A stretch of DNA of 64,000 bases from Bilabrum cf. latius (taxonomy: Eukaryota): positions 558,001 to 622,000 of the forward strand of contig OZ237749.1 in NCBI GenBank assembly GCA_965178125.1, written 5' to 3'. Below are positions 1 through 64,000 of this stretch, in pieces. The position numbers were made by a program, and so were the translations under genes. The notes beneath the pieces are model-generated. The model was not told the origin of the DNA. It made no database searches and saw only the letters and a list, made by a program, of their open reading frames with translations. The number at the start of each line of letters is the position of its first letter. Position 1 is the first letter of the stretch.

Positions 1-3000
1 ACCAGCAAGAATTCGTAGCACTACTCGCTGGTCTTCACCATGCCAAACGGGAAGGAGATCGCCGTGAAAAATAGCAGCAGGAAGAGCGTCTTATCTGGAA
101 AGGGTGCCGATGAGGGTCTCGATACGTGGTGCAAGCAGACGTTCTTGTCCGGGGAGTCATACTCGAGCGTGGTAGGCAAGCAACAAGCAGGCTAGCTCAC
201 TCCGCGCGTGTCTTCGGATCGCTATGACCGCGCCCGCAAGGCAATAGAGCCATTCATCTTCAAGCACTTCGAACAAGTGCTCGCCAAGCACAGGGACTTG
301 CTCAAATCTCAGCTCGAGGCGGAGCATAGAGCGACTGGCAAGGGCGCCAACCTGGCTATTGCGACTGACGGTGCATACCAGTACAGGGCAAAGCTATCGT
401 CGCAGCGAGCGATTGTACTCATGTGTGGTCGAGCTAGCCCGGCTCACGAGTGGCTTTTGATTGATCTCGCCCTTGCGGAGGCGGCGAACCGTGCATCAGA
501 TGTCAAGAAAGTTGCTGAGTCGCTCGGCGCAACTGGTGCGACCTTGGAGGATGGCAGCGACCTGCCTGACATTGACAAGTTGCTGTGTGTCTCAGAGCTA
601 GAGGCCAAGCTACAGGAGGAGTTTACCCTGCACAACCATTCTGTCAGTGACTAGACCGAGCAGAGGTTTGGAACTGCCTTCCCAGAAGGGTTCGGACCAG
701 CAGCAGTGTACAAGGTCCTCTGCAACTCGCAGGCAATCGAGACGATCATGCACGAGGTTCGCGGACAGAGCATCGGAAAATTCATTCAAGAGATCGAGGC
801 AGTCACTAAGCTTGCCAGCGTGACGCTAATTCATGACGGCGACTCCGCCAGTGTTGATGCTCTCCGCTCCGCCATTCTCGAGTTCACGAAGGTGCTCATC
901 CTAGTGTCGTACGATCTGTTCCACAAGATGAAGTCCGAACAGAAGTATGTCGTCACGAAGGGGGCAATAGATGATGCTCGCCTTTTGGGGAACCCTGCAT
1001 GCGAAAGAGCGGCAGCATCGCTTCAGTCGTTCGCACATTTGCTCCGACCGACTGACGGTGGTGCCCCGCCCGCAGCTGCTCTTGCATTGCCGCAACCAAG
1101 CACGGATGATACCGTCGCTGTATTCATTCCTGGGACGAGGTCTGTGATTAGTTGCACATACACTGTTCCTGTTGACGGCAAGGTGGAGGCTAAGGGACTT
1201 CTGGCAGCGATCAAGCACGGCATGTCTGCTGAGCAGTGGAAGCCGTTCAAGGGGCTTACCCTCGATAAACTGACCACCAAGTTTCGGTACTTTGGCGGCA
1301 CTTCTGCAACACTATCCGAGCAGCAAGGTTACCGTCCGATAACGAAGTTCGAGAAGAGTTCACACTCCTATCAGTTTATGCCAGCTGCAGGCCGTCGTCG
1401 TCGGGCGTGCACTCGACCGAAGCATGGGAAGGCAAAACCGAGAGCGCCCAAATTCTTCGGTCCAACGTCGTCATCCTCATCTAGCTCTAGTTCGTCATCT
1501 TCATCTAGCTCTAGTTCGGCAGTATCAGCTGCAACAGCTCCGATTATACAGGCGCGCACGTCAGTCACGAGCCACATTGCCACGCCGGTCGTCACCACCA
1601 AAGTGGCTCGATACATTGCTCGACGGAGCAACGCAAGCAGCACCCGAGCGGACGTGTCAGAATTTGATCGCATCAGTAGGGAGCGGAAAGGTCTGGGTGA
1701 TGGTATTACGGAGGCGCAAGCAGTTGCTTGGCTTGAATGCAACCGACAGGGGGGCGTTGATGCTCATGATGGATTCGAGAGTCTCATGCTCAATGGTGTG
1801 GCCAAGCTCCCTGTTGACGTGGCATTGTAGCTCATGATTTGGATTCTTCACTTTGCAAAGGATGGGTACGGTTTGTGGGCTGCAGAGTACAGAACGGGGT
1901 ACAAGCCAGCACTGCTTGGTGGCTCTGTCGACTGGGTGCTGCAGCACGTTAGCAAGAGTGACCTCATGGTCATTGATTTCAAGCGCTGGCATTTTATTGA
2001 CTGGAGGGGGAATCAGGGCCAAATGCCAATGCCAATAGTGAGTACCCCTAGCAAGGGCTCTAAGGTTGCGCTGCAATGCGCAACCTACGCCGTGTGCATC
2101 GAGAAGGCCACCAGCCTCAAGGTCAGTAAGGTGGGTGGGCTCGCGCTCCGAGAGGGGCAGGGCGACGTATTCAAGGCCATTGTGGAAGCAATTGACGCCA
2201 GTCCAGCAATGACAGATGGTGAAAAAGTGAGCGAGGTCAGTATGCACTTTTGCGGCTTACTTGATGTATCTTCGGGGGGCCCGGCCACGCAGGTGCGCAG
2301 GGAGACCCAGGGCGAGTCTACCCCAGTGACATTGGGTGAAGTAGGAAGGGGCCTATAGCACCCTACAGGTGGATCCATACGCATCCATCATGCGAAGTCT
2401 AGTCATGCTCACCGTGTTCTTGTTGTCCCTGAGGAATATGACGATGCAATTGCTGGAAAGCACTCTGGCAATTTGGCTGTCTGGGAGTACCCGATCAAGA
2501 AGGCAGCTGAACTGATCATCACCAACCAAGTCAGATACTACGAAGACACTGCAAAGTTTTTGAAGACGTGTCTGAGTGTGAACCACCGGTTGGTTCGCTA
2601 GTTCCAACTGGGCTAGATCTCCATCGCGGAGATCTCTCGGCAGCTGAATATCGAGCTCCTGGCCCAGAGGCACAGAGCCAGAAGGGTATCAGCTGGTCTT
2701 CCACCCACGTATGGATGTAAAACTTCTAGTACGGGCACTTAGTAGTGTTTGCACCCTGGATCAGCGGCCCAGCTGACGTGTGCCCATTCTGGAGCACCTG
2801 CTCCAGCACGTGTGTCGATCGGCGCGGATGCGACGGGAGTCGCCGAAAGTATGGAGTTGGCCAAGTAGAAATCCCCCCATGGCAGCGATGAACTATTTGC
2901 AGCAGACTCTGAGGTTCAGGCCGTTCTCCGGGCGAAATTGGCAGCAAGCACGAAGGCTAGCTCCGAGCTCCACGCAGCCCTAACCGATAGGTAGGCGGAT

Positions 3001-3885
3001 GGCTGTCCCACCGCGGAGTCGTACAGAAAAATTTTCAACACGGCAACCGCTGTTCTGGCCAAAAATGCCAACCGGATGACACCAGTGGACGCAGCGAAGG
3101 GAATGCTTCAGACCAAGTACCGCAAGGCGTACTCGACTGCAGCAGGGATCGGCAGAAGCCTACTTCGCGCTGCGGGTGGACAGGCTGTAGCAAGCGTCGC
3201 GCAGAAGAAAGCGAGCTCAGCATGTTATCGCCTGTACTTGCGCAATGCATGCGCGCACTATGCAGGCCATCACGCTCTCTGTGGCTGCAGCGCTGGTCGG
3301 TCGTGCCCAACGCACGAGGCGTCAATGGACTACCATCCCATGGCTCCCTCGTACATGCACGATCCAGCGAAGCCATCTGGTGCTCACAACAAGGGAGCTG
3401 AGTTCTTATTCAACATGGAGGCTACGCTGATTTGCAAGACGGATGAGGATATAATCCGGCTGGTGGATCACAACAACACCTCCGCTGTGGAGCAGTACAA
3501 TAAGCAGTTCAGGATGTTCACCAGCCGAGACGACAACCACAAGGAGAGTTTCTTTGCGCTGGCTATGATTGGACTGCTATCGCAGATCGATAAGGGCTTT
3601 CGATCCTCAATAGCAAAGGCTGCAGGCATCTTTGTGTCACCGCTTGCCCAGCAAGTCGACGAGGTCCGGACAAGGAAACAGGTTTCCAGCCGTTTGCGGG
3701 CCCTTGATCCGGCTAAGCGAGCGATATCTAAGATAAGATCAAGACAGGACGCCATTGTCCGGAAACTTTTCATTGGAGGTGACTACAAGAGAGACGGAAG
3801 GGTGCGCGGGATCGATCATCTCACCCCCCTCGGGTGGTACGTCTTGCTTACGGTTGCATGCAATGGAATCGTTAGCAGCTACTGA
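1..3885 (+). CDS. Mutator-like (MULE) DDE transposase, 5'-truncated by the window edge, >=1294 codons with 11 in-frame TAG
   Basis: Track ORFs 208-654, 706-1830, 1834-2358 and 3076-3885 share one frame, which is open from base 1 to TGA 3883-3885 except for TAG at 16, 193, 652, 1828, 2356, 2599, 2614, 2740, 2743, 2866 and 2992. Motifs match Mutator-like transposases: IATDGAYQYR (first Asp), LIHDGDS (second Asp), YDLFHKMK (C/DxxH), HYAGHHALC and NNTSAVEQYNK (Glu). Confidence 0.75.
1468..1518 (+). repeat. 24-bp tandem duplication encoding a poly-Ser tract
   Basis: TCGTCATC(C/T)TCATCTAGCTCTAGT occurs twice, followed by TCG. Confidence 0.85.
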
Positions 3886-4132
3886 ATATTAATAGAAGAT
3901 TTACTTATAGTTGAATTAATGGCTTCAGATAAATCTCATCCGTAGTATTGGTACTATGCCGTAGGCAGCAACGAGGTGCCACAATCCTTGCGCATTTGAT
4001 GCGGTCGCTGCCATCTAAATTGACAGTATCCCAGAGATCGCTTCCACTATCATAAACTTTACTGGCCTAATAACATAACTTGAGTAGTTCTTGCAGGTAC
4101 ACCCATGAACGATGGCAGTATGGCGAAAACGG

Positions 4133-4156
4133 GGGATTTTTCCCGGGATTTTTCCC
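4133..4156. repeat. Tandem 12-bp quasi-palindrome GGGATTTTTCCC x2
   Basis: Read directly at 4133-4144 and 4145-4156. Confidence 0.85.
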
Positions 4157-4180
4157 AGACTGGCACAACCTGACGAGTGC

Positions 4181-4727
4181 CTGACACTTTTATAAAAACT
4201 TCTCTGTGTTTGCTGTATAGAGATAATAGGAGATAATATAATAGTTAAACTTTAAATTCCCCTACTTTGTAGGGATATAAAGTAGTCTGTTTTATAAGAC
4301 ATAGACTATGGGACCCTCTACAAAGTTCTTAGAGGAGTAGAGAGGCGCGAAGCGTCTCCTCTATACTGCGGGTGTCCCACACACCCCCATTGATTTGGTT
4401 TTTCCTACTTTGCAGAGCAAAATTCGTTCCTTCGGCTCCCGTCTCCCTCTAACAGCAAACACAGCGATGTTTTTGGGAGGCCGTTGGATTCTTCAAATTT
4501 CTTCTGACACTTTTATAAAAACTTCTCTGTGTTTGCTGTATAGAGATAATAGGAGATAATATAATAGTTAAACTTTAAATTCCCCTACTTTGTAGGGATA
4601 TAAAGTAGTCTGTTTTATGAGACATAGACTATGGGACCCTCTACAAAGTTCTTAGAGGAGACTTATAGGAGTAGAGAGACGCGAAGCGTCTCCTCTATAC
4701 TGCGGGTGTTCCACACACCCCCATTGA
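4181..4727. repeat. Direct repeat of a ~213/224-bp hairpin-rich unit (4181-4393 and 4504-4727)
   Basis: Both units run CTGACACTTTTATAAAAACTTCTCTG...ACACCCCCATTGA. The second has an 11-bp insertion (ACTTATAGGAG) and a few substitutions. Confidence 0.95.
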
Positions 4728-4740
4728 CCCCCCCCCAGGG

Positions 4741-7700
4741 TCACCCACCCTCAGGATCAATGCTTGCATCTTGAAAGATCAGCTGACCAATTCGACTAGC
4801 AATCGCGTCCCATGAGTACGTCTCGATGCACTGCTGCCGCATGGCGAATCGCTTGGCCTCGAAGCGCGCGGGGTGCTACAGCGCATCTCTGGCAGCGCGC
4901 ACCACGGCATGCCAATATGCTTTCGAGAGATGCAACTCTAGCTGACGATTACTGCTTTGGTTGGACATCGCTTCACGCACCTCGCTGTTGCCGAGCACAG
5001 CGTCTGCTTGCCTGGCTGCGAGCAGCTCATTCATCTGGAGGCGAGCAAGCCCGACGTCTGCTGTGGGCCCCAGAGATCCAGCGGACCAGCTCTGATTGCT
5101 TCCTCGCTCATCAGAGTTTCGATTCTGCTGCGCGAACCCATCTTCAATGCTGCGATTGTACGGCTGTTCGGCGGCAGTAGTCCCCCTTGGGATCCAGCCC
5201 TTGCGAGCAAGCACCTGCTCGGCGCGAAGCCCCGCGTCGAACTGACCCACAATCTCGGGTAGTGCCGTCAGCGGCCATCCGATTGTTATGGGCACAGCGC
5301 CTGCACACATGGCTTTGACAGCTACTGTGCAAGACGTCTCTGGAAACGTGCTAGGGTACAGCCAGAAGGAGGCCCGTGACAGCCTGTCCTGCAGCTCAGA
5401 AGCCGGTACCATGCCGCGGTAGTCCACTCCTGGCAGCTAGAACAGCTCTGTGATCTAGCGCTTCCACTCCCAGTAGGTACTTGAGACGGCCGATACGAAA
5501 GAATCAATCGATTTTGTGAAGCCGTAGTATACCTCAAGCCGCGCTTCCCCGCCCAAATCCTTGTAAATGTACGGCCAAGACTCGAGCACCATCTAAAGGC
5601 CCCGCATGGGGCTAGAGGCATACACAAACGTCAGCATGGGGGGCTTGGCTACGAAAGGTCGGACCAGGTCTCTGGAAATGCCGTTGGTTAGGATGCCCAT
5701 CCAGGGCAGTGGGTACCTCAAGGGAGTCGGCGGCAAGCTTGGGTTTGCAATCTGCTTCGGCATCGAGTGCCACACGTGGAATGCCGAGCCATGGAAGACT
5801 CTACAGGCAAATTTCGAGTGCAGTCCATCCCCCGACCTAGGTTCGCTTGATTCGGTCTCCTGCAGATGCCCATCCACAAGGTCCTGTAGCCAGATCCACA
5901 CGCTTTTCACGTTGGGCAGAGCGGCACCTTGCAACCTGTCGGCGCACTAATGGCTATCCCACGGTGCGATGCACTCAGAATCGATTCTGGTATCCACGTG
6001 CTGCAGTGGTACCAGCGCATCGGCCACCGAATGTGTGTATCTGTATGCGACAAACACTGTGGGGATGTTACACCTTGCTAGCCTCTCCTGCACCCCCTTG
6101 GTTTTAAACCAATACGCACCACTGTGCCAACTGCCGGTATATGAGTCTGGTACTGTGTCCGTGTGCACTTCAATCATGATCTCAGGGGACGCTCTATGCA
6201 GCGCAGCCACCAATTGCACGACGGCCTCCTCTGAACCACCAAGTGACTTGGGGCCGGGCTTGTCCTTCGATTCGGAAGGATCGATAACCCACGGACCCCA
6301 CCCGGGAAAGAATGCGTTGCCGTACTCCTCCGCCTGAATGACTAGTCTGACCTTATGATGAGGCGTGATTCCGCACCCGTCACCCAAAGAAGGGGCACTG
6401 TAGTGCATCGGCAGTCGCAGAGGTGCTTCATGCGCGAGAAAACAGCGGTGGTACGACTGTGCTGAAGCCAGGGCCCAGTAGCTCTCGTCGCCGTACTAGC
6501 CAGGTGGCACGCTGTATCCTGCCCGCCTCAGCCCAGCAAGCCAGCTCACAGAGTTGTACGATGCTATACTAGTGGGAAGCGTGCGCAATAGCCTTTGCAC
6601 GGCCACTGGTATAACAGAACATTCATCTGTGGTGAGCCATGGACGGTGCTTTTCGCTGGCTGTCTGTAGATAGGTAGCAATGCTTGTCCCACCGAGGCTC
6701 CGTGCATCGCTCACTTCTGTGCCACGGTGATCCAATCTAGCACCAGCACCATCAGTGCGCTCAAGAGTATCAGCGATCAGTGTACTGCAGTGGTAGTGGT
6801 GCCTGTGCTTGAGCCATTCGAGCCCCACTCGCAGAAATCCACTGCTTAGTCCAGCACCATCACCACCGCATACACCATCAGCGAACCGGCTGATAGAGTC
6901 TGCTTGCGGAGGTGAAGAAGCTGCTTCGGGACCTGCATCTGGATGCGCCCAAGATTGGCTAGCCCGCTCCGAAGCCCTGCCGATCGCCTGGAGCAGCCAA
7001 GCGGCCGAGTGCCCGTACAGAGCCGGGAGATCCCCCGAGCACTGGCTGCTCCCATTAATCGCGGACACGAGCGTCCGAGCGAGCGAGTCATGCAGCTGCT
7101 ATCGGGTGGCATACGATGCTCGCGCCTTACACCAGGCGCCCCGCAGTTCCCTACCTTTTCTCTCAATCCAATCCTCTAGCAACGAAAGCGAGCCCTGCGC
7201 TTCGGCACATACGTCCATCGCAAGTGCAATGCGCAAAGTGCTGCCGTTTGCGACCGAGAATGATGCGCTACCGGTGGCTTCGAGCAGCTGGCCGAATGAC
7301 TCGAGAGCGGCTTTCATTGATCCGACATGCGAGTCGTACACTTTGCACGACAGAGGGCTCTCTCGACTGGCATGCCACAGAGCTAGATGCAGTCGGTTCA
7401 TCACAGCGCCTGGGGTGTCAGCAGCAAATGACTCGACCTCAGCTTCGACTCGATGGAGCTGCGAGCTTGATCTGCTTGGTACGGTGGGGTTGACTGCATT
7501 CTCCAAGCTGCCCAGTACCTGCAGCAGCTGCGAGGGAGCATCGCCCAAGCCGTGGCCAGTCGATAGCTCAGCCCCAACTTTGGCGTGGTACGGGAGCCAC
7601 CTACCTCGGTACCTCCGGACCTGCGAGGCCCTCACCTCCCAGGCGATCCGCATGGACCTCTGCACAGCCCGAGTGGTGCCCCCGGCATCGAACAGACTCG

Positions 7701-10700
7701 ATGTGAGGCTGGATGCCGCCAGGTGCTGCTTGGCTGTCACCATGCAAGCGTGGCACGATGCCAGCCTGCCAGCCAACTGCTCATAGGCCCGCATGCTGTG
7801 TGGTGCCATTGCACAGTGCATCCTGCGTCGAAGCGCCAAGTCGAGGCCACTACTCGATCTGCCAGTTGCAGCAAGCCCGCATCCGTGGGCATTGAAGCCC
7901 GTCGGTGTGTGTGCCGCGGCACCCAGTGACATGCCTACTCGGGCAGCAAATCCAGGCCCTGGCATCGTCACCGTTGGAACCGCCGCCCACAGCGCCTCGG
8001 CACCGGTGCTGTGCATGTTGTACGTTGTGGAATCCAACATCAGATCTATGGCCGCGATCCGCTCGCGGTGTTCGGCGAGACCCACGTGCCCAGCAACCAC
8101 GAATCGGTGGGGTTGGATGCCCCTTGCTGCAGCGAGATTGATCAGCCGGTCGGTCTTCTCCTTGCTTCCGGAGCCGATCACGATCATGACGCACCTAGGA
8201 CAATGCCGCAAGATACCAGCCCAGGTGTCGAGAAGGAACGGCTGTATGCGACTCACATGGCCCACAAATCCAAGATGAATGCGCTTGCTGCGGATGGACT
8301 TGCTAAACGGACCGGCACCGATCACTTGCATGCTTCGGTCAAGCTGCACCAACCGCCTCCTCCAGCGTCCAGATATTGCAGCGCTTCCTTCCGACCGCAT
8401 CTCAATCAGCCGTAGAAACCCATCGGCAGGAACAGATGGCGACTGTAGCGTGGTTTGGTAGGTGTTCGGCAGGATCAGCATTCCCTCGGACATGCCTGCG
8501 CGAGACACCCTGCCTGTGCCTCGCTCGAAGGCGTGAGGCAAAGAGCCGAGGAGCTCTGCCCGAGGATCCAGCGGGAGCACTCCGCCTCTAGAAGCAGCTG
8601 TCCTACCAAACGATGCGTGATTCTGCCTGCCAGTCAGCTCCACTGGTGGATCAGGAGGTGTGACAAATCGATCCACGATGGCGTAGTCAGCATAGCTGTC
8701 GGCGGCCGAGCCGGGATACCCGAGGTACTGAATCACGATCTTGCCGGCTCGTCGCACGGTGAAGTCGAGGTTCATGTTGCTCGTGTGGCCCATGAAGTCG
8801 AGCACTATATCAGAGTGGCTGCCAGGCTGGATGTCCTGGAGGTCCGCGCGACAGCTAGTTGTGCCGTGCTCAGGTGGGATGGAATGCAACAAGCCATCGC
8901 ATAAAGATCTAGCTGCCCGAGCCATGCCAATTGTGTTGGCAATTATAGCAGTAGATCCGTCCTCAGCATGTACCAACGAACATGGGATCCGATGGATAGA
9001 CCCCCAAAGGGAGTAGTTGTATGCCTTTTGCTCTTCTACCGTGTCCAGCTTGCGTACGGCTTCCTCGCACCTATGAATACGGCTAAATGCCACTACCTCG
9101 CTACCTGCCCGCAGCATACCACCAGTTCTTGCCATTTTACCCTCGGCGAGGTGGGCAGAATCTATGCCAGGGACCAGCTGACGCCAGCCCATGGAGGCCA
9201 TCTGTGCGATGTGAGTTGCTGTCAGGAGCGGGTTCACCTGGAGAGAACCCAGCCATTCCGCCGCTGTCTGTCGATCGCGCGATCGCTCCCACGTTTCATT
9301 GAGCCAAACAGATGCAGCGGTAGCGTACTCTGCACCCTGACTGCACTCTCGCAATGCCGCATTTGCCGCCGCCGATTCGAGCATGGGTGGCCAATGCGAG
9401 GGTCGACCGCCATTGCACATTGCAGCTGGTGGCCTGTCCATAGGCCCATACATCCATGCTTGCAGGGCGATGCTGTTAGTGTCAAAGTGAGGCAACATGC
9501 CAGTGATCATCGACCCCATGGCGTGAGTTCGCATGTCATACGACATCGCATTCACCCGAAGCTTGCGCGCGTTCCCGCCTCTCACGATGCGAACACCTGC
9601 GTGGGTCCTGGAACCCCGCATGGCCTCTGGCACAGGGCCTAGAGCAGGTGGGACCACCTTTCCTTGCTGCACCTGTGCCTCCTAGCCGACCATCCTTGGC
9701 TGAAAGGACAAGCCTTTGACGATAGCAATTCCTAGCCTGAGTTCGGCCGAGGACACCAGGTAGGACACGTCATACACTATCATGCGACCCGAATCTGAGG
9801 CTGTATTTCCAACAATCTGACGTGCATAGACCCCACACGATTGCGCTAGTGCATCCAGGCGACGCTAGCGACTACCAAGGTCTAGTGTCCAACCATCTCC
9901 CGGGCCCTGGAGCAGCGTCGACTGGCACTGCACGACCGCTTCCAGCATGGCCAGCCTCTCGTCTGATATCCCAACGAGAGAGCGGTGCAGCGATGGGTCT
10001 AGGAATGAGTCTCTCTCGGGACCAGACGCAAACCACTGCAGCAGCCTCAGTGCCGACAGCTCCGTGGCTGCTTCTGCCGGTGCGAAACACACAGACATCG
10101 CCTCGGGGCTGCCGGGGGTCTGCACCAGAGACAGATCAGCTGCATTGTCTAGAGCCCCGAGCAATTTATCTCCTTCCAGCATGCTCTTTGCATATGATAC
10201 TGAATCAAATAGCTGCGATCCATGTGCCCCAGTGCTGGTGCTGCTCTGCGCTGCACGGTCCTGCATTGCTCTCACAAAGCACTCGAGCCCCTGCAGCACA
10301 AGCTTGAGCACCTTCCTCAGCCCGCTGAGACAAAGCTCGTATGCCTCCCATCGATATGATTCCTGCAAGACCTTGCACACAGACATGAGCGCCCCATGCA
10401 GTCGGGGCACCCGCGCCATCACTGCCACGGTCGATCGCAGCTGCATCGCTTCGACCTCTCCTCCCGACTTGCCCTTGCTTTGGGCACCCTTGTTGAAGTG
10501 CAGGTCGATGTTGGCAAGATTGAACGTGGCAGCAGAGCGCGCTGAGCTGGTGGTTAGCTCCTCTGGCATGTCCAGCATCAGACTGTACCACACCTTGGCC
10601 ATCTCGAACGAGTGCTGGTTGACGTGGTGGTTGCCCACTTCGATGAGAGCGACGAAATTCGTGCTGGGCGAGCCTGCAGACACAGAGGCCAGCTGGGGGG

Positions 10701-11694
10701 CTAGCGACCATCCCGCATGAGCATCCAGTGCCACCTGATCGCCTGCCTGTCTCAAGATATCCACTTGATCAGCTGTGAGCCCGCTTACCGCAAGTTGCAG
10801 GTAGCACTCTGCCACGAGTGGCTCGACTCCAAGACCACGGATTTGCTCGCAGACTAAATGCGAATCACTGCCTTCCCAGCCTTTGATTTCTTCCAATGCG
10901 CGCTTGCTGGCCACCCAGGCTGACGGCGCCCAGCTGGGCACTTGCTCGGACTGGCCCTGCACCCATGCTCGGTGCAAGTGTGAGGCCGCCGCCCAGGCAG
11001 CGGCACGGCGAGCGTAGAGATAGTTGCCAGCTGCGATCGCAAGGTCCCTCCCACATCTTGCAGACCTACGCATAGCCTTGAAAATGTGCTGATTGGTATA
11101 GGCAAATGAGATATGCCGATCATCATGACATTCTATTTCAAGAACAGCCTAGAGATCCAGTAGTCTGGCGCCAAAGCAAACGATCTACTTGTATTTTAGC
11201 GATTGCGTCCTGATCTTGGCCCTTGGTATCCAATCGAAGGCAGCGCGGTGGCCAAGATGATACCGACCCCATGCGACGACAGGGCACTTGACAACATCCT
11301 TGGTCGTTACGCTTGCTTCAAAGCCAACTATGAAAGAAATCAGCTCGACTACTTGAGATCTACGTCCTTGGACAATCGCGGGGTATTGCCCCTGCAAGCA
11401 TGACTGCATTTGTTCGATACTTGGAAGCCGAGCAAACGTCTCGGGGATCAAGCTGCAAAGCGTGTACATTTCTGGCATTTCTACTAGTGCGCCCAACACA
11501 AAAAGTGCATTTGTGCACGGATTTTGGTTCTCGCCGTTCACCACAATGTCCTGGAGCCTTCCAGCAGCCATAGCATTTTGCACTCGTGATTCGTCCAACA
11601 TGTCAACATTCAGCTCTGTCCCCGATATACCCCCCCAAAGCGACTCTTTTGCAGTACAATGCGTGATGATAAATAAATGTAGTATCAAGTGCAT
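4741..11694 (-). CDS. Signal peptide + degenerate TPR-like region + GT41 (OGT/SPINDLY-like) + GT4-like bifunctional glycosyltransferase, copy 1 (~2317 aa, 11 in-frame TAG)
   Basis: Seven track ORFs (11185-11814 down to 4876-5427) join in frame across TAGs and end at TGA 4741-4743. GT41 motifs: SYDMRTHAMG, DFMGHT, QYLGYPGS, DLMLDSTTYNMHSTGAEALWAAVP, FAARVGMSL. GT4-like motifs: LGGSEEAV, YASSPMRGL, LYPSTFPETSC, YSWDAIA. The start was chosen at MHLILHLFIITHCTA by comparison with the other copies. Confidence 0.85.
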
Positions 11695-12369
11695 AAATGG
11701 CCGCATGCGCACCAAGCACAGGTGGTTGAGCCAGCCGGTGAAGGAGGGTACGGTCGTCATGGTAGATATAAAAACCAGAATCCTTGTTGCCTCTACTAGT
11801 AGTACACGCAACATGACAGAGCCGCTCTCGAGCAGAGTCTCGGCTGCAAAGTGAGATTATGGTCTTTACAAACCTTAGTAGTATCTGTATTGGAAGAAGC
11901 TAAACTGATTAAAGTCTATTTGCGCCGGAATCGCAGTCTATTCGTGTCGATCGAAGCCTGGCGAGCCTGCTGCCTCAGGTACCTTTCATGGAACATCAGA
12001 TGTAATCTTGCAAACAGTTGCAATTGATCTAGTCCGTCTGGGTTTTATCCTATACTGGACGAGAAGAGATACGGGTCGGAGTAGATTCAGTGTTGGATGC
12101 CTTACAGGGAAGTGTGATGGGGCTTATTTATGGTACGGTTCAGAGGTTTCGGTCACTAGAATTGCTCACATAGCGTGACATATCGATTTCTATGTAGGAC
12201 TACCCACAGCTGTAGGTGTAGGGCGCGAATTTGTTTTGAGCGAATTTGTCTTGAGCAGACGAAATCAGTGTGTCGCTAAATCAATCGTCATAATCACCTT
12301 CGAGACCTTGCCTTGGACCCTCGCCCAAAAGTAGTTCTCTGTGGCACTTATCGAGACTTCCGAGCTCAC

Positions 12370-13152
12370 TCAGGATGGTCCAGAAACACCCATAATCCCC
12401 CGTGGTGGGGTTGTAGGGCAACTGAAGCTTCTGGAGCCTCGGGCTCGATACCCAGAGGAGTGCTTGTCGACCATCGGCATGCCAGCTCCTTTCCGATTCC
12501 GGCTTTGTGCAAACTGTTGCCACTTCGACATACACCGGAGGCCTCGCGCATTCTCCAACACAGACGAGACGACAGCTCCATGAACTCGGCTTGTAGAGGT
12601 TAATACTTTAGCCGAGTCATGGGCACCATCTGCCGCGCACGAGGTGTCGCGATGACCATTGAGTGCCAGACTCCACAAGCCCACTGCACCCATATCCCCA
12701 TCCCCGTCTCCATCGGGCCATGGGGTTGGAGGATGTCCCGACCTCACAGCCCCTTCCCCGTTCTGCTGGTCTGGTCCGCCTGCTGGAGGCCTGCCCCAGG
12801 CAGCGCTCTCCGTCCCTTTATCGCCTGGAGGCCTGTCCCACGCAGATTCCTCCGCCCCCTTGATGTACCCATCTGCATCAGCGTCCAGTGGCTCTCCATC
12901 AGCAGCAGCCCATCTGCCACTGGCCCCTCTCAGGGCCTTGGTATTGTCGATCTTGGTTTGGTCTAGATCTGTGGTGGTTGTGCACTCCTCCAGTTTCACC
13001 TGGCTCGCTGGAGGGCTAGTGTGCGAAGACCGCGACTGGTCGGGATCCTCCTCGCGGATGAACGTGTTGATAGGCCTAGTCGTTGGTGACGATACACTTG
13101 CTACTGCTTGGGACTCTTGCTCTGGTTCTGGAGCCTGCTCCTCCTACTTCAT
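12370..13152 (-). CDS. Hypothetical low-complexity protein (starts MK*EEQAPEPEQESQ; 3' structure uncertain)
   Basis: ATG 13152 is in frame with track ORF 12370-12999 across one TAG at codon 3. No domain recognised. Confidence 0.35.
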
Positions 13153-14150
13153 CTTTTTATTATTGAGATCACACGTTGTACACAGCACTCTAATCTCGCA
13201 GACAGTCACACATGGTTGCAGTCGGTTTCCTCCGAGAGCCCATCCTCAAAGTTACCAAAAAAAGAAAACTGGCGAGCGCTGCCCCTCAGCGCCCGAATAG
13301 CACGCGGCTTGATTGCCGCTCGAGTCTAATGGTGACCTCTCAACTTCCACATCCGCAAGTGGTCGGGTGATCCCATCCCCCTGATCCGAGTCACTCGTCA
13401 CACACATGCCCAAACCCCCACCTGCCTGGCCTGTGCCTCCCCCTTCCAATCCGCCGCATCAACCCGATAACCCCACCAATCATCTTCTCCTCCACTACTT
13501 CCTCCCCCTTTCCGGTGAACCGTCGCCCCTCTCCCTCTGCTCCGTCCTCACCCCCCCCCTTCGCCCACCCCACCGCCCCTGTACTTCCTCCCTTGCCGCT
13601 CTCTCTCTCTGAATGTAGTTGGGTAGTGTGTGCTTTGACTCAAACATATTATATTCTCTCTCTCACTCCTCCGCATCGCTACGTCGCATCTGGGCCTGCA
13701 CCTCGAGCGGGTCCTGCGCCCACCGCGCGACGGTACCAGCAGATGTCCCGGAGCTTGCAAATGAACCGCTCCAGGCTAACCCGCTTGAATTTTGGGAGTA
13801 TGGCCCATGACTTCCATTCATCCTTATTGAAATCGTACTCCCAACCGGTAGCCCCCATCGCCATCCAGCGGCAACAGGTCACCTGGCCGCAGCCAAGGTC
13901 CCCCACCATACCTATAGAATATACAACCGAGGGCGCTGCCGCGACCGACAGCCCCTGCAAGATCACGATGCACTGCTCCCCATTCTATCCCCATCACGAG
14001 CCCCGCGCGCTCATCAAAACACCGCAAGGTGCCTGCTGCTTTGTAACGCGCCCGCCGCTGCCGCTCCAGCAGTCCCCACCGGCCCTGCTGCTGCCATAGC
14101 CATACCCACCGGCCCGTGCTCCCCGCCGCCCGAGTGCCCTGGTGCCCCGC

Positions 14151-14294
14151 CCCCCCCCCTACCACCGGCACCGAGCTCACCATTCCCCCCCCCCCTACCA
14201 CCGGCACCGAGCTCACCCTCTCCCCCCCCTACCACCGGCACCGAGCTCACCCTTCCCCCCCCCTACCACCGGCACCGAGCTCACCCTTCCCCCC
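14151..14294. repeat. Four-copy 34-36 bp C-rich minisatellite (Cn-TACCACCGGCACCGAGCTCACC)
   Basis: The core begins at 14159, 14195, 14229 and 14263, separated by C-runs of variable length. Confidence 0.95.
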
Positions 14295-14800
14295 TCCCTC
14301 TCAGAACCTCCACTCTTCGCCATGCCATCCACCATCCACACTGCCCACTTCATCAGCCTCCAGATGCTGCCCCTCGCCACGTACAGCCCCGCTCCGATCA
14401 CCACCAGGCTGAACAGGAACATCACACCCGTCGCGCTGCACGCCGTGGCCTCGCCCGAGTTGGGGGCGTGCAGGAAGAGACCCACCTCGAAGGTCAGGAA
14501 AACGCCCACCAGTGCCACCAGCTCCAGCCGGTTTCGGTTCAGAGCAGCCGCCTTGTAGGGCTACTGCCACGCGTGCACCACCCCGGCAGCGAAGATGACG
14601 GCCAGCGCCGAGTACATCTGCACTCTCACCCCCCACGGCTCCACCAGCACCGTGATGGCTACCACCGCCAGCTTGCAAGCCATCACCACAACCTCCCAGT
14701 AGTATCCATCCCTGTGGAAGCCCTGCATCAGGAAGCCCAGCGTGGTCAGCACATCTGGACTGTCCATCCGGACCCTCCCCCTCCACAGCTACACCCCGGT
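14213..14800 (-). pseudogene. Fragment of a multi-pass membrane protein (TRP C-terminal-like TM region), lacking its 5' part
   Basis: ORFs 14561-14767 and 14213-14518 join across TAG: LGFLMQGFHRDGYYWEVVVMACKL...HAWQ*PYKAAALNRNRLE. This is the same motif family as the TM region of the giant protein (YYYFKPEYYWW...ARKALI...YNPY). There is no room for a 5' portion, and the frame shifts within the minisatellite. Confidence 0.55.
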
Positions 14801-14853
14801 TACCAATTGCAGCGCACGTTTGGGACCTTCTAGACCACCACTCCTGTACAGGG

Positions 14854-17800
14854 TCACCCACTCTCAGGATCAATGCTTGCATCTTGAAAGATCAGCTGAC
14901 CAATTCGACTAGCGATTGCGTCCCATGAGTACGTCTCGATGCACTGCTGCCGCATGGCGAATCGCTTGGCCTCGAAGCGCGCGGGGTGCTACAGCGCATC
15001 TCTGGCAGCGCGCACCACGGCATGCCAATATGCTTCCGAGAGCTGCAACTCTAGCTGACGATACCTGCTTTGGTTGGACATCGCTTCACGCACCTCGCTG
15101 TTGCCGAGCACAGCGTCTGCTTGCCTGGCTGCGAGCAGCTCATTCATCTGGAGACGAGCAAGCCCGACGTCTGCTGTGGGCCCCAGAGATCCAGCGGACC
15201 AGCTCTGATTGCTTCCTCGCTCATCAGAGTTTCGATTCTGCTGCGCGAACCCATCTTCAATGCTGCGATTGTACGGCTGTTCGGCGGCAGTAGTCCCCCC
15301 GGGGATCCAGCCCTTACGAGCAAGCACCTGCTCGGCGCGAAGCCCCGCGTCGAACTGACCCACAATCTCGGGTAGTGCCGTCAGCGGCCATCCAATTGTT
15401 ATGGGCACAGCACCTGCACACATGGCTTTGACAGCTACTGTGCAAGATGTCTCTGGAAACGTGCTAGGGTACAGCCAGAAGGAGGCCCGTGACAGCCTAT
15501 CCTGCAGCTCAGAAGCCGGTACCATGCCGCGGTAGTCCACTCCTGGGAGCTAGAACAGCTCTGTGATCTAGCGCTTCCACTCCCAGTAGGTACTTGAGAC
15601 GGCCGATCCGAAAGAATCAATCGATTTTGTGAAGCCGTAGTATACCTCAAGCCGTACGTCCCCGCCCAAATCCTTGTAAATGTACGGCCAAGTCTCGAGC
15701 ACCATCTAAAGGCCCCGAATGGGGCTGGAGGCATACACAAACGTCAGCATGGGGGGCTTGGCTACGAAAGGTCGGACCAGGTCTCTGGAAATGCCGTTGG
15801 TTAGGATGCCCATCCAGGGCAGTGGGTACCTCAGGGGAGTTGGCGGCAAGCTTGGGTTTGCAATCTGCTTCGGCATCGAGTGCCACACGTGAAATGCCGA
15901 GCCATGGAAGACTCTGCAGGCAAATTTCGAGTGCAGTCCATCCCCCGACCTAGGTTCGCTTGATTCGGTCTCCTGCAGATGCCCATCCACAAGGTCCTGT
16001 AGCCAGATCCACACGCTTTTCACGTTGGGCAGAGCGGCACCTTGCAACCTGTCAGCGCACTAATGTCTATCCTACGGTGCGATGCACTCAGAATTGATTC
16101 TAGTATCCACGTGCTGCAGTGGTACCAGCGCATCGGCCACCGAATGCGTGTATCTGTATGCGACGAACACTGTGGGGATGTTACACCTTGCTAGCCTCTC
16201 CTGCACGCCCTTGGTTTTAAACCAATACGCACCACTGTGCCAAGTGCCGGTATACGAGTCTGGTACTGTGTCCGTGTGCACTTCAATCATGATCTCAGGG
16301 GACACTCTATGCAGCGCAGCAACCAATTGCACGACGGCCTCCTCTGAACCTCCAAGTGACTTGGGGCCGGGCTTGTCCTTCGATTCGGAAGGATCGATAA
16401 CCCACGGACCCCACCCGGGAAAGAATGCGTTGCCGTACTCCTCCGCCTGAATGACAAGTCTGACCTTATGATGGGGCGTGATTCCGCACCCGTCACCCAA
16501 AGAAGGGGCACTGTAGTGCATCGGCAGTCGCAGAGGTGCTTCATGCGCGTGAAAACAGCGGTGGTACGACTGTGCTGAAGCCAGGGCCCAGTAGCTCTCG
16601 TCGCCGTACTAGCCAGGTGGCACGCTGTATCCTGCCCGCCTCAGCCCAGCAAGCCACCTCACAGAGTTGTACGATGCTATACTAGTGGGAAGCGTGCGCA
16701 ATAGCCTTTGCACGGCCACTGGTATAACCGAACATTCATCTGTGGTGAGCCATGGACGGTGCTTTTCGCTGGCTGTCTGTAGATAGGTAGCAATGCTTGT
16801 CCCACCGAGGCTCCGTGCATCGCCCACTTCTGTGCCACGGTGATCCAATAATCTAGCACCAGCACCATCCGTGCGCTCAAGAGTATCAGATACCAATTTA
16901 CTGCAGTGGTAGTGGTGCCTGTGCTTGAGCCATTCGAGCCCCACTTGCAGAAATCCACTGCTTAGTCCAGCACCATCACCGTCGCATACACCATCAGCGA
17001 ACCGGCTGATAGAGTCTGCTTGCGAGGATGAAGAAGCTGATTCGGGACCTGCATTTGGCCGCGCCCAAGATTGGCTAGCCCGCTCCGAAGCCCTGCCGAT
17101 CGCCTGGAGCAGCCAAGCGGCCGAGTGCCCGTACAGAGCCGGGAGATCCCCCGAGCATTGGCTGCTCCCATTAATCGCGGACACGAGTGTCCGAGCCAGC
17201 GAATCATGCAGCTGCTATCGGGTGGCATACGATACTCGCGCCTTGCACCAGGCGCCCCGCAGTTCCCTACCTTGTCTCTCAATCCAATCCTCTAGCAACG
17301 GAAGCGAGCCCTGCGCTTCGGCACATACGTCCATCGCAAGCGCAATGCGCAAAGTGCTGCCGTTTGCGACCGAGAATGATGCGCTACCGGTGGCTTCGAG
17401 CAGCTGGCCGAACGACTCGAGAGCGGCTTTCATGGATCCGACATGCGAGTCGTACACTTTGCACGACAGAGGGCTCTCTCGACTGGCATGCCACAGAGCT
17501 AGATGCAGTCGGTTCATCACAGCGCCTGGGGTGTCAGCAGCAAATGACTCGACCTCAGCTTCGACTCGATGGAGCTGCGAGCTTGATCTGCTTGGTACGG
17601 TGGGGTTGACTGCATTCTCCAAGCTGCCCAGTACCTGCAGCAGCTGCGAGGGAGCATCGCCCAAGCCGTGGCCAGTCGATAGCTCAGCCCCAACTTTGGC
17701 GTGGTACGGGAGCCACCTGCCTCGGTACCTCCGGACCTGCGAGGTCCTCACCTCCCAGGCGATCCGCATGGACCTCTGCACAGCCCGAGTGGTGCCTCCG

Positions 17801-20800
17801 GCATCGAACAGACTCGATGTAAGGCTGGATGCCGCCAGGTGCTGCTTGGCTGTCACCATGCAAGCGTGGCACGATGCCAGCCTGCCAGCCAACTGCTCAT
17901 AGGCCCGCATGCTGTGTGGTGCCATTGCACAGTGCATCCTGCGTCGAAGCGCCAAGTCGAGGCCACTGCTCGATCTGCCAGTTGCAGCAAGCCCGCATCC
18001 GTGGGCATTGAAGCCCGTCGGTGTGTGCGCCGCGGCACCCAGTGACATGCCTACTCGAGCAGCAAATCCAGGCCCTGGCATCGTCACCGTTGGAACCGCC
18101 GCCCACAGTGCCTCGGCACCGGTGCTGTGCATGTTGTACGTTGTGGAATCCAACATCAAATCTATGGCCGCGATTCGCTCGCGGTGTTCGGCGAGACCCA
18201 CGTGCCCAGCAACCACGAATCGGTGGGGTTGGATGCCCCTGGCTGCAGCGAGATTGATCAGCCGGTCTGTCTTCTCCTTGCTTCCGGAGCCGATCACGAT
18301 CATGACGCACCTAGGACAGTGCCGCAAGATACCAGCCCAGGTGTCGAGAAGGTACGGCTGTATGCGACTCACATGGCCCACAAATCCAAGATGAATGCGC
18401 TTGCTGTGGATGGACTTGCTAAACGGACCGGCACCGATCATCTGCATGCTTCGGTCCAGCTGCACCAACCGCCTCCTCCAGCGTCCAGATATTGCAGCGC
18501 TTCCTTCCGACCGCATCTCAATCAGACGCAGAAACCCATCGGCAGGAACAGATGGCGACTGTAGCGTGGTTTGGTAGGTGTTCGGCAGGATCAGCATTCC
18601 CTCGGACATGCCTGCGCGAGAAACCCTGCCTGTGCCTCGCTCGAAGGCGTGAGGCAAAGAGCCGAGGAGCTCTGCCCGGGGATCCAGCGGGAGCACTCCA
18701 CCTCTAGAAGCAGCTGTCCTACCAAACGATGCGTGATTCCGGCTGCCAGTCAGCTCCACTGGTGGATCAGGAGGTGTGACAAATCGATCCACGATGGCGT
18801 AGTCAGCATAGCTGTCGGCGGCCGAGCCGGGATACCCGAGGTACTGAATCACGATCTTGCCGGCTCGTCGCACGGTGAAGTCGAGGTCCATGTTGCTTGT
18901 GTGGCCCATGAAGTCGAGCACTATATCAGAGTAGCTGCCAGGCTAGATGTCCTGGAGGTCCGCGCGACAGCTAGTTGTGCCGTGCTCAGGTGGGATGGAA
19001 TGCAACAAGCCATCGCATAAAGATCTAGCTGCCCAAGCCATGTCCATTTGTTGAGCAATCGTGGCTACAGTTCCATTCTCAGCTTGCATCAACCAGCATG
19101 GGATCCGATGGATAGACCCCCAAAGGGAGTAGTTGTATGCCTTTCGCTCTTCTGCCATACTTATCCCGCTCACGGCTTCTTCGCACCTATGAACACGGCT
19201 AAATGTCAGTACCTCGCTACCTGCCCGCAGCGTTCCACCAGTTCTTGCCATTTTACCCTCTGCGAGTTGGGCAGAATCTATGCCAGGGACCAGCTGACGC
19301 CAGCCCATTGTGGCCATCTGTGCGATGTGAGTTGCTGTCAGGAGCGGGTTCACCTGGAGAGAACCCAGCCATTCCGCCGCTGTCTGTCGATCTCGCGATC
19401 GCTCCCACGTTTCATTGAGCCAAACAGATGCAGCGGTAGCGTACTCTGCACCCTGACTGCACTCTCGCAATGCCGCATTTGCCGCCACCGATTCGAGCAT
19501 ATTTGGCCAATGCGAGGGTCGACCGCCATTGCACATTGCAGCTGGTGGCCTGTCCATAGGCCCATACATCCATGCTTGCAGCGCGATGCTGTCAGTGTCA
19601 AAGTGAGGCAACATGCCAGTGATCATCGACCCCATGGCGTGAGTTCGCATGTCATACGACATCGCATTCACCCGAAGCTTGCGCGCGTTCCCGCCTCTCA
19701 TCATGCGAACACCCGCGCGGGTCCTGGAACCCCGCATGGCCTCTGACAGAGGGCCTAGAGCAGGCGGGACCACCTTTCCTTGCTGTGCCTGTGCCGCCTT
19801 GCCGACCATCCTTGGCTGAAAGGACAAGCCTTTGACGATAGCAATTCCTAGCCTGAGTTCGGCCGAGGACACCAGGTAGGACATATCATACACTATCATG
19901 TGACCCGATTCCGAGGCCGTATTTCCAACAATCTGACGTGCATAGACCCCACACGATTGCGCTAGTGCTTGCAGGCGGCGCTAGCGACTACCAAGGTCTA
20001 GTGTCCAACCATCTCCCGGGCCCTGGAGCAGCGTCGACTGGCACTGCACGACCGCTTCCAGCATGGCCAGCCTCTCGTCCGATATCCCAACGAGAGAGCG
20101 GTGCAGCGATGGGTCTAGGAATGAGTCTCTCTCGGGACCAGACGCAAACCACTGCAGCAGCCTCAGTGCCGACAGCTCCGTGGCTGCTTCTGCCAGTGCG
20201 AAACACACAGACATCGCCTCGGGGCTGCCGGGGGTCTGAACCAGAGACAGATCAGCTGCATTGTCTAGAACCCCGAGCAATTTATCTCCTTCCAGCATGC
20301 TCTTTGCATATGATACTGAATCAAATAGCTGCGATCCATGTGCCCCGGTGCTGCTCTGCGCTGCACGGTCCTGCATTGCTCTCACAAAGCACTCGAGCCC
20401 CTGCAGCACAAGCTTGAGCACCTTCCTCAGCCCGCTGAGACAAAGCTCGTATGCCTCCCATCGATATGATTCCTGCAAGACCTTGCACACAGACATGAGC
20501 GCCCCAGGCAGTCGGGGCACCCGCGCCATCACTGCCACGGTCGATCGCAGCCGCATCGCTTCGACCTCTCCTCCCGACTTGCCCTTGCTTTGGGCATCCT
20601 TGTTGAAGTGCAGGTCGATGTTGGCAAGATTGAACGTGGCAGCAGAGCGCGCTGAGCTAGTGGTTAGCTCCTCTGGCATGTCCAGCATCAGACTGTACCA
20701 CACCTTGGCCATCTCGAACGAGTGCTGGTTGACGTGGTGGTTGCCCACTTCGATGAGAGCGACGAAATTCGTGCTGGGCGAGCCTGCAGACACAGAGGCC

Positions 20801-21816
20801 AGCTGTGGGGCTAGCGACCATCCCGCATGAGCATCCAGTGCCACCTGATCGCCTACCTGTCTCAAGATATCCACTTGATCAGCTGTGAGTCCGCTTACCG
20901 CAAGTTGCAGGTAGCACTCCGCCACGAGCGGCTCGACTCCAAGACCACGGATTTGCTCGCATACTAACTGAGAATCACTGCCTTCCCAGCCTTTGATTTC
21001 TTCCAATGCGCGCTTGCTGGCCACCCAAGCTGACGGCGCCCAGCTGGGCACTTGCTCGGACTGGCCCTGCACCCATGCTCGGTGCAAGTGTGTGGCCGCC
21101 GCCCAGGCAGCGGCACGGCGAGCGTGGAGATAGTTGCCAGCTGCGATCGCAAGGTCCCTCCCACATCTTGCAGACCTACGCATGGCCTTGGAAACAAGCT
21201 CACTGGCCGGAGCTTGTGCGCTGAGCTGATAGTCGCCACATCCTGGTTCATCTACAGAATAGAGATCCAGTAGTCTGGCGCCAAAACAAACGATCTACTT
21301 GTACTCCAGCGACTCCACGCTGATTTCGGCCCCTGGTATCCAATCGAAGGCAGCACGGTGGCCAAGATGATGCCGACCCCATACGACGACAGGGCACTTG
21401 ACAACATCCTTGGTCGTTACGCTTGCTTCAAAGCCAACTATGAAAGAAATCAGCTCGACTACTTGAGATCTAAGTCCTTGGACAATCGCAGGGTATTGCC
21501 CCTGCAAGCATGACTGCATTTGTTGAATACTTGGAAGCCGAGCAAACGTCTCGGGGATCAAGCTGCAAAGTGTGTACATTTCTGGCATTTCTACTACTGC
21601 GCCCAACACAAAAAGTGCATTTGTGCACGGATTTTGGTTCTCGCCGTTCACCACAATGTCCTGGAGCCTTCCAGCAGCCATAGCATTTTGCACTCGTGAT
21701 TCGTCCAACATGTCAACATTCAGCTCTATCCCCGAGATACCCCCCCAAAGTGTCTTTTCTGAAGTACAATGCGTGATAATAAATACATACAGTATCAAAT
21801 GCCTTGATATCTGCAT
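14854..21816 (-). CDS. Signal peptide + GT41 + GT4-like glycosyltransferase, copy 2 (~2320 aa, 11 in-frame TAG)
   Basis: Highly similar and colinear with copy 1. The frame is continuous across TAGs from ATG 21816 to TGA 14854-14856. Confidence 0.85.
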
Positions 21817-21920
21817 GCACTGCAGGCACAGATAGTGGCTTGCGAAGGATTCATCTGATCACAGCGAGAAGGAGGATGATTCATCACCCGCCGGCGCTGG
21901 CCTGGCGGGAGATCTGGAGA

Positions 21921-24900
21921 TCAAGACGGCCGGCACCCACCGCTAGACGTACCCCCCCCGTCCTCCTCATCGTCATCACCATTGCCATCCCCTCCACCGA
22001 CCATCATGACCAAGTTGCCGTTTTCATCGACACGCAGCACCGGGCGTGGGCCGCCACCTCGACCGCCTCCCATCATCATCGCCTGTCGCATGGCCATCAT
22101 CTAAAGGAAGCTCCGCCTCTGCGCCTCTGCCTGCGCCTCCTGGCGCCTCTCTCTTGCCCTCTCTTCTTCCACTAGTTCAGCTGCTAGCTCGTCGTCGCTC
22201 GAGTCGTAAACCTCCTGTCCATCTGAGTCCAACTGTGGAACCGAGAAGGCACCGGCTCTGCCAGCGTCAGCTCCAGCAGTGACAGCACCGCTCGAGCCAG
22301 ACTCCATCGCTGCCGCCTGGCTAGATGCAGATGTAGCAGCCGGGCCGAGAGCAAGCGAAGGCAATACGCCCGGGCGAGCGCCGGACATTCCGCCAGTGCC
22401 AGTGGCAGCTGGATTCGTTCCAGAGGCGCCAGGGATCGGAATCTCGGGCCCAGCCGCAGCGCCGCCGAGCTACCTTAACCGCTTCTCAGGGTCATTCGGC
22501 CGGCACAAATCTAGATAGTGCAGGTCTCCAAGCGGGTTCCCGCGCCAGCCGCCAAACAGCCACATCTGCCGGTTGGCCACAGCCACCTGGTGGTTGAGGC
22601 GGCGAGAAGGAGTGGATCCAACCACGTCTACGGAGCAAAGGGTCGCTGAGACCAGGCGATCGCTCGCCGCTTGGGCTGGTGCGGTGGTAGTAACTGCACT
22701 ACTTGCAGCAGAGCTTACACCAGCACCAGCACGATCATCTGCTCCTGCCTCAGCACCCGCTCCTTGAATGGCCTGCGACTCCTCCGAGAGATCCAGTACG
22801 GCCATTTCGCTGCACGTCTCCCGCGAGCCACCGAAGATGATGATCTTGTTTCCCACGCCCACGCCTGACATGCACGAGCCGAACCACGAAGGGACGTTTT
22901 CTTGGGCGGGGGGTGCCTCCTCACTCCGGCGGCCCCATCCGAATAATCCCCAGCGCCTGCCGCCTTCATTTGCGTCCTCATCACCAAGGACTTCATCATC
23001 ATCATCATCATCATCATCATTCTCGTCACCACCGTCCTCTTCTTCGTCCTCACCACCATCACCACTACCATCATTCTCGTCCTCAGCTTGCTCACTGTCC
23101 TCCAGCTACCCACCGTCCTCGTTCCGCTTGTCGGCATTAGCCTCATCGCCGCCACTCTGACCATCGCCGCCACTCTGACCACCACCGCTTCCTCGGGCAT
23201 CCTGTTCAGATTCTGAGTTGGCATCTGCGGCCGCCACTTCAGAGCCTGTCTTGTTCAAAGCACCGGCATCCTCTCCACCTTCTCCACTTGCGTCTTGCCC
23301 GGACTCTTCAATCCCACTCGTAGAAGTAATAGGACCTGCATCAATCGATTCATGTCCAGCTGAACCGGGAAGTGCTGGGATTGCGTACAGTTGCACCCTG
23401 GACCACGTGTGAAGCCCCAGCCTGCCGCTCCTGCCCTCACCAGGCCCGCCATCGAAGGGGTGGTCATGTGCCAGCAAGGGCAGCCGCAGGTGGAAGATGT
23501 CCCTGAACTCGTGCCCATCTCTCATCAGGTCTCCCCCCGACGCGCCACCGCACACGATGATTCCGTCCGTCACGGCCACAGCCACGTGCCCGTGCCTGGC
23601 GGCAGGAGCCAAACCTGCGGCCCTGACAGTCTGCAGCGTCCAGTTGATCGGATCGATGGCCTGGAGGGATCGAATGGACTCGGAGCCGGAAATACCGCCA
23701 AACACGTAGACCATGCCGTTGTGATGGCTGAATGACATGCTGTGGTAGCCACGGGGATCCAAACGGGCTAGCTTGCCGGGCTTGCTGCAGGCGCCTGCTC
23801 CCGAACCATGCGCAGCAGCGGCGGCCGCAACCTTCCTTGGGCTATGCGGAGACGGGCTGCCTGCCTTCTAGGGTGTGGCTGCCTCCAGCTCCTCGGCTGG
23901 TTCCCGCAAGGTTACCTCCTCCCACGCGAGTCGAAGCACCCTGACGAGTTCTTCTTCGGCTTCATCGTTGTCCTACTCGCCCTTGCGCGAGGCACCGGGC
24001 TTGCCAATCTTCTTGCCCTTCGCGTGCCTCAAGAGCGCGTCAGAGGTGTCGCGCATTTTTCCCGCTGGTACTTCGTCTGAGACTACGTCTGACCTGCCAG
24101 CTTCCTTCCTAGCACGCTTGGCAGCCCGTCCTGACAGCTCTGAGCCTGCCGGTGCCGCTCGAGTACTACCGGCACTCGCTGAAGCAGATTCCGCCTCTGC
24201 CGCACCCGCCGCGGTAGCCTTGGCCGTTTTGGCATCCCCTGATGCGGTGCTCTCATTGGCCTCGTTGTTTTCCTCGCCTTCACTGGCATGTGGTTGGCCG
24301 ATATCAGCTGCCTCACCTGCCTGTTCTACCGAATCGCTGCTGTCGTCACCGTGATCTCCATCCTCCTCTTCATCTTCATCTTCTTCAACGTAGTCATCAT
24401 CGGAGTCGTCCTCGGATTCATCTATCTCGTCGTCTTCATCGCCCATGATGCCTTGCCCTTGCATGCGCGGGTCGTTCGGCGGAGCCTTCGCCATGCGGTT
24501 CCTCTCAGCGACCCACGCACTCCGCGGCATCCACTCGTACCACCCGCGAAGAACAAACACGTCGCCCAGATCGCCCCTGTAGCCGCCCGCCAGCATACCG
24601 CCGGAGACCAGGCAGCTCTCCACCAATTCCGCTCCGAGTCGCACCCCCCTTGCCTCTTTGAGTGCGCTTGGAGCCGCCCTGGCAAGTACCGGCGCCACCT
24701 GCGGCGAGGCTGTGGACGCGCGGACGGAGCGTGGGGGCCTCGCGATGTCGGCACTGCCAGCGGCACTGGAGCCATGGCCGGGAGACATGGTCGGGGGAAC
24801 GGATGCAAGGGTGGGGGAAGGGGCCGAAGGCTTGCCGGGGGAGGGGGGGGGCGGCCCCCTAGCACTTGCACCAGGGGACATGGATTGATCCGATCCCTTT

Positions 24901-25772
24901 TGTTCCATGGCGGTGGCATCCGCTGCTGCCACCCCACCTGGAGAGCCCATACCGCCTCCCAGCACCTGTCGGGCGGCCGCAGGCAGCTGCGTGCAGTGCA
25001 GCGGTGTCTTGATGGTGCACATGACGTGGCCATACCGCGGCCTCGGCGCCCCGCCCCTCAGCGGGACACGCTCCCACGCGGGACGGCGCTGTGCCGTGTC
25101 AAGAACGTGTACATCATTTCGAAGGGTAGGATAACCGGAGGCATACCCGCCCACGAGGACGAGGTGGTCGTTCAGCGTGGACATGGCGGCGCCTTCGCGA
25201 TCGCCGGGGTCTGCTGGCCGTGGGCGCGGCTTCACCTGGGGTGGCGACGCTGAAGGAAGCGCAGACTGATTATTTGGCTCTTGGGCGGCAGATGTACCTC
25301 TTGCCTATCTTGATGCACCCCCTTGGTCGCCTGCTCGCTCCTCCACGTCAGCAGTTGCAGTTGAGTTCATCCAGGGTCGCTTCCAGCGCACCTGCTGCAA
25401 GCGGAACTGGCGCCAACAAGCCTCGTAATGGATTTTTGGCCCAAGTAAGGAGGACTATGGAAACCCTGGCAGCCGCGCAAACTCCTGCGTCGATAGCTGC
25501 ATCCAAAGATCACCATCCTCTAGGATGCTGGCCCATTTCTTGCTAGTCATTGCAAAGTTGCACGCCTGCAAGTGCATTAATAGAATACAATCACTTATTA
25601 CACAGTAAATACTTGCTGATGTGGCTTAAGCGATGGATGGCTGCAACACCGAAGGTTTGCCATGAAACGACAGTGTTCTAACGTCGACGCCTTGGAGGAA
25701 CCCGGTTACTCTGTCTCTCGCATCGAGTGGGAGGGAATCAATAGTCTTTCGTCTTGATTTGGCAGCCGACAT
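21921..25772 (-). CDS. F-box/Kelch-repeat protein with acidic inserts; intron 25566-25682; 7 in-frame TAG
   Basis: Spliced F-box IDSLPLDARDRVTGFLQGVD|ACNFAMTSKKWASILEDGDLW (GTTAGA...TTGCAG, phase 0). Kelch motifs LVLVGGY, PRPRYGH, PRGYHS...VYVFGG, ARHGH, IIIFGG, MWLFGGW are spread over track ORFs joined across TAG at 25455, 25305, 23973, 23868, 23106, 22470 and 22101. Ends GCRPS-TGA. Confidence 0.85.
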
Positions 25773-25888
25773 TGCAATTTCCCGTCCAGGTGAGTCTTTA
25801 ATGCCAAGTACAGTTGATCCACCTGCGACGACAGCGGAACCTCGCCCCCGAGGCGGACAGCCGCACTCACTCGGCAGCAGGACTTGAA

Positions 25889-26032
25889 ATGCTTGGGTAT
25901 CTGTTCACCCCCAGTAATCACGTTAACTTTATGGTTGTTACAATCATCAATTTGGTCCTGGCCGCGTCGTCTGTAGGCTTGTGGACGCTGGAAAAATCGT
26001 ACCCGAGAGATGTTGCAGGATTTTGGATTATC
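25889..26032 (+). CDS. Possible first exon of a small membrane protein; downstream exons unresolved
   Basis: ATG followed by hydrophobic MVVTIINLVLAASSVGLW...VAGFWII and a GTGAGT donor at 26033. Confidence 0.3.
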
Positions 26033-26946
26033 GTGAGTCTGTTTGCATCAAACCAGACGTACACGCGAGAGTTTTATCCAGTTCACGACCCACGACAGGA
26101 CCACCTGGCTCTACCCGTTCGCGCAGCCTCTGCCTTGTCTTCCTGTTGCCCTCTACACGGGAGTACTGTGGGCCATTTAGGCATCGTCACAAAGCGCCAG
26201 CGAAGCTGTGACTAGTCAAGAAGCCAGTGATGACAAAAAAGAAAGGTAATAGGGCGCCATGCTTGGTCTGCCAACAACTGGTTGATGATCACAGCTAGAG
26301 CCTGCGGATGCGTGCAAGCGCTCGTAGTCATCCGTGAGAAGCAGTGCCCGGTGCAGCACCAGCCATGGCCAGTCATGATGACTTCATCAAAAGGCACTGA
26401 TGGAAGGTGAATCGCCTTCACCAGCGCACAGCTGCTGGCTGGCGAGGGGCATGCCGTCACCCGCGCAGCCGGCCGCGATGTCTCCCTCGTCGGCAATCCG
26501 AGCTGTCAGCGATGAACTCAAGCCTTACTGAGTACTCGCTGCAAGGCTTCCATGGGGTTTCATGGCGGGCAGTGGAGTCACTTCGTGGTCTGCTCGCGCT
26601 CACAGGATACGGAGTCCAGCTAGATCTAGTCAAGACGGGGCAGTGAATTTTCAAAAAAAAAGCACGGCTTGCCAAGCGGCTGTACAGGCTGGCAATCGAT
26701 TCGAAGAGCCCGCCGCTACAGAATAGTGGCGTGATGTCTGGGCGGTGACAATCCTGCAGATCTGAGCCTGCTTCGCAGCTGTGAGCGAACGGAGCAGTTC
26801 TGAACGCAAGGCGCACATTGGCATTGTACCCAATAGATTGTACCATTCGAATCAGCCAAAGACATGGGAAGCTTTTTCTTCCCAACATATTCCATCGGAG
26901 ATTCCTCCCCGCGCTTGTCCTCCCAATACCTGTTCAAGATGCTCGC

Positions 26947-28250
26947 TCACTGCCCGCCGGGCGCGATCTCCGCTTGGCCCGTCCGGATGTTGTTGTAGTG
27001 CCCCATGACCGACTGCCCCGCAAACAGGCCGCCGTCGATGATCTCATCAGACAGGGAACCGAACTGAGTCCCCGCCACCTCGCTGAGGATGAAATCCCCG
27101 CGCTTCATGGAGTCCTCGATGGCACCGGAAGCCACGTCAGCCAAGCCCTGCTCCTCGGGCACGTCGATGACCACCATGTGGCCTGAGGGCGTGGCAAGCT
27201 CCATGAAATCAAGGAGGGCTGCCCTGATGATGTGCTCCGGCTGGGCCCCGTCGATGTGCATGATGTCGCAAGTGACGTCGGGCTGCACTGAGATGAGCCT
27301 GGGCACGGTGATGGAGGGGTCACCGAGGTACAAGGTGAGCCTGTCCGAGTACTTGGCGTCGATGTAATCGTGCGCGGGAATAGTCGTGGGGGCCTCTGTG
27401 CCTTCGAAACTGTGCACCGCCACGTCGGCCCTGCTTCCCAGCATCAGCAGGGACCTCTCCCCTCCGTTGAAGCCAACCTCGCAGTACGTTTTTTTGGAGG
27501 GGTCCTTGGCCAGGATGTCCAGGAGGAACTTGAGCTGGCTCGGGCGGCGGACGGGGCTCCGTACGTACGACTTCAAATTCAAGCCCTTCGCGTTCAAGTC
27601 TTGCATCATTCCAGCGTACAAGGCATAGTGCGGGCCCAGCAAGTTCGCCGAGTACCGATCTTTGGCGATGATGCGCCCAAGGGTAGTCTCGCACGACGAG
27701 AAGAAACCACCAAGATCATAGTTCGCGAACACTGGAACCTTCCTTAGCTACTGGCAGAACTCGATGGCAGATTGTTGCGAGGTTGTGCCTGCGAGGGGAA
27801 GACATGCTCGAAGCGTTGAGCGAGCACACGTGGAGCTCATTGCGAAAGAGTATCAAGAAGCACGCTACAACAGCATAGTCCCCGGAAGCATTTATGTGTC
27901 GGCAAAGTAGAAGTGTCCATAGCTATCGGAATGGTCTTCTGGCTCAGTAGAGGCAGATTCATTCGAGTAGATTCGAGCGACCATGCCGTCAACAAGCACG
28001 ACTGCACACAAGGAAAAGCCGAGCTGGAGCGGTACAAGTGCATACAAGGTAGATAAGAAATACAATGCTCCTACTCACCAGCCCCAGTCTGCATAGCGAT
28101 CGCCTGCTCCATCGGTGGCTGGGCGGGGTCCTTGTTTGCGGCTATCACCTCAACTGTAGAGTGTACAAATGGCAAAGAAGGGAGCTGCGCAGACCAAGCG
28201 GACCCGACCAGACAAGAGACACCCAGAATCGCTGCAACAACGGACTTCAT
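26947..28250 (-). CDS. Secreted class I SAM-dependent methyltransferase (Methyltransf_24-like); intron 27789-28078; 1 in-frame TAG
   Basis: Exon 1 encodes signal peptide MKSVVAAILGVSCLVGSAWSA and ends at G|GTGAGT; the acceptor CGCAG|GC is phase-matched. TAG at 27748-27750. Motifs YCEVGFNGG, VHSFE and CDIMHIDG. Confidence 0.8.
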
Positions 28251-28442
28251 TGCTTCTTGCGCTACCTGTAGCTTGGATTGTGCGAACCGATGCTATCCGA
28301 TTTAACTGTACCAAACAGCACGGTACAAAAAATGCGGTTGCATTTAAATTTTCATTGGCCTGTTTGGGATATTATGAGCGATCTTGGGTTGCTTGGTAGT
28401 GCTGGAAAATTAGAATAGTTGTTACAATCACTGTAGAGCCGA

Positions 28443-29813
28443 ATGGACGAATAGAGTGCCCGAATAGCGTACCTGGAGGGTGAGCTACGCAGGCGTCCAA
28501 CTGAAAGTGAGCTTGCAGATGCCGTAAATACTATGGATGGCAAGATTCAGGAATGTCATCGGGCAATCAATGGAGTGATTCGTGATATTCAATATGCTTC
28601 GACGGATTCGCACCAACCTGAATCTGGCAGCGGTGGCACTCCTCCGATCGGCGAGGTAGTTTCCCGATTGCTAGAGCGAGCAACACGCGCTGAACTTGGA
28701 ATAGCCAAAGCAGCCACATGTGTGCAGCTAGATGACATGGCTTCCAGGCTTCGCGATAGGGCTGATAGTGCTGTTCGAGAGTTGCAAGCCACCAAGGCGT
28801 CCGCTGCAACGGCACGGAGTCTTGAAGCCGCGCTGGAAGACTTGGGAGAGCGGCAGTCGCATCTTGAATCGGCGGTCGCTCGAAAAGTAGATAGTTCAAG
28901 GCTGCGTCAAATCGAGGCTGCCGCTGCCGTCGTGAGGGAGGAGGTTGACGCCAGGCGCGCCCTGAGGGCGGACGTGGACGGTCTCGGGGAGCAGTGCTAG
29001 GCACTCGCTCGAGCAGCCGAGGCAGAGGTGAGCAGCGGGGAGAAATTCGCCCAGCTGCTCGGTGACCTTCGCGGCGAGCTAGCTCGAAAAGCAGGGAGCG
29101 ACGATCTGCGACGAACGGCCGAGCAGTTGCGCGGCACCGTGAGCGCACTGGAGTCCGCCACGTCGGATCGCAGCATGGCCGTGGAGGCCAGGGTGGGCGA
29201 CTTGGAGCAGAGGCAGTCCGCATCTGAGTCTGCCGCCGAGGAGCACCGCCTTGCGACCGATCATGCCAGGGAACAAGGGGACCAGGCCTTGGCGGAAGCC
29301 GAGGAGCGGCTGGCAGGGGAGACCGCGAGGGTGGAGCGCGAGGTGCGGCGGGCGCTGGGTCTGCTCGCCCGAGAGATGGAGGGCAGGGCGACGGGGGGCT
29401 CGCTGGACGCGTGCAGCGACAGAGTGGAGGCACTGGAGCGGGCGACCACCACTCTCCAGGAACAAGTAGGGGTGGCCCTGGACTTTGTGGACTGGTTCAG
29501 CTCTCGTGGTGAGGCATTCGAGCATAACGCGGCTTCCATCGAGCGCCACATGAACGCGATCGCGGGAGGGAACGTGGCTGCCACGAGGGCTTCCTCGAGG
29601 GCTACTTTGCATGTGACGAGTGGGAGTGGGCGGGGACGTGGAGGTCCTCTGTCCCCGGCAGGCTCCATGATGCCGGGCGGTGGTTCCCCGGCAGCGCGTG
29701 GCAGCAGGGCGGTGGGAATGGACGTCGGCAAGGGCATGGGAGGTAGGCCGCCAAAGGGAGGCGCTGGAGATGCTCGCACCAGAACGGGTGGCACTTCGGG
29801 GACGGGTGTGTAA
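28443..29813 (+). CDS. Coiled-coil protein (start uncertain; 2 in-frame TAG; TAA stop)
   Basis: ORFs 28533-29000 and 29028-29813 are in frame across TAG 28998 and extend upstream across TAG 28452. The sequence is rich in A/E/R/L heptads. Confidence 0.7.
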
Positions 29814-29972
29814 TACAGTGCGTATTTTCCCTCAAAATATCGGTGTTGTATCACGTAGTTAAGCTTAAGCACCCGCAGAGACGAGAGACAACTGCAGACG
29901 GCAAAGCTGTGGTTTTGCGTCTCCTCCTCTTCAGACCAATGTTTGAAACAAATTCGCTTGGGGCTGGGGACA

Positions 29973-32900
29973 ATGAAAACACTTTTCCTCATTCTCGTTT
30001 TTATAATTAAGGTGACATATAGTCACAAGTCACTTTGGGTGGGGTTGCACGGGAAAGAACTTAACTTGGATGCGTTGGACGAATCTAGAGCGGAAGCTGC
30101 ATTGAACGCCGTCCGTCAACAAGGCAGGGTCATAGGCAGAGAGGTCCAGAGCCGATGCACGAATTTACTTCTTGTGTTCAGTGCTTTGGCGGAGTTGCCA
30201 GAAATGTACACACTTTACAGCCTAGTCTCTTAGACAGCATCTCACTTTGTCAACCTTCACGAGGTCCAATCATGCTTAGTTGGAGAGTACCCTGACTATT
30301 TGCGATACGAAAAACCGAATATATTTGCTCTTGTATCTCTTATGGTTGGCTATGAAGCTGAGAAGCTGTCTGAACAGTCCAAACCAAGTGGACAACATGT
30401 AGCAGAATTAGGACGGTGCCCATGGGTATCATGGGGTTTGCACAAATTTGGCCAAAAGGCTGCATTCGATTGGTGGCCACAAGCTAGCACGGCGCTGATG
30501 AGCTCATCAGAAGTTGATATTGTCACCTGCTACGGCGCTCAAAGTCTAGGCCTCTAGCAGCCTCCGAGTCTCATCAAAGCAAATCTGCAGTGCGGCAACG
30601 AGTCAAGGTTGTCCGTAAGTGATCACTCTGCGGCGCCCATGGAAGCATTCTACAAGGCTATGCGTAGGTCTGCAAGATGTGGGAGGGACCTTGCGATCGC
30701 AGCTGGCAACTATCTCCACGCTCGCCGTGCCGCTGCCTGGGCGGCGGCCTCACACTTGCACCGAGCATGGGTGCAGGGCCAGTCCGAGCAAGTGCCCAGC
30801 TGGGCGCCGTCAGCTTGGGTGGCCAGCAAGCGCGCATTGGAAGAAATCAAAGGCTGGGAAGGCGGTGATTCTCAGTTAGTCTGCGAGCAAATCCGTGGTC
30901 TTGGAGTCGAGCCACTCGTGGCGGAGTGCTACCTGCAACTTGCGGTAAGCGGGCTCACAGCTGATCAAGTGGATATCTTGAGACAGGCAGGCGATCAGGT
31001 GGCACTGGATGCTCATGCGGGATGGTCGCTAGCCCCCCAGCTGGCCTCTGTGTCTGCAGGCTCGCCCAGCACGAATTTCGTCGCTCTCATCGAAGTGGGC
31101 AACCACCACGTCAACCTGCACTCGTTCGAGCTGGCCAAGGTGTGGTATAGTCTGATGCTGGACATGCCAGAGGAGCTAACCACCAGCTCAGCGCGCGCTG
31201 CTGCCACGTTCAATCTTGCCAACATCGACCTGCACTTCAACAAGGATGCCCAAAGCAAGGGCAAGTCGGGAGGAGAGGTCGAAGCGATGCAGCTGCGATC
31301 GACCGTGGCAGTGATGGCGCGGGTGCCCCGACTGCCTGGGGCGCTCATGTCTGTGTGCAAGGCCTTGCAGGAATCATATCGATGGGAGGCATACGAGCTT
31401 TGTCTCAGCGGGCTGAGGAAGGTGCTCAAGCTTGTGCTGCAGGGGCTCGAGTGCTTTGTGAGAGCAATGCAGGACCGTGCAGCGCAGAGCAGCACCGGGG
31501 CACATGGATCGCAGCTATTTGATTCAGTATCATATGCAAAGAGCATGCTGGAAGGAGGTAAATTGCTCGGGGTTCTAGACAATGCAGCTGATCTGTCTCT
31601 GGTGCAGACCCCCGGCAGCCCCGAGGCGATGTCTGTGTGTTTCGCACCGGCAGAAGCAGCCACGGAGCTGTCGGCACTGAGGCTGCTGCAGTGGTTTGCG
31701 TCTGGTCCCGAGAGAGACTCATTCCTAGACCCATCGCTGCACCGCTCTCTCATTGGGATATCGGACGAGAGGCTGGCCATGCTGGAAGCAGTCGTGCAGT
31801 GCCAGTCGACGCTGCTGCAGGGCCCGGGAGATGGTTGGACACTAGACCTTGGTAGTCGCTAGCGTCGCCTGGAAGCACTAGCGTGGTAGTGCAGAATAGC
31901 TCCTGGAGGAATAAGGAAATCTGTTTCTATTCATTTGGGCCACATAATTGTGTACGACCTGTCATTTCTGGTAGCCTCAGCCGAACTCCGACTCGCTACC
32001 GCGGTTGTGAATGGTCAGTCCTTTCAGCCGCGGCAAGTTGGCAAGGCGGCACAGGCACAGCAAGGAAAGGTGATCCCGCCTGCTCTAGGCCCTGTATTAG
32101 AGGCCATGCGGGGTTCCAGGACCCGCGCGGGTGTTCGCATCGTGAGAGGCGGGAACGCGCGCAAGCTTCGGGTGAATGCGATGTCGTATGACATGCGAAC
32201 TCACGCCATGGGGTCGATGATCACTGGCATGTTGCCTCACTTTGACACTAACAGCATCGCGCTGCAAGCATGGATGTATGGGCCTATGGACAGGCCACCA
32301 GCTGCAATGTGCAATGGCGGTCGACCCTCGCATTGGCCACCCATGCTCGAATCGGCGGCGGCAAATGCGGCATTGCGAGAGTGTAGTCAGGGCGCAGAGT
32401 ACGCTACCGCTGCATCTGTTTGGCTCAATGAAACGTGGGAGCGATCGCGCGATCGACAGACAGCGGCGGAATGGCTAGGTTCTCTCCAGGTGAACCCGCT
32501 CCTGACAGCAACTCACATCGCACAGATGGCCACCGCGGGGTGGCGTCACGTCGTGCATGGTCTGGACTCCGCCAAACTAGTAGAAAGTAAAATGGCAAGA
32601 ACTGGTGGAATGCTGCGAGCAGGTAGCGAGGTATTGACATTTAGCCGTATTCATAGGTGCGAAGAAGCAGAACGATCGTCAGCTAGTGCTGCGGGCCAGC
32701 ACAATCGGCACAAACTAAACCGCTACATCTCGCCTGGATCAGTTGCTGGAATAGCATGTGCGCTATTGCAGTATAGAGAAGGAGCTGTTGCCATAATTGC
32801 CGATCCAATAGATATGGCTTGGGCAGCTAGATCTTTATGCGATGGCTTGTTGCATTCCATCCCACCTGAGCACGGCACAACTAGCTGTCGCGCGGACCTC

Positions 32901-34970
32901 CAGGACATCTAGCCTGGCAGCTACTCTGATATAGTGCTCGACTTCATGGGCCACACGAGCAACATGAACCTCGACTTCACCGTGCGACGAGCCGGCAAGA
33001 TCGTGATTCAGTACCTCGGGTATCCCGGCTCCGCCGCCGACAGCTATGCTGACTACGCCATCGTGGATCGATTTGTCACACCTCCTGATCCACCAGTGGA
33101 GCTGACTGGCAGCCGGAATCACGCATAGTTTGGTAGGACAGCTGCTTCTAGAGGTGGAGTGCTCCCGCTGGATCCCCGGGCAGAGCTCCTCGGCTCTTTG
33201 CCTCACGCCTTCGAGCGAGGCACAGGCAGGGTTTCTCGCGCAGGCATGTCTGAGGGAATGCTGGTCCTGCCGAACACCTACCAAACTACGCTACAGTCGC
33301 CATCTGTTCCTGCCGATGGGTTTCTACGGCTGATTGAGATGCGGTCGGAAGGAAGCGCTGCAATATCTGGACGCTGGAGGAGGCGGTTGGTGCAGCTTGA
33401 CCGAAGCATGCAAATGATCGGTGCCGGTCCACGGGGCGTGTCGGTTCGCAGCAAGCGCATTCATCTTGGGTACGTAGGCCACGTACGTCGCATACAGCCG
33501 TACCTTCTCGACACCTGGGCTGGTATCTTGCGGCACTGTCCTAGGTGCGTCATGATCGTGATCGGCTCCGGAAGCAAGGAGAAGACCGACCGGCTGATCA
33601 ATCTCGCTGCAGCCAGAGGCATCCAACCCCACCGGTTCGTGGTTGCTGGGCACGTGGGTCTCGCCGAACACCGTGAGCGGATCGCGGCCATAGATCTGAT
33701 GTTGGATTCCACAACGTACAACATGCACAGCACCGGTGCCGAGGCGCTGTGGGCGGCGGTTCCAACGGTGACGATGCCAGGGCCTGGATTTGCTGCCCGA
33801 GTAGGCATGTCACTGGGTGCCGCGGCGCACACACCGACGGGCTTCAATGCCCACGGATGCGGGCTTGCTGCAACTGACAGATCGAGCAGTGGCCTCGACT
33901 TGGCGCTTCGACGCAGGATGCACTGTGCAATGGCACCACACAGCATGCGGGCCTATGAGCAGTTGGCTGGCAGGCTGGCATCGTGCCACGCTTGCATGGT
34001 GACAGCCAAGCAGCATCTGGCGGCATCCAGCCTTACATCGAGCCTGTTCGATGCCGGGGGCACCACTCGGGCTGTGCAGAGGTCCATGCGGATCGCCTGG
34101 GAGGTGAGGGCCTCGCAGGTCCGGAGGTACCGAGGTAGGTGGCTCCCGTACCATGCCAAAGTTGGGGCTGAGCTATCGACTGGCCACGGCTTGGGTGATG
34201 CTCCCTCGCAGCTGCTGCAGGTACTGGGCAGCTTGGAGAATGCAGTCAACCCCACCGTGCCAAGCAGATCAAGCTCGCAGCTCCATCGAATCGAAGCTGA
34301 GGTCGAGTCATTTGCTGCTGACACCCCAGGCGCTGTGATGAACCGACTGCATCTAGCTCTGTGGCATGCCAGTCGAGAGAGCCCTCTGTCGTGCAAAGTG
34401 TACGACTCGCATGTCGGATCTATGAAAGCCGCTCTCGAGTCGTTCGGCCAGCTGCTCGAAGCCACCGGTAGCGCATCATTCTCGGTCGCAAACGGCAGCA
34501 GTTTGCGCATTGCGCTTGCGATGGACGTATGTGCCGAAGCGCAGGGCTCGCTTCCGTTGCTAGAGGATTGGATTGAGAGAAAAGGAAGGGAACTGCGAGG
34601 CGTCTGGTGCAAGGCGCGAGCATCGTATGCCACCCGATAGCAGCTGCATGACTCGCTCGCTCGGACACTCGTGTCCGCGATTAATGGGAGCAGCCAATGC
34701 TCGGGGGATCTTCCGGCTCTGTACGGGCACTCGGCCGCTTGGCTGCTCCAGGCGATCGGCAGGGCTTCGGAGCGGGCTAGCCAATCGTGGGCGCATCCAG
34801 ATGCAGGTCCCGAAGCAGCTTCTTCACCTTCGCAAGCAGACTCTATCAGCCGGTTCGCTGATGGTGTATGCGGCGGTGATGGTGCTGGGCTGCGCAGTGG
34901 ATTTCTGCGAGTGGGGCTCGAATGGCTCAAGCACAGGCACCACTACCACTGCAGCGCAATGAGCTAGTGA
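29973..34970 (+). CDS. Signal peptide + GT41 glycosyltransferase, copy 3 (inverted, lacks the GT4-like domain; 8 in-frame TAG)
   Basis: Starts MKTLFLILVFIIKVTYS. The frame is continuous across TAG 30231, 30555, 31860, 31887, 32910, 33126, 34638 and 34965 to TGA 34968-34970. Similarity to copies 1 and 2 stops after HHYHCS (~34955). Confidence 0.8.
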
Positions 34971-35205
34971 CTGATAGGCTACGTAGAAACCTAGATCAAG
35001 GGCATTCACGGCCGAGCTGGACTGCAGGGGTTGACTGCTGGCTGCCTCCGAGATCCAGCCCGGTCGGTCCGCTGGTGCTGGCTACGTTAATACATTTTGG
35101 GCGATCCACAACGCATGGAACGAGTTTGTACTGGCGTGTCGTCGGGCCCCTAGCTTCGTTTCATGTTGCGTGCGGAACCGGAGTGCAGTGCAGCTGTGTT
35201 GGGCC

Positions 35206-37734
35206 ATGTTGCATGCACATGCACCCCGGGCCGTGGGCCGTGGCTTGAATCCGGAGCGTTTCATCATTCACCTCCATGAAGCCATCAAGCGTAATGATAT
35301 GGGTGTCAAATATTATCTTGTCATGCATCATGGGGCTATCGTTTGCGGTTCTTGTCCCCGAGGCCGGCAACCAAGTGCAACTCTACTGCATTAGGCTAGC
35401 CATGATTATCACAGGGTGCAGCCAATTATGATTTGTAGCGACTTGACAAGTATGGCATTGATCAACGATGTGGTTCAAAGATCTGATGCTGTGCAGAGCT
35501 GTGCTTGGAGGCTCGGAAATACCGTCCCAACTAGAGGAGACGCATTGCTACAGACTGCCGGTCGGAGGTACTTGTTCTATGACCTATTCGCCAGAGATGG
35601 ACAGATTTTTGGAATATTGCCAAGCTATCGGCGGAGCCCTTTCCTACTTGACGGAATCAGAGTGGAGGCTCGAGCGGAGCAGTATCTGCAAGAGACCGGC
35701 TGGGTGCAGCTTGGTTCGTTTGTATCAATTCGTACAGTTCCATAGGACGCACACTAGACCTTGTCAGCGAAGGTATTGCGCTGGAAGCTTCCTGTAGCAA
35801 TGAGGGCACAGCTCCCGACTGGTGGATTCATCCACGTTCGAGTTTCGGTGGCGGGCCAAGCATGGCTGCTGCGGCTGTGGCACGCAGAGATTCTTTAGGG
35901 CCAGCTCGCGAGTAATCCTGCAAAACTATTCTAGCACCATGATGAATGCGTCAGATATCCGGGCTGGGACTGCTTGTGGCCCCGCTCTCGAGGCGCTCCA
36001 GCCAACCAGACCGATAGCCGCACCCCTGGCACTCAGACTGGCGCCGGCGGGCACGATCGATCCCCCCGACTAGCAGGAGGAAAGAGGCCTCCAATTACGC
36101 ATGCTACAGCGCAGAAAGCGACGGACCCGCGCCCCCACCGCGTGGTTGCAACCACCATGATGCTACTCGAGGACAGGGAGAGGTACCTCGCCACATGGGC
36201 TGCATACCACGCAGCAAGGGGGCTGGAGGCGCTCGTGTTATACAGGAATGACGACGAGTGGGTGTAGGGTATGTGCCTGGCCAAAGAAGCCCTGCGATTC
36301 TTCTGCGCCGGCGTACAGCACTCCTTGGACTGGGAGATATCGGGGAACGGATCCAGCGAGGCGTTGCCGCCTGTATGCAAAGGGCAGCAACCACCCTCGG
36401 AGCTGTGTCTGCCCACCGCCCGCCACGCGATTCCATCTAATCCAGTTGTGCTGGAGCTATCCTGGCCCTTTCGAATGTACAACCCACAGTCGTCAGACAC
36501 GCTGCCGTATGCTGGGGAGGCGCAGCCGCACGCTGAGCAGCACTTTCTTCTCAAGTACGGCAAGCCTCTCGCGGAGTGGATGCTGCATCTAGACGTGGAC
36601 GAGTATCTCAATGTGACTTCGTTGCATGATTTAGCTGCATTGGCAGACTCTCGTGTCGTTGCGACTGGATCAGTACCGCCCGGATCAATCGAGTTCCACA
36701 GCCGCTACGCTTTGGCGGCCTTGCGACCAGCAGTGCAGAGCAACTTCTCGATCTGCCCCCCTGAGCAGTTGCTCCTGAATCCGAGCATGCCGATCGCAAG
36801 AGTTCAACAAGACGAATGGTCGGCGGTGGTATCCGTAGCTCTAAGGAATGCAGGCTTCTCGGACGGCTTGGCGTAGGCCAACGGGCCTATCCGATCAACG
36901 GCAACCAAGGAGCGAGTGGTTCAGCAAGTGCCAATCGCAGAAGCTAGGCAACGCCTTTAGCTTTACGGTTAGCCCTGGGATTGGCCAATACTAGTCGAAC
37001 CTTCGCTGAGCCATCGGGTGCCTCCCGCCGAGCCTACTAATGATGAAATCAAGTACCTGGACCACGGGTGGCGCACCCGAAAGTACATGGCGCGCACGGA
37101 CCTGGTGGAGTGGGCGAACATTCACAACGCCGACTTGTTTGGAATGACGAGCTACGCCCCTGCATTGCGGCAATGGCACGTTGCGGCTGGAGCAAAGTGC
37201 TGCGCGTGGGTGGGTGGCACCAGCGAGATGCCTGTGGCGCCATCAGTCGGTGCAGGGGCCGACGGATCGGATCAAATCGATAGGTGTTCCCCATGCGACA
37301 GCGCGCTTCCCACTGTAGGTGCCCTGCAGCTGACTGAGGGTGGCGTGCTGCTCCATTTCCTGGAGCAGAGTACCATGGTGAAGTTCGCTCTGAACAAGCT
37401 GCGGGCGTTCCTGCCACCGACTGAGAGGGCGGTGGAGCACGATGGATCGCAGCCGCTGGGCACCATCGTCGCACAGCCTGGCGAACACGTAGCCATGGCA
37501 GGCGATCAGCTTGAGGGTAATCAATTTGAGGGTAGTCGGCGTGTGGACCTGCCAGTTGACCTAGCCTCTTCGTTTCGTGATAAACCTAGTGCTGTCTGTG
37601 AGCACCGTGTGAAGCAGGCTCTGTTCTTGCGCGGGGTGCATCTCGGATGGGGCGCAGGCAGCGAGACGAGCAAAATACCGATGTAGCAGCAGGTGTGGCC
37701 GGACAGTGAGAAGAAGCAACTTGAATCTGCATGA
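35206..37734 (+). CDS. GT92/GT2-like (GT-A fold) glycosyltransferase, paralog A; start uncertain; 10 in-frame TAG
   Basis: Six track ORFs lie in one frame, open from 35035 to TGA 37732-37734 except for TAG. Motifs ERYLATWAAYHAARGLEALVLYRND and WMLHLDVDEYL (DxD). Colinear with paralog B. Confidence 0.7.
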
Positions 37735-38021
37735 TCCAGAGCGTACTAGAACGTGATTTGAGGAGAGGAGATGGGAGGAGAGGGAAGGGGAGCGGTGGTT
37801 GGGTCCGTACGGGGTTAGAACTCGACGTGGCTGAGAGAGGGCATCGCGCGTGCAGCCTAACCAAATGAATAGCAGACAGGAATTGGCAGTTTGGTTACAC
37901 CGGTTCGAACTGGCGGCAAGCAGGCGAGAAAACTGAGCATGGAACGAACTGACGAACTCTCAAAACGAACCTTCATCCAGCCAACACTAACCCGACAAAT
38001 ATATTTGCTTATTGTGACATC

Positions 38022-38457
38022 ATGGCTGGATCCACAGCCCCGTTTTGCCCTCGATGTGGTTATTTAATGCAATTACCAGACAGTGGTTCTATCACATGCG
38101 ATAGCTGCAAATATGCATGTGGATTCGGAGGTTAGTCTAATCGGACTGGTGGCCAGCTTGTATCGTTACAGTCGGCAGCAGCATTTCATTCTGCACCTAC
38201 ATGCTATCGCAGATTTGGAATGCCGCGTGGTTGTTACCAAAGGCAAGCCTCGAACTCAGCCAGAGTGGCAGCAAGAGGTGCTGAAGGGTATCAAGGACGA
38301 CGACACTGTCAAGAAGGCCACCGTAGATGAGGAGTGTTCAAAATGCAAGAACCCGACTATGCTTTTCTACACCATGCAGATGCGATCCGCTGATGAGGGC
38401 CAGACAGTGTTCTATGAATGTCCCAAGTGTGGATACAAGTATTCTGTCAATACTTGA
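38022..38457 (+). CDS. RPA12: RNA polymerase I subunit RPA12; intron 38131-38212
   Basis: N-terminal zinc ribbon FCPRCG...CDSC in exon 1; phase-1 intron GTTAGT...CGCAG; C-terminal ribbon ECSKC...QMRSADEGQTVFYECPKC. Confidence 0.92.
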
Positions 38458-38679
38458 CGCGTCCCGTGGCCGGCAATGTACCAGCAGTTCCAACACTTCG
38501 TGATGAAGTCACCATTTTTCAATGGACCCTGCGCGAAAGCACCGCCAATTGAGCACAAGACCGGAATGGAACACCGACTGCAACTGTGGGCGTTGCGCGA
38601 GCTAGAAGGGCTTGTAGCTCGCACGCACCGCATATGTCATGCCCGCGCTACGACCCGATAGATGGGGTGAAGAGGAGGG

Positions 38680-41653
38680 GAGGGTTTACACTAGTGAACA
38701 ATGAGGCCGTACAGCCAGTTACTCTGCAGTGAAATCATGTGGCAGTCTTACGCATCCGGTGGACAGAGCGGCACTACGACGCGGACAGCAAGAAGGCTAG
38801 ACAAGACGCGCGTTATGCAGTCATTATAGAGAACGTGGTGCTCGGAAGTCCCCAGAAAGCCGTAGTTGCCCGCTGTGAGCGGGACAGGCCCATGCCACCA
38901 GCACCGCAAGGGAGGCAGAAAGGTACGGCGCACACGGCGAAGGCTGTCGATGTTCTGAATCTTTGCGCATCTCCTGCATTGAGTATACATCATACTGCAG
39001 TAGTTATCAATATCTGGCACAAGCTAGCCCTCGTTGTGCACTTCCAACACAATCAATTGTCTGTGTCGTCATCAGCCTCTGCCCAGTGGACAAGCTCGGC
39101 ATGTCCTGGGCGCGAAAGCGGCGGCAGGTACCAGTACTTCCCAGAGGCAAGCTGCTCCGCAATGCTTCCGTTGCAATACCCTCGAAGGAACATGGCCTGC
39201 CTCACTGCTCGCTCGCAGCTGGAACTTCCACCGCTAGACCGATCGGGCAGTGGTCCAAGCCCATCGGCTTGCTCTAGGGTACTTTCGCAGTCCGACACCG
39301 TCACCTCGGAGAGAGGCAGAAGTGACGCTGTTAAAGACTGGAACAGCTTCGACTCAAAGGATTGCTCCATTATGTGCAGCATGCAGGCGCCCGGGATGAC
39401 AGTATCGGCGTTGACTACCTGAGGTTCCGGCGCTCGTTGCAGGTACAAGGCCACTTGGTCGATCCTTTCGTCAGGCAGCTTGCCTGGGGCGTTGAGCAGC
39501 TCAAGTACAGTGATGCGGTCGTTACTTTCACCAATCGGGATGGAGCGGCTCGCGAAACGCAGCCATTGCCGCGCTGCTGGCGATGGATGGGTTGAGAGCT
39601 GCACCTTGTGTATCATCACGGTCTGCACGAGATCAGTCCTGGCCATCCATTTGCTCCGAAATGTCCTCTGCACATCTGACATCGCAGAGAAATCTGGCTG
39701 TGACGCTGCATACACTGGCCAGTACTGGTCAGGGAGATCTGATTTTCGCCACCACGCTTTGTCGCGGGCCTCCTTGACCAGCAGCATTGACCTAGACCGG
39801 TCACGCATCCCACTGACAGCTGCCCAGTCGCCTAAGCGGGCGGCGTCAACGGACGGGATGTGCTGCCTTGGCATGCTTGCAAGCGCAAGCGGTCTATTGG
39901 CTTCTTCGTATTCAACGTGCAGCATGTCCTAGTAGAGGGGAGCACCGGAGTTGAGCTACAGCTCGAGAGGGGGGCACCTGGAAAAGCCGCTGTCGACTGC
40001 AGGCTTCACGGACGCTACGGCAAAACGATTCATAAAACTAATAGCCCCGGGCGGTACCTGCGAGCGGTTGCTGGCGGACGCATCTGCCTCCCGAATCAAT
40101 CGATCGAAGGAAGTCACGTTGATGTACTCGTCCACATCCATGTTGATCATCCACTCGGCCAAGGGCTTGCCGTACTTGAATAGGAAGTGCGCCATCGCAT
40201 GGGGCTGTGATTCTTGTCGGTACGACCAATAGCTATCAAGGTGATTGTTGTACTTCCTGAATGGCCAGGAGAGCTCCAGCACTGTGGGGTTGCGCCGAGT
40301 AGAGACCTGCACGTGCTGCAAGCACTGCGCCTGCAGGTTGGGATGCAATCGAAATGGCGCAGCGCAAAGCTATACGCTGCTGCCCGGCATAAAATCAGCA
40401 ATCGGATCCAGTGGCGCTTGGCGCGACTCATCAAGCTGGATGCCTTCGCAGTAGAACTTTGCGGCTTCCGCCAAGAGACACGCGGCTTGCAGCCACTCGT
40501 CGTCATTTCTGTACACCACCGCTGCCTCCACGCCTCGGTCAGCATGAAAGGCCGCCCACGATGCCATATATCGCTCCTTGTCCTCTAGCAGCATCATGGT
40601 TGTAGCCATGAGCTTGTAAGGGCGGGGGTCTCTGAAATCTCCGGTACCTGCCGCAGGCTACGGCTGGTCGTCCGATGAGTCATTGACAAATGCTTGTCGC
40701 GCTGTCACTCGAGGCCAAATGCAATTCCAACCAGGGTACAACACGCAGTCAATTCCACCATTTCGGAGCACGGAGTCTTCGAACTATATCACTCTGCCAA
40801 CCTCAGGCTATTGTGATTCGACTTCAGCTTGAAGTGATCGCAGTTGGCTCCCGAGCAGGTCGGCATGCCAAACCCTTCGGGCAAATGCCTTTTCACCGTA
40901 CCGAATTGCAACTTCAATGAACTAGTTTAAATGAATCTCACGTGGAAGTACCCACCTTACTGTCTCCCATGCGTTATTTGGAAACTGTTCATGCGGTAGT
41001 GCAGGTGATGCGGTTTTGTGTAGCAGCTCATGCCATGGGGCTCCCGGTATTGAGGCTCGCACCACAGGCTTTAGTTCTTCCATTCGAATTCCGATTCTGG
41101 CATACTGTGGCACAATCGCGAATAGTTGCCTGTCTCTCGCGAATACATCGTGGACAAGCCATCGTATGCCAACGTTTGGCGGATGCGGCGTGGAAATGTT
41201 TCCGCCCGTGCTCCTCTCTGCGCCTCCAAGATGCCATGCGCACCTGCCAAGAGGGATCTCATCTGGCAATTCAACTCTCTCTTGCTTCAAAGCACCGCCA
41301 AGGTTGTCGTAACAGAGCTCTATCGGCTGCACCCGATGGTAAGGGTGACTGCCCTCATGCAAGATGCGCGATGACGGCAGCCCGTGCCAGTCCCGTGGCT
41401 AGCGGACTATACCGCAGGATCCCAGTGCAAACAGCCAGAAGAGGGCTGTCAGATTTCTGGCAAAGCAGCACATGTAGAGTTGCAAGCACCGATTTCTGGC
41501 AAAGCCACACTCTACTACAGGGCGGTATCCCTTGTGACGCTGAGAGAGCAGAGAAAACTGGATCCTAGATTGTATTTCTGATGTCGAAGAACTACACTCT
41601 TTCTCGTTCGCGCTGGGAAAAAGTCAGCTGTCGAGCACACGTTGTCGTGCTCC
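38680..41653. repeat. ~2.97 kb direct duplication, copy 1
   Basis: Matches 44399-47372 at offset 5719, with only about a dozen substitutions seen. Confidence 0.95.
39053..41473 (-). CDS. GT92/GT2-like glycosyltransferase, paralog B1 (~806 aa, 8 in-frame TAG)
   Basis: Hydrophobic leader MCCFARNLTALFWLFALGSCG. ORFs 40922-41362, 40370-40609, 39956-40348 and 39053-39925 join across TAG. Motifs ERYMASWAAFHADRG and WMINMDVDEYI. Confidence 0.75.
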
Positions 41654-41727
41654 GAGGCCCTCTCTGCTGCCACTGCGTCCCCCGCTGGCGCCGCAGCGGA
41701 ACTTTGGGCTGTGGCGGAGGGCGGCCA

Positions 41728-41899
41728 TGCCCGAGCCAAACTTTCGGCTCGGGCAAAAGGCAACTTTGCCCGAGCCGAATCATTTTATATTTAAACTAGG
41801 TTTGCCGCGATTTCAGCGATTGGGCCCGAGCGGAATGCTAGGCTCGGGCGCCGAGCACCTGCGCCCGAGCCTAGGGTTTTCTTTTTTTCGGCTCGGGCA
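41728..41899. repeat. Array of seven GCCCGAGC motifs in both orientations forming overlapping inverted repeats
   Basis: Perfect inverted repeats at 41728-41737/41746-41755 (10 bp), 41743-41757/41765-41779 (15 bp) and 41838-41851/41861-41874 (14 bp). Confidence 0.9.
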
Positions 41900-42051
41900 C
41901 GGGTATTTCGCTATTTTTATGGCCGTTTGCGTGGTATATGGGGCTGGTATCGCCGCCGGTGTGCAGTTCGACCGCCTGGGCAGCAGTCGGAGGCTTCCCG
42001 GCATGATGCTCCTGCTGCTAGACTAGGACAATGTACAGAAACGCACGCAAT

Positions 42052-44388
42052 TCAACCATTCTTTGGCTCGATGAATCGAACCTTCTTCTGAGGGCGCGAC
42101 TCCTCTTCGTCGGGCGCGGAAGCCGTGCCCTGTCCGTCGGCCTTGGCCTCCGCCCCGCGGCGACGGCGCTTGCTGCCGATCCTGAGCTGGGCAGCTCCAC
42201 CCTGGCCGTGCCGCGGCTTCCGCGCTATCCCATCCCCACCAGGGTCAACTCCCTCCGCTACGGCATCGCCGCTCGAAAGAGATGCATCCTGGCAGACGCC
42301 AGACCTGGAGCTGCTCTTTCTGTCCGCCATCCCGGTGCCGCTGGAGAGGATACTCGTGGCATCCAGGTCGCCCGAGCCATCCGGCTGCGTGGGTAGCTCA
42401 TCATCCACCCGTGTGTTATGCCCGTCGGCGGACGAGCGTCTGCCTCGTGGCCGCTTCCTCCTGTGGCTCCTGCTTCCACCCATCTCGTCTTCCTCATCCT
42501 CGTCCTCCTCCTCCTCGTCACGTATGCCCCCCACTCCCCCGGGGACCAGCCCGAGTAGGGCCTCGAGATTGCCATCCAGGACCAGGCCATTCCGCCTGCC
42601 ACCACCATGCTGGTCTCCTTGCAAGCTCGCAGACGCATTCAGCCCGAGCGTCGCCCTTCTGCTGCTGCTGCTGCTTTTGCTTTTGCTTTTGCTGCTGCTG
42701 CTGCCGCCGCCACCCTTGCCCGGCGGTTGCTCTAATAGGCCTGCTTCGTCCTCGTCAAACAGACCCACGGATCCCATGCCTGCTTGCGTCAGGTGCTTAC
42801 GGGCACCGCCATCGGTGCTCGTGGCAGCCAGGTCGCCCGAGCCATCCAGCTGCGTGGGTAGCTCATCATCCGCCTGTGTGTTATGCCCGTCGGCGGGCGA
42901 GCGCCTGCCTCGTGACTGCTTCCTTCTATGCCTGCTTCTACCGCCCATCTCGTCTTCCTCATCCTCGTCCTCCTCGTCATCGGCTATGGCCGCCCACCAC
43001 TTATAGTGACCACCACCGTTGCCCTTGGCAGCCTGGGCCCACATGAACGAAGAGTCTTGCCTTGCCGGGCCTCGGTCATTCACGAGGGGCTCTGGGGTAT
43101 CCGGGGTCAGTCCGGATACAGATGCTGCTGCGGTGCGGGCGGACTTGCGCCGTAGCTTCGCGCCGGACTTGCCCCCACTGCTTGCGCTCTGCGCATCCCT
43201 CCCAGCCTTTCGAGCGACTCCCCTGCCAGTGCGAGCAGACTCCTTGCGTGCTTGTTTCGCTGCCAACAAGCACTTCAGCGCGTGGGCAGGCAGCCCGTAG
43301 TCGGATCGTTTTGACTCAAAATGGTCCGTGGCTGCGGTGAGGTCCCGCTAGCATCCGAGCCTGGACAGCTTCCACTGAAGATTGGCAACTTGGAGCTGGT
43401 GCTTCGACAGCGTAGGAACCGGCGGCTCTGGCGGGGCTGGCGGACTGAGGACCCTCGTGCCCAGGACATCCGCGCTCACGCGCTTGGTTCGAATGCAGTA
43501 GGCCCTGGCCAGGGCTCTAGGCAGTGCGGCTCGCGTCACGTCCACGGCGCTCGCGCGCGAGTTCTCCCCTCGTTGGCACAGCATGTGGAGGCCGAGTGAC
43601 GGCTTGAGCATCTGCTGCACGGCTGGGACGCAGGCGGCGGCAGCCTTCAGGCTCTTCCGCACGCCGGACTGCCAGCCGCTGCTCGCAGCTTGCCGTACCG
43701 CGACTGGAACAATCATCCCCCACAGCACCTCCGCGGGCGAGACGCCCTTTGGCGCCTGCACGAGCGCTGTAATCGCACATTGCATCCGCAGCTGGTGCAG
43801 GCCGCACGGGTGGCATGCAGGCTGGCCCTGGCGCAGCACACGGCCGGCTTCTTGCACCACCGCTGTGGCAGCTCTCCCGGCGTGGGCCATGCGGTGCCTG
43901 CGCACTCCCTGGGTGACTGTATCCATGGCCACGGACATCGCCGCGGCATGATTCAGCACGAAGGCCGGCACTAGCCCAGGAAATCGATCGCCTAGGTCAC
44001 CGTCGTATCGGGGCCTCTCCGGGACACCGTGTACCACGGGAAGAGCTGCGGTCGCATCCAAAGGTTCGATGCAGCCAGCCAGCATTGCGATGCTGCCGGT
44101 ACACTTTTGCTTGGCGTAGTTGCCCGCGTTCTTGGTCCTGTGCGTCCGTCGGCATTCAGTCGCTCGCTTCCAAAAGGCCGCGGCCCCGCGCGCAATGGAC
44201 ACTACCAGTGCGTCAGAGCAGCCGAGCGACACCGTCTCGGGTAGGCGGGGCAGCCTTGTCGCTGCGGGACCCTCCGAGCTTGGCTTTGTGTGCAGCATCG
44301 GTCCAAAGGCAATGCCGGTCCTGCTGCTCCGGATGATGTCTGCCTGCAGCCGGATGCTGCTTTCGCACACGCGCGTCTCGACCCCCAC
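42052..44388 (-). CDS. Hypothetical protein, probably transposon-associated, apparently 5'-truncated at the duplication boundary (~778 codons, 1 TAG)
   Basis: ORFs 43348-44388 and 42052-43269 are in frame across TAG 43348. Low-complexity acidic/basic C-terminus with an internal ~55 aa duplication. Confidence 0.5.
42355..42980. repeat. Diverged ~165-bp direct repeat (about 42355-42519 and 42819-42980)
   Basis: Encodes EDEDEEDEMGG...ADGHNT..DDELPTQ.DGSGDL.ATS twice. Confidence 0.85.
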
Positions 44389-44398
44389 AACAGGAAGG

Positions 44399-47372
44399 GA
44401 GGGGTTACGCTAGTGAACAATGAGGCCGTACAGCCAGTTACTCTGCAGTGAAATCATGTGGCAGTCTTACGCATCCGGTGGACAGAGCGGCACTACGACG
44501 CGGACAGCAAGAAGGCTAGACAAGACGCGCGTTATGCAGTCATTATAGAGAACGTGGTGCTCGGAAGTCCCCAGAAAGCCGTAGTTGCCCGCTGTGAGCG
44601 GGACAGGCCCATGCCACCAGCACCGCAAGGGAGGCAGAAAGGTACGGCGCGCACGGCGAGGGCTGTCGATGTTCTGAATCTTTGCGCATCTCCTACATTG
44701 AGTATACATCATACTGCAGTAGTTATCAATATCTGGCACAAGCTAGCCCTCGTTGTGCACTTCCAACACAATCAATTGTCTGTGTCGTCATCAGCCTCTG
44801 CCCAGTGGACAAGCTCGGCATGTCCTGGGCGCGAAAGCGGCGGCAGGTACCAGTACTTCCCAGAGGCAAGCCGCTCTACAATGCTTCCGTTGCAATACCC
44901 TCGAAGGAACATGGCCTGCCTCACTGCTCGCTCGCAGCTGGAACTTCCACCGCTAGACCGATCGGGCAGTGGTCCAAGCCCATCGGCTTGCTCTAGGGTA
45001 CTTTCGCAGTCCGACACCGTCACCTCGGAGAGAGGCAGAAGTGACGCTGTTAAAGACTGGAACAGCTTCGACTCAAAGGATTGCTCCATTATGTGCAGCA
45101 TGCAGGCGCCCGGGATGACAGTCTCGGCGTTGACTACCTGAGGTTCCGGCGCTCGTTGCAGGTACAAGGCCACTTGGTCGATCCTTTCGTCAGGCAGCTT
45201 GCCTGGGGCGTTGAGCAGCTCAAGTACAGTGATGCGGTCGTTACTTTCACCAATCGGGATGGAGCGGCTCGCGAAACGCAGCCATTGCCGCGCTGCTGGC
45301 GATGGATGGGTTGAGAGCTGCACCTTGTGTATCATCACGGTCTGCACGAGATCAGTCCTGGCCATCCATTTGCTCCGAAATGTCCTCTGCACATCTGACA
45401 TCGCAGAGAAATCTGGCTGTGACGCTGCATACACTGGCCAGTACTGGTCAGGGAGATCTGATTTTCGCCACCACGCTTTGTCGCGGGCCTCCTTGACCAG
45501 CAGCATTGACCTAGACCGGTCACGCAACCCACTGACAGCTGCCCAGTCGCCTAAGCGGGCGGCGTCAACGGACGGGATGTGCTGCCTTGGCATGCTTGCA
45601 AGCGCAAGCGGTCTATTGGCTTCTTCGTATTCAACGTGCAGCATGTCCTAGTAGAGGGGAGCACCGGAGTTGAGCTACAGCTCGAGAGGGGGGCACCTGG
45701 AAAAGCCGCTGTCGACTGCAGGCTTCACGGACGCTACGGCAAAACGATTCATAAAACTAATAGCCCCGGGCGGTACCTGCGAGCGGTTGCTGGCGGACGC
45801 ATCTGCCTCCCGAATCAATCGATCGAAGGAAGTCACGTTGATGTACTCGTCCACATCCATGTTGATCATCCACTCGGCCAAGGGCTTGCCGTACTTGAAT
45901 AGGAAGTGCGCCATCGCATGGGGCTGTGATTCTTGTCGGTACGACCAATAGCTATCAAGGTGATTGTTGTACTTCCTGAATGGCCAGGAGAGCTCCAGCA
46001 CTGTGGGGTTGCGCCGAGTAGAGACCTGCACGTGCTGCAAGCACTGCGCCTGCAGGTTGGGATGCAATCGAAATGGCGCAGCGCAAAGCTATACGCTGCT
46101 GCCCGGCATAAAATCAGCAATCGGATCCAGTGGCGCTTGGCGCGACTCATCAAGCTGGATGCCTTCGCAGTAGAACTTTGCGGCTTCCGCCAAGAGACAC
46201 GCGGCTTGCAGCCACTCGTCGTCATTTCTGTACACCACCGCTGCCTCCACGCCTCGGTCAGCATGAAAGGCCGCCCACGATGCCATATATCGCTCCTTGT
46301 CCTCTAGCAGCATCATGGTTGTAGCCATGAGCTTGTAAGGGCGGGGGTCTCTGAAATCTCCGGTACCTGCCGCAGGCTACGGCTGGTCGTCCGATGAGTC
46401 ATTGACAAATGCTTGTCGCGCTGTCACTCGAGGCCAAATGCAATTCCAACCAGGGTACAACACGCAGTCAATTCCACCATTTCGGAGCACGGAGTCTTCG
46501 AACTATATCACTCTGCCAACCTCAGGCTATTGTGATTCGACTTCAGCTTGAAGTGATCGCAGTTGGCTCCCGAGCAGGTCGGCATGCCAAACCCTTCGGG
46601 CAAATGCCTTTTCACCGTACCGAATTGCAACTTCAATGAACTAGTTTAAATGAATCTCACGTGGAAGTACCCACCTTACTGTCTCCCATGCGTTATTTGG
46701 AAACTGTTCATGCGGTAGTGCAGGTGATGCGGTTTTGTGTAGCAGCTCATGCCATGGGGCTCCCGGTATTGAGGCTCGCACCACAGGCTTTAGTTCTTCC
46801 ATTCGAATTCCGATTCTGGCATACTGTGGCACAATCGCGAATAGTTGCCTGTCTCTCGCGAATACATCGTGGACAAGCCATCGTATGCCAACGTTTGGCG
46901 GATGCGGCGTGGAAATGTTTCCGCCCGTGCTCCTCTCTGCGCCTCCAAGATGCCATGCGCACCTGCCAAGAGGGATCTCATCTGGCAACTCAACTCTCTC
47001 TTGCTTCAAAGCACCGCCAAGGTTGTCGTAACAGAGCTCTATCGGCTGCACCCGATGGTAAGGGTGACTGCCCTCATGCAAGATGCGCGATGACGGCAGC
47101 CCGTGCCAGTCCCGTGGCTAGCGGACTATACCGCAGGATCCCAGTGCAAACAGCCAGAAGAGGGCTGTCAGATTTCTGGCAAAGCAGCACATGTAGAGTT
47201 GCAAGCACCGATTTCTGGCAAAGCCACACTCTACTACAGGGCGGTATCCCTTGTGACGCTGAGAGAGCAGAGAAAACTGGATCCTAGATTGTATTTCTGA
47301 TGTCGAAGAACTACACTCTTTCTCGTTCGCGCTGGGAAAAAGTCAGCTGTCGAGCACACGTTGTTGTGCTCC
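44399..47372. repeat. ~2.97 kb direct duplication, copy 2
   Basis: Near-identical to 38680-41653. Confidence 0.95.
44772..47192 (-). CDS. GT92/GT2-like glycosyltransferase, paralog B2 (near-identical to B1)
   Basis: Same frame and TAG positions as B1 at offset 5719. Confidence 0.75.
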
Positions 47373-47971
47373 TCTCCGCTGCTCGGGCCATCTACTCCGA
47401 GTACTATTATGAAGCCACAACCACAAAAAAATTAGCAGATTTGGATGTCAGAACAGAAGATTCGCATTCAATTTCAGATTTCAGAAGCACAACAAAATGC
47501 AGAATGGTTCAAGGAGTCAACTTTGTGCGGCTACAAATATGCTCACTTGATAAATCTGGTTCAGTTTGAAGGATAGATGCTAAAGCCCTGTAGTATCCGC
47601 TCTGAACGGCATAGCCAAGCGGTAGTAAATAAACGTAAAATCACGATTAATACCATTTTTTAATAAATCATAGTCTGAAGCGAGGTGAGTTGCCTAGGCG
47701 CAGTCACACGTTGGGTAACAACTCCACGTCCACAGTCATGCCACCGCTGGAGCCTGGTGTCGCGCATGCAACACAGCGTAAGCATTCAAGTGAATGCATC
47801 GCTGTGGTCAACGCATGGCTCCACAGGAAATTTCCAGTGCGGCTTTGCTGCTTTTAAGACGGGTCCGTGTCTTCCCAATGACCACTCCGGGCGACTTCAC
47901 ACACGGCCTCAAACCTGCGAAATAACAATAACAATAACGAACGCTGCAAAGTCATGACTAAGCCACTGGTC

Positions 47972-50900
47972 TCACTCGAAGGCGCTGGCAGCAGCTGCTG
48001 GCCCCGCCTTGCTCATGGACCCTTTCTTCAGGAGAGGGTTGCGGCCGCTGTTGCGCCGACTGAGGGAGCGACTCGAGGCCGCGGCCTTCCCGAACTCCTT
48101 CTTCTTGCCCCCGCGAGCCATGCCCAGGCTCATGGGGTTCATGCCCATCGGACTCGACCCGCCCAGCCTCGGGGACCCGGCGGCTCCTGCTCCCACGCGC
48201 GGGGATGAGGCGCCCACGAGAGGAGACACGCCGCTGGCCGCCGCCCGCATGTTCTCCTTGGTCAGCCTGCCGTACTCCTTGGACATCTCCTCGTACGACA
48301 GCACGAACTCCTTGAACTGGCCCCTGAGGCGCACCCACGAGTGCCGGTCCAGGCTCTCCAGCTCCATCATGCCGCGCATGTTCTGCAGGAGAGCAGAGTC
48401 GCCATCCGCGCCGCTGTCCTTGCCAGCCTTGCTGACATCCATGAGCGGGTTGGCACTGTACTGAGCGTTGGACATGTCCACATCGATCTTGCGGGCGGCC
48501 TTGCCCTCCTTGACCTTCTTGATGCTGGCTTGCTGCAGCCGGCGGGCGCGGTCCTTGGCCGTGACCAGCATGTACAGCTCCAGCCCGAAGACCGTGAAGT
48601 AGTACGTGATGGATGACATGATGATGAGCATGAGGATGATGGTGATGGCGTCCCGCTGGTCCTGGTAGCCCTCCTGATCGAAGCGGCCCGACTCGAGCAT
48701 GATGCCGCCCAGCGTCACGAGGATGGCGCAGAACAGCAGCACCGTCTCCACGGTGTTCCAGTTCATCACGTTGCTGCCCATCACGCCCATCACGTCCTTG
48801 GGATCCACGGCGGCCGCGTTGATGCGCGTGCTGCTAAGGCTGTTCTGCGACCTCTGGTTGGCCTTCTCCTGCCTCTTGTCCTGCGAGCGGATCGTGTCCC
48901 ACAGCGAGTAGTACAGCTCAGGGGACCGGGCGCACATGATAAAGGCGGCAGCGCCCGTGGACTGCAGGCAGCCCACGCACCCGCCCTGCTGGGCGCGCGC
49001 CATGGACCCAGTGCTAGCCATGCCAGTGGTGTCCAGCAGCTCGTCGCGGCGGTTAGCCGAGTTCTGCGCGGCGGCTTTGTCGATGGCATCCGAGGAGCTG
49101 CGGTCCGCCTGGGCCTTGCGGAGACCCTCGTCCACGGACTTGCCGGCCCAGTCGATGAGCGTGTCCTGGTACTCGGCGGGGGGCATGTACGGGTTGTACT
49201 TGACCTGCAGCGTGTAGCACAGGAAGATGACCAGCAGCGTGGCGGCCATCTGGAAGGACGCGTTGGTGTTGAACATGAGCGAGCAGAAGGCGATGAGGGC
49301 CTTGCGCGCGATGATGGTCATGACCCACCAGTAGTACTCGGGCTTGAAGTAGTAGTACAGACGCTGGAACTTGACACGGAATGCCGCGGCCTGCTTGATG
49401 GCCTCGGGATCGGATGACACAAAGGTGTATCCGTGTCCCTGGGCCCTCCTGAGCTGGTCCAGCATAATAGTCTCCTTGTTTACAACCAGCATAAAGGCCA
49501 CCCACGCGGGGAAGCCGAATGTGTACACGATCAGCGCGATCACGGCGAAGGGCATGAGCTGCAGCTGCACGCCACCCTTCTGTCCGCACGGCTCGAACAC
49601 AGCCTGCAGGTACTTCTGTCCGTCTGGCGGTGTGGTTGGCACGCAGTTGAACACGTCCAGGATGGTCTTGGTCTCGTGCAGGTACAGGAAGTACAGCAGC
49701 ACGATCAGGCCAGCCACCAGAGGAGCGTACCGCTGCCCCTTGGGGTCTTTCTGCATGTTGGTGAAGAGCGCGTACAGCCAGAAGGCCGCGAAGGCCACCA
49801 TGCCCATGGCGATGACGGCCAGAGGCAGCAACACGATGAAGTACCACTTGGTCTGGAAGGCCAGCTCGGGCACCGTGCACTCGGGGGCCGTGATCTCGAG
49901 GTTGAGGTTGAAGGCGGACAGGATGTGGAACAGGTCCTTGAGCATGGGGGGCCAGCTCACGCGGGCGTTGGCGAAGATGGCCAGCACCTGGAAGTAGTCC
50001 ACGCCGATGGCGATCAGCGCAATGTTGATCTTGCTGCGGTTCAGCCACAGGCCCACGCATCCGGCCGTCATGGCCATCAGCACGAACGCCACGATGAGGA
50101 TCCACGGGTTGTCGGGGCACTTGACGCACTCGCCCGCGCGCCTGTAGAAGCCCGTGTCGCAGCTGGCGCACCTGTACATGGGCGCCTTGGAGGCATACCC
50201 TCGGGCGCAGAAGTTGTCGCCCACGCACGCCCACTGCGGCTCGCACGCCACGATGCACACGTCCCTGGGCCCGCCCTCGTGGATCATGGGCTCGTTCTCG
50301 TCCAGCGGGTGCCTGGGCGCCACAACCTGCCGGCCCGGCGGGCAGACCTGGAGCATGTCGATGTTGGCGGTGTCGGACGAGTTGAGGTTGTAGAAACTCT
50401 CCAAAGGCCTGGGCATGGTGTGCGTGTTGTTGAATTGGTCGTATCCGTTGCACACGCCGCCCTCGGGACATGGCAGGCACATCTCGCCCTCCAGCCCGAA
50501 GTAGTCCCGGTCACACACCACCTGCACCAGCGGCGGCCTGGTGATGCCTGCGAAGCGGCGCTGGCCAGCCACCTGCACGGTGATGTTCTTGGGTCCGACG
50601 GTGTCTACATCCAGGTGGCACTCCAGCACGGCCCGTTGGGTGGTGTCCCCGGTGAACTCGTCCAACACCTCGGCCACGGACCGCTGGGCTCCCTCGGGCA
50701 GAGCGCCCGGCATGAAGCACTCCCTCGCTCCGATGTGGATGCGGGACAGGCGCTCTGCTTCGCTCCAGCCCTCGGTGGATCCCGTGGGTCCGAAGTTCCT
50801 GCCCTTGATGGTGATGGGGTGCCTGCCCTCCAGCTCGCGCACCTCCACAGTCTGCGGCGTCACGGATGTGATGAACGGCCTCGAGTAGTTGACCAGCAGC

Positions 50901-53900
50901 GCGTTGCTGCGGATCTCCAGCACGTCCCCGTCAGTCACGCGAGCCGACGGGTTCTGCTCGAAGTGAGACACGAACACCTCTCGGTTGGTGCCCAGACCCT
51001 CGGGGGTCACAAACACGATCTCGTCGTCCTGATGCCGCACGATGGTGGGCTGGCCCGGGCTCCACAGACTCCTGGACTCGCAGCCCTCGGCACCAGTCAC
51101 TGCCAGCTCCGACTGCGCCACGGCCGAGTCGGGGCCCAGCTGGGAGGTGCCATCCAGGCCTCGCGCCACGGAGAGGCACGCCCGGTAGAACTGCACCGCC
51201 ATGCCGGCCGTGGGCAGCACGCCCCGCGGCAGGCTGCTGGTGCCCATGTCCAGCTCGCCGTCGCCCTCGGGGGTGTGCAGGGGCAGCGGCACGCGGCCTG
51301 CCTGGAAGGTCTGCGCCGCGGACTGCAGCACATTGGGGTTGGTGATGGGCCCGCGGCCGAAGTTCCTGCCCTTGAGCACGAGCTGCGCCCCTCCCGCCGT
51401 GGGGATGTCAAACACGCTGTTGGGCAGCGCCTCGATCGAGTCGATCTCCGGGTCGTTGTACTGGAACGCCACACCCTCGATGCCGACCTGTACGCCCCTG
51501 AGCTTGGGCCCCTGCATGGCGCCCTCGGGCTGCTGCCCGCGCACGCGCAGGGTGACATCGCGCATGCCAACGCCCGGAGGCATCAGCAGTCGCACCCTGT
51601 CGTGGGTCCAGCTCAGCACGTGCCCGTGCCACACCTCGCCCTCGCCGTACACGGTCTCGGATTGGTCGCACACGAGGTTCCGCAGGCGAGTGCCCAGCGG
51701 CGCCGCGCCCTCCTCGGCGTCCCTGTTGGGCCACGCCACAAAAGCGCACGAGGTGTCGTTGTCCCTGGCTCCAAAGTTCTCGCCGTCCAGCTCGACCTCG
51801 TAGAAGCCCGCCGCGGGTCCGCGGTGCACCGTCACCTGCGTGCTGCCGTCCTCGGCCTGCACCACCTCCTGACTGGCAGTGGCAGCGTACACCGTGGCGC
51901 TCGTGACAGTAGGCTTCATGTACGCGAAGGCGTCCTGCAGCGGCTCCGACTGCACGCCGGCCACGCTGACCACTGCATCCAGACGGGCACCGGTGCCCTC
52001 AGCCAGGGTGCACTCGATCTCGTCGTAGGCGGGGCGGTTGGCGGGCGCGGGGATGCGCACGGGATTAGAGCAGTTGAGCATGCCGGGCGCGCTCATGTCG
52101 GTGATCTCCTGCTCGGCGGCACGTTCCTGGGAGAGAGGGCTGTCACGACCGATGTGCACGGCCAGCTGAGCCGCCACTCCAGTGTCCACCTGCAGCGGGC
52201 TGGGCTCGCCGAAGTTGGTGCCGCGCACAAGCACTCGCACACCGCCACGGGTGGGTCCCCTGGGCAGGCCGTTGAGGGTCACGCTCTGGATGGCGGGGGG
52301 CGTGTGGGAGTGCGCCATGGGCTGCGAGTCCTGCCCACCCACCGTCACGCGGTAGGCAAACGGCATGCCTCCCAGGGCCGGGTCCGTGCCGTCGCCCTCG
52401 CCCTGGGGCACGCGCAGCTCCAGCATGGTGTGCGAGCGGCTGCGGCGGGCCGGGTCCTGGGTCGTGTGTCTGCACGCAGATGTCTCGTCCTGGTACTGCT
52501 CGCCCAGCTCGAACATGTTGCCGAAGCCGAGGCGCACCTGAGGGCACAGACCGAAGTTCTCACCCACGATGCGCATGATGGCCCCTCGAGTTGGTGTGTA
52601 CACCACGCCGTCCGCTGGAGTGAACACCTCGTCGGGCTGTCCCGATGGGTTGGCCGACGTGTCGTGCCAGACCTGCACCTCCGTGATGGACGGAGGCGCG
52701 TACGAGATGTACTGCGGACCAGACACGATGCCATCGCTGCCGGACGAGAAGCGCTGCACCACCACAGGCACCTGCGAGCCGTCGTTCACGAACTCGCCGC
52801 GGGGCCCAGCCGGCATCACGCAGGCGATGTCCCACTGCATGCCTCCATTGTCCGCATCGATGAGCGAGTTGTAGCTCGGATTGGCATCCACCTGGGCCTG
52901 CAGGATGACAGTGGGGAAATCGGCATCCGACACGGTCTGCGACGGGTCGGAGGGCAGCACCAGCGGGCACGGCTGCCCGCCAACGTCCACCTGGATGCTT
53001 TGCGCCTGCCCGATACGGGCCACCTTGAGCTCAAGGACTTCCCCTCCCGCCGTGCTGAAAGCATCGGCTCCCTGCAGGCCTGCCACTTGCGGAGACACGT
53101 CGTAGTACTGGGCAGCGGCAGACGTCTGACTCTTCTCCATGGCACCATCGTACGACAGCGAGCCCAGGTGAACCTTCGCAAGCCCAGAGTCCACATCGGT
53201 CATGACCTCGATCACGGTGTCGGTCCAGTCCACCACCTGCACGCGGCCTGGAGCTGCCGAAAAGTCCGCTGGATCGTCCGAGGGCGCGATGAGCACCTTG
53301 CGCTCCACCTGGTCGTTGAGCTCCTGCGCCGAGGCACCGAAGTTGCGGCCGTACACGCGCAGCAGCTTGATGCCCTCCTGTCCAGGGAACAAGTTGGCCC
53401 GTTGGTTGGCGTACGGTCCCGTGGTCCCGATGGGATCCAGCGAGAGGAAGTCGATCGAGGGGTTCTGGTAGGTGAACACCGAGGGGTTGTTCACCACCAC
53501 GGACGCGTTGATGAGTCCCTCGGTCACCATGGTGGTGTAGGCCGACATGTCCACGGCGCTGCGCAGGGCCAGCTGGGGGAAGCCAGCTGGCGAGTTGACC
53601 AGCACCACCGCCCTGTCCTTGCCCACGCCAGACGGCAGCGCGAACTTGACTGTCTGCACTGCCTCACGATCGTATCCGGCTGGGTATGCAGTGTTCCCTG
53701 CCGACGGCTCAAAGCGGGCTGTGCCAGACATGGGCTCCGTGGTTGAAATGCCGCTAGAATCCGTACCATCTGCAGCGTGGCCGAAGTCGACTGTCAGCGT
53801 GGATCGGCCGTCCGCGAAACCAAAGTACTTGCCGGTCACCTTGATCATTTGGGGGCTCTCCTCGTCCTGCTCGGCGTGCCCGAAGGCAGGCGAGATTGAC

Positions 53901-56900
53901 ACGATCTCAGGGGCGGCGTATGACACCGTGGTCTGGGACTCGGTGGACTCCTGGTCGGCCACCACCACCACGAATCGCATGTCGGCACCCACACCGGGAG
54001 GCACCCGCACTCTGATCCTGGAGTGGTCTGTCATGATGCGGTACTCCGACTCGGGCAGCACGTACTGGTGGGCCCCGTTGCCGAAGCGCACCTCCTGCAG
54101 CAGCTGCTCGTCTCCCGACGGCCCGAAGTTGCGGCCCACGAGCTCAACGTAGTCTCCGCCCTCGGGGCTCAGCTGTCGGTCCTGAGGCATGGCGGGCATG
54201 GGGTCCACCGAGATCGGCTCGCCACTCACCGTGGCAGGGAACAGCCCAGCCCCGTTGAAGCGCTCGATCGAATCGATCACGGGCAGGGCATAAGCAGTCA
54301 CAGGGTCTCTGGAAGTCAGCCCAGCCACCACCATGGTCCACTTGAGGTCAGCACCGCCACCCACAGCCAACTCGCACTGGATCCGCTTGTGATCCACCAC
54401 CATGCTGCAGCTGCTGCCGTCTACAGCGAACGTCCTGATCTCGGGGTCGATCGCATTGCCGCTCTCGTCGAAGCGGGCCATGACCAGCCTGTACGAGATG
54501 GCCACCTGAGCGTCCATCACGGGGCCGAAGTTGTCGCCGTAGATCTCGATGAGGTCCCCGCCCTCCGTGCGACCCTGCCTCACCGCGTCAATGTTCTCGG
54601 CATCTGCCACGTCGTCGAAGCCCGCAATGGTGGGGGCCGAGTAGCTCGAGTTTGCCTCGAAGATGGCCTCGGTCATCTGCCCGCCCACGCGCAGGGCCCA
54701 AGAGTAGCCTGCACCGCGGCCCGGGATGAGCCGGCAGTTGACGCGGCTGACACCGTGCCTGGCCGGGTCGCGCACAACTTCGCACGCCCCCGTGGCCTCG
54801 TCCTGGTCCATCTCGTACAGGCCGCTACCTGCCGGAAAGTCGCTCTCCAGCCCGAACTGCACCACCTCGATGGCGTTCATATCCACAGGTCCAAAATGCT
54901 CGCCGTCGATCTCCACCAGATCGCCCCCGGATGTGGAGGCCTCCTTGGCACCAGGCCCGAATACGCGTGTGATTACTGGCGGCAGGTAGCTCAGCTGCTC
55001 TGAGGATGGGCTGCTCTCCAGGTCGAATGCGGTGGACACCTGTCCGGGCATCACCACCTTGAGGCGGTGGTTCCGGCCCACGCCAGCCCCCGTGGTGCAC
55101 GTCAGCCTCGTGTGCTCCGATCCGACGTCCTTGGTGCACGTCACATCGCTCACGTACTCGTGATCTCCGATGCCAGTCACCAGCCCGGGGATGGTGCTGG
55201 GCCTGGTGCCATACGACACGCGGGGCACAAGCGCCCTGGAGCTGATGTCGGTCATGGGCCCGAAGTTGCGACCCTCCACCACGATAGTCTCGCCGCCAGC
55301 ACTGTCCATCGAATCCAGGCCGTGCATGGCTCCGGCAGGCACACTCACACTCGTCACCACAGGAGCGGCGTATTCCATCTGGTCAGCAGCAGCCACCTCG
55401 GACACAGTCCCGCCCACGCGCACGTACAGGCTCAGTCCCTGTCCGTAGCCCTCACCCGTCCTGACCCTCAGCTCGTCGTACTCCACCCCACCCGCCTGCA
55501 CAGCCGCCACGAAAGGCAGGTCATCAAAGTCATTTGCATCCAGAGATCCCATCAGGTCGGACTGAAAGCCGTACCTGACCTGCACCAGATTCAGGTCCAT
55601 CCCTTCGAAGCCCAAGTTGGTGCCAGTCAGGATGATCGTCTCACCGCCTGCTGTGCTCATGGGTCGTGTATTGACGAGGTCGTTCGGGCCGGCGATGGAG
55701 GTCACGGCAGGCGCTCCGTAGTCGGCGAACAGCGGCTCGAGGGTGCGCACTTGTTCTCCTCGCATGACCACGTGCCAGCGCAGGCCTCGTCCCACGCCTG
55801 GAGGTACCTCGCACGTCATGTAGTCCAGGTCGTTGCCATCATCGTCCATGTCACCGCTCTTCTTCACCACGCAGTTGGTGGCATTGTACGACAGCTTGGG
55901 CGTCATGGTCACCGATTCGTACCACACCTTGAGGTCGGTCGTCTCCACGAGGTTGAGTCCGAGGATCCTGACGCCCTGGGTGCGCCCCCCGGCAGTCCCC
56001 CTAGTCAGCATGGCCCGGTAAACGTAGTCTTCCTCTTCCCGCACTTGGTTGTTGCACTGCCCGTCGCACACCTGCACGGCGGTCAGCAGAGGCTCAGAGG
56101 CGAGGTCGCGCGCGGTGAGGTCTGATGCGATGATGACCGTCTGCTTGCCCACGGTGGGAGTCGACACGCGCCCGTCATCGGCCGCCAGCTCGACCTCGTA
56201 CACGCCCCTCACTAGCCTGCCCTCGTACTCAATGGGGTACATGGGGTCGTCTTCCTGGGGGGCCGTGTGGTAGGTCAGGTCCACCTTGAACTCGAGTTGC
56301 TTGGTGCCGGTGGGATCGTTGGTGGCTGGCGTGTCACGCAAGTCGAAGATAACATCGTCCGAAGGCAGTGCTTGACGAGTCTAGGACGTGTCGGTGAGGA
56401 AGTTTCCATCCACGAACGGCGCCAGTCTGGTCACTGAAAGGATGGTGTAGTCGATGTCGTCGCTGTCCTCGTCATCTTGCTCCAGTACGGCAATGGGGAA
56501 CCCCACGGTTGCATTCAGCTCACTTACCACGTGCACGGTGGCGGGGACGCTAGGGGGGTCATTCACGTCGTTGAGAGTCACGTTGATGGCACGCCCGTCG
56601 TTGAGGCCCTCTGCATCCGCCACGGTCACAAAGAGCAGGTGCTCCCTCTTCTCCTCGTAGTTGAGCCCCTCCTTGGCCACCGACAGCTGGCCCGATGTCT
56701 CACCCATTGCAAAGAAACCATCGTCATTGCCAGCCAGGATCTCCCACGTGAAGTCTGTCTCACCGTCTGGGTCCGTGGCGGTGAATGGCCCGGGCAGCAC
56801 GTTGGTACCCACGACAGAGTTCTCGTCTACAGTGACCATCACGGGGTCCATTTGGTCCATGACAGGAGGATCATTGCGGTCCAGCACGTTAATCGTCACG

Positions 56901-59872
56901 TCAATCTCGCTGGCAGCAACATCCTTGCCGTCCGTCTTGCCCACCACAGTGATCACGTACTGGGTCTTGACGGCATAGTCAAGGATGGCGTTCGCCACCT
57001 TGATCTGGCCGTCGCACAGCCCGATCGTGAACGCGGAAAGGAAGTTCCCACCAGCGTCCTTGGCCTGGCCGTCGTTGTTCCCTTCCGGCTTGATGGACCA
57101 CAGAATGGCCTGGTCCTCGCTCAACGTGGTGCCCTGAATGGGGCTGCCCACCAGCGTGCCGGGCATCACGCGCTCCTCCACCTCCAGGGCCCCAGCAAGG
57201 TCAGGAATCGTCGGCGGTGCCGGCTGGCACTTGGTATCCTGGCCACCAAAGCTGCCGAAAGTATCACATGGGCGCAGCTCGTCCGAGCCGGCGACTGCAA
57301 TATAGCCAGCCTTGCACTGGAACTCGCAGAATTCGCCTGTCACCGTCCCATCGCACTGCGTGTTGTCCTTGCAGTCGGTCCACACCTTGAAATCATCAAT
57401 CTGCACCCCATCACCGTGCGCTGCAAGACCTTGCATGCCGTAATTGAGCGGAGTACTGCGGGAAGGGTCGCTGAACGTAGATACGAGCTCGTCTCCGCAG
57501 TATACCTTGATGGAGAGCGTGTCCTACTCTGCTCGAATCAGCTGCGGCTCTTCCGTGTCGTCCGTGGGAATCGTGCAGTCCTTGGAAAAAGCAACCTCGG
57601 TCTCCGTGTACTTGTATACAAAATCGGTGGGGTCGTATCCGTAGCTCCAGTAGGTCATGTGGTGCTTGTCCTCGCCACCTGTGAGACTGACTGCGTACCC
57701 ACTGGTTTCTGAGCCAGTTTTGCGGAGCAGCAGCTGCGCTCTCGTCCCCTCTGGAATGATAAACTTGGCCTCGACGTTGAGGTTGCGGCCAAACGTCTGT
57801 CGGTACGTCTGCGCACTGCCCATTGCGAAGAGGTAGTTGAAATCTGCGACGGGCGCCGAGTTGGTGGAGGAAGACGTTGACGGGCAGCTGCCTCCGGAAC
57901 TTTCCCTGTGCACCAACCGCTCGTTCTCGATCTTCCAAACGTCGCCTGCAGCGGAGATCGATGCAGAGTACACGGGCACTGGCACCAGCATGGGGTACCA
58001 CTAAGGACCTTCCTCGCTCTCCAGCTCGTCCAGGTCGTCCCCGAAGCCCATGTAGTTGTGCACGCGCTTGCAGGAGTCGGTGTTCTCGGGCATGCCCAGG
58101 TTGGAGCAGGTGCGGCCGCACCTTCCCATCCCGCTGCCCCAACTGCCGCTGTTCACATTGCCATACGTGTACCACGAGGTTCGTGTGTACGACATGTAGT
58201 AGCCTTGAGTGAAGGTCATGCCTGCATTGCAATAAAGGTAGCAGGAGCCTGCACGCGTGAGCGGCAGCGAGTAGGTCATGGACGTGGAGTTGTAGTCGCC
58301 GCATCCAGAACGACTCAGTTCGTTCTGGTAGTCTGGCAGCCAGCTGGTCGGGACCAGCTGGCTCGCGGCAGGAAGCGAGGTGGGCTTGTACTTGTTCTGA
58401 AGGTAGGTGCTGATCCGCCGCATGGTGGTGGTGTTCATGGGCTTGTCGACGGGAGAAGTGTACACCAGATACTCGGCCATGTACTGGACGCCACTCCTGC
58501 TGCGCATGCTGTACTGCGGCTCGTGGGATAGCACAATCGAGATGCAACAAGGCAAGTAGCAAAATTAGTCCCCTGGAGAGAACCCGCGAAGCCTATGAGG
58601 CGTCCATGCATACATCGTGGCAGAATGTGTCCTCACAGAGTACGGCAGACCAGCTAGGAGAGAGCTGACCACCTCGCCGTAGTCGCGCCCTATCCGGAGG
58701 CGGTGGGCTGCAATGAGTGTGGGCGAGCAGTTGCTAGGGAGCGATCATGACGAATGGCTCGCATTGCCTCTTTTCCAGGTGCTTGGCATTGCGAAATGAC
58801 ACTTACTAGAGCTGTAGTATGACGCCGAAGTAAAGTCGCTAAGGCTCGAGTAGGAGGCCGAGACTCCTTGGAAGGCCTGTTGGTTCCTTGAACCCGAGGC
58901 GGGGCTCTCGGTAATGTCGTCGTCAAGACCCACGTGGAACTGATGCTCGGTACCGACCTTCTTGGTCCAGCCCACCATGACCATCGGGTCTTCCTCTCGC
59001 CAGCCGCTGTACGCGGAGAAGCCGAAGTCGTAGGGCAGGTCCTACTTTTTCAGCGATGCCTAGGCCATAGTGTTTGACGTGCGAGATGTTCCAGATCGCC
59101 CCATGAATCCAAGAATCGGACGGTTCGTATCATACTAGTAAATGTAGTATTGGTAAGAGGTGCCCTCCCAACCGAGGTTCCAACCATTGCGAACCTGATC
59201 GTAGTAGTTCGTCCGATGTGATCGACCTGCGAGGAAGACAACGAATACGTTTCGGCTGCTTGTACGATCGTTAGGCTAGGTATCATCGCATGCATATTGC
59301 ACAACAAACATGAGTGCAGGCTTGGGATGGGCCGACATGGTGGGTACCGCTGCAAACATTTCATTAATGGACGGCTGGCGGTGCGGGAAAACGCAGGTGC
59401 CAGCACCCAGGCTGTTGCCGGGCCAACACAAAAAAGACTCACCGAAGCTGATGACCTCCCATGGATACGCCAAACTTGGATACGTGTAAGGCTAGCCAAC
59501 CGCAAAAATGTACCTGTTGTGGTTGCTGCTAATATCAATCTTCTTCATGTCGCCGGCCTCGGCCGTCGCGGGGACGTACTCCATGATGGTGGAGCTGGTT
59601 ATGTAGGCTGCCGAGAAGCAGCCAATCCGCTGGTTGTACACGTACGGTGCCATATCATGGAAGTAAGTGGAGCTGTATGCAGACCGGAAGGCCTTCCATT
59701 CGCCGGACTAGAGCTTCGCCTTGTCAGTATTCTTCTGTGTCAGCACCTGGCCGTACGAATTCCTGGAGAAATCGAGATGAACGAGCAAATCTACGTCTTC
59801 ACCGAGCCCTTCAGACAAAGGATCCATTGCAACGACTACATATCCACATAGTGCGGCTAAGAGTGCTCTCAT
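47972..59872 (-). CDS. Giant (~3,800 aa) cell-surface protein: signal peptide, LamG-like region, cadherin repeats, many IPT/TIG repeats, Cys-rich region, multi-pass TRP-like TM domain; 3 introns; 8 in-frame TAG
   Basis: Start MRALLAALCGYVVVA. Phase-matched introns at 59227-59442, 58708-58806 and 58514-58672 (donor could instead be 58636). ORFs 58001-58555, 57524-57991, 56381-57436 and 47972-56341 join across TAG. Cadherin motifs DRNDPP, VDENS, ATDPDG, LNYEEK, DVNDPP; repeated GG...I.I.G.NFG IPT motifs; C-terminal hydrophobic helices. Confidence 0.85.
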
Positions 59873-60387
59873 ACCAACCCCAGTACCCCGGCGTAGTGAC
59901 TGCGGAATGTTTTGTGATTTGAGCAGGCTAATTCAAGCAAAACGGTGCAGCACTCGAAACAATAATCGCGGAAACGAATAGAAGTGGTTGCTAAATACAA
60001 CGTACCTGGAGGAAGGGCCTTTCGAGGGCTGCTACCCTCGATTGTCAACGAAGGAAGTGAGCATGTGGTCCCGTCATCCTTCGAATCGCCGCAAATCTGG
60101 TATTTTACACCAATTTTTACACTTTACTTTGGTGCCCTGGCGGTGACCAGTGGTGACCAGTGGTGGGACGCATTTCCATCACTGCAATTCGATTATGCAT
60201 TTTGATTCTCTAGCAACCCTTAGATTCTGAGCGGTTCATGTGCCAGAAGGTACTACTTAGTAAAGGCACGCCCCGGGCCGTGGCAACTTCCCTCCGCATG
60301 TGTACAGGACTCGCAACCATCGGGCTTCTGTAAGACCCCAAAGTACGCTCAGATCAACAAATAACGCAAACCATACAGATGGGCGAC

Positions 60388-61381
60388 TCACTTCCCCCCG
60401 CCACTGCCACTGCCGGCAGCTGCACCTCGCGCTTCGTCGCGAACCGCTGCCCAGCGGTCCATGTACTTTTTCTCGCGGATATCCCATTCTTCGGCGGGGT
60501 ACTCCTCGTCCGATGTAGACAACAGGAGCCATTGCAAGAAGAAAGCGCAATTTTCCGGCGTATCAAGGGCGTTTTCCGGCGGAGGGGCACCTGCTTTGCT
60601 CACCCCGATTTTGTGCTCCTCGTAGGCAGCCTTGCTCGCCTCGTCCATGCTGCTTTGGAAGCCCCGGAACAGCCCAGAAAGCGGGAATTTATCTTCATCT
60701 ACCTCACGAATTTTATCCTGCATGGGAGTGGCGACGATCCCGGGCCGCACAGAGCCGCACATGATGCCCGTGCCTCCGAGCTCGACGTTCATGCTCTGCC
60801 ACAGCATCTTGAACGCGGCCTTGCTCGTGCAGTACGTCGTCCAGCTGGGGTATGCGCTGTCTGCGGCGCCACTGGATATATTAAGGATTCGTCCGCCAGG
60901 CTGTGTCATGCTCGGAAGCAAGGCTTTGGTGAGAGCCAACGGGGCAAAGAAATTCACTTCAAACGTCTTGCGGACGTCGTCCACCTCTAGAGACGCAAGC
61001 GGAGTCACCGGTCCGATGGAGCCAGCATTGTGCACAAGGTAGTCAATGGTAGAGCCTGTTGATTTAGCCGCGGAAGATACTGCTTCGACTCCCTGCAAGA
61101 GGCACAAGACGGCAATACTCGAAGGTGACGTGGCGGCTTATAAGATATACTAGCATATTACGAAGTCATCAAGGTATCCTCACCTCTGACGTTGTCAGAT
61201 CAGCAGAGCAAACGAGAATCTTTCCTTCTTCTGCTTCTTTGGCGAGCGCTTCAAGTGGCGCAGGACGGCGCCCAACTGCAATCACTCGAACACCGCGAGA
61301 TGCCAACGCCAGCGATAGAGCTTTGCCAATACCGCTGCCAGCACCTGTCACAACTGCATGCATTGTCTTTGCAGCAGCCAT
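60388..61381 (-). CDS. Short-chain dehydrogenase/reductase (sepiapterin/benzil reductase-like); intron 61093-61183
   Basis: VTGAGSGIG, HNAG, NISSGAA and YCTSK motifs; phase-0 intron GTGAGG...TTGCAG. Confidence 0.9.
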
Positions 61382-62252
61382 TGTATTCTGTTTCCAACTG
61401 GCAGTACAGTTACGCTGTCTACTATGGACGTCATTCGAAAATCAGATTCACTGCCGATAACTTGACGTTACCATTATTCGCGAGCGGTTTCCAGACTTTC
61501 GTAGCTAGTGTCCCCAATGGAGACAGAAGCACCATCAGCCAGGATTCTCCGGAATATGTCGATCATATTACACCCATTTGTGTCCGGAACGTGGACCCTC
61601 ATGCGACATCCTACCCTGTTTCGGCCCCATGCTCTCATTCCCGTTGGAAGGCGAATTGGTTCATCCCCAGCGATCGTCAACCAAATAACCAGCTTCATGG
61701 ATGACAAAGAACTAGCTATGGCGTCATGTACGAGTCGCGTGAGACTTTGATTCCTCTACGGTAGAGATCTCAGAGCCTACCGTCAACTGCAACTGCTAGA
61801 TTCCGCGTGCTTGGACCCATGTGCCGCAGACTTGGAACCATGCCGCCGTTGAAGAAGACAAGTGGGTATAGATTGCCAAATCCAAATGGCGGGTGGACCC
61901 TGACAACGTCAAGTCACCGGATGGGAGCCCCATGCACGCAAAAGAGGTTTGCAAACGCCTCGAACAAGGTTTCAAGTTTCTGCTAGGAAGGCAACAAATG
62001 CTGTAGCAGGCGCAGCTTGCTTCTTCTCGACTCAACATTCCCCCACTTACTGCCCTGAGTATACTCGCTGGAATCCGAGGTTGAGACCACCAGCCAAACC
62101 ACTTCATAATGGCCCAGGGCCTCCGTATCCGATCCAATACATGACTGCTTGTTTCCGTGATTTTTGAAAATTCAGGAGCCTAAAATATCTGTCCATGACC
62201 AAACAAAATTTGAACAACATCGGGCCGAGGCTCAACACCACATTTGCCAGCC

Positions 62253-64000
62253 TCACGAGCTCTCCTTGGCTTGCCCGATGAACTTGGGGTGCCTGTCCAT
62301 GTCCGGCATGATGGTGCGGCCAGAGGCCCTATCTCTTCCTAGCGGCATGAGCCTCTTGCCCATGGTCAGGGCAATATCCTCCGGCGTTCTCACGTCGTGG
62401 AAGCAATCGAATAGCGCTTGCACCACCGTGTAAATGTTCCGCCTCTTCGGCCCGATGATCTTGGCCGTGTAGTTCTGGAAGCCCCCAAGCTCCATGATGG
62501 TCTCGATTGTGTAGTCGCTGCCAGAGGGGATATCGTGACCCGGGCCCCTTGACATGAGCAGCACCTTGATCCCGTTCTTCTTGCCGACCAGGTCGTGGTA
62601 CAGCTGCCCGCGCCACGTGCTCACGTGGATCATGTCCTTATGCGCGGCTTCGGTGGCTAGCTGAGTGGCCCTCTCGGCGTCTTCGTGCCTGCCTACGCCG
62701 TACCCTATCCCACCCACCCCGTTACCTGCCACTGCAAGGCAGCGGTACGTCACCTCCATTCCACCACGGATTGTCTGCGAGCACGTAAGGAATGAATGTG
62801 GGGAGAAGGAAAAGCACCATATCGATTGGCTGGGGAAGCGCGGCACACAAAGGAGTGGGCTAGACTGTTGTAGCATTGGGCAGCAGCAGCAGCAGCCGGC
62901 GCAGCGTCCCCCTCATCAAGCCATGCAAAGTTGTCCTCAGGCCGAAGCTCGGAGAAATCTCATGTGTGGAATTTTTGCTGTTCTAATCCTCGGGATCTGC
63001 CGCGCGAAGCTTGCTATGCTGCTGCTTCTTGCTCTCTTGCCTACAAGATCACGAATGCACGCATCTCATAATGGTTCTCACGTTGTGTGTCTGCGACATG
63101 TCCAGCAGTGCCATGTCTGGGCTCAGAAGGGGGCGGTTGGGCATGACCAGCGGCTGCATGTAGAGGCGGTGCAGCTCGCGCCGCTCCACGTCTAGTGCTC
63201 GCTCCTCGGGACGCAGGGTGGGGTCTGGCTTTGGCGCCGTCTTCCGCTCCCCGTCCGATACGAGGTCGTTCTCGCTGTAGATGGCGTCCGACTCGTCAGA
63301 GCCGCGCGTGGGGATAAGGGGCGTGGCCACCTCCTCTATGGCAGCCGGAGAGACCGTGTACAGCGGCCTCGTTCCTTGCATGGGAGCGTCGGCGCCGTAG
63401 TAGTGGGGATCCATGTTGAACTCTGGGTCGTCGGAGGGTCCGTCCTCCGTGCCCGAATCGCTGCCTTCGTGCTCCTCGGCGATCACAGTCGCCATCTTGC
63501 CGTTGCCGGCCGCGTCCAGTCCGCCCACCTACAGGAGTTTCCTCCTCTCCTCGGCGTCTTGCTCGGCGCTGATGCCGCCCCCAAGGCGCTCAACCTGGTC
63601 ACCTTCGTGCGCGTTTCTCTCCCTCCTGGAGAGCCCAGCGAGCTGTTCGCTCCTCCACTGGCGCCTCTCCTCGTCCTCCACGGTACTCGCGCTGCGGCGG
63701 GACGAGCTGCTACTACCCATGGACTGGTAGTCATCGCCATCGGGCTAATCGAAGTCGTCACCGTGCTCGGCAGCGAATCCAGTGTCGGCCTCGGCAGAGG
63801 CATCGTCGCCCCCCTCGCCGTCAAAGCTCGGCAGCACCCCGATACCGCCGCCCCCATCGTCGTTGATCCCATCGCCGTCGTCTGGGTCCTCGTCCGACGA
63901 TGACTCGGAGTCGATAAGGTCGTCGGCAACAAACACGCCGTGTGCGCGAAGGTGCTCTGGTGGTGCAGGCAGTCCATACCGCTCCCACATGGACTCTGGA
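62253..64000 (-). CDS. MRPS5: Mitochondrial-type ribosomal protein uS5 with long acidic N-terminal extension; 5' end beyond the window; intron 62775-63081; 2 in-frame TAG
   Basis: S5 domain TIRGGMEVTYRCLAVAGNGVGGIGYGVG...AKIIG..RNIYTVVQALF...TPEDIA..GK. Upstream ORFs join across TAG 63529 and 63745; phase-0 intron GTGAGA...CGCAG. Confidence 0.8.

Follow-up and report, generated by a model that had tools for sequence, protein, structure and literature searches.

Evidence that UAG alone is a sense codon, probably for glutamine, in nuclear genes of Bilabrum cf. latius

Our results point to a nuclear genetic code in Bilabrum cf. latius in which one of the three stop codons has become a sense codon. 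We analyzed a window of 64,000 nucleotides (contig OZ237749.1 of assembly GCA_965178125.1, positions 558,001 to 622,000 of the forward strand; coordinates below count from its first base). In this window, TAG stands in frame within intact, selectively constrained, and transcribed genes and occupies one residue position in alignments with homologues. We hold with good confidence that UAG is sense in the cytoplasmic translation of nuclear genes, that UAA and UGA are still stops, and that glutamine is the most likely residue. Codon counts, codon-position periodicity, dN/dS values, alignments with homologues, and contigs of spliced RNA all bear out the original prediction that UAG alone was reassigned.

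Results

We defined reading frames from stop to stop with TAA and TGA alone as stops, which gave 17 frames in the 64-kb window. Fifteen of them contained in-frame TAG, 100 in total. With the exclusion of GT92c, a near-identical copy of the gene GT92b that carries a further 8 TAG, the remaining 14 frames held 92 TAG and not a single TAA or TGA in 16,981 codons, much as had been predicted (about 90 TAG in 15 frames, without TAA or TGA). The two off-frames of the same genes contained 695 TGA, 289 TAG, and 109 TAA, so frames of 850 to 3,530 codons that are free of TGA and TAA are far beyond chance; the longest frame in 20 first-order Markov randomisations, with TAG taken as sense, was 531 codons. 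When TAG was read through, the number of frames of at least 1,000 codons rose from 2 to 7. It stayed at 2 when TAA was read through, and TAA on top of TAG gained none. At 5.3 per 1,000 codons, TAG is moderately rare, and it would account for about 11% of glutamine codons if it encodes glutamine. GC3-rich genes avoid it, and the genome has a GC content of 57%. Stop-to-stop frames take in 5' parts that may be untranslated and that include some of the 92 TAG, possibly the first five of a coiled-coil-like frame and the first of GT41c. At least 48 of the 92 are flanked on both sides by segments supported by a paralogue, a homologue, or Pfam.

GT41a (4741 to 11856, minus strand; 2,371 codons) is a large glycosyltransferase with a GT41/OGT-like middle part and a GT-B-like C-terminal domain. 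It has 11 TAG, as does its paralogue GT41b (14854 to 21858, minus strand; 2,334 codons), and both end in TGA. An inverted and truncated paralogue, GT41c (29814 to 34970, plus strand; 1,718 codons), has 9, and its final sense codon is a TAG followed directly by TGA. GT92a (35035 to 37734, plus strand; 899 codons, 10 TAG) is a GT2_4/GT92-like glycosyltransferase; GT92b (39053 to 41623, minus strand; 856 codons, 8 TAG) ends in TGA, and its copy GT92c (44772 to 47342, minus strand) lies at an offset of 5,719 nt. A frame of 3,530 codons (47972 to 58564, minus strand; GC3 0.84) encodes a cadherin, IPT/TIG, and multi-pass membrane protein with 3 TAG, at codons 188, 347, and 728, and a terminal TGA.

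Other frames are varied. ORF1 (1 to 3885, plus strand; 1,294 codons, 11 TAG) is open at the window start and ends in TGA; it had been called a transposase, an identity for which Pfam gives no match. What had been described as an F-box/Kelch gene (21921 to 25625, minus strand; 1,234 codons, 7 TAG, ending in TGA) does contain Kelch repeats, but its weakly F-box-like N-terminus scores under the F-box threshold. There is also a TRP-like membrane-domain frame (14213 to 14863, minus strand; 216 codons, 2 TAG), a frame of 301 codons with one TAG near its 5' end (M301; 26947 to 27852, minus strand; GC3 0.79), and the coiled-coil-like frame (27672 to 29813, plus strand; 713 codons, 9 TAG), the only one to end in TAA. 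A low-complexity, repeat-rich frame (R804; 42052 to 44466, minus strand; 804 codons) has 2 TAG, and a frame with a signal-peptide-like start and no family match (U395; 58745 to 59932, minus strand; 395 codons) has 6.

Introns are found in three genes near the end of the window. A short-chain dehydrogenase (SDR) gene (60388 to 61414, minus strand) is free of TAG and ends in TGA; once its single 91-nt intron (about 61092 to 61182) is spliced, the product has a complete TGxxxGxG motif. A small F-box-like gene (61517 to 62084, plus strand), also ending in TGA, has a GT..AG intron at 61739 to 61829 and two TAG, at 61869 to 61871 and 62004 to 62006, both in exon 2. The third is a mitochondrial-type uS5 gene (62253 to 63999, minus strand) of two exons, which ends in TGA and whose 307-nt intron (62775 to 63081, GT..AG on the minus strand) is spliced so as to keep phase between the frames. 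The claim of TAG inside uS5 held in part: two are present in the frame of exon 1, which runs from 63082 to the window end (63745 to 63747 and 63529 to 63531), but they fall in an N-terminal extension and not in the S5 domains, both of which are in exon 2. This extension could in principle be a 5' untranslated region; its codon periodicity looks coding. The most conserved pieces, namely the SDR gene and the two S5 domains, have no TAG, and thus no TAG in the window occupies a universally conserved site. The 64-kb window contains no tRNA genes, no rRNA, and no eRF1 gene.

Coding signal persists across TAG. Around 91 TAG, the difference between GC3 and GC2 was 0.130 on the upstream side and 0.129 on the downstream side; across 14 final TGA or TAA codons it fell from 0.159 to 0.011. 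No frameshifts interrupted the frames, which reach 3,530 codons in length. Values of dN/dS between the three GT41 paralogues were 0.40 (GT41a versus GT41b), 0.46, and 0.47, and nine TAG columns are common to GT41a and GT41b. Furthermore, homologues align over TAG positions ungapped and residue for residue, with one residue opposite each TAG. Homologue P0109 covers 4 TAG of GT92b, P0121 covers 3 of GT41a, and homologues of the GT41a C-terminus extend over TAG codons 2088, 2134, 2140, and 2327. Similarly, the Pfam match of GT92a (PF13704, 380 to 534) encloses TAG codon 411.

Transcript data came from Logan contigs, not raw reads, of three runs from two studies; the RNA label of these runs is a guess, and run X5 is marked "probably DNA." Contigs were joined at GT..AG boundaries (61091>61183, 61738>61830, and 62774>63082), and they therefore derive from RNA. 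In the spliced contigs, the TAG at 61869 and 62004 were unchanged in two runs and those at 63529 and 63745 in three runs, with no other letters in either case. All 8 TAG of GT92b and GT92c were without a listed difference in contigs of the RNA runs and without a joint, including those covering GT92c. Because rare variants are lost in contigs, editing at a low level could still escape notice.

Of the two remaining stop codons, TGA closes 16 of the 17 frames and TAA closes one, in keeping with the expectation that genes end mostly in TGA. The TGA of GT92b coincides with the C-terminal end of homologue P0111, and that of GT41a with the C-terminal end of P0119. TAG was required as a terminator by none of the frames, with about 17 ends visible in the window. 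UGA is still a terminator and not a sense codon, as there are no in-frame TGA codons and the periodicity disappears beyond the final stops. UAA, too, is still a terminator and not sense within the window, where there are 199 CAA and no in-frame TAA in 17,449 codons, no gain of long frames, and one TAA end.

The identity of the amino acid was addressed by scoring homologue residues at each codon with BLOSUM62 under four flank thresholds, an approach that recovered 59 of 60 ordinary sense codons. At TAG, glutamine came first and glutamate second under all four thresholds with only 8 to 15 columns, and the strictest threshold produced a tie (1.04 for glutamine, 1.02 for glutamate). The margin of glutamine over glutamate was typical of CAG columns, and GAG columns reached it in just 0.03 to 9% of resamples. 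Glutamine is present in all three homologues at the best-conserved TAG column, GT92a codon 411, and at GT41a codon 2327 in P0119, the closest relative at 87% identity. The fragments P0118 and P0113 from relatives stop exactly before CAG codons of the window. CAG is not favored among the codons for which close GT41 paralogues swap TAG: TAT, AAG, CAG, TGG, TCG (twice), and GAG. It is conceivable, if doubtful, that UAG is sense and yet encodes glutamate, or with less likelihood lysine, leucine, tyrosine, or serine. In favor of glutamate are its second rank and its tie with glutamine, the preference for glutamate or aspartate at GT92a 120, GT92b 234, and GT41a 2088 (the last with two glutamates and one aspartate among six homologues), and TAG codon 140 of GT41c, which is GAG in both GT41a and GT41b. 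Weighing against it are the first rank of glutamine throughout, the two well-matched glutamine columns, and the resampled GAG margins; leucine, tyrosine, serine, and tryptophan score low at TAG columns. Judged from these alignments, glutamine is probably the residue, glutamate is an unlikely one, and any other amino acid would be very unlikely.

Discussion

An argument can be made for decay, with the frames as degenerating pseudogenes or repeats and the TAG as nonsense mutations. Several TAG-rich genes are multicopy, with GT41 and GT92 each present three times, and the differences between paralogues at TAG are all single-step neighbours of that codon. Yet mutation would have had to yield 92 TAG and neither TGA nor TAA, even though TGA outnumbers TAG 2.4-fold off-frame, in transcribed genes without frameshifts, with dN/dS of 0.40 to 0.47 and nine conserved TAG columns. 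In-frame TAA and TGA at rates like that of TAG, named beforehand as the mark of pseudogene decay, did not occur, and we regard decay as extremely improbable. We give just as little credence to the removal of TAG before translation, whether as tiny spliced introns or through U-to-C editing. The genome does have spliceosomal introns, but the contigs in which they are spliced retain the TAG at 61869, 62004, 63529, and 63745; GT92 is covered without joints and without a listed difference at 8 TAG; and homologues supply one residue for each TAG. Decay, introns, and editing are effectively excluded by the combination of counts, periodicity, dN/dS, homologues, RNA contigs, and the null result of TAA read-through.

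An ambiguous code, in which UAG is sense inside genes but terminates some of them according to context, seems improbable. Codons that act as stop or sense depending on context are known in Condylostoma, karyorelicts, and Blastocrithidia, where they involve UAR or UGA. Of the about 17 gene ends visible in the window, homologue C-termini anchor only two. In GT41c a TAG immediately precedes the terminal TGA, and the next base is C after 37 of the 92 in-frame TAG, C being the leakiest context for a stop codon. Nevertheless, every frame in the window can be closed without TAG, average coding periodicity persists beyond it, and TGA and TAA both still serve as ordinary stops.

If UAG has been reassigned outright, cytoplasmic ribosomes would read it as an amino-acid codon and terminate at UAA and UGA, with UGA far commoner. 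By analogy with other UAG-only codes, UAG would be decoded by a tRNA with the anticodon CUA. The simplest source would be mutation of a tRNA-Gln(CUG) copy; such a tRNA should pair with UAG and not with UAA. The same analogy predicts an eRF1 in which recognition of UAG has been lost or weakened.

For one protein, the closest named matches are from Cafeteria roenbergensis, a bicosoecid stramenopile, at 46 to 48% identity. Placement among the stramenopiles (Bigyra, bicosoecid-like) is plausible only, because one protein family was compared. In the full-text literature we found no report of nuclear UAG reassignment in stramenopiles, which does not prove that there is none; a UAG-only change has probably not been reported for this lineage. 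This is a real case of a new lineage for a known type of code, the UAG-only type already seen in Iotanema and certain ciliates. Entries from relatives in public protein sets are fragments of 70 to 330 residues. A broader interpretation, on which our judgment is evenly divided, is that this represents the first nuclear code change in stramenopiles: a change restricted to UAG that arose independently in a flagellate lineage, bicosoecid-like, rich in GC and poor in introns, with UGA as its main stop, and that is common to at least one other relative sampled, in which the same gene is fragmented in public gene calls.

Reassignments of UAG alone reveal that UAG and UAA are separable in eukaryotic termination, and every independent origin offers a natural experiment in third-base discrimination by eRF1 and the fixation of suppressor tRNAs. 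A GC-rich case in which UGA ends most genes would stand apart from the lineages known to date, which prefer UAA, and it would bring nuclear code variation to the stramenopiles, a major group. In practice, gene callers that assume the standard code will split proteins of Bilabrum cf. latius into pieces. Until table 15 or the correct table is in place, completeness scores, annotations, and phylogenomic matrices for the lineage will contain errors.

Comparison with known codes

The closest parallel is Iotanema spirale (Fornicata), for which UAG encodes glutamine with UAA and UGA as stops, and whose eRF1 carries T32G in the GTS motif, one of the stop-recognition motifs along with NIKS and YxCxxxF (excerpts of PMC5304391). 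Bilabrum cf. latius resembles it in the reassignment of UAG alone, most likely to glutamine, in the retention of UAA as a stop, and in the expected mechanism, a tRNA-Gln(CUA) with an altered eRF1, which is predicted here by analogy. Unlike Iotanema, an anaerobic metamonad in which UAA is the primary stop, it belongs to an unrelated lineage and has a 57% GC genome in which TGA ends 16 of the 17 frames; the evidence to be set beside that case is genomic together with RNA contigs. The list of known UAG-only codes in the original prediction was incomplete, as it lacked Scotinosphaera (serine) and Protocruzia tuzeti (glutamine), both given in the available part of PMC11687900. According to the same text, UAG is glutamine in the phyllopharyngean ciliates Hartmannula sinica and Trochilia petrani and leucine in the TARA taxa. 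These ciliates, Protocruzia included, share with our case a UAG-only reassignment, repeated origins, and wide use of UAG as sense; unlike ours, they have UAA fixed as the preferred stop, and their suppressor tRNA genes have been found. The rhizarian exLh (leucine; PMC5304391) and Scotinosphaera likewise have UAG uncoupled from UAA in the nuclear code, but leucine and serine score low at our TAG columns. Because the UAG-only targets reported in these portions of PMC5304391 and PMC11687900 are glutamine, leucine, and serine only, glutamate, if true, would constitute an undescribed code table. Reassignment of a stop codon to glutamine is also a feature of NCBI table 6, in which UAR is glutamine, in many ciliates, hexamitin diplomonads, some ulvophytes, and Amoeboaphelidium (passages of PMC11687900 and PMC5304391). 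We rejected table 6 for the window, which has no TAA in 17,449 codons, no ORF gain, and one TAA end. Finally, the codon table itself is the same as genetic code 15 of crAss-like and Lak phages, in which TAG is glutamine (parts of PMC9523058 and bioRxiv 2024.02.01.578382); unlike those phages of bacterial hosts, the window carries spliceosomal introns and eukaryotic genes.

TAG is translated within genes

Our results reveal that TAG is translated in this DNA. Five independent lines of evidence agree on this, namely periodicity, dN/dS, homologue alignments, gene ends, and spliced RNA contigs, and together they bear out the original prediction that UAG is read as sense. Of 17 frames examined, 15 carried in-frame TAG codons, 100 in all, or 92 in 16,981 codons when GT92c, a near-identical copy of the glycosyltransferase-like gene GT92b, was left out; the earlier count had been about 90 in 15 frames. 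Overall usage was 5.3 per 1,000 codons. The earlier count also had genes ending in TGA (14 cases) or TAA (one), and on recount 16 of the 17 frames ended in TGA and one in TAA. In-frame TAA or TGA numbered zero, a count that is no test by itself because the frames were defined as free of both from the outset; the real test is the existence of such frames. In their two alternative frames, these genes held 695 TGA and 109 TAA, together about one per 42 codons, and the longest frame in first-order Markov randomisations with TAG as sense was 531 codons. Frames of at least 1,000 codons numbered two under the standard code, seven when TAG was read through, and two when TAA was read through. Part of the counted TAG lie in 5′ portions of frames that are possibly untranslated, and by our own reading, paralogue, homologue, or Pfam support exists for the segments on either side of at least 48 of the 92.

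Codon-position GC periodicity ran on through TAG. GC3 minus GC2 was 0.130 in the 40 codons before TAG versus 0.129 in the 40 after (91 TAG), and across 14 terminal TGA or TAA codons it fell from 0.159 to 0.011. Among the paralogous glycosyltransferase genes GT41a, GT41b, and GT41c, dN/dS was 0.40 to 0.47 over 5,000 to 7,000 sites, of which nearly all lie 3′ of the first TAG, and nine TAG columns were common to GT41a and GT41b. Furthermore, homologues aligned residue by residue through TAG, with protein P0109 running over four in GT92b and P0121 over three in GT41a, while TAG 411 of GT92a lay inside a Pfam match. The terminal TGA of GT92b and GT41a coincided with the C-terminal ends of homologues P0111 and P0119. 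For residues 1560-2371 of GT41a, homologues comprised one weak match among proteins of similar length and seven among shorter proteins. The three TAG of the cadherin/IPT gene were all in variable columns, as was TAG 101 of the TRP-like frame (R 41, L 15, N 13, and others in the family). With ORF1, the Kelch gene, the coiled-coil frame, U395, M301, R804, and uS5 exon 1 as queries, BLAST gave no useful match in the full set of retrieved proteins. The uS5 TAG lie within an extension at the N-terminus, which is taken as coding on the strength of its periodicity (GC3 0.70-0.83 vs GC2 0.46-0.52) and its open frame.

TAG density dropped as GC3 rose. Genes with GC3 near 0.6 had 4.6 to 15 TAG per 1,000 codons, and the cadherin/IPT gene, at GC3 0.84, had 0.8; the short-chain dehydrogenase gene and the S5 domains held none. 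The base after in-frame TAG (n = 92) was C in 37 cases, T in 20, A in 18, and G in 17, and C makes up about 30% of the window. In eukaryotes, C after a stop codon is the weakest termination context. The excess of C is marginal, and it may be a relic of, or an aid to, read-through.

TAG in RNA contigs

Three public sequencing runs, X5 and X6 from one study and X7 from another, contained about 55% of sampled words. No run carrying these words is recorded as RNA; the RNA label of X5 to X7 is a software guess, and their RNA nature is deduced from splice joints in their assembled contigs. Their cover was patchy and expression-like: 57341-59341 was uncovered, and the DNA run X1 was even there. Such gaps are uninformative. 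Spliced contigs from X5 and X6 kept the TAG at 61869 and 62004, in a small F-box-like gene, and spliced contigs from X5, X6, and X7 kept those at 63529 and 63745, in the uS5 gene, with no other letters at any of the four. All eight TAG of GT92b and GT92c were covered without a joint; each of the nine differences listed for these contigs matched the base in the twin copy, and none fell on a TAG. The cadherin TAG at 56381 had no clean RNA support in X5 to X7. A loose contig end at 56335 was considered as a splice site and rejected, as it reflects a diverging paralogue.

Splicing and editing had been named beforehand as one check that the idea of a sense UAG must survive, and the four unchanged TAG of the spliced contigs and the eight without a joint answer it. 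Given the periodicity, dN/dS, homologues, gene ends, and RNA, the alternatives that TAG is spliced out, edited away, or a mark of pseudogene decay are not tenable.

Only UAG is read as sense

That UAG alone has changed meaning, as was originally proposed, held up for both of the other stop codons. TAA as sense was rejected, since there was none in frame in 17,449 codons and reading through it lengthened no frame. CAA and CAG occurred 199 and 513 times, and a proportional use of TAA for Gln would predict about 36 TAA beside 92 TAG. When TGA was read through, many frames grew longer (17 of at least 500 codons), which we rejected as genes because they are antisense or off-frame shadows of GC3-rich genes. 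TGA is the terminator of almost every gene, with about 17 gene ends visible in the window, and some genes may still end at UAG. Shadows of this kind were also seen under the standard code at 49418-53746 (+) and in its neighbors, where stop-free antisense frames of up to 1,442 codons lie opposite the cadherin/IPT gene.

Gene content of the window

The window has a GC content of 57%, and its DNA is nuclear. Contigs of the RNA runs contained three GT..AG joints (91, 91, and 307 nt), and by arithmetic on joint and frame coordinates, the one in uS5 brings both uS5 frames together in phase. The long frames that contain TAG are genuine genes. The largest gene encodes a cadherin, IPT/TIG, and membrane protein of 3,530 codons (47972-58564). 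Over 48000-53300, RNA-run depth was several hundred to more than 2,000, in contigs with 27 to 32 differences per 700 to 900 nt whose loose ends diverge as paralogues do. Close, highly expressed cadherin/IPT paralogues exist elsewhere in the genome. The large paralogous glycosyltransferases with a GT41 match, about 7 kb each, are GT41a (4741-11856), GT41b (14854-21858), and GT41c (29814-34970); they form a tandem pair on the minus strand and a third copy, inverted and truncated, whose final codons are TAG and then directly TGA. Further genes are one for a Kelch-repeat protein, the GT2_4/GT92-like glycosyltransferases GT92a, GT92b, and GT92c, a short-chain dehydrogenase gene, and a mitochondrial-type uS5 gene.

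The frames ORF1, U395, R804, M301, and a coiled-coil frame had no family match; R804 (42052-44466, minus strand) carries twice a module of an acidic run, an Arg/Ser-rich run, and a DDELPTQ-like motif. The small F-box-like gene (61517-62084, plus strand) and uS5 (62253-63999, minus strand) are convergent, with 168 nt between their stops. One X5 contig spans both, with the plus-strand and the minus-strand intron removed, and their 3′ ends thus abut or overlap. A 3-kb segment with a GT92-like gene is duplicated (38660-41650 and 44380-47370, offset 5,719 nt) at 98 to 100% identity per 200-nt window. Public contigs, from the DNA run that covers the whole stretch and from the RNA runs, have the first-copy letters at nine of the nine listed differing sites, so the second copy arose very recently, is rare, or is a duplicate created in assembly.

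Which amino acid UAG encodes

We scored by BLOSUM62 the homologue residues opposite each codon in five genes of the window, using conserved-flank columns only and one averaged vote per column. As a control, the method recovered 59 of 60 sense codons among those with at least five columns. For TAG, Q scored highest and E next whichever of the four flank thresholds was used: 0.69 and 0.24 at threshold 3 (15 columns), 1.27 and 0.83 at threshold 4 (13), 1.58 and 1.32 at threshold 5 (10), and 1.04 and 1.02 at threshold 6 (8). This Q-minus-E margin is ordinary among CAG columns, and it was reached by 0.03%, 0.1%, 3%, and 9% of GAG resamples at thresholds 3, 4, 5, and 6, respectively.

The most informative single columns pointed to Q. 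At position 411 of GT92a, adjoining a conserved YRNDDEW, Q stood in three of three homologues, and at 2327 of GT41a it stood in P0119, a relative with 87% identity; Q was also opposite GT92a 884 and GT41a 2140. Counting against Gln, E or D was opposite TAG at three variable columns, and CAG was not preferred opposite TAG in exchanges among close GT41 paralogues. The homologous fragments P0118 and P0113 stop immediately before CAG codons of the window, GT41a codon 2274 in the case of P0118; if those stops are TAG, there would be a reciprocal TAG/CAG exchange with the window genes. Taken together, the alignments suggest that UAG probably encodes Gln. Glu, which ranked second throughout, is an unlikely assignment, and any other amino acid is more doubtful still.

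Lineage and relatives

The cadherin/IPT protein had 107 homologues, the best being a JGI protein at 46% identity, with no close JGI relatives. The best named homologue was Cafeteria roenbergensis P0003 (48% over 82% of a 601-residue query region), and the next named matches were further Cafeteria proteins. Bicosoecid-like stramenopile seems a reasonable provisional label for the organism on these similarities. The uS5 domains in the ESM Atlas confirmed a eukaryotic uS5 and carried no taxonomic signal. The GT92-like family had nine relatives in 1.84 billion representatives, mostly short fragments, which indicates a poorly sampled lineage; a metagenome scan for GT92 relatives gave 385 pattern matches and no confirmed one.

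Relatives of the TAG-rich genes (P0109-P0116, P0118, and P0119, related to 39053-41623 and 4741-5500) occur in public sets only as pieces of 70 to 330 residues. P0118 and P0119 are adjacent parts of one gene, and the longest contig given for each is 3,741 bp. These features suggest that the gene models of a related organism were likewise cut at in-frame stops, in which case the code would be shared and the lineage mis-annotated.

Predicted decoding mechanism and comparison with known codes

In one report, a sense UAG beside a UAA stop in Iotanema and the rhizarian exLh is argued to need a tRNA with a CUA anticodon (PMC5304391). By analogy, such a tRNA would read UAG here and leave UAA as a stop. 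Its simplest origin would be a copy of tRNA-Gln(CUG) with a one-base change, and eRF1 is predicted to have weakened recognition of a third-position G. A tRNA scan and an Rfam scan of the 64-kb window gave no match.

No nuclear reassignment of UAG in stramenopiles turned up in full-text searches of a library with few subscription journals; the reassignments returned were mitochondrial. Outside this group, the UAG-only nuclear codes found in print assign the codon to Gln in Iotanema spirale and Leu in exLh (PMC5304391), to Leu in phyllopharyngean ciliates with Gln in Hartmannula and Trochilia, to Gln in Protocruzia tuzeti, and to Ser in Scotinosphaera (PMC11687900). The preferred stop of UAG-only ciliates is given there as UAA, whereas the window genes prefer TGA. 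The original interpretation is supported overall: the finding is real, and it represents a new lineage carrying a known type of code change.

Follow-up and report, generated by a model that had tools for sequence, protein, structure and literature searches.

UAG as a sense codon, perhaps for glutamine, in GC-rich eukaryotic DNA whose genes end mainly in UGA

Does UAG still terminate translation in the 64,000-nucleotide stretch of Bilabrum cf. latius DNA analysed here (the window; 57% GC) and, if it does not, which amino acid does it specify? By studying the reading frames, transcripts, duplicated genes and outside relatives of this locus, we show that TAG alone is a sense codon, while TAA and TGA still terminate. 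Comparative evidence gives good support to a polar residue at UAG, and on balance that residue is probably glutamine, with glutamate as the runner-up.

TAG as a sense codon beside two working stops

The genes of the window, together with the codons on which the residue assignment turns, are collected in Table 1; the small membrane-protein gene has the highest contig word depth of the whole stretch (454.1 in run X2). Across the 13 long frames, which comprise 16,809 codons, there are 90 in-frame TAG codons and not one TAA or TGA, a bias that exceeds chance; the other two sense frames of the same stretches hold 280 TAG, 106 TAA and 710 TGA. CAA accounts for about a quarter of CAR codons (128/505), yet in-frame TAA is absent. 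Both UAA and UGA end genes, TGA closing 14 of 16 genes and TAA the other two. Translation with table 6, in which TAA is sense as well, lengthens no large gene and merely fuses two adjacent ones; a code with both UAR codons as glutamine was rejected, given the absence of in-frame TAA beside 90 TAG and the two genes that end in TAA.

Table 1. Genes of the window and codons informative on the residue at UAG (asterisks in motifs mark in-frame TAG)
Feature	Position	Strand	Properties
Orphan frame, 1281 codons	40..3885	+	10 in-frame TAG; stop TGA
Glycosyltransferase (GT) copy 1	4741..11814	-	2357 codons; GT41-like and GT4-like domains; 11 in-frame TAG; stop TGA
GT copy 2	14854..21816	-	protein 95% identical; 11 in-frame TAG; stop TGA
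Kelch-repeat gene	21921..25577	-	7 in-frame TAG; stop TGA
Small membrane-protein gene	25889..26249	+	one intron 26033-26126; 1 TAG (26178); stop TAA
Methyltransferase-like secreted protein gene	26947..28250	-	one intron 27788-28077; 1 TAG (27748-27750); stop TGA
Coiled-coil protein gene	28374..29813	+	4 TAG; stop TAA
GT copy 3, truncated, inverted	29943..34970	+	8 in-frame TAG; stop TGA
G2a, GT92/GT2_4-like gene	35170..37734	+	10 in-frame TAG; stop TGA
G2b, paralogue of G2a (38% identical)	39053..41485	-	8 in-frame TAG
G2c, second copy of G2b	44772-47204		810-residue protein; identity at least 99.5%
TIG/cadherin membrane protein gene, 3527 codons	47972..58555	-	GC3 0.84; 3 TAG; stop TGA
Orphan frame, 375 codons	58745..59872	-	6 in-frame TAG; stop TGA
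CAG (Gln)	5035..5037	-	stop point of a relative's 125-residue fragment P0006 (86% identical; 3741-base contig)
TAG in RGL*MVLESWP, GT4-like domain	5593..5595	-	E, D, E, D, Q in 5 homologues
CAG in GT copy 1	8827..8829	-	opposite TAG in copy 2 (18943-18945) and copy 3 (32910-32912)
TAG in TLLH*ASHDYH	35392..35394	+	Glu in G2b (GAG 41354-41356)
TAG in NDDEWV*GMC	36265..36267	+	Gln in 3/3 homologues (G2b, P0010, P0011)
TAG in KIPM*QQVWP	37684..37686	+	Gln in sole covering homologue (P0016)
TAG in CPPLEL*LNS	39956..39958	-	Leu in G2a and P0017; fragment P0011 ends directly before the column
TAG in IHLN*FIEVA	40922..40924	-	Glu in closest homologue P0010; Gly in 3 others

That these TAGs lie in frame within real, expressed and constrained genes is shown by the frame counts, by a dN/dS of 0.20-0.27 among the GT copies and by the spliced contigs. 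In contigs of X2 that carry GT..AG splice joints, all six covered TAG codons are unchanged; five belong to the Kelch-repeat gene, whose 5' end is spliced (joint 25564/25682), and one to the methyltransferase-like gene. Over all X2 contigs 23 TAG codons are covered, with no differences. None of the tallied TAGs is lost at the four GT..AG or CT..AC joints that X2 and X7, both RNA-like runs, share or show at high depth; other, less clean joints stand beside these four. In-frame TAG without TAA or TGA, gene ends at TGA or TAA and the retention of TAG in spliced contigs together establish that TAG alone has become sense.

The amino acid at UAG

All seven positions named in the initial annotation carry the codons that it gave them (CAG at 8827-8829, TAG at 18943-18945 and CAA at 40487-40489 on the minus strand; TAG at 30231, 32910-32912, 35392 and 36265-36267 on the plus strand). 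Every motif that it quoted is found in frame, and codon alignments reproduce the K, S, G, W, Y, L and E partners of other TAGs. The window's own paralogues, which it had brought forward for glutamine, express no preference among residues. Among near-identical copies TAG stands opposite CAG once, opposite AAG, TAT and TGG, and opposite TCG twice, a pattern expected of one-base neighbours and uninformative as to the residue. A one-step mutation model places Gln 0.5 to 0.8 nats over Glu, and under a neutral model; CAG takes part in only two of the seven recent one-step changes, against 69% expected if UAG were Gln and dN/dS were 0.25. Since relatives in runs X10 and X11 carry C at the position of the copy 1 CAG (8827..8829), CAG is probably the older state there, and this CAG/TAG polymorphism of the three GT copies speaks for Gln.

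The addition of 13 outside relatives to the window-internal alignments gave 13 or fewer usable, weakly conserved columns opposite TAG. The column at 36265 is the best single site for glutamine. Three columns (5593, 40922 and 35392) favour an acidic residue, and the TAG at 30231 faces E in GT copies 1 and 2, in a poorly aligned stretch. Counted by site, Glu or Asp lies opposite TAG at 4/13, Arg at three, Lys at two and Leu at 1/13.

A BLOSUM62 likelihood taken over 16 sites ranks Gln first; E trails it by 1.9 to 4.0 nats, R by 2.4 to 6.6, K by 4.1 to 9.2 and Ser by 6.0-14.5, and L, Y and W stand at -14.6 or worse (Leu -15.3 to -36.6). Objective scoring left out duplicate copies and used an alignment filter, empirical tables and one vote per site; under it the residues Q, E, K and R all fall within about 3 nats, and the two stricter sets, of 8 and 6 sites, put E ahead by 0.7-3.0 nats. 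Depending on the scoring scheme, Glu thus stands between +3.0 and -4.0 nats relative to Gln, on no more than 13 usable columns. Leucine, tyrosine and tryptophan were rejected on their BLOSUM scores, Leu being also at least 7.5 nats under the top-scoring residue in the single objective set where it has an entry. A UAG = Leu code of the exLh or TARA type was likewise rejected, columns dominated by Leu not being found among the 13 sites. The proposal of the initial annotation that TAG is sense and calls for a polar residue is therefore well supported. Its statement that Gln fits best is not robust: it stands under BLOSUM and gives way in the stricter objective sets, where Glu is equal or ahead, and for this reason its reservation in favour of glutamate was the accurate part.

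A further line of evidence comes from the database proteins of relatives, which are pieces of 96-314 residues from genes of more than 800 residues, as expected if the relatives share a UAG-sense code. Two of the six fragment ends that fall inside window proteins lie directly before a window CAG (P0006 and P0015; the end column of P0015 has Q in 3/4 homologues), and the other four precede M, M, A and a column with TAG or Leu. The chance of at least two of six ends before CAG is 0.022, although some ends may be contig ends, contig size being known for one of the six.

Glutamine is the commonest outcome of nuclear UAR and UAG reassignment in the published surveys (PMC11687900; PMC5304391), which raises its prior. 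We lean towards a code in which UAG is glutamine and UGA (mainly) and UAA (in a minor role) terminate, in the nuclear DNA of a GC-rich eukaryote. The window would be nuclear DNA with short GT-AG introns, in which UAG has moved from stop to sense. We infer that a tRNA with anticodon CUA, derived from tRNA-Gln(CUG) through a single anticodon change, would read UAG and not UAA, and that the release factor eRF1 would have weakened recognition of UAG. The window contains no tRNA gene by ARAGORN or Rfam, and no eRF1 gene was seen among the window frames scanned or searched.

A tRNA(CUA) derived instead from tRNA-Glu(CUC), with UAA and UGA remaining stops, would make UAG glutamate. The acidic columns and the lead of Glu in the stricter sets speak for it, as do the several TAGs within acidic runs (for example GE*DNDEAEEE and MK*EEQAPEPEQ) and the precedents that peritrichs, Blastocrithidia and a ciliate offer for UAR = Glu and UAG = Glu (PMC11687900; PMC12153298; PMC10553269). 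Against it stand the invariant Gln at 36265 and the Gln at 37684, its place behind Gln under BLOSUM, the involvement of GAG or Glu in none of the seven recent changes and of a Glu codon in none of the six fragment ends, and the greater rarity of this outcome in known nuclear codes. In the literature searched on nuclear codes we did not find UAG = Glu combined with UAA and UGA both as stops, and the sole UAG = Glu case found there has UAA = Lys (PMC10553269). We consider glutamate, in a GC-rich, non-ciliate eukaryote that keeps both stops, a tentative and rather unlikely reading.

Another single residue, whether Lys, Ser or Tyr (each one anticodon change away) or Arg, is improbable. In some of the objective sets Arg and Lys come within 0-2.2 nats of the leading residue, and both appear opposite TAG in the columns; TCG pairs with TAG twice and AAG once among the GT copies, and for the seven recent events Ser, Lys and Tyr have an advantage of 1.8-3.7 nats over Gln. 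Under BLOSUM, however, Ser, Lys and Tyr all fall well below Gln, one of the two TCG events (31887) lies in a badly aligned stretch with a local identity of 0.5, and Arg codons are two steps away from TAG. The literature searched on stop-codon reassignment yielded no report of nuclear UAG read as Ser, Arg or Lys.

An unpreferred codon

UAG appears to be a rare, unpreferred codon: it occupies sites under weak constraint, and genes that are conserved or high in GC3 avoid it. TAG density drops as GC3 rises (rho -0.63, p 0.012, n=15 genes), and there is no TAG in the SDR gene or in the uS5 gene, while the TIG gene lacks it throughout its last 2789 codons. Between GT copies 1 and 2, 4/13 TAG positions differ, compared with 173/2232 codons overall (P 0.015). 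Opposite TAG, Q is found in only 5/30, 4/19 and 4/14 cases, while identity at the true Q sites of these alignments is 46-61%, a shortfall that weighs against Gln; Q or E together reach 17-36%, compared with an identity of 46-63% for true Q and E sites.

This low conservation, fast turnover and avoidance could also arise if UAG had no single faithful meaning, termination having been lost or weakened and near-cognate tRNAs supplying a mixture of residues, so that the codon is tolerated only at positions of little consequence. A codon that is rare, recently acquired and single in meaning predicts an equal pattern, however; mixed reading of 90 TAGs in 13 genes, as many as 11 of them in one protein, would make the products very heterogeneous, and TAG is present at the invariant Gln column 36265. 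We regard mixed reading as very unlikely. That the TAGs are untranslated, in pseudogenes or removed by splicing or RNA editing, has the standard-code expectation as its sole support and is already contradicted by frames that TAG alone interrupts, by the constraint on the GT copies and by TAGs that spliced contigs retain and the four joints named above leave in place.

Comparison with known nuclear codes

As a translation table, the code of Iotanema spirale is NCBI table 15. In this fornicate, UAG is glutamine, and termination is left to UAA and UGA (Panek et al. 2017, PMC5304391). As in Iotanema, UAG alone is reassigned in the window, UAA is still a stop and glutamine is the likely residue; the mechanism predicted there, a tRNA-Gln(CUA) unable to read UAA together with an altered eRF1, is the one that we propose here. 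Unlike Iotanema, where UAA is the primary stop, the window relies mainly on TGA, and the Iotanema code was drawn from a transcriptome and 60 conserved orthologues, compared with some 13 weakly conserved columns here; no kinship between the organisms is implied.

Among phyllopharyngean ciliates, Hartmannula sinica and Trochilia petrani read UAG as Gln and a TARA clade reads it as Leu (McGowan et al. 2024, PMC11687900). They share with the window a UAG-only reassignment, widespread sense UAG and a UAA stop; they prefer UAA, whereas the window is GC-rich, long, multi-gene and intron-bearing DNA with UGA as main stop and with Leu rejected. The rhizarian exLh likewise reassigns only UAG and keeps UAA and UGA as stops, but as UAG = Leu (PMC5304391), a residue at least 15 nats under Gln here by BLOSUM and seen opposite TAG in the single column at 39956. 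Codes of the table 6 type, with UAA and UAG both Gln, occur in many ciliates, hexamitin diplomonads, dasycladalean algae and Amoeboaphelidium (PMC5304391); the UGA terminator and, if the residue is Gln, the stop-to-Gln change are shared, and the use of TAA is not. An oligohymenophorean ciliate reads UAA as Lys and UAG as Glu (McGowan et al. 2023, PMC10553269), so that, as here, the two codons differ in meaning, with Glu a possible residue in the window; UAA is sense in that ciliate and a stop here. UAG-only reassignment is therefore a known kind of code, and the present case differs from the published ones by its GC-rich genome and UGA as main stop.

For annotation, gene callers on the standard code chop such genes, as in the relatives' database fragments, and a wrong choice between Gln and Glu would place the wrong residue at about 0.5% of positions. 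Nuclear codes that split UAG from UAA are rare and demonstrate that one codon can be uncoupled from the other; the named cases are Iotanema, the rhizarian exLh, three phyllopharyngean events and one further ciliate (PMC5304391; PMC11687900; PMC10553269). One more lineage, with GC-rich DNA, introns and termination mainly at UGA, would broaden the conditions under which this uncoupling takes place.

UAG as a sense codon

UAG, and no other stop codon, is firmly a sense codon in the window. Under the standard code its 64 kb, with a GC content of 55-66%, split into many ORFs of 150-570 residues each, while reading TAG alone as sense gives frames of 800 to 3527 residues. The 13 long frames contain 90 in-frame TAG, no TAA and no TGA (16,809 codons); the remaining two sense-direction frames of the same DNA contain 280 TAG, 106 TAA and 710 TGA. 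Genes end on TGA in 14 of 16 cases and on TAA in the other two. The codons named in the initial annotation are all present at their coordinates, and every motif quoted there is in frame. Translation table 6, in which both UAA and UAG encode Gln, is excluded by the lack of any in-frame TAA, although CAA makes up a quarter of CAR codons. Reading TAA as sense lengthens no large gene, and its sole effect is to fuse the coiled-coil gene to copy 3 of the glycosyltransferase (GT), which has its own signal-peptide start.

The dN/dS values among the three GT copies (0.20-0.27) show that these are not decaying pseudogenes. Over 21900-41600, contigs from two public RNA-like runs lack stretches of 82-290 bases bounded by GT..AG (CT..AC when on the opposite strand), which indicates that the genes are transcribed and carry short spliceosomal introns. 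Contigs of one of these runs, X2, cover 23 TAG codons without a difference from the window, and in those that bear a splice joint all six covered TAG are unchanged; the TAG codons are thus neither spliced out nor edited.

Gene content and duplications

The proteins of the window look eukaryotic, and 'eukaryote' was the only taxon that the Atlas gave. The GC3 of the TIG gene and its scarcity of certain codons, set against its neighbours, demonstrate a strong codon bias that is gene-specific within one locus.

Features of the window, with strand in brackets
Feature	Positions	Characteristics
Orphan frame ORF1	40-3885 (+)	1281 codons, 10 TAG; 18-residue poly-Ser run; Cys/His-rich stretch near C-terminus
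GT copy 1	4736-11814 (-)	7-kb gene, ~2300-residue protein; GT41-like and GT4-like domains
TRP-like membrane fragment	14216-14857 (-)	214 codons, 2 TAG; PF06011, E 7.8e-5
GT copy 2	14849-21816 (-)	as copy 1
Small membrane-protein gene, spliced	25889-26249	convergent with methyltransferase-like gene; TAA end at 26247
Methyltransferase-like secreted protein gene, spliced	26947-28250	convergent with small membrane-protein gene
Coiled-coil gene	28374-29813 (+)	TAA end at 29811
GT copy 3	29943-34970 (+)	GT41-like and GT4-like domains
GT92/GT2_4-like gene G2a	35170-37734 (+)	first of three in the window
GT92/GT2_4-like gene G2b	39053-41485 (-)	second of three
GT92/GT2_4-like gene G2c	44772-47204	third of three
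TIG/cadherin membrane protein	47972-58555 (-)	3527 codons; GC3 0.84 vs ~0.61 in most neighbours; almost without TAG, CAA, GAA
Orphan frame	58745-59872 (-)	375 codons
Short-chain dehydrogenase (SDR) gene	60388-61441 (-)	two exons; conserved, without TAG
Organellar-type ribosomal protein uS5 gene	62253-62912 (-)	conserved, without TAG
Kelch-repeat protein		long acidic and low-complexity runs
Splice joints in run contigs	25564/25682, 26032/26127, 27787/28078, 38128/38211	

GT copies 1 and 2 are direct repeats spaced 10.1 kb apart and 95-99% identical. Copy 3 is inverted and truncated, with arms that are 90-98% identical, a diverged N-terminus and an early end at a TAG followed by TGA. A segment of ~2.9 kb containing G2b is present twice (38670-41568 and 44389-47287, the second copy 5.7 kb downstream); the encoded proteins, of 810 residues each, are at least 99.5% identical, with ~4 residue differences, and have all eight TAG in common. 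The TRP-like frame is similar to the membrane portion at the C-terminus of the TIG protein and may be a gene fragment lying between GT copies 1 and 2.

Both RNA-like runs reach their highest contig word depth, by a wide margin, over the small membrane-protein and methyltransferase-like genes. For the coiled-coil gene, 28374 is the probable start, as the ORF listed from 27783 overlaps the intron and first exon of the methyltransferase-like gene. ORF1, which matches nothing in Pfam or the PDB, could be a mobile-element protein. The PDB yielded no match to the 375-codon orphan and a single weak one (E 0.049) to the methyltransferase-like frame, with its TAG outside the aligned part; the search with uS5 offered no taxonomic lead. 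The window contains no tRNA genes or Rfam families, nor is there an eRF1 gene among its frames scanned or searched.

The residue at UAG

We consider glutamine the probable meaning of UAG, by a modest balance. In its favour are the one TAG that falls on an invariant column, another column with Gln, the ends of two fragments, a CAG/TAG polymorphism and the prior from known nuclear codes. A search with the C-terminal GT module gave a 583-residue protein (P0001) with 39% identity, together with four GT4 proteins from bacteria. A word search of proteins with the G2a/G2b alignment gave no homologue, and an exhaustive profile search gave 18 proteins, eight of which (P0010-P0017) are fragments of 96-314 residues, 31-71% identical to G2b. 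The short-fragment search with GT copy 1 gave at least one close piece, P0006 (125 residues, 86% identical). Such pieces would be the expected output of a standard-code gene caller applied to relatives with the same recoding; the metagenome, genome and viral contigs scanned contained no DNA of relatives.

Opposite the TAG at 36265 (NDDEWV*GMC, the asterisk marking TAG) the homologues have Q, Q and Q, and opposite 37684 the single homologue has Q. The TAG at 35392 faces E, and that at 40922 faces E in the closest homologue and G in three others; at 5593 (RGL*MVL) the residues are E, D, E, D and Q. Position 35896 aligns with G, G and K, and 39956 with L and L, directly ahead of which fragment P0011 stops. 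The partners at four more GT sites are T; A; R/K/E/R; and R. P0006, which is truly stop-bounded given its contig of 3741 bases, ends exactly ahead of the CAG at 5035-5037, and P0015 ends ahead of another CAG, at a column with Q in three of four homologues. Among the six fragment ends within window proteins the next residue is thus Gln in two and Glu in none (chance of at least two, 0.022); the other four, followed by M, M, A and a TAG/Leu column, may be contig ends.

The initial annotation had drawn on paralogues within the window. Its pairs are reproduced by codon alignments, but the preference for Gln that they express is weak. GT copies 1 and 2 (95% identical) have TAG in either copy at 13 aligned positions, nine in common and four facing TAT, AAG, CAG and TGG; copy 3 adds two pairs, both TAG/TCG. 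These partner codons are simply one-base neighbours of TAG. An exchange model using the codon counts of the window, a transition bias of 3 and a dN/dS of 0.25 expects 69% of exchanges to involve CAG if TAG is Gln, against two of seven observed (one outside fragment counted), and it places Gln only 0.5-0.8 nats above Glu and below Ser, Lys, Tyr and a neutral model. The partners at the four well-aligned TAG positions of G2a and G2b (38% identical) are E, G, Q and L. Runs X10 and X11 stem from relatives that are ~90% identical, with 1675 differences, and only two already-known TAG changes are among the 40 listed; at the one CAG/TAG polymorphism the relatives carry CAG.

Scoring of candidate residues supports the earlier claim that Gln fits best in one form and not in another. 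With BLOSUM62 conditional probabilities at 16 hand-classed sites, Gln is top in all three weightings, followed by Glu (1.9-4.0 nats behind), Arg (2.4-6.6) and Lys (4.1-9.2). An objective repeat used an automatic local-identity filter, one vote per site and substitution tables from the same alignments, with the duplicate GT copy left out. At 13 sites it places Gln and Arg first, with Glu and Lys within ~2 nats; in the stricter sets of eight and six sites Glu exceeds Gln by 0.7-3.0 nats. Glutamate, supported by three columns and not separated from Gln by the objective scoring, is therefore the live alternative that it had been taken for, though we give it less than half the weight of glutamine. 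Hydrophobic or aromatic readings are ruled out, in agreement with the poor fit of Leu and Tyr noted at the outset: Leu, Tyr and Trp lie at least 14.6 nats behind Gln with BLOSUM62, Leu is at least 7.5 nats under the best residue in the strictest objective set, the one in which it is listed, and the residue is polar. Some other single residue is unlikely.

The weakness of the residue signal is explained by calibration on the same alignments, where identity to homologues at true Gln and Glu positions is 46-63%. Opposite TAG, in three sets that include the duplicate GT copy, Gln is found at 5/30, 4/19 and 4/14 positions and Glu at 6/30, 5/19 and 5/14; TAG is therefore found where constraint is weak. 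Its turnover also exceeds that of other codons, with differences between GT copies 1 and 2 at 4 of 13 TAG positions against 173 of 2232 codons overall (P 0.015). High-GC3 genes are poorer in TAG (rho -0.63), and there is none in the SDR gene, the uS5 gene or an unbroken run of 2789 TIG-gene codons. A naive-Bayes classifier of TAG-flanking residues is powerless, with true Gln sets putting Gln first in just 22% of trials, and for flanking hydropathy all residues but Cys fall inside 1.9 SD. Unfaithful decoding of UAG by near-cognates is a still smaller prospect than another single residue, and it is very improbable that the TAGs are not translated.

Known codes and a possible decoder

Nuclear reassignment of UAG alone is described as Gln in Iotanema spirale and as Leu in the rhizarian exLh (PMC5304391), and in phyllopharyngean ciliates twice as Gln and once as Leu (PMC11687900); in one ciliate UAG is Glu and UAA is Lys (PMC10553269). 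UAA is called the primary or dominant stop in I. spirale and exLh (PMC5304391) and the preferred stop in the phyllopharyngeans (PMC11687900), in contrast to the predominance of UGA here, which fits a GC-rich genome. Amoebophrya sp. ex Karlodinium veneficum was rejected as the source of the window, since according to PMC12005148 it has an AT-rich genome and reads all three stops. The literature searched, of incomplete coverage, contained no GC-rich eukaryote with a UAG-only code, though the present case may already be described.

Distant homologues of the G2 family are limited to P0018-P0027, GT92-like proteins of 326-372 residues rich in Asn, Lys and Ile, and the Atlas clusters resembling them are GT92-like and mostly from Nucleocytoviricota (giant viruses) and diatoms. 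A giant-virus origin of the window is unlikely in view of its spliced genes, its GC3 heterogeneity and the lack of a match among the viral contigs scanned.

Because UAA is still a stop, decoding would require a tRNA whose anticodon is CUA, which would pair with UAG and not with UAA. If UAG is glutamine, this tRNA could have arisen from tRNA-Gln(CUG) through a one-base change of the anticodon to CUA. A change in eRF1 that weakens the recognition of UAG would also be expected; the argument for tRNA(CUA) and eRF1 is that of Panek et al. (PMC5304391).
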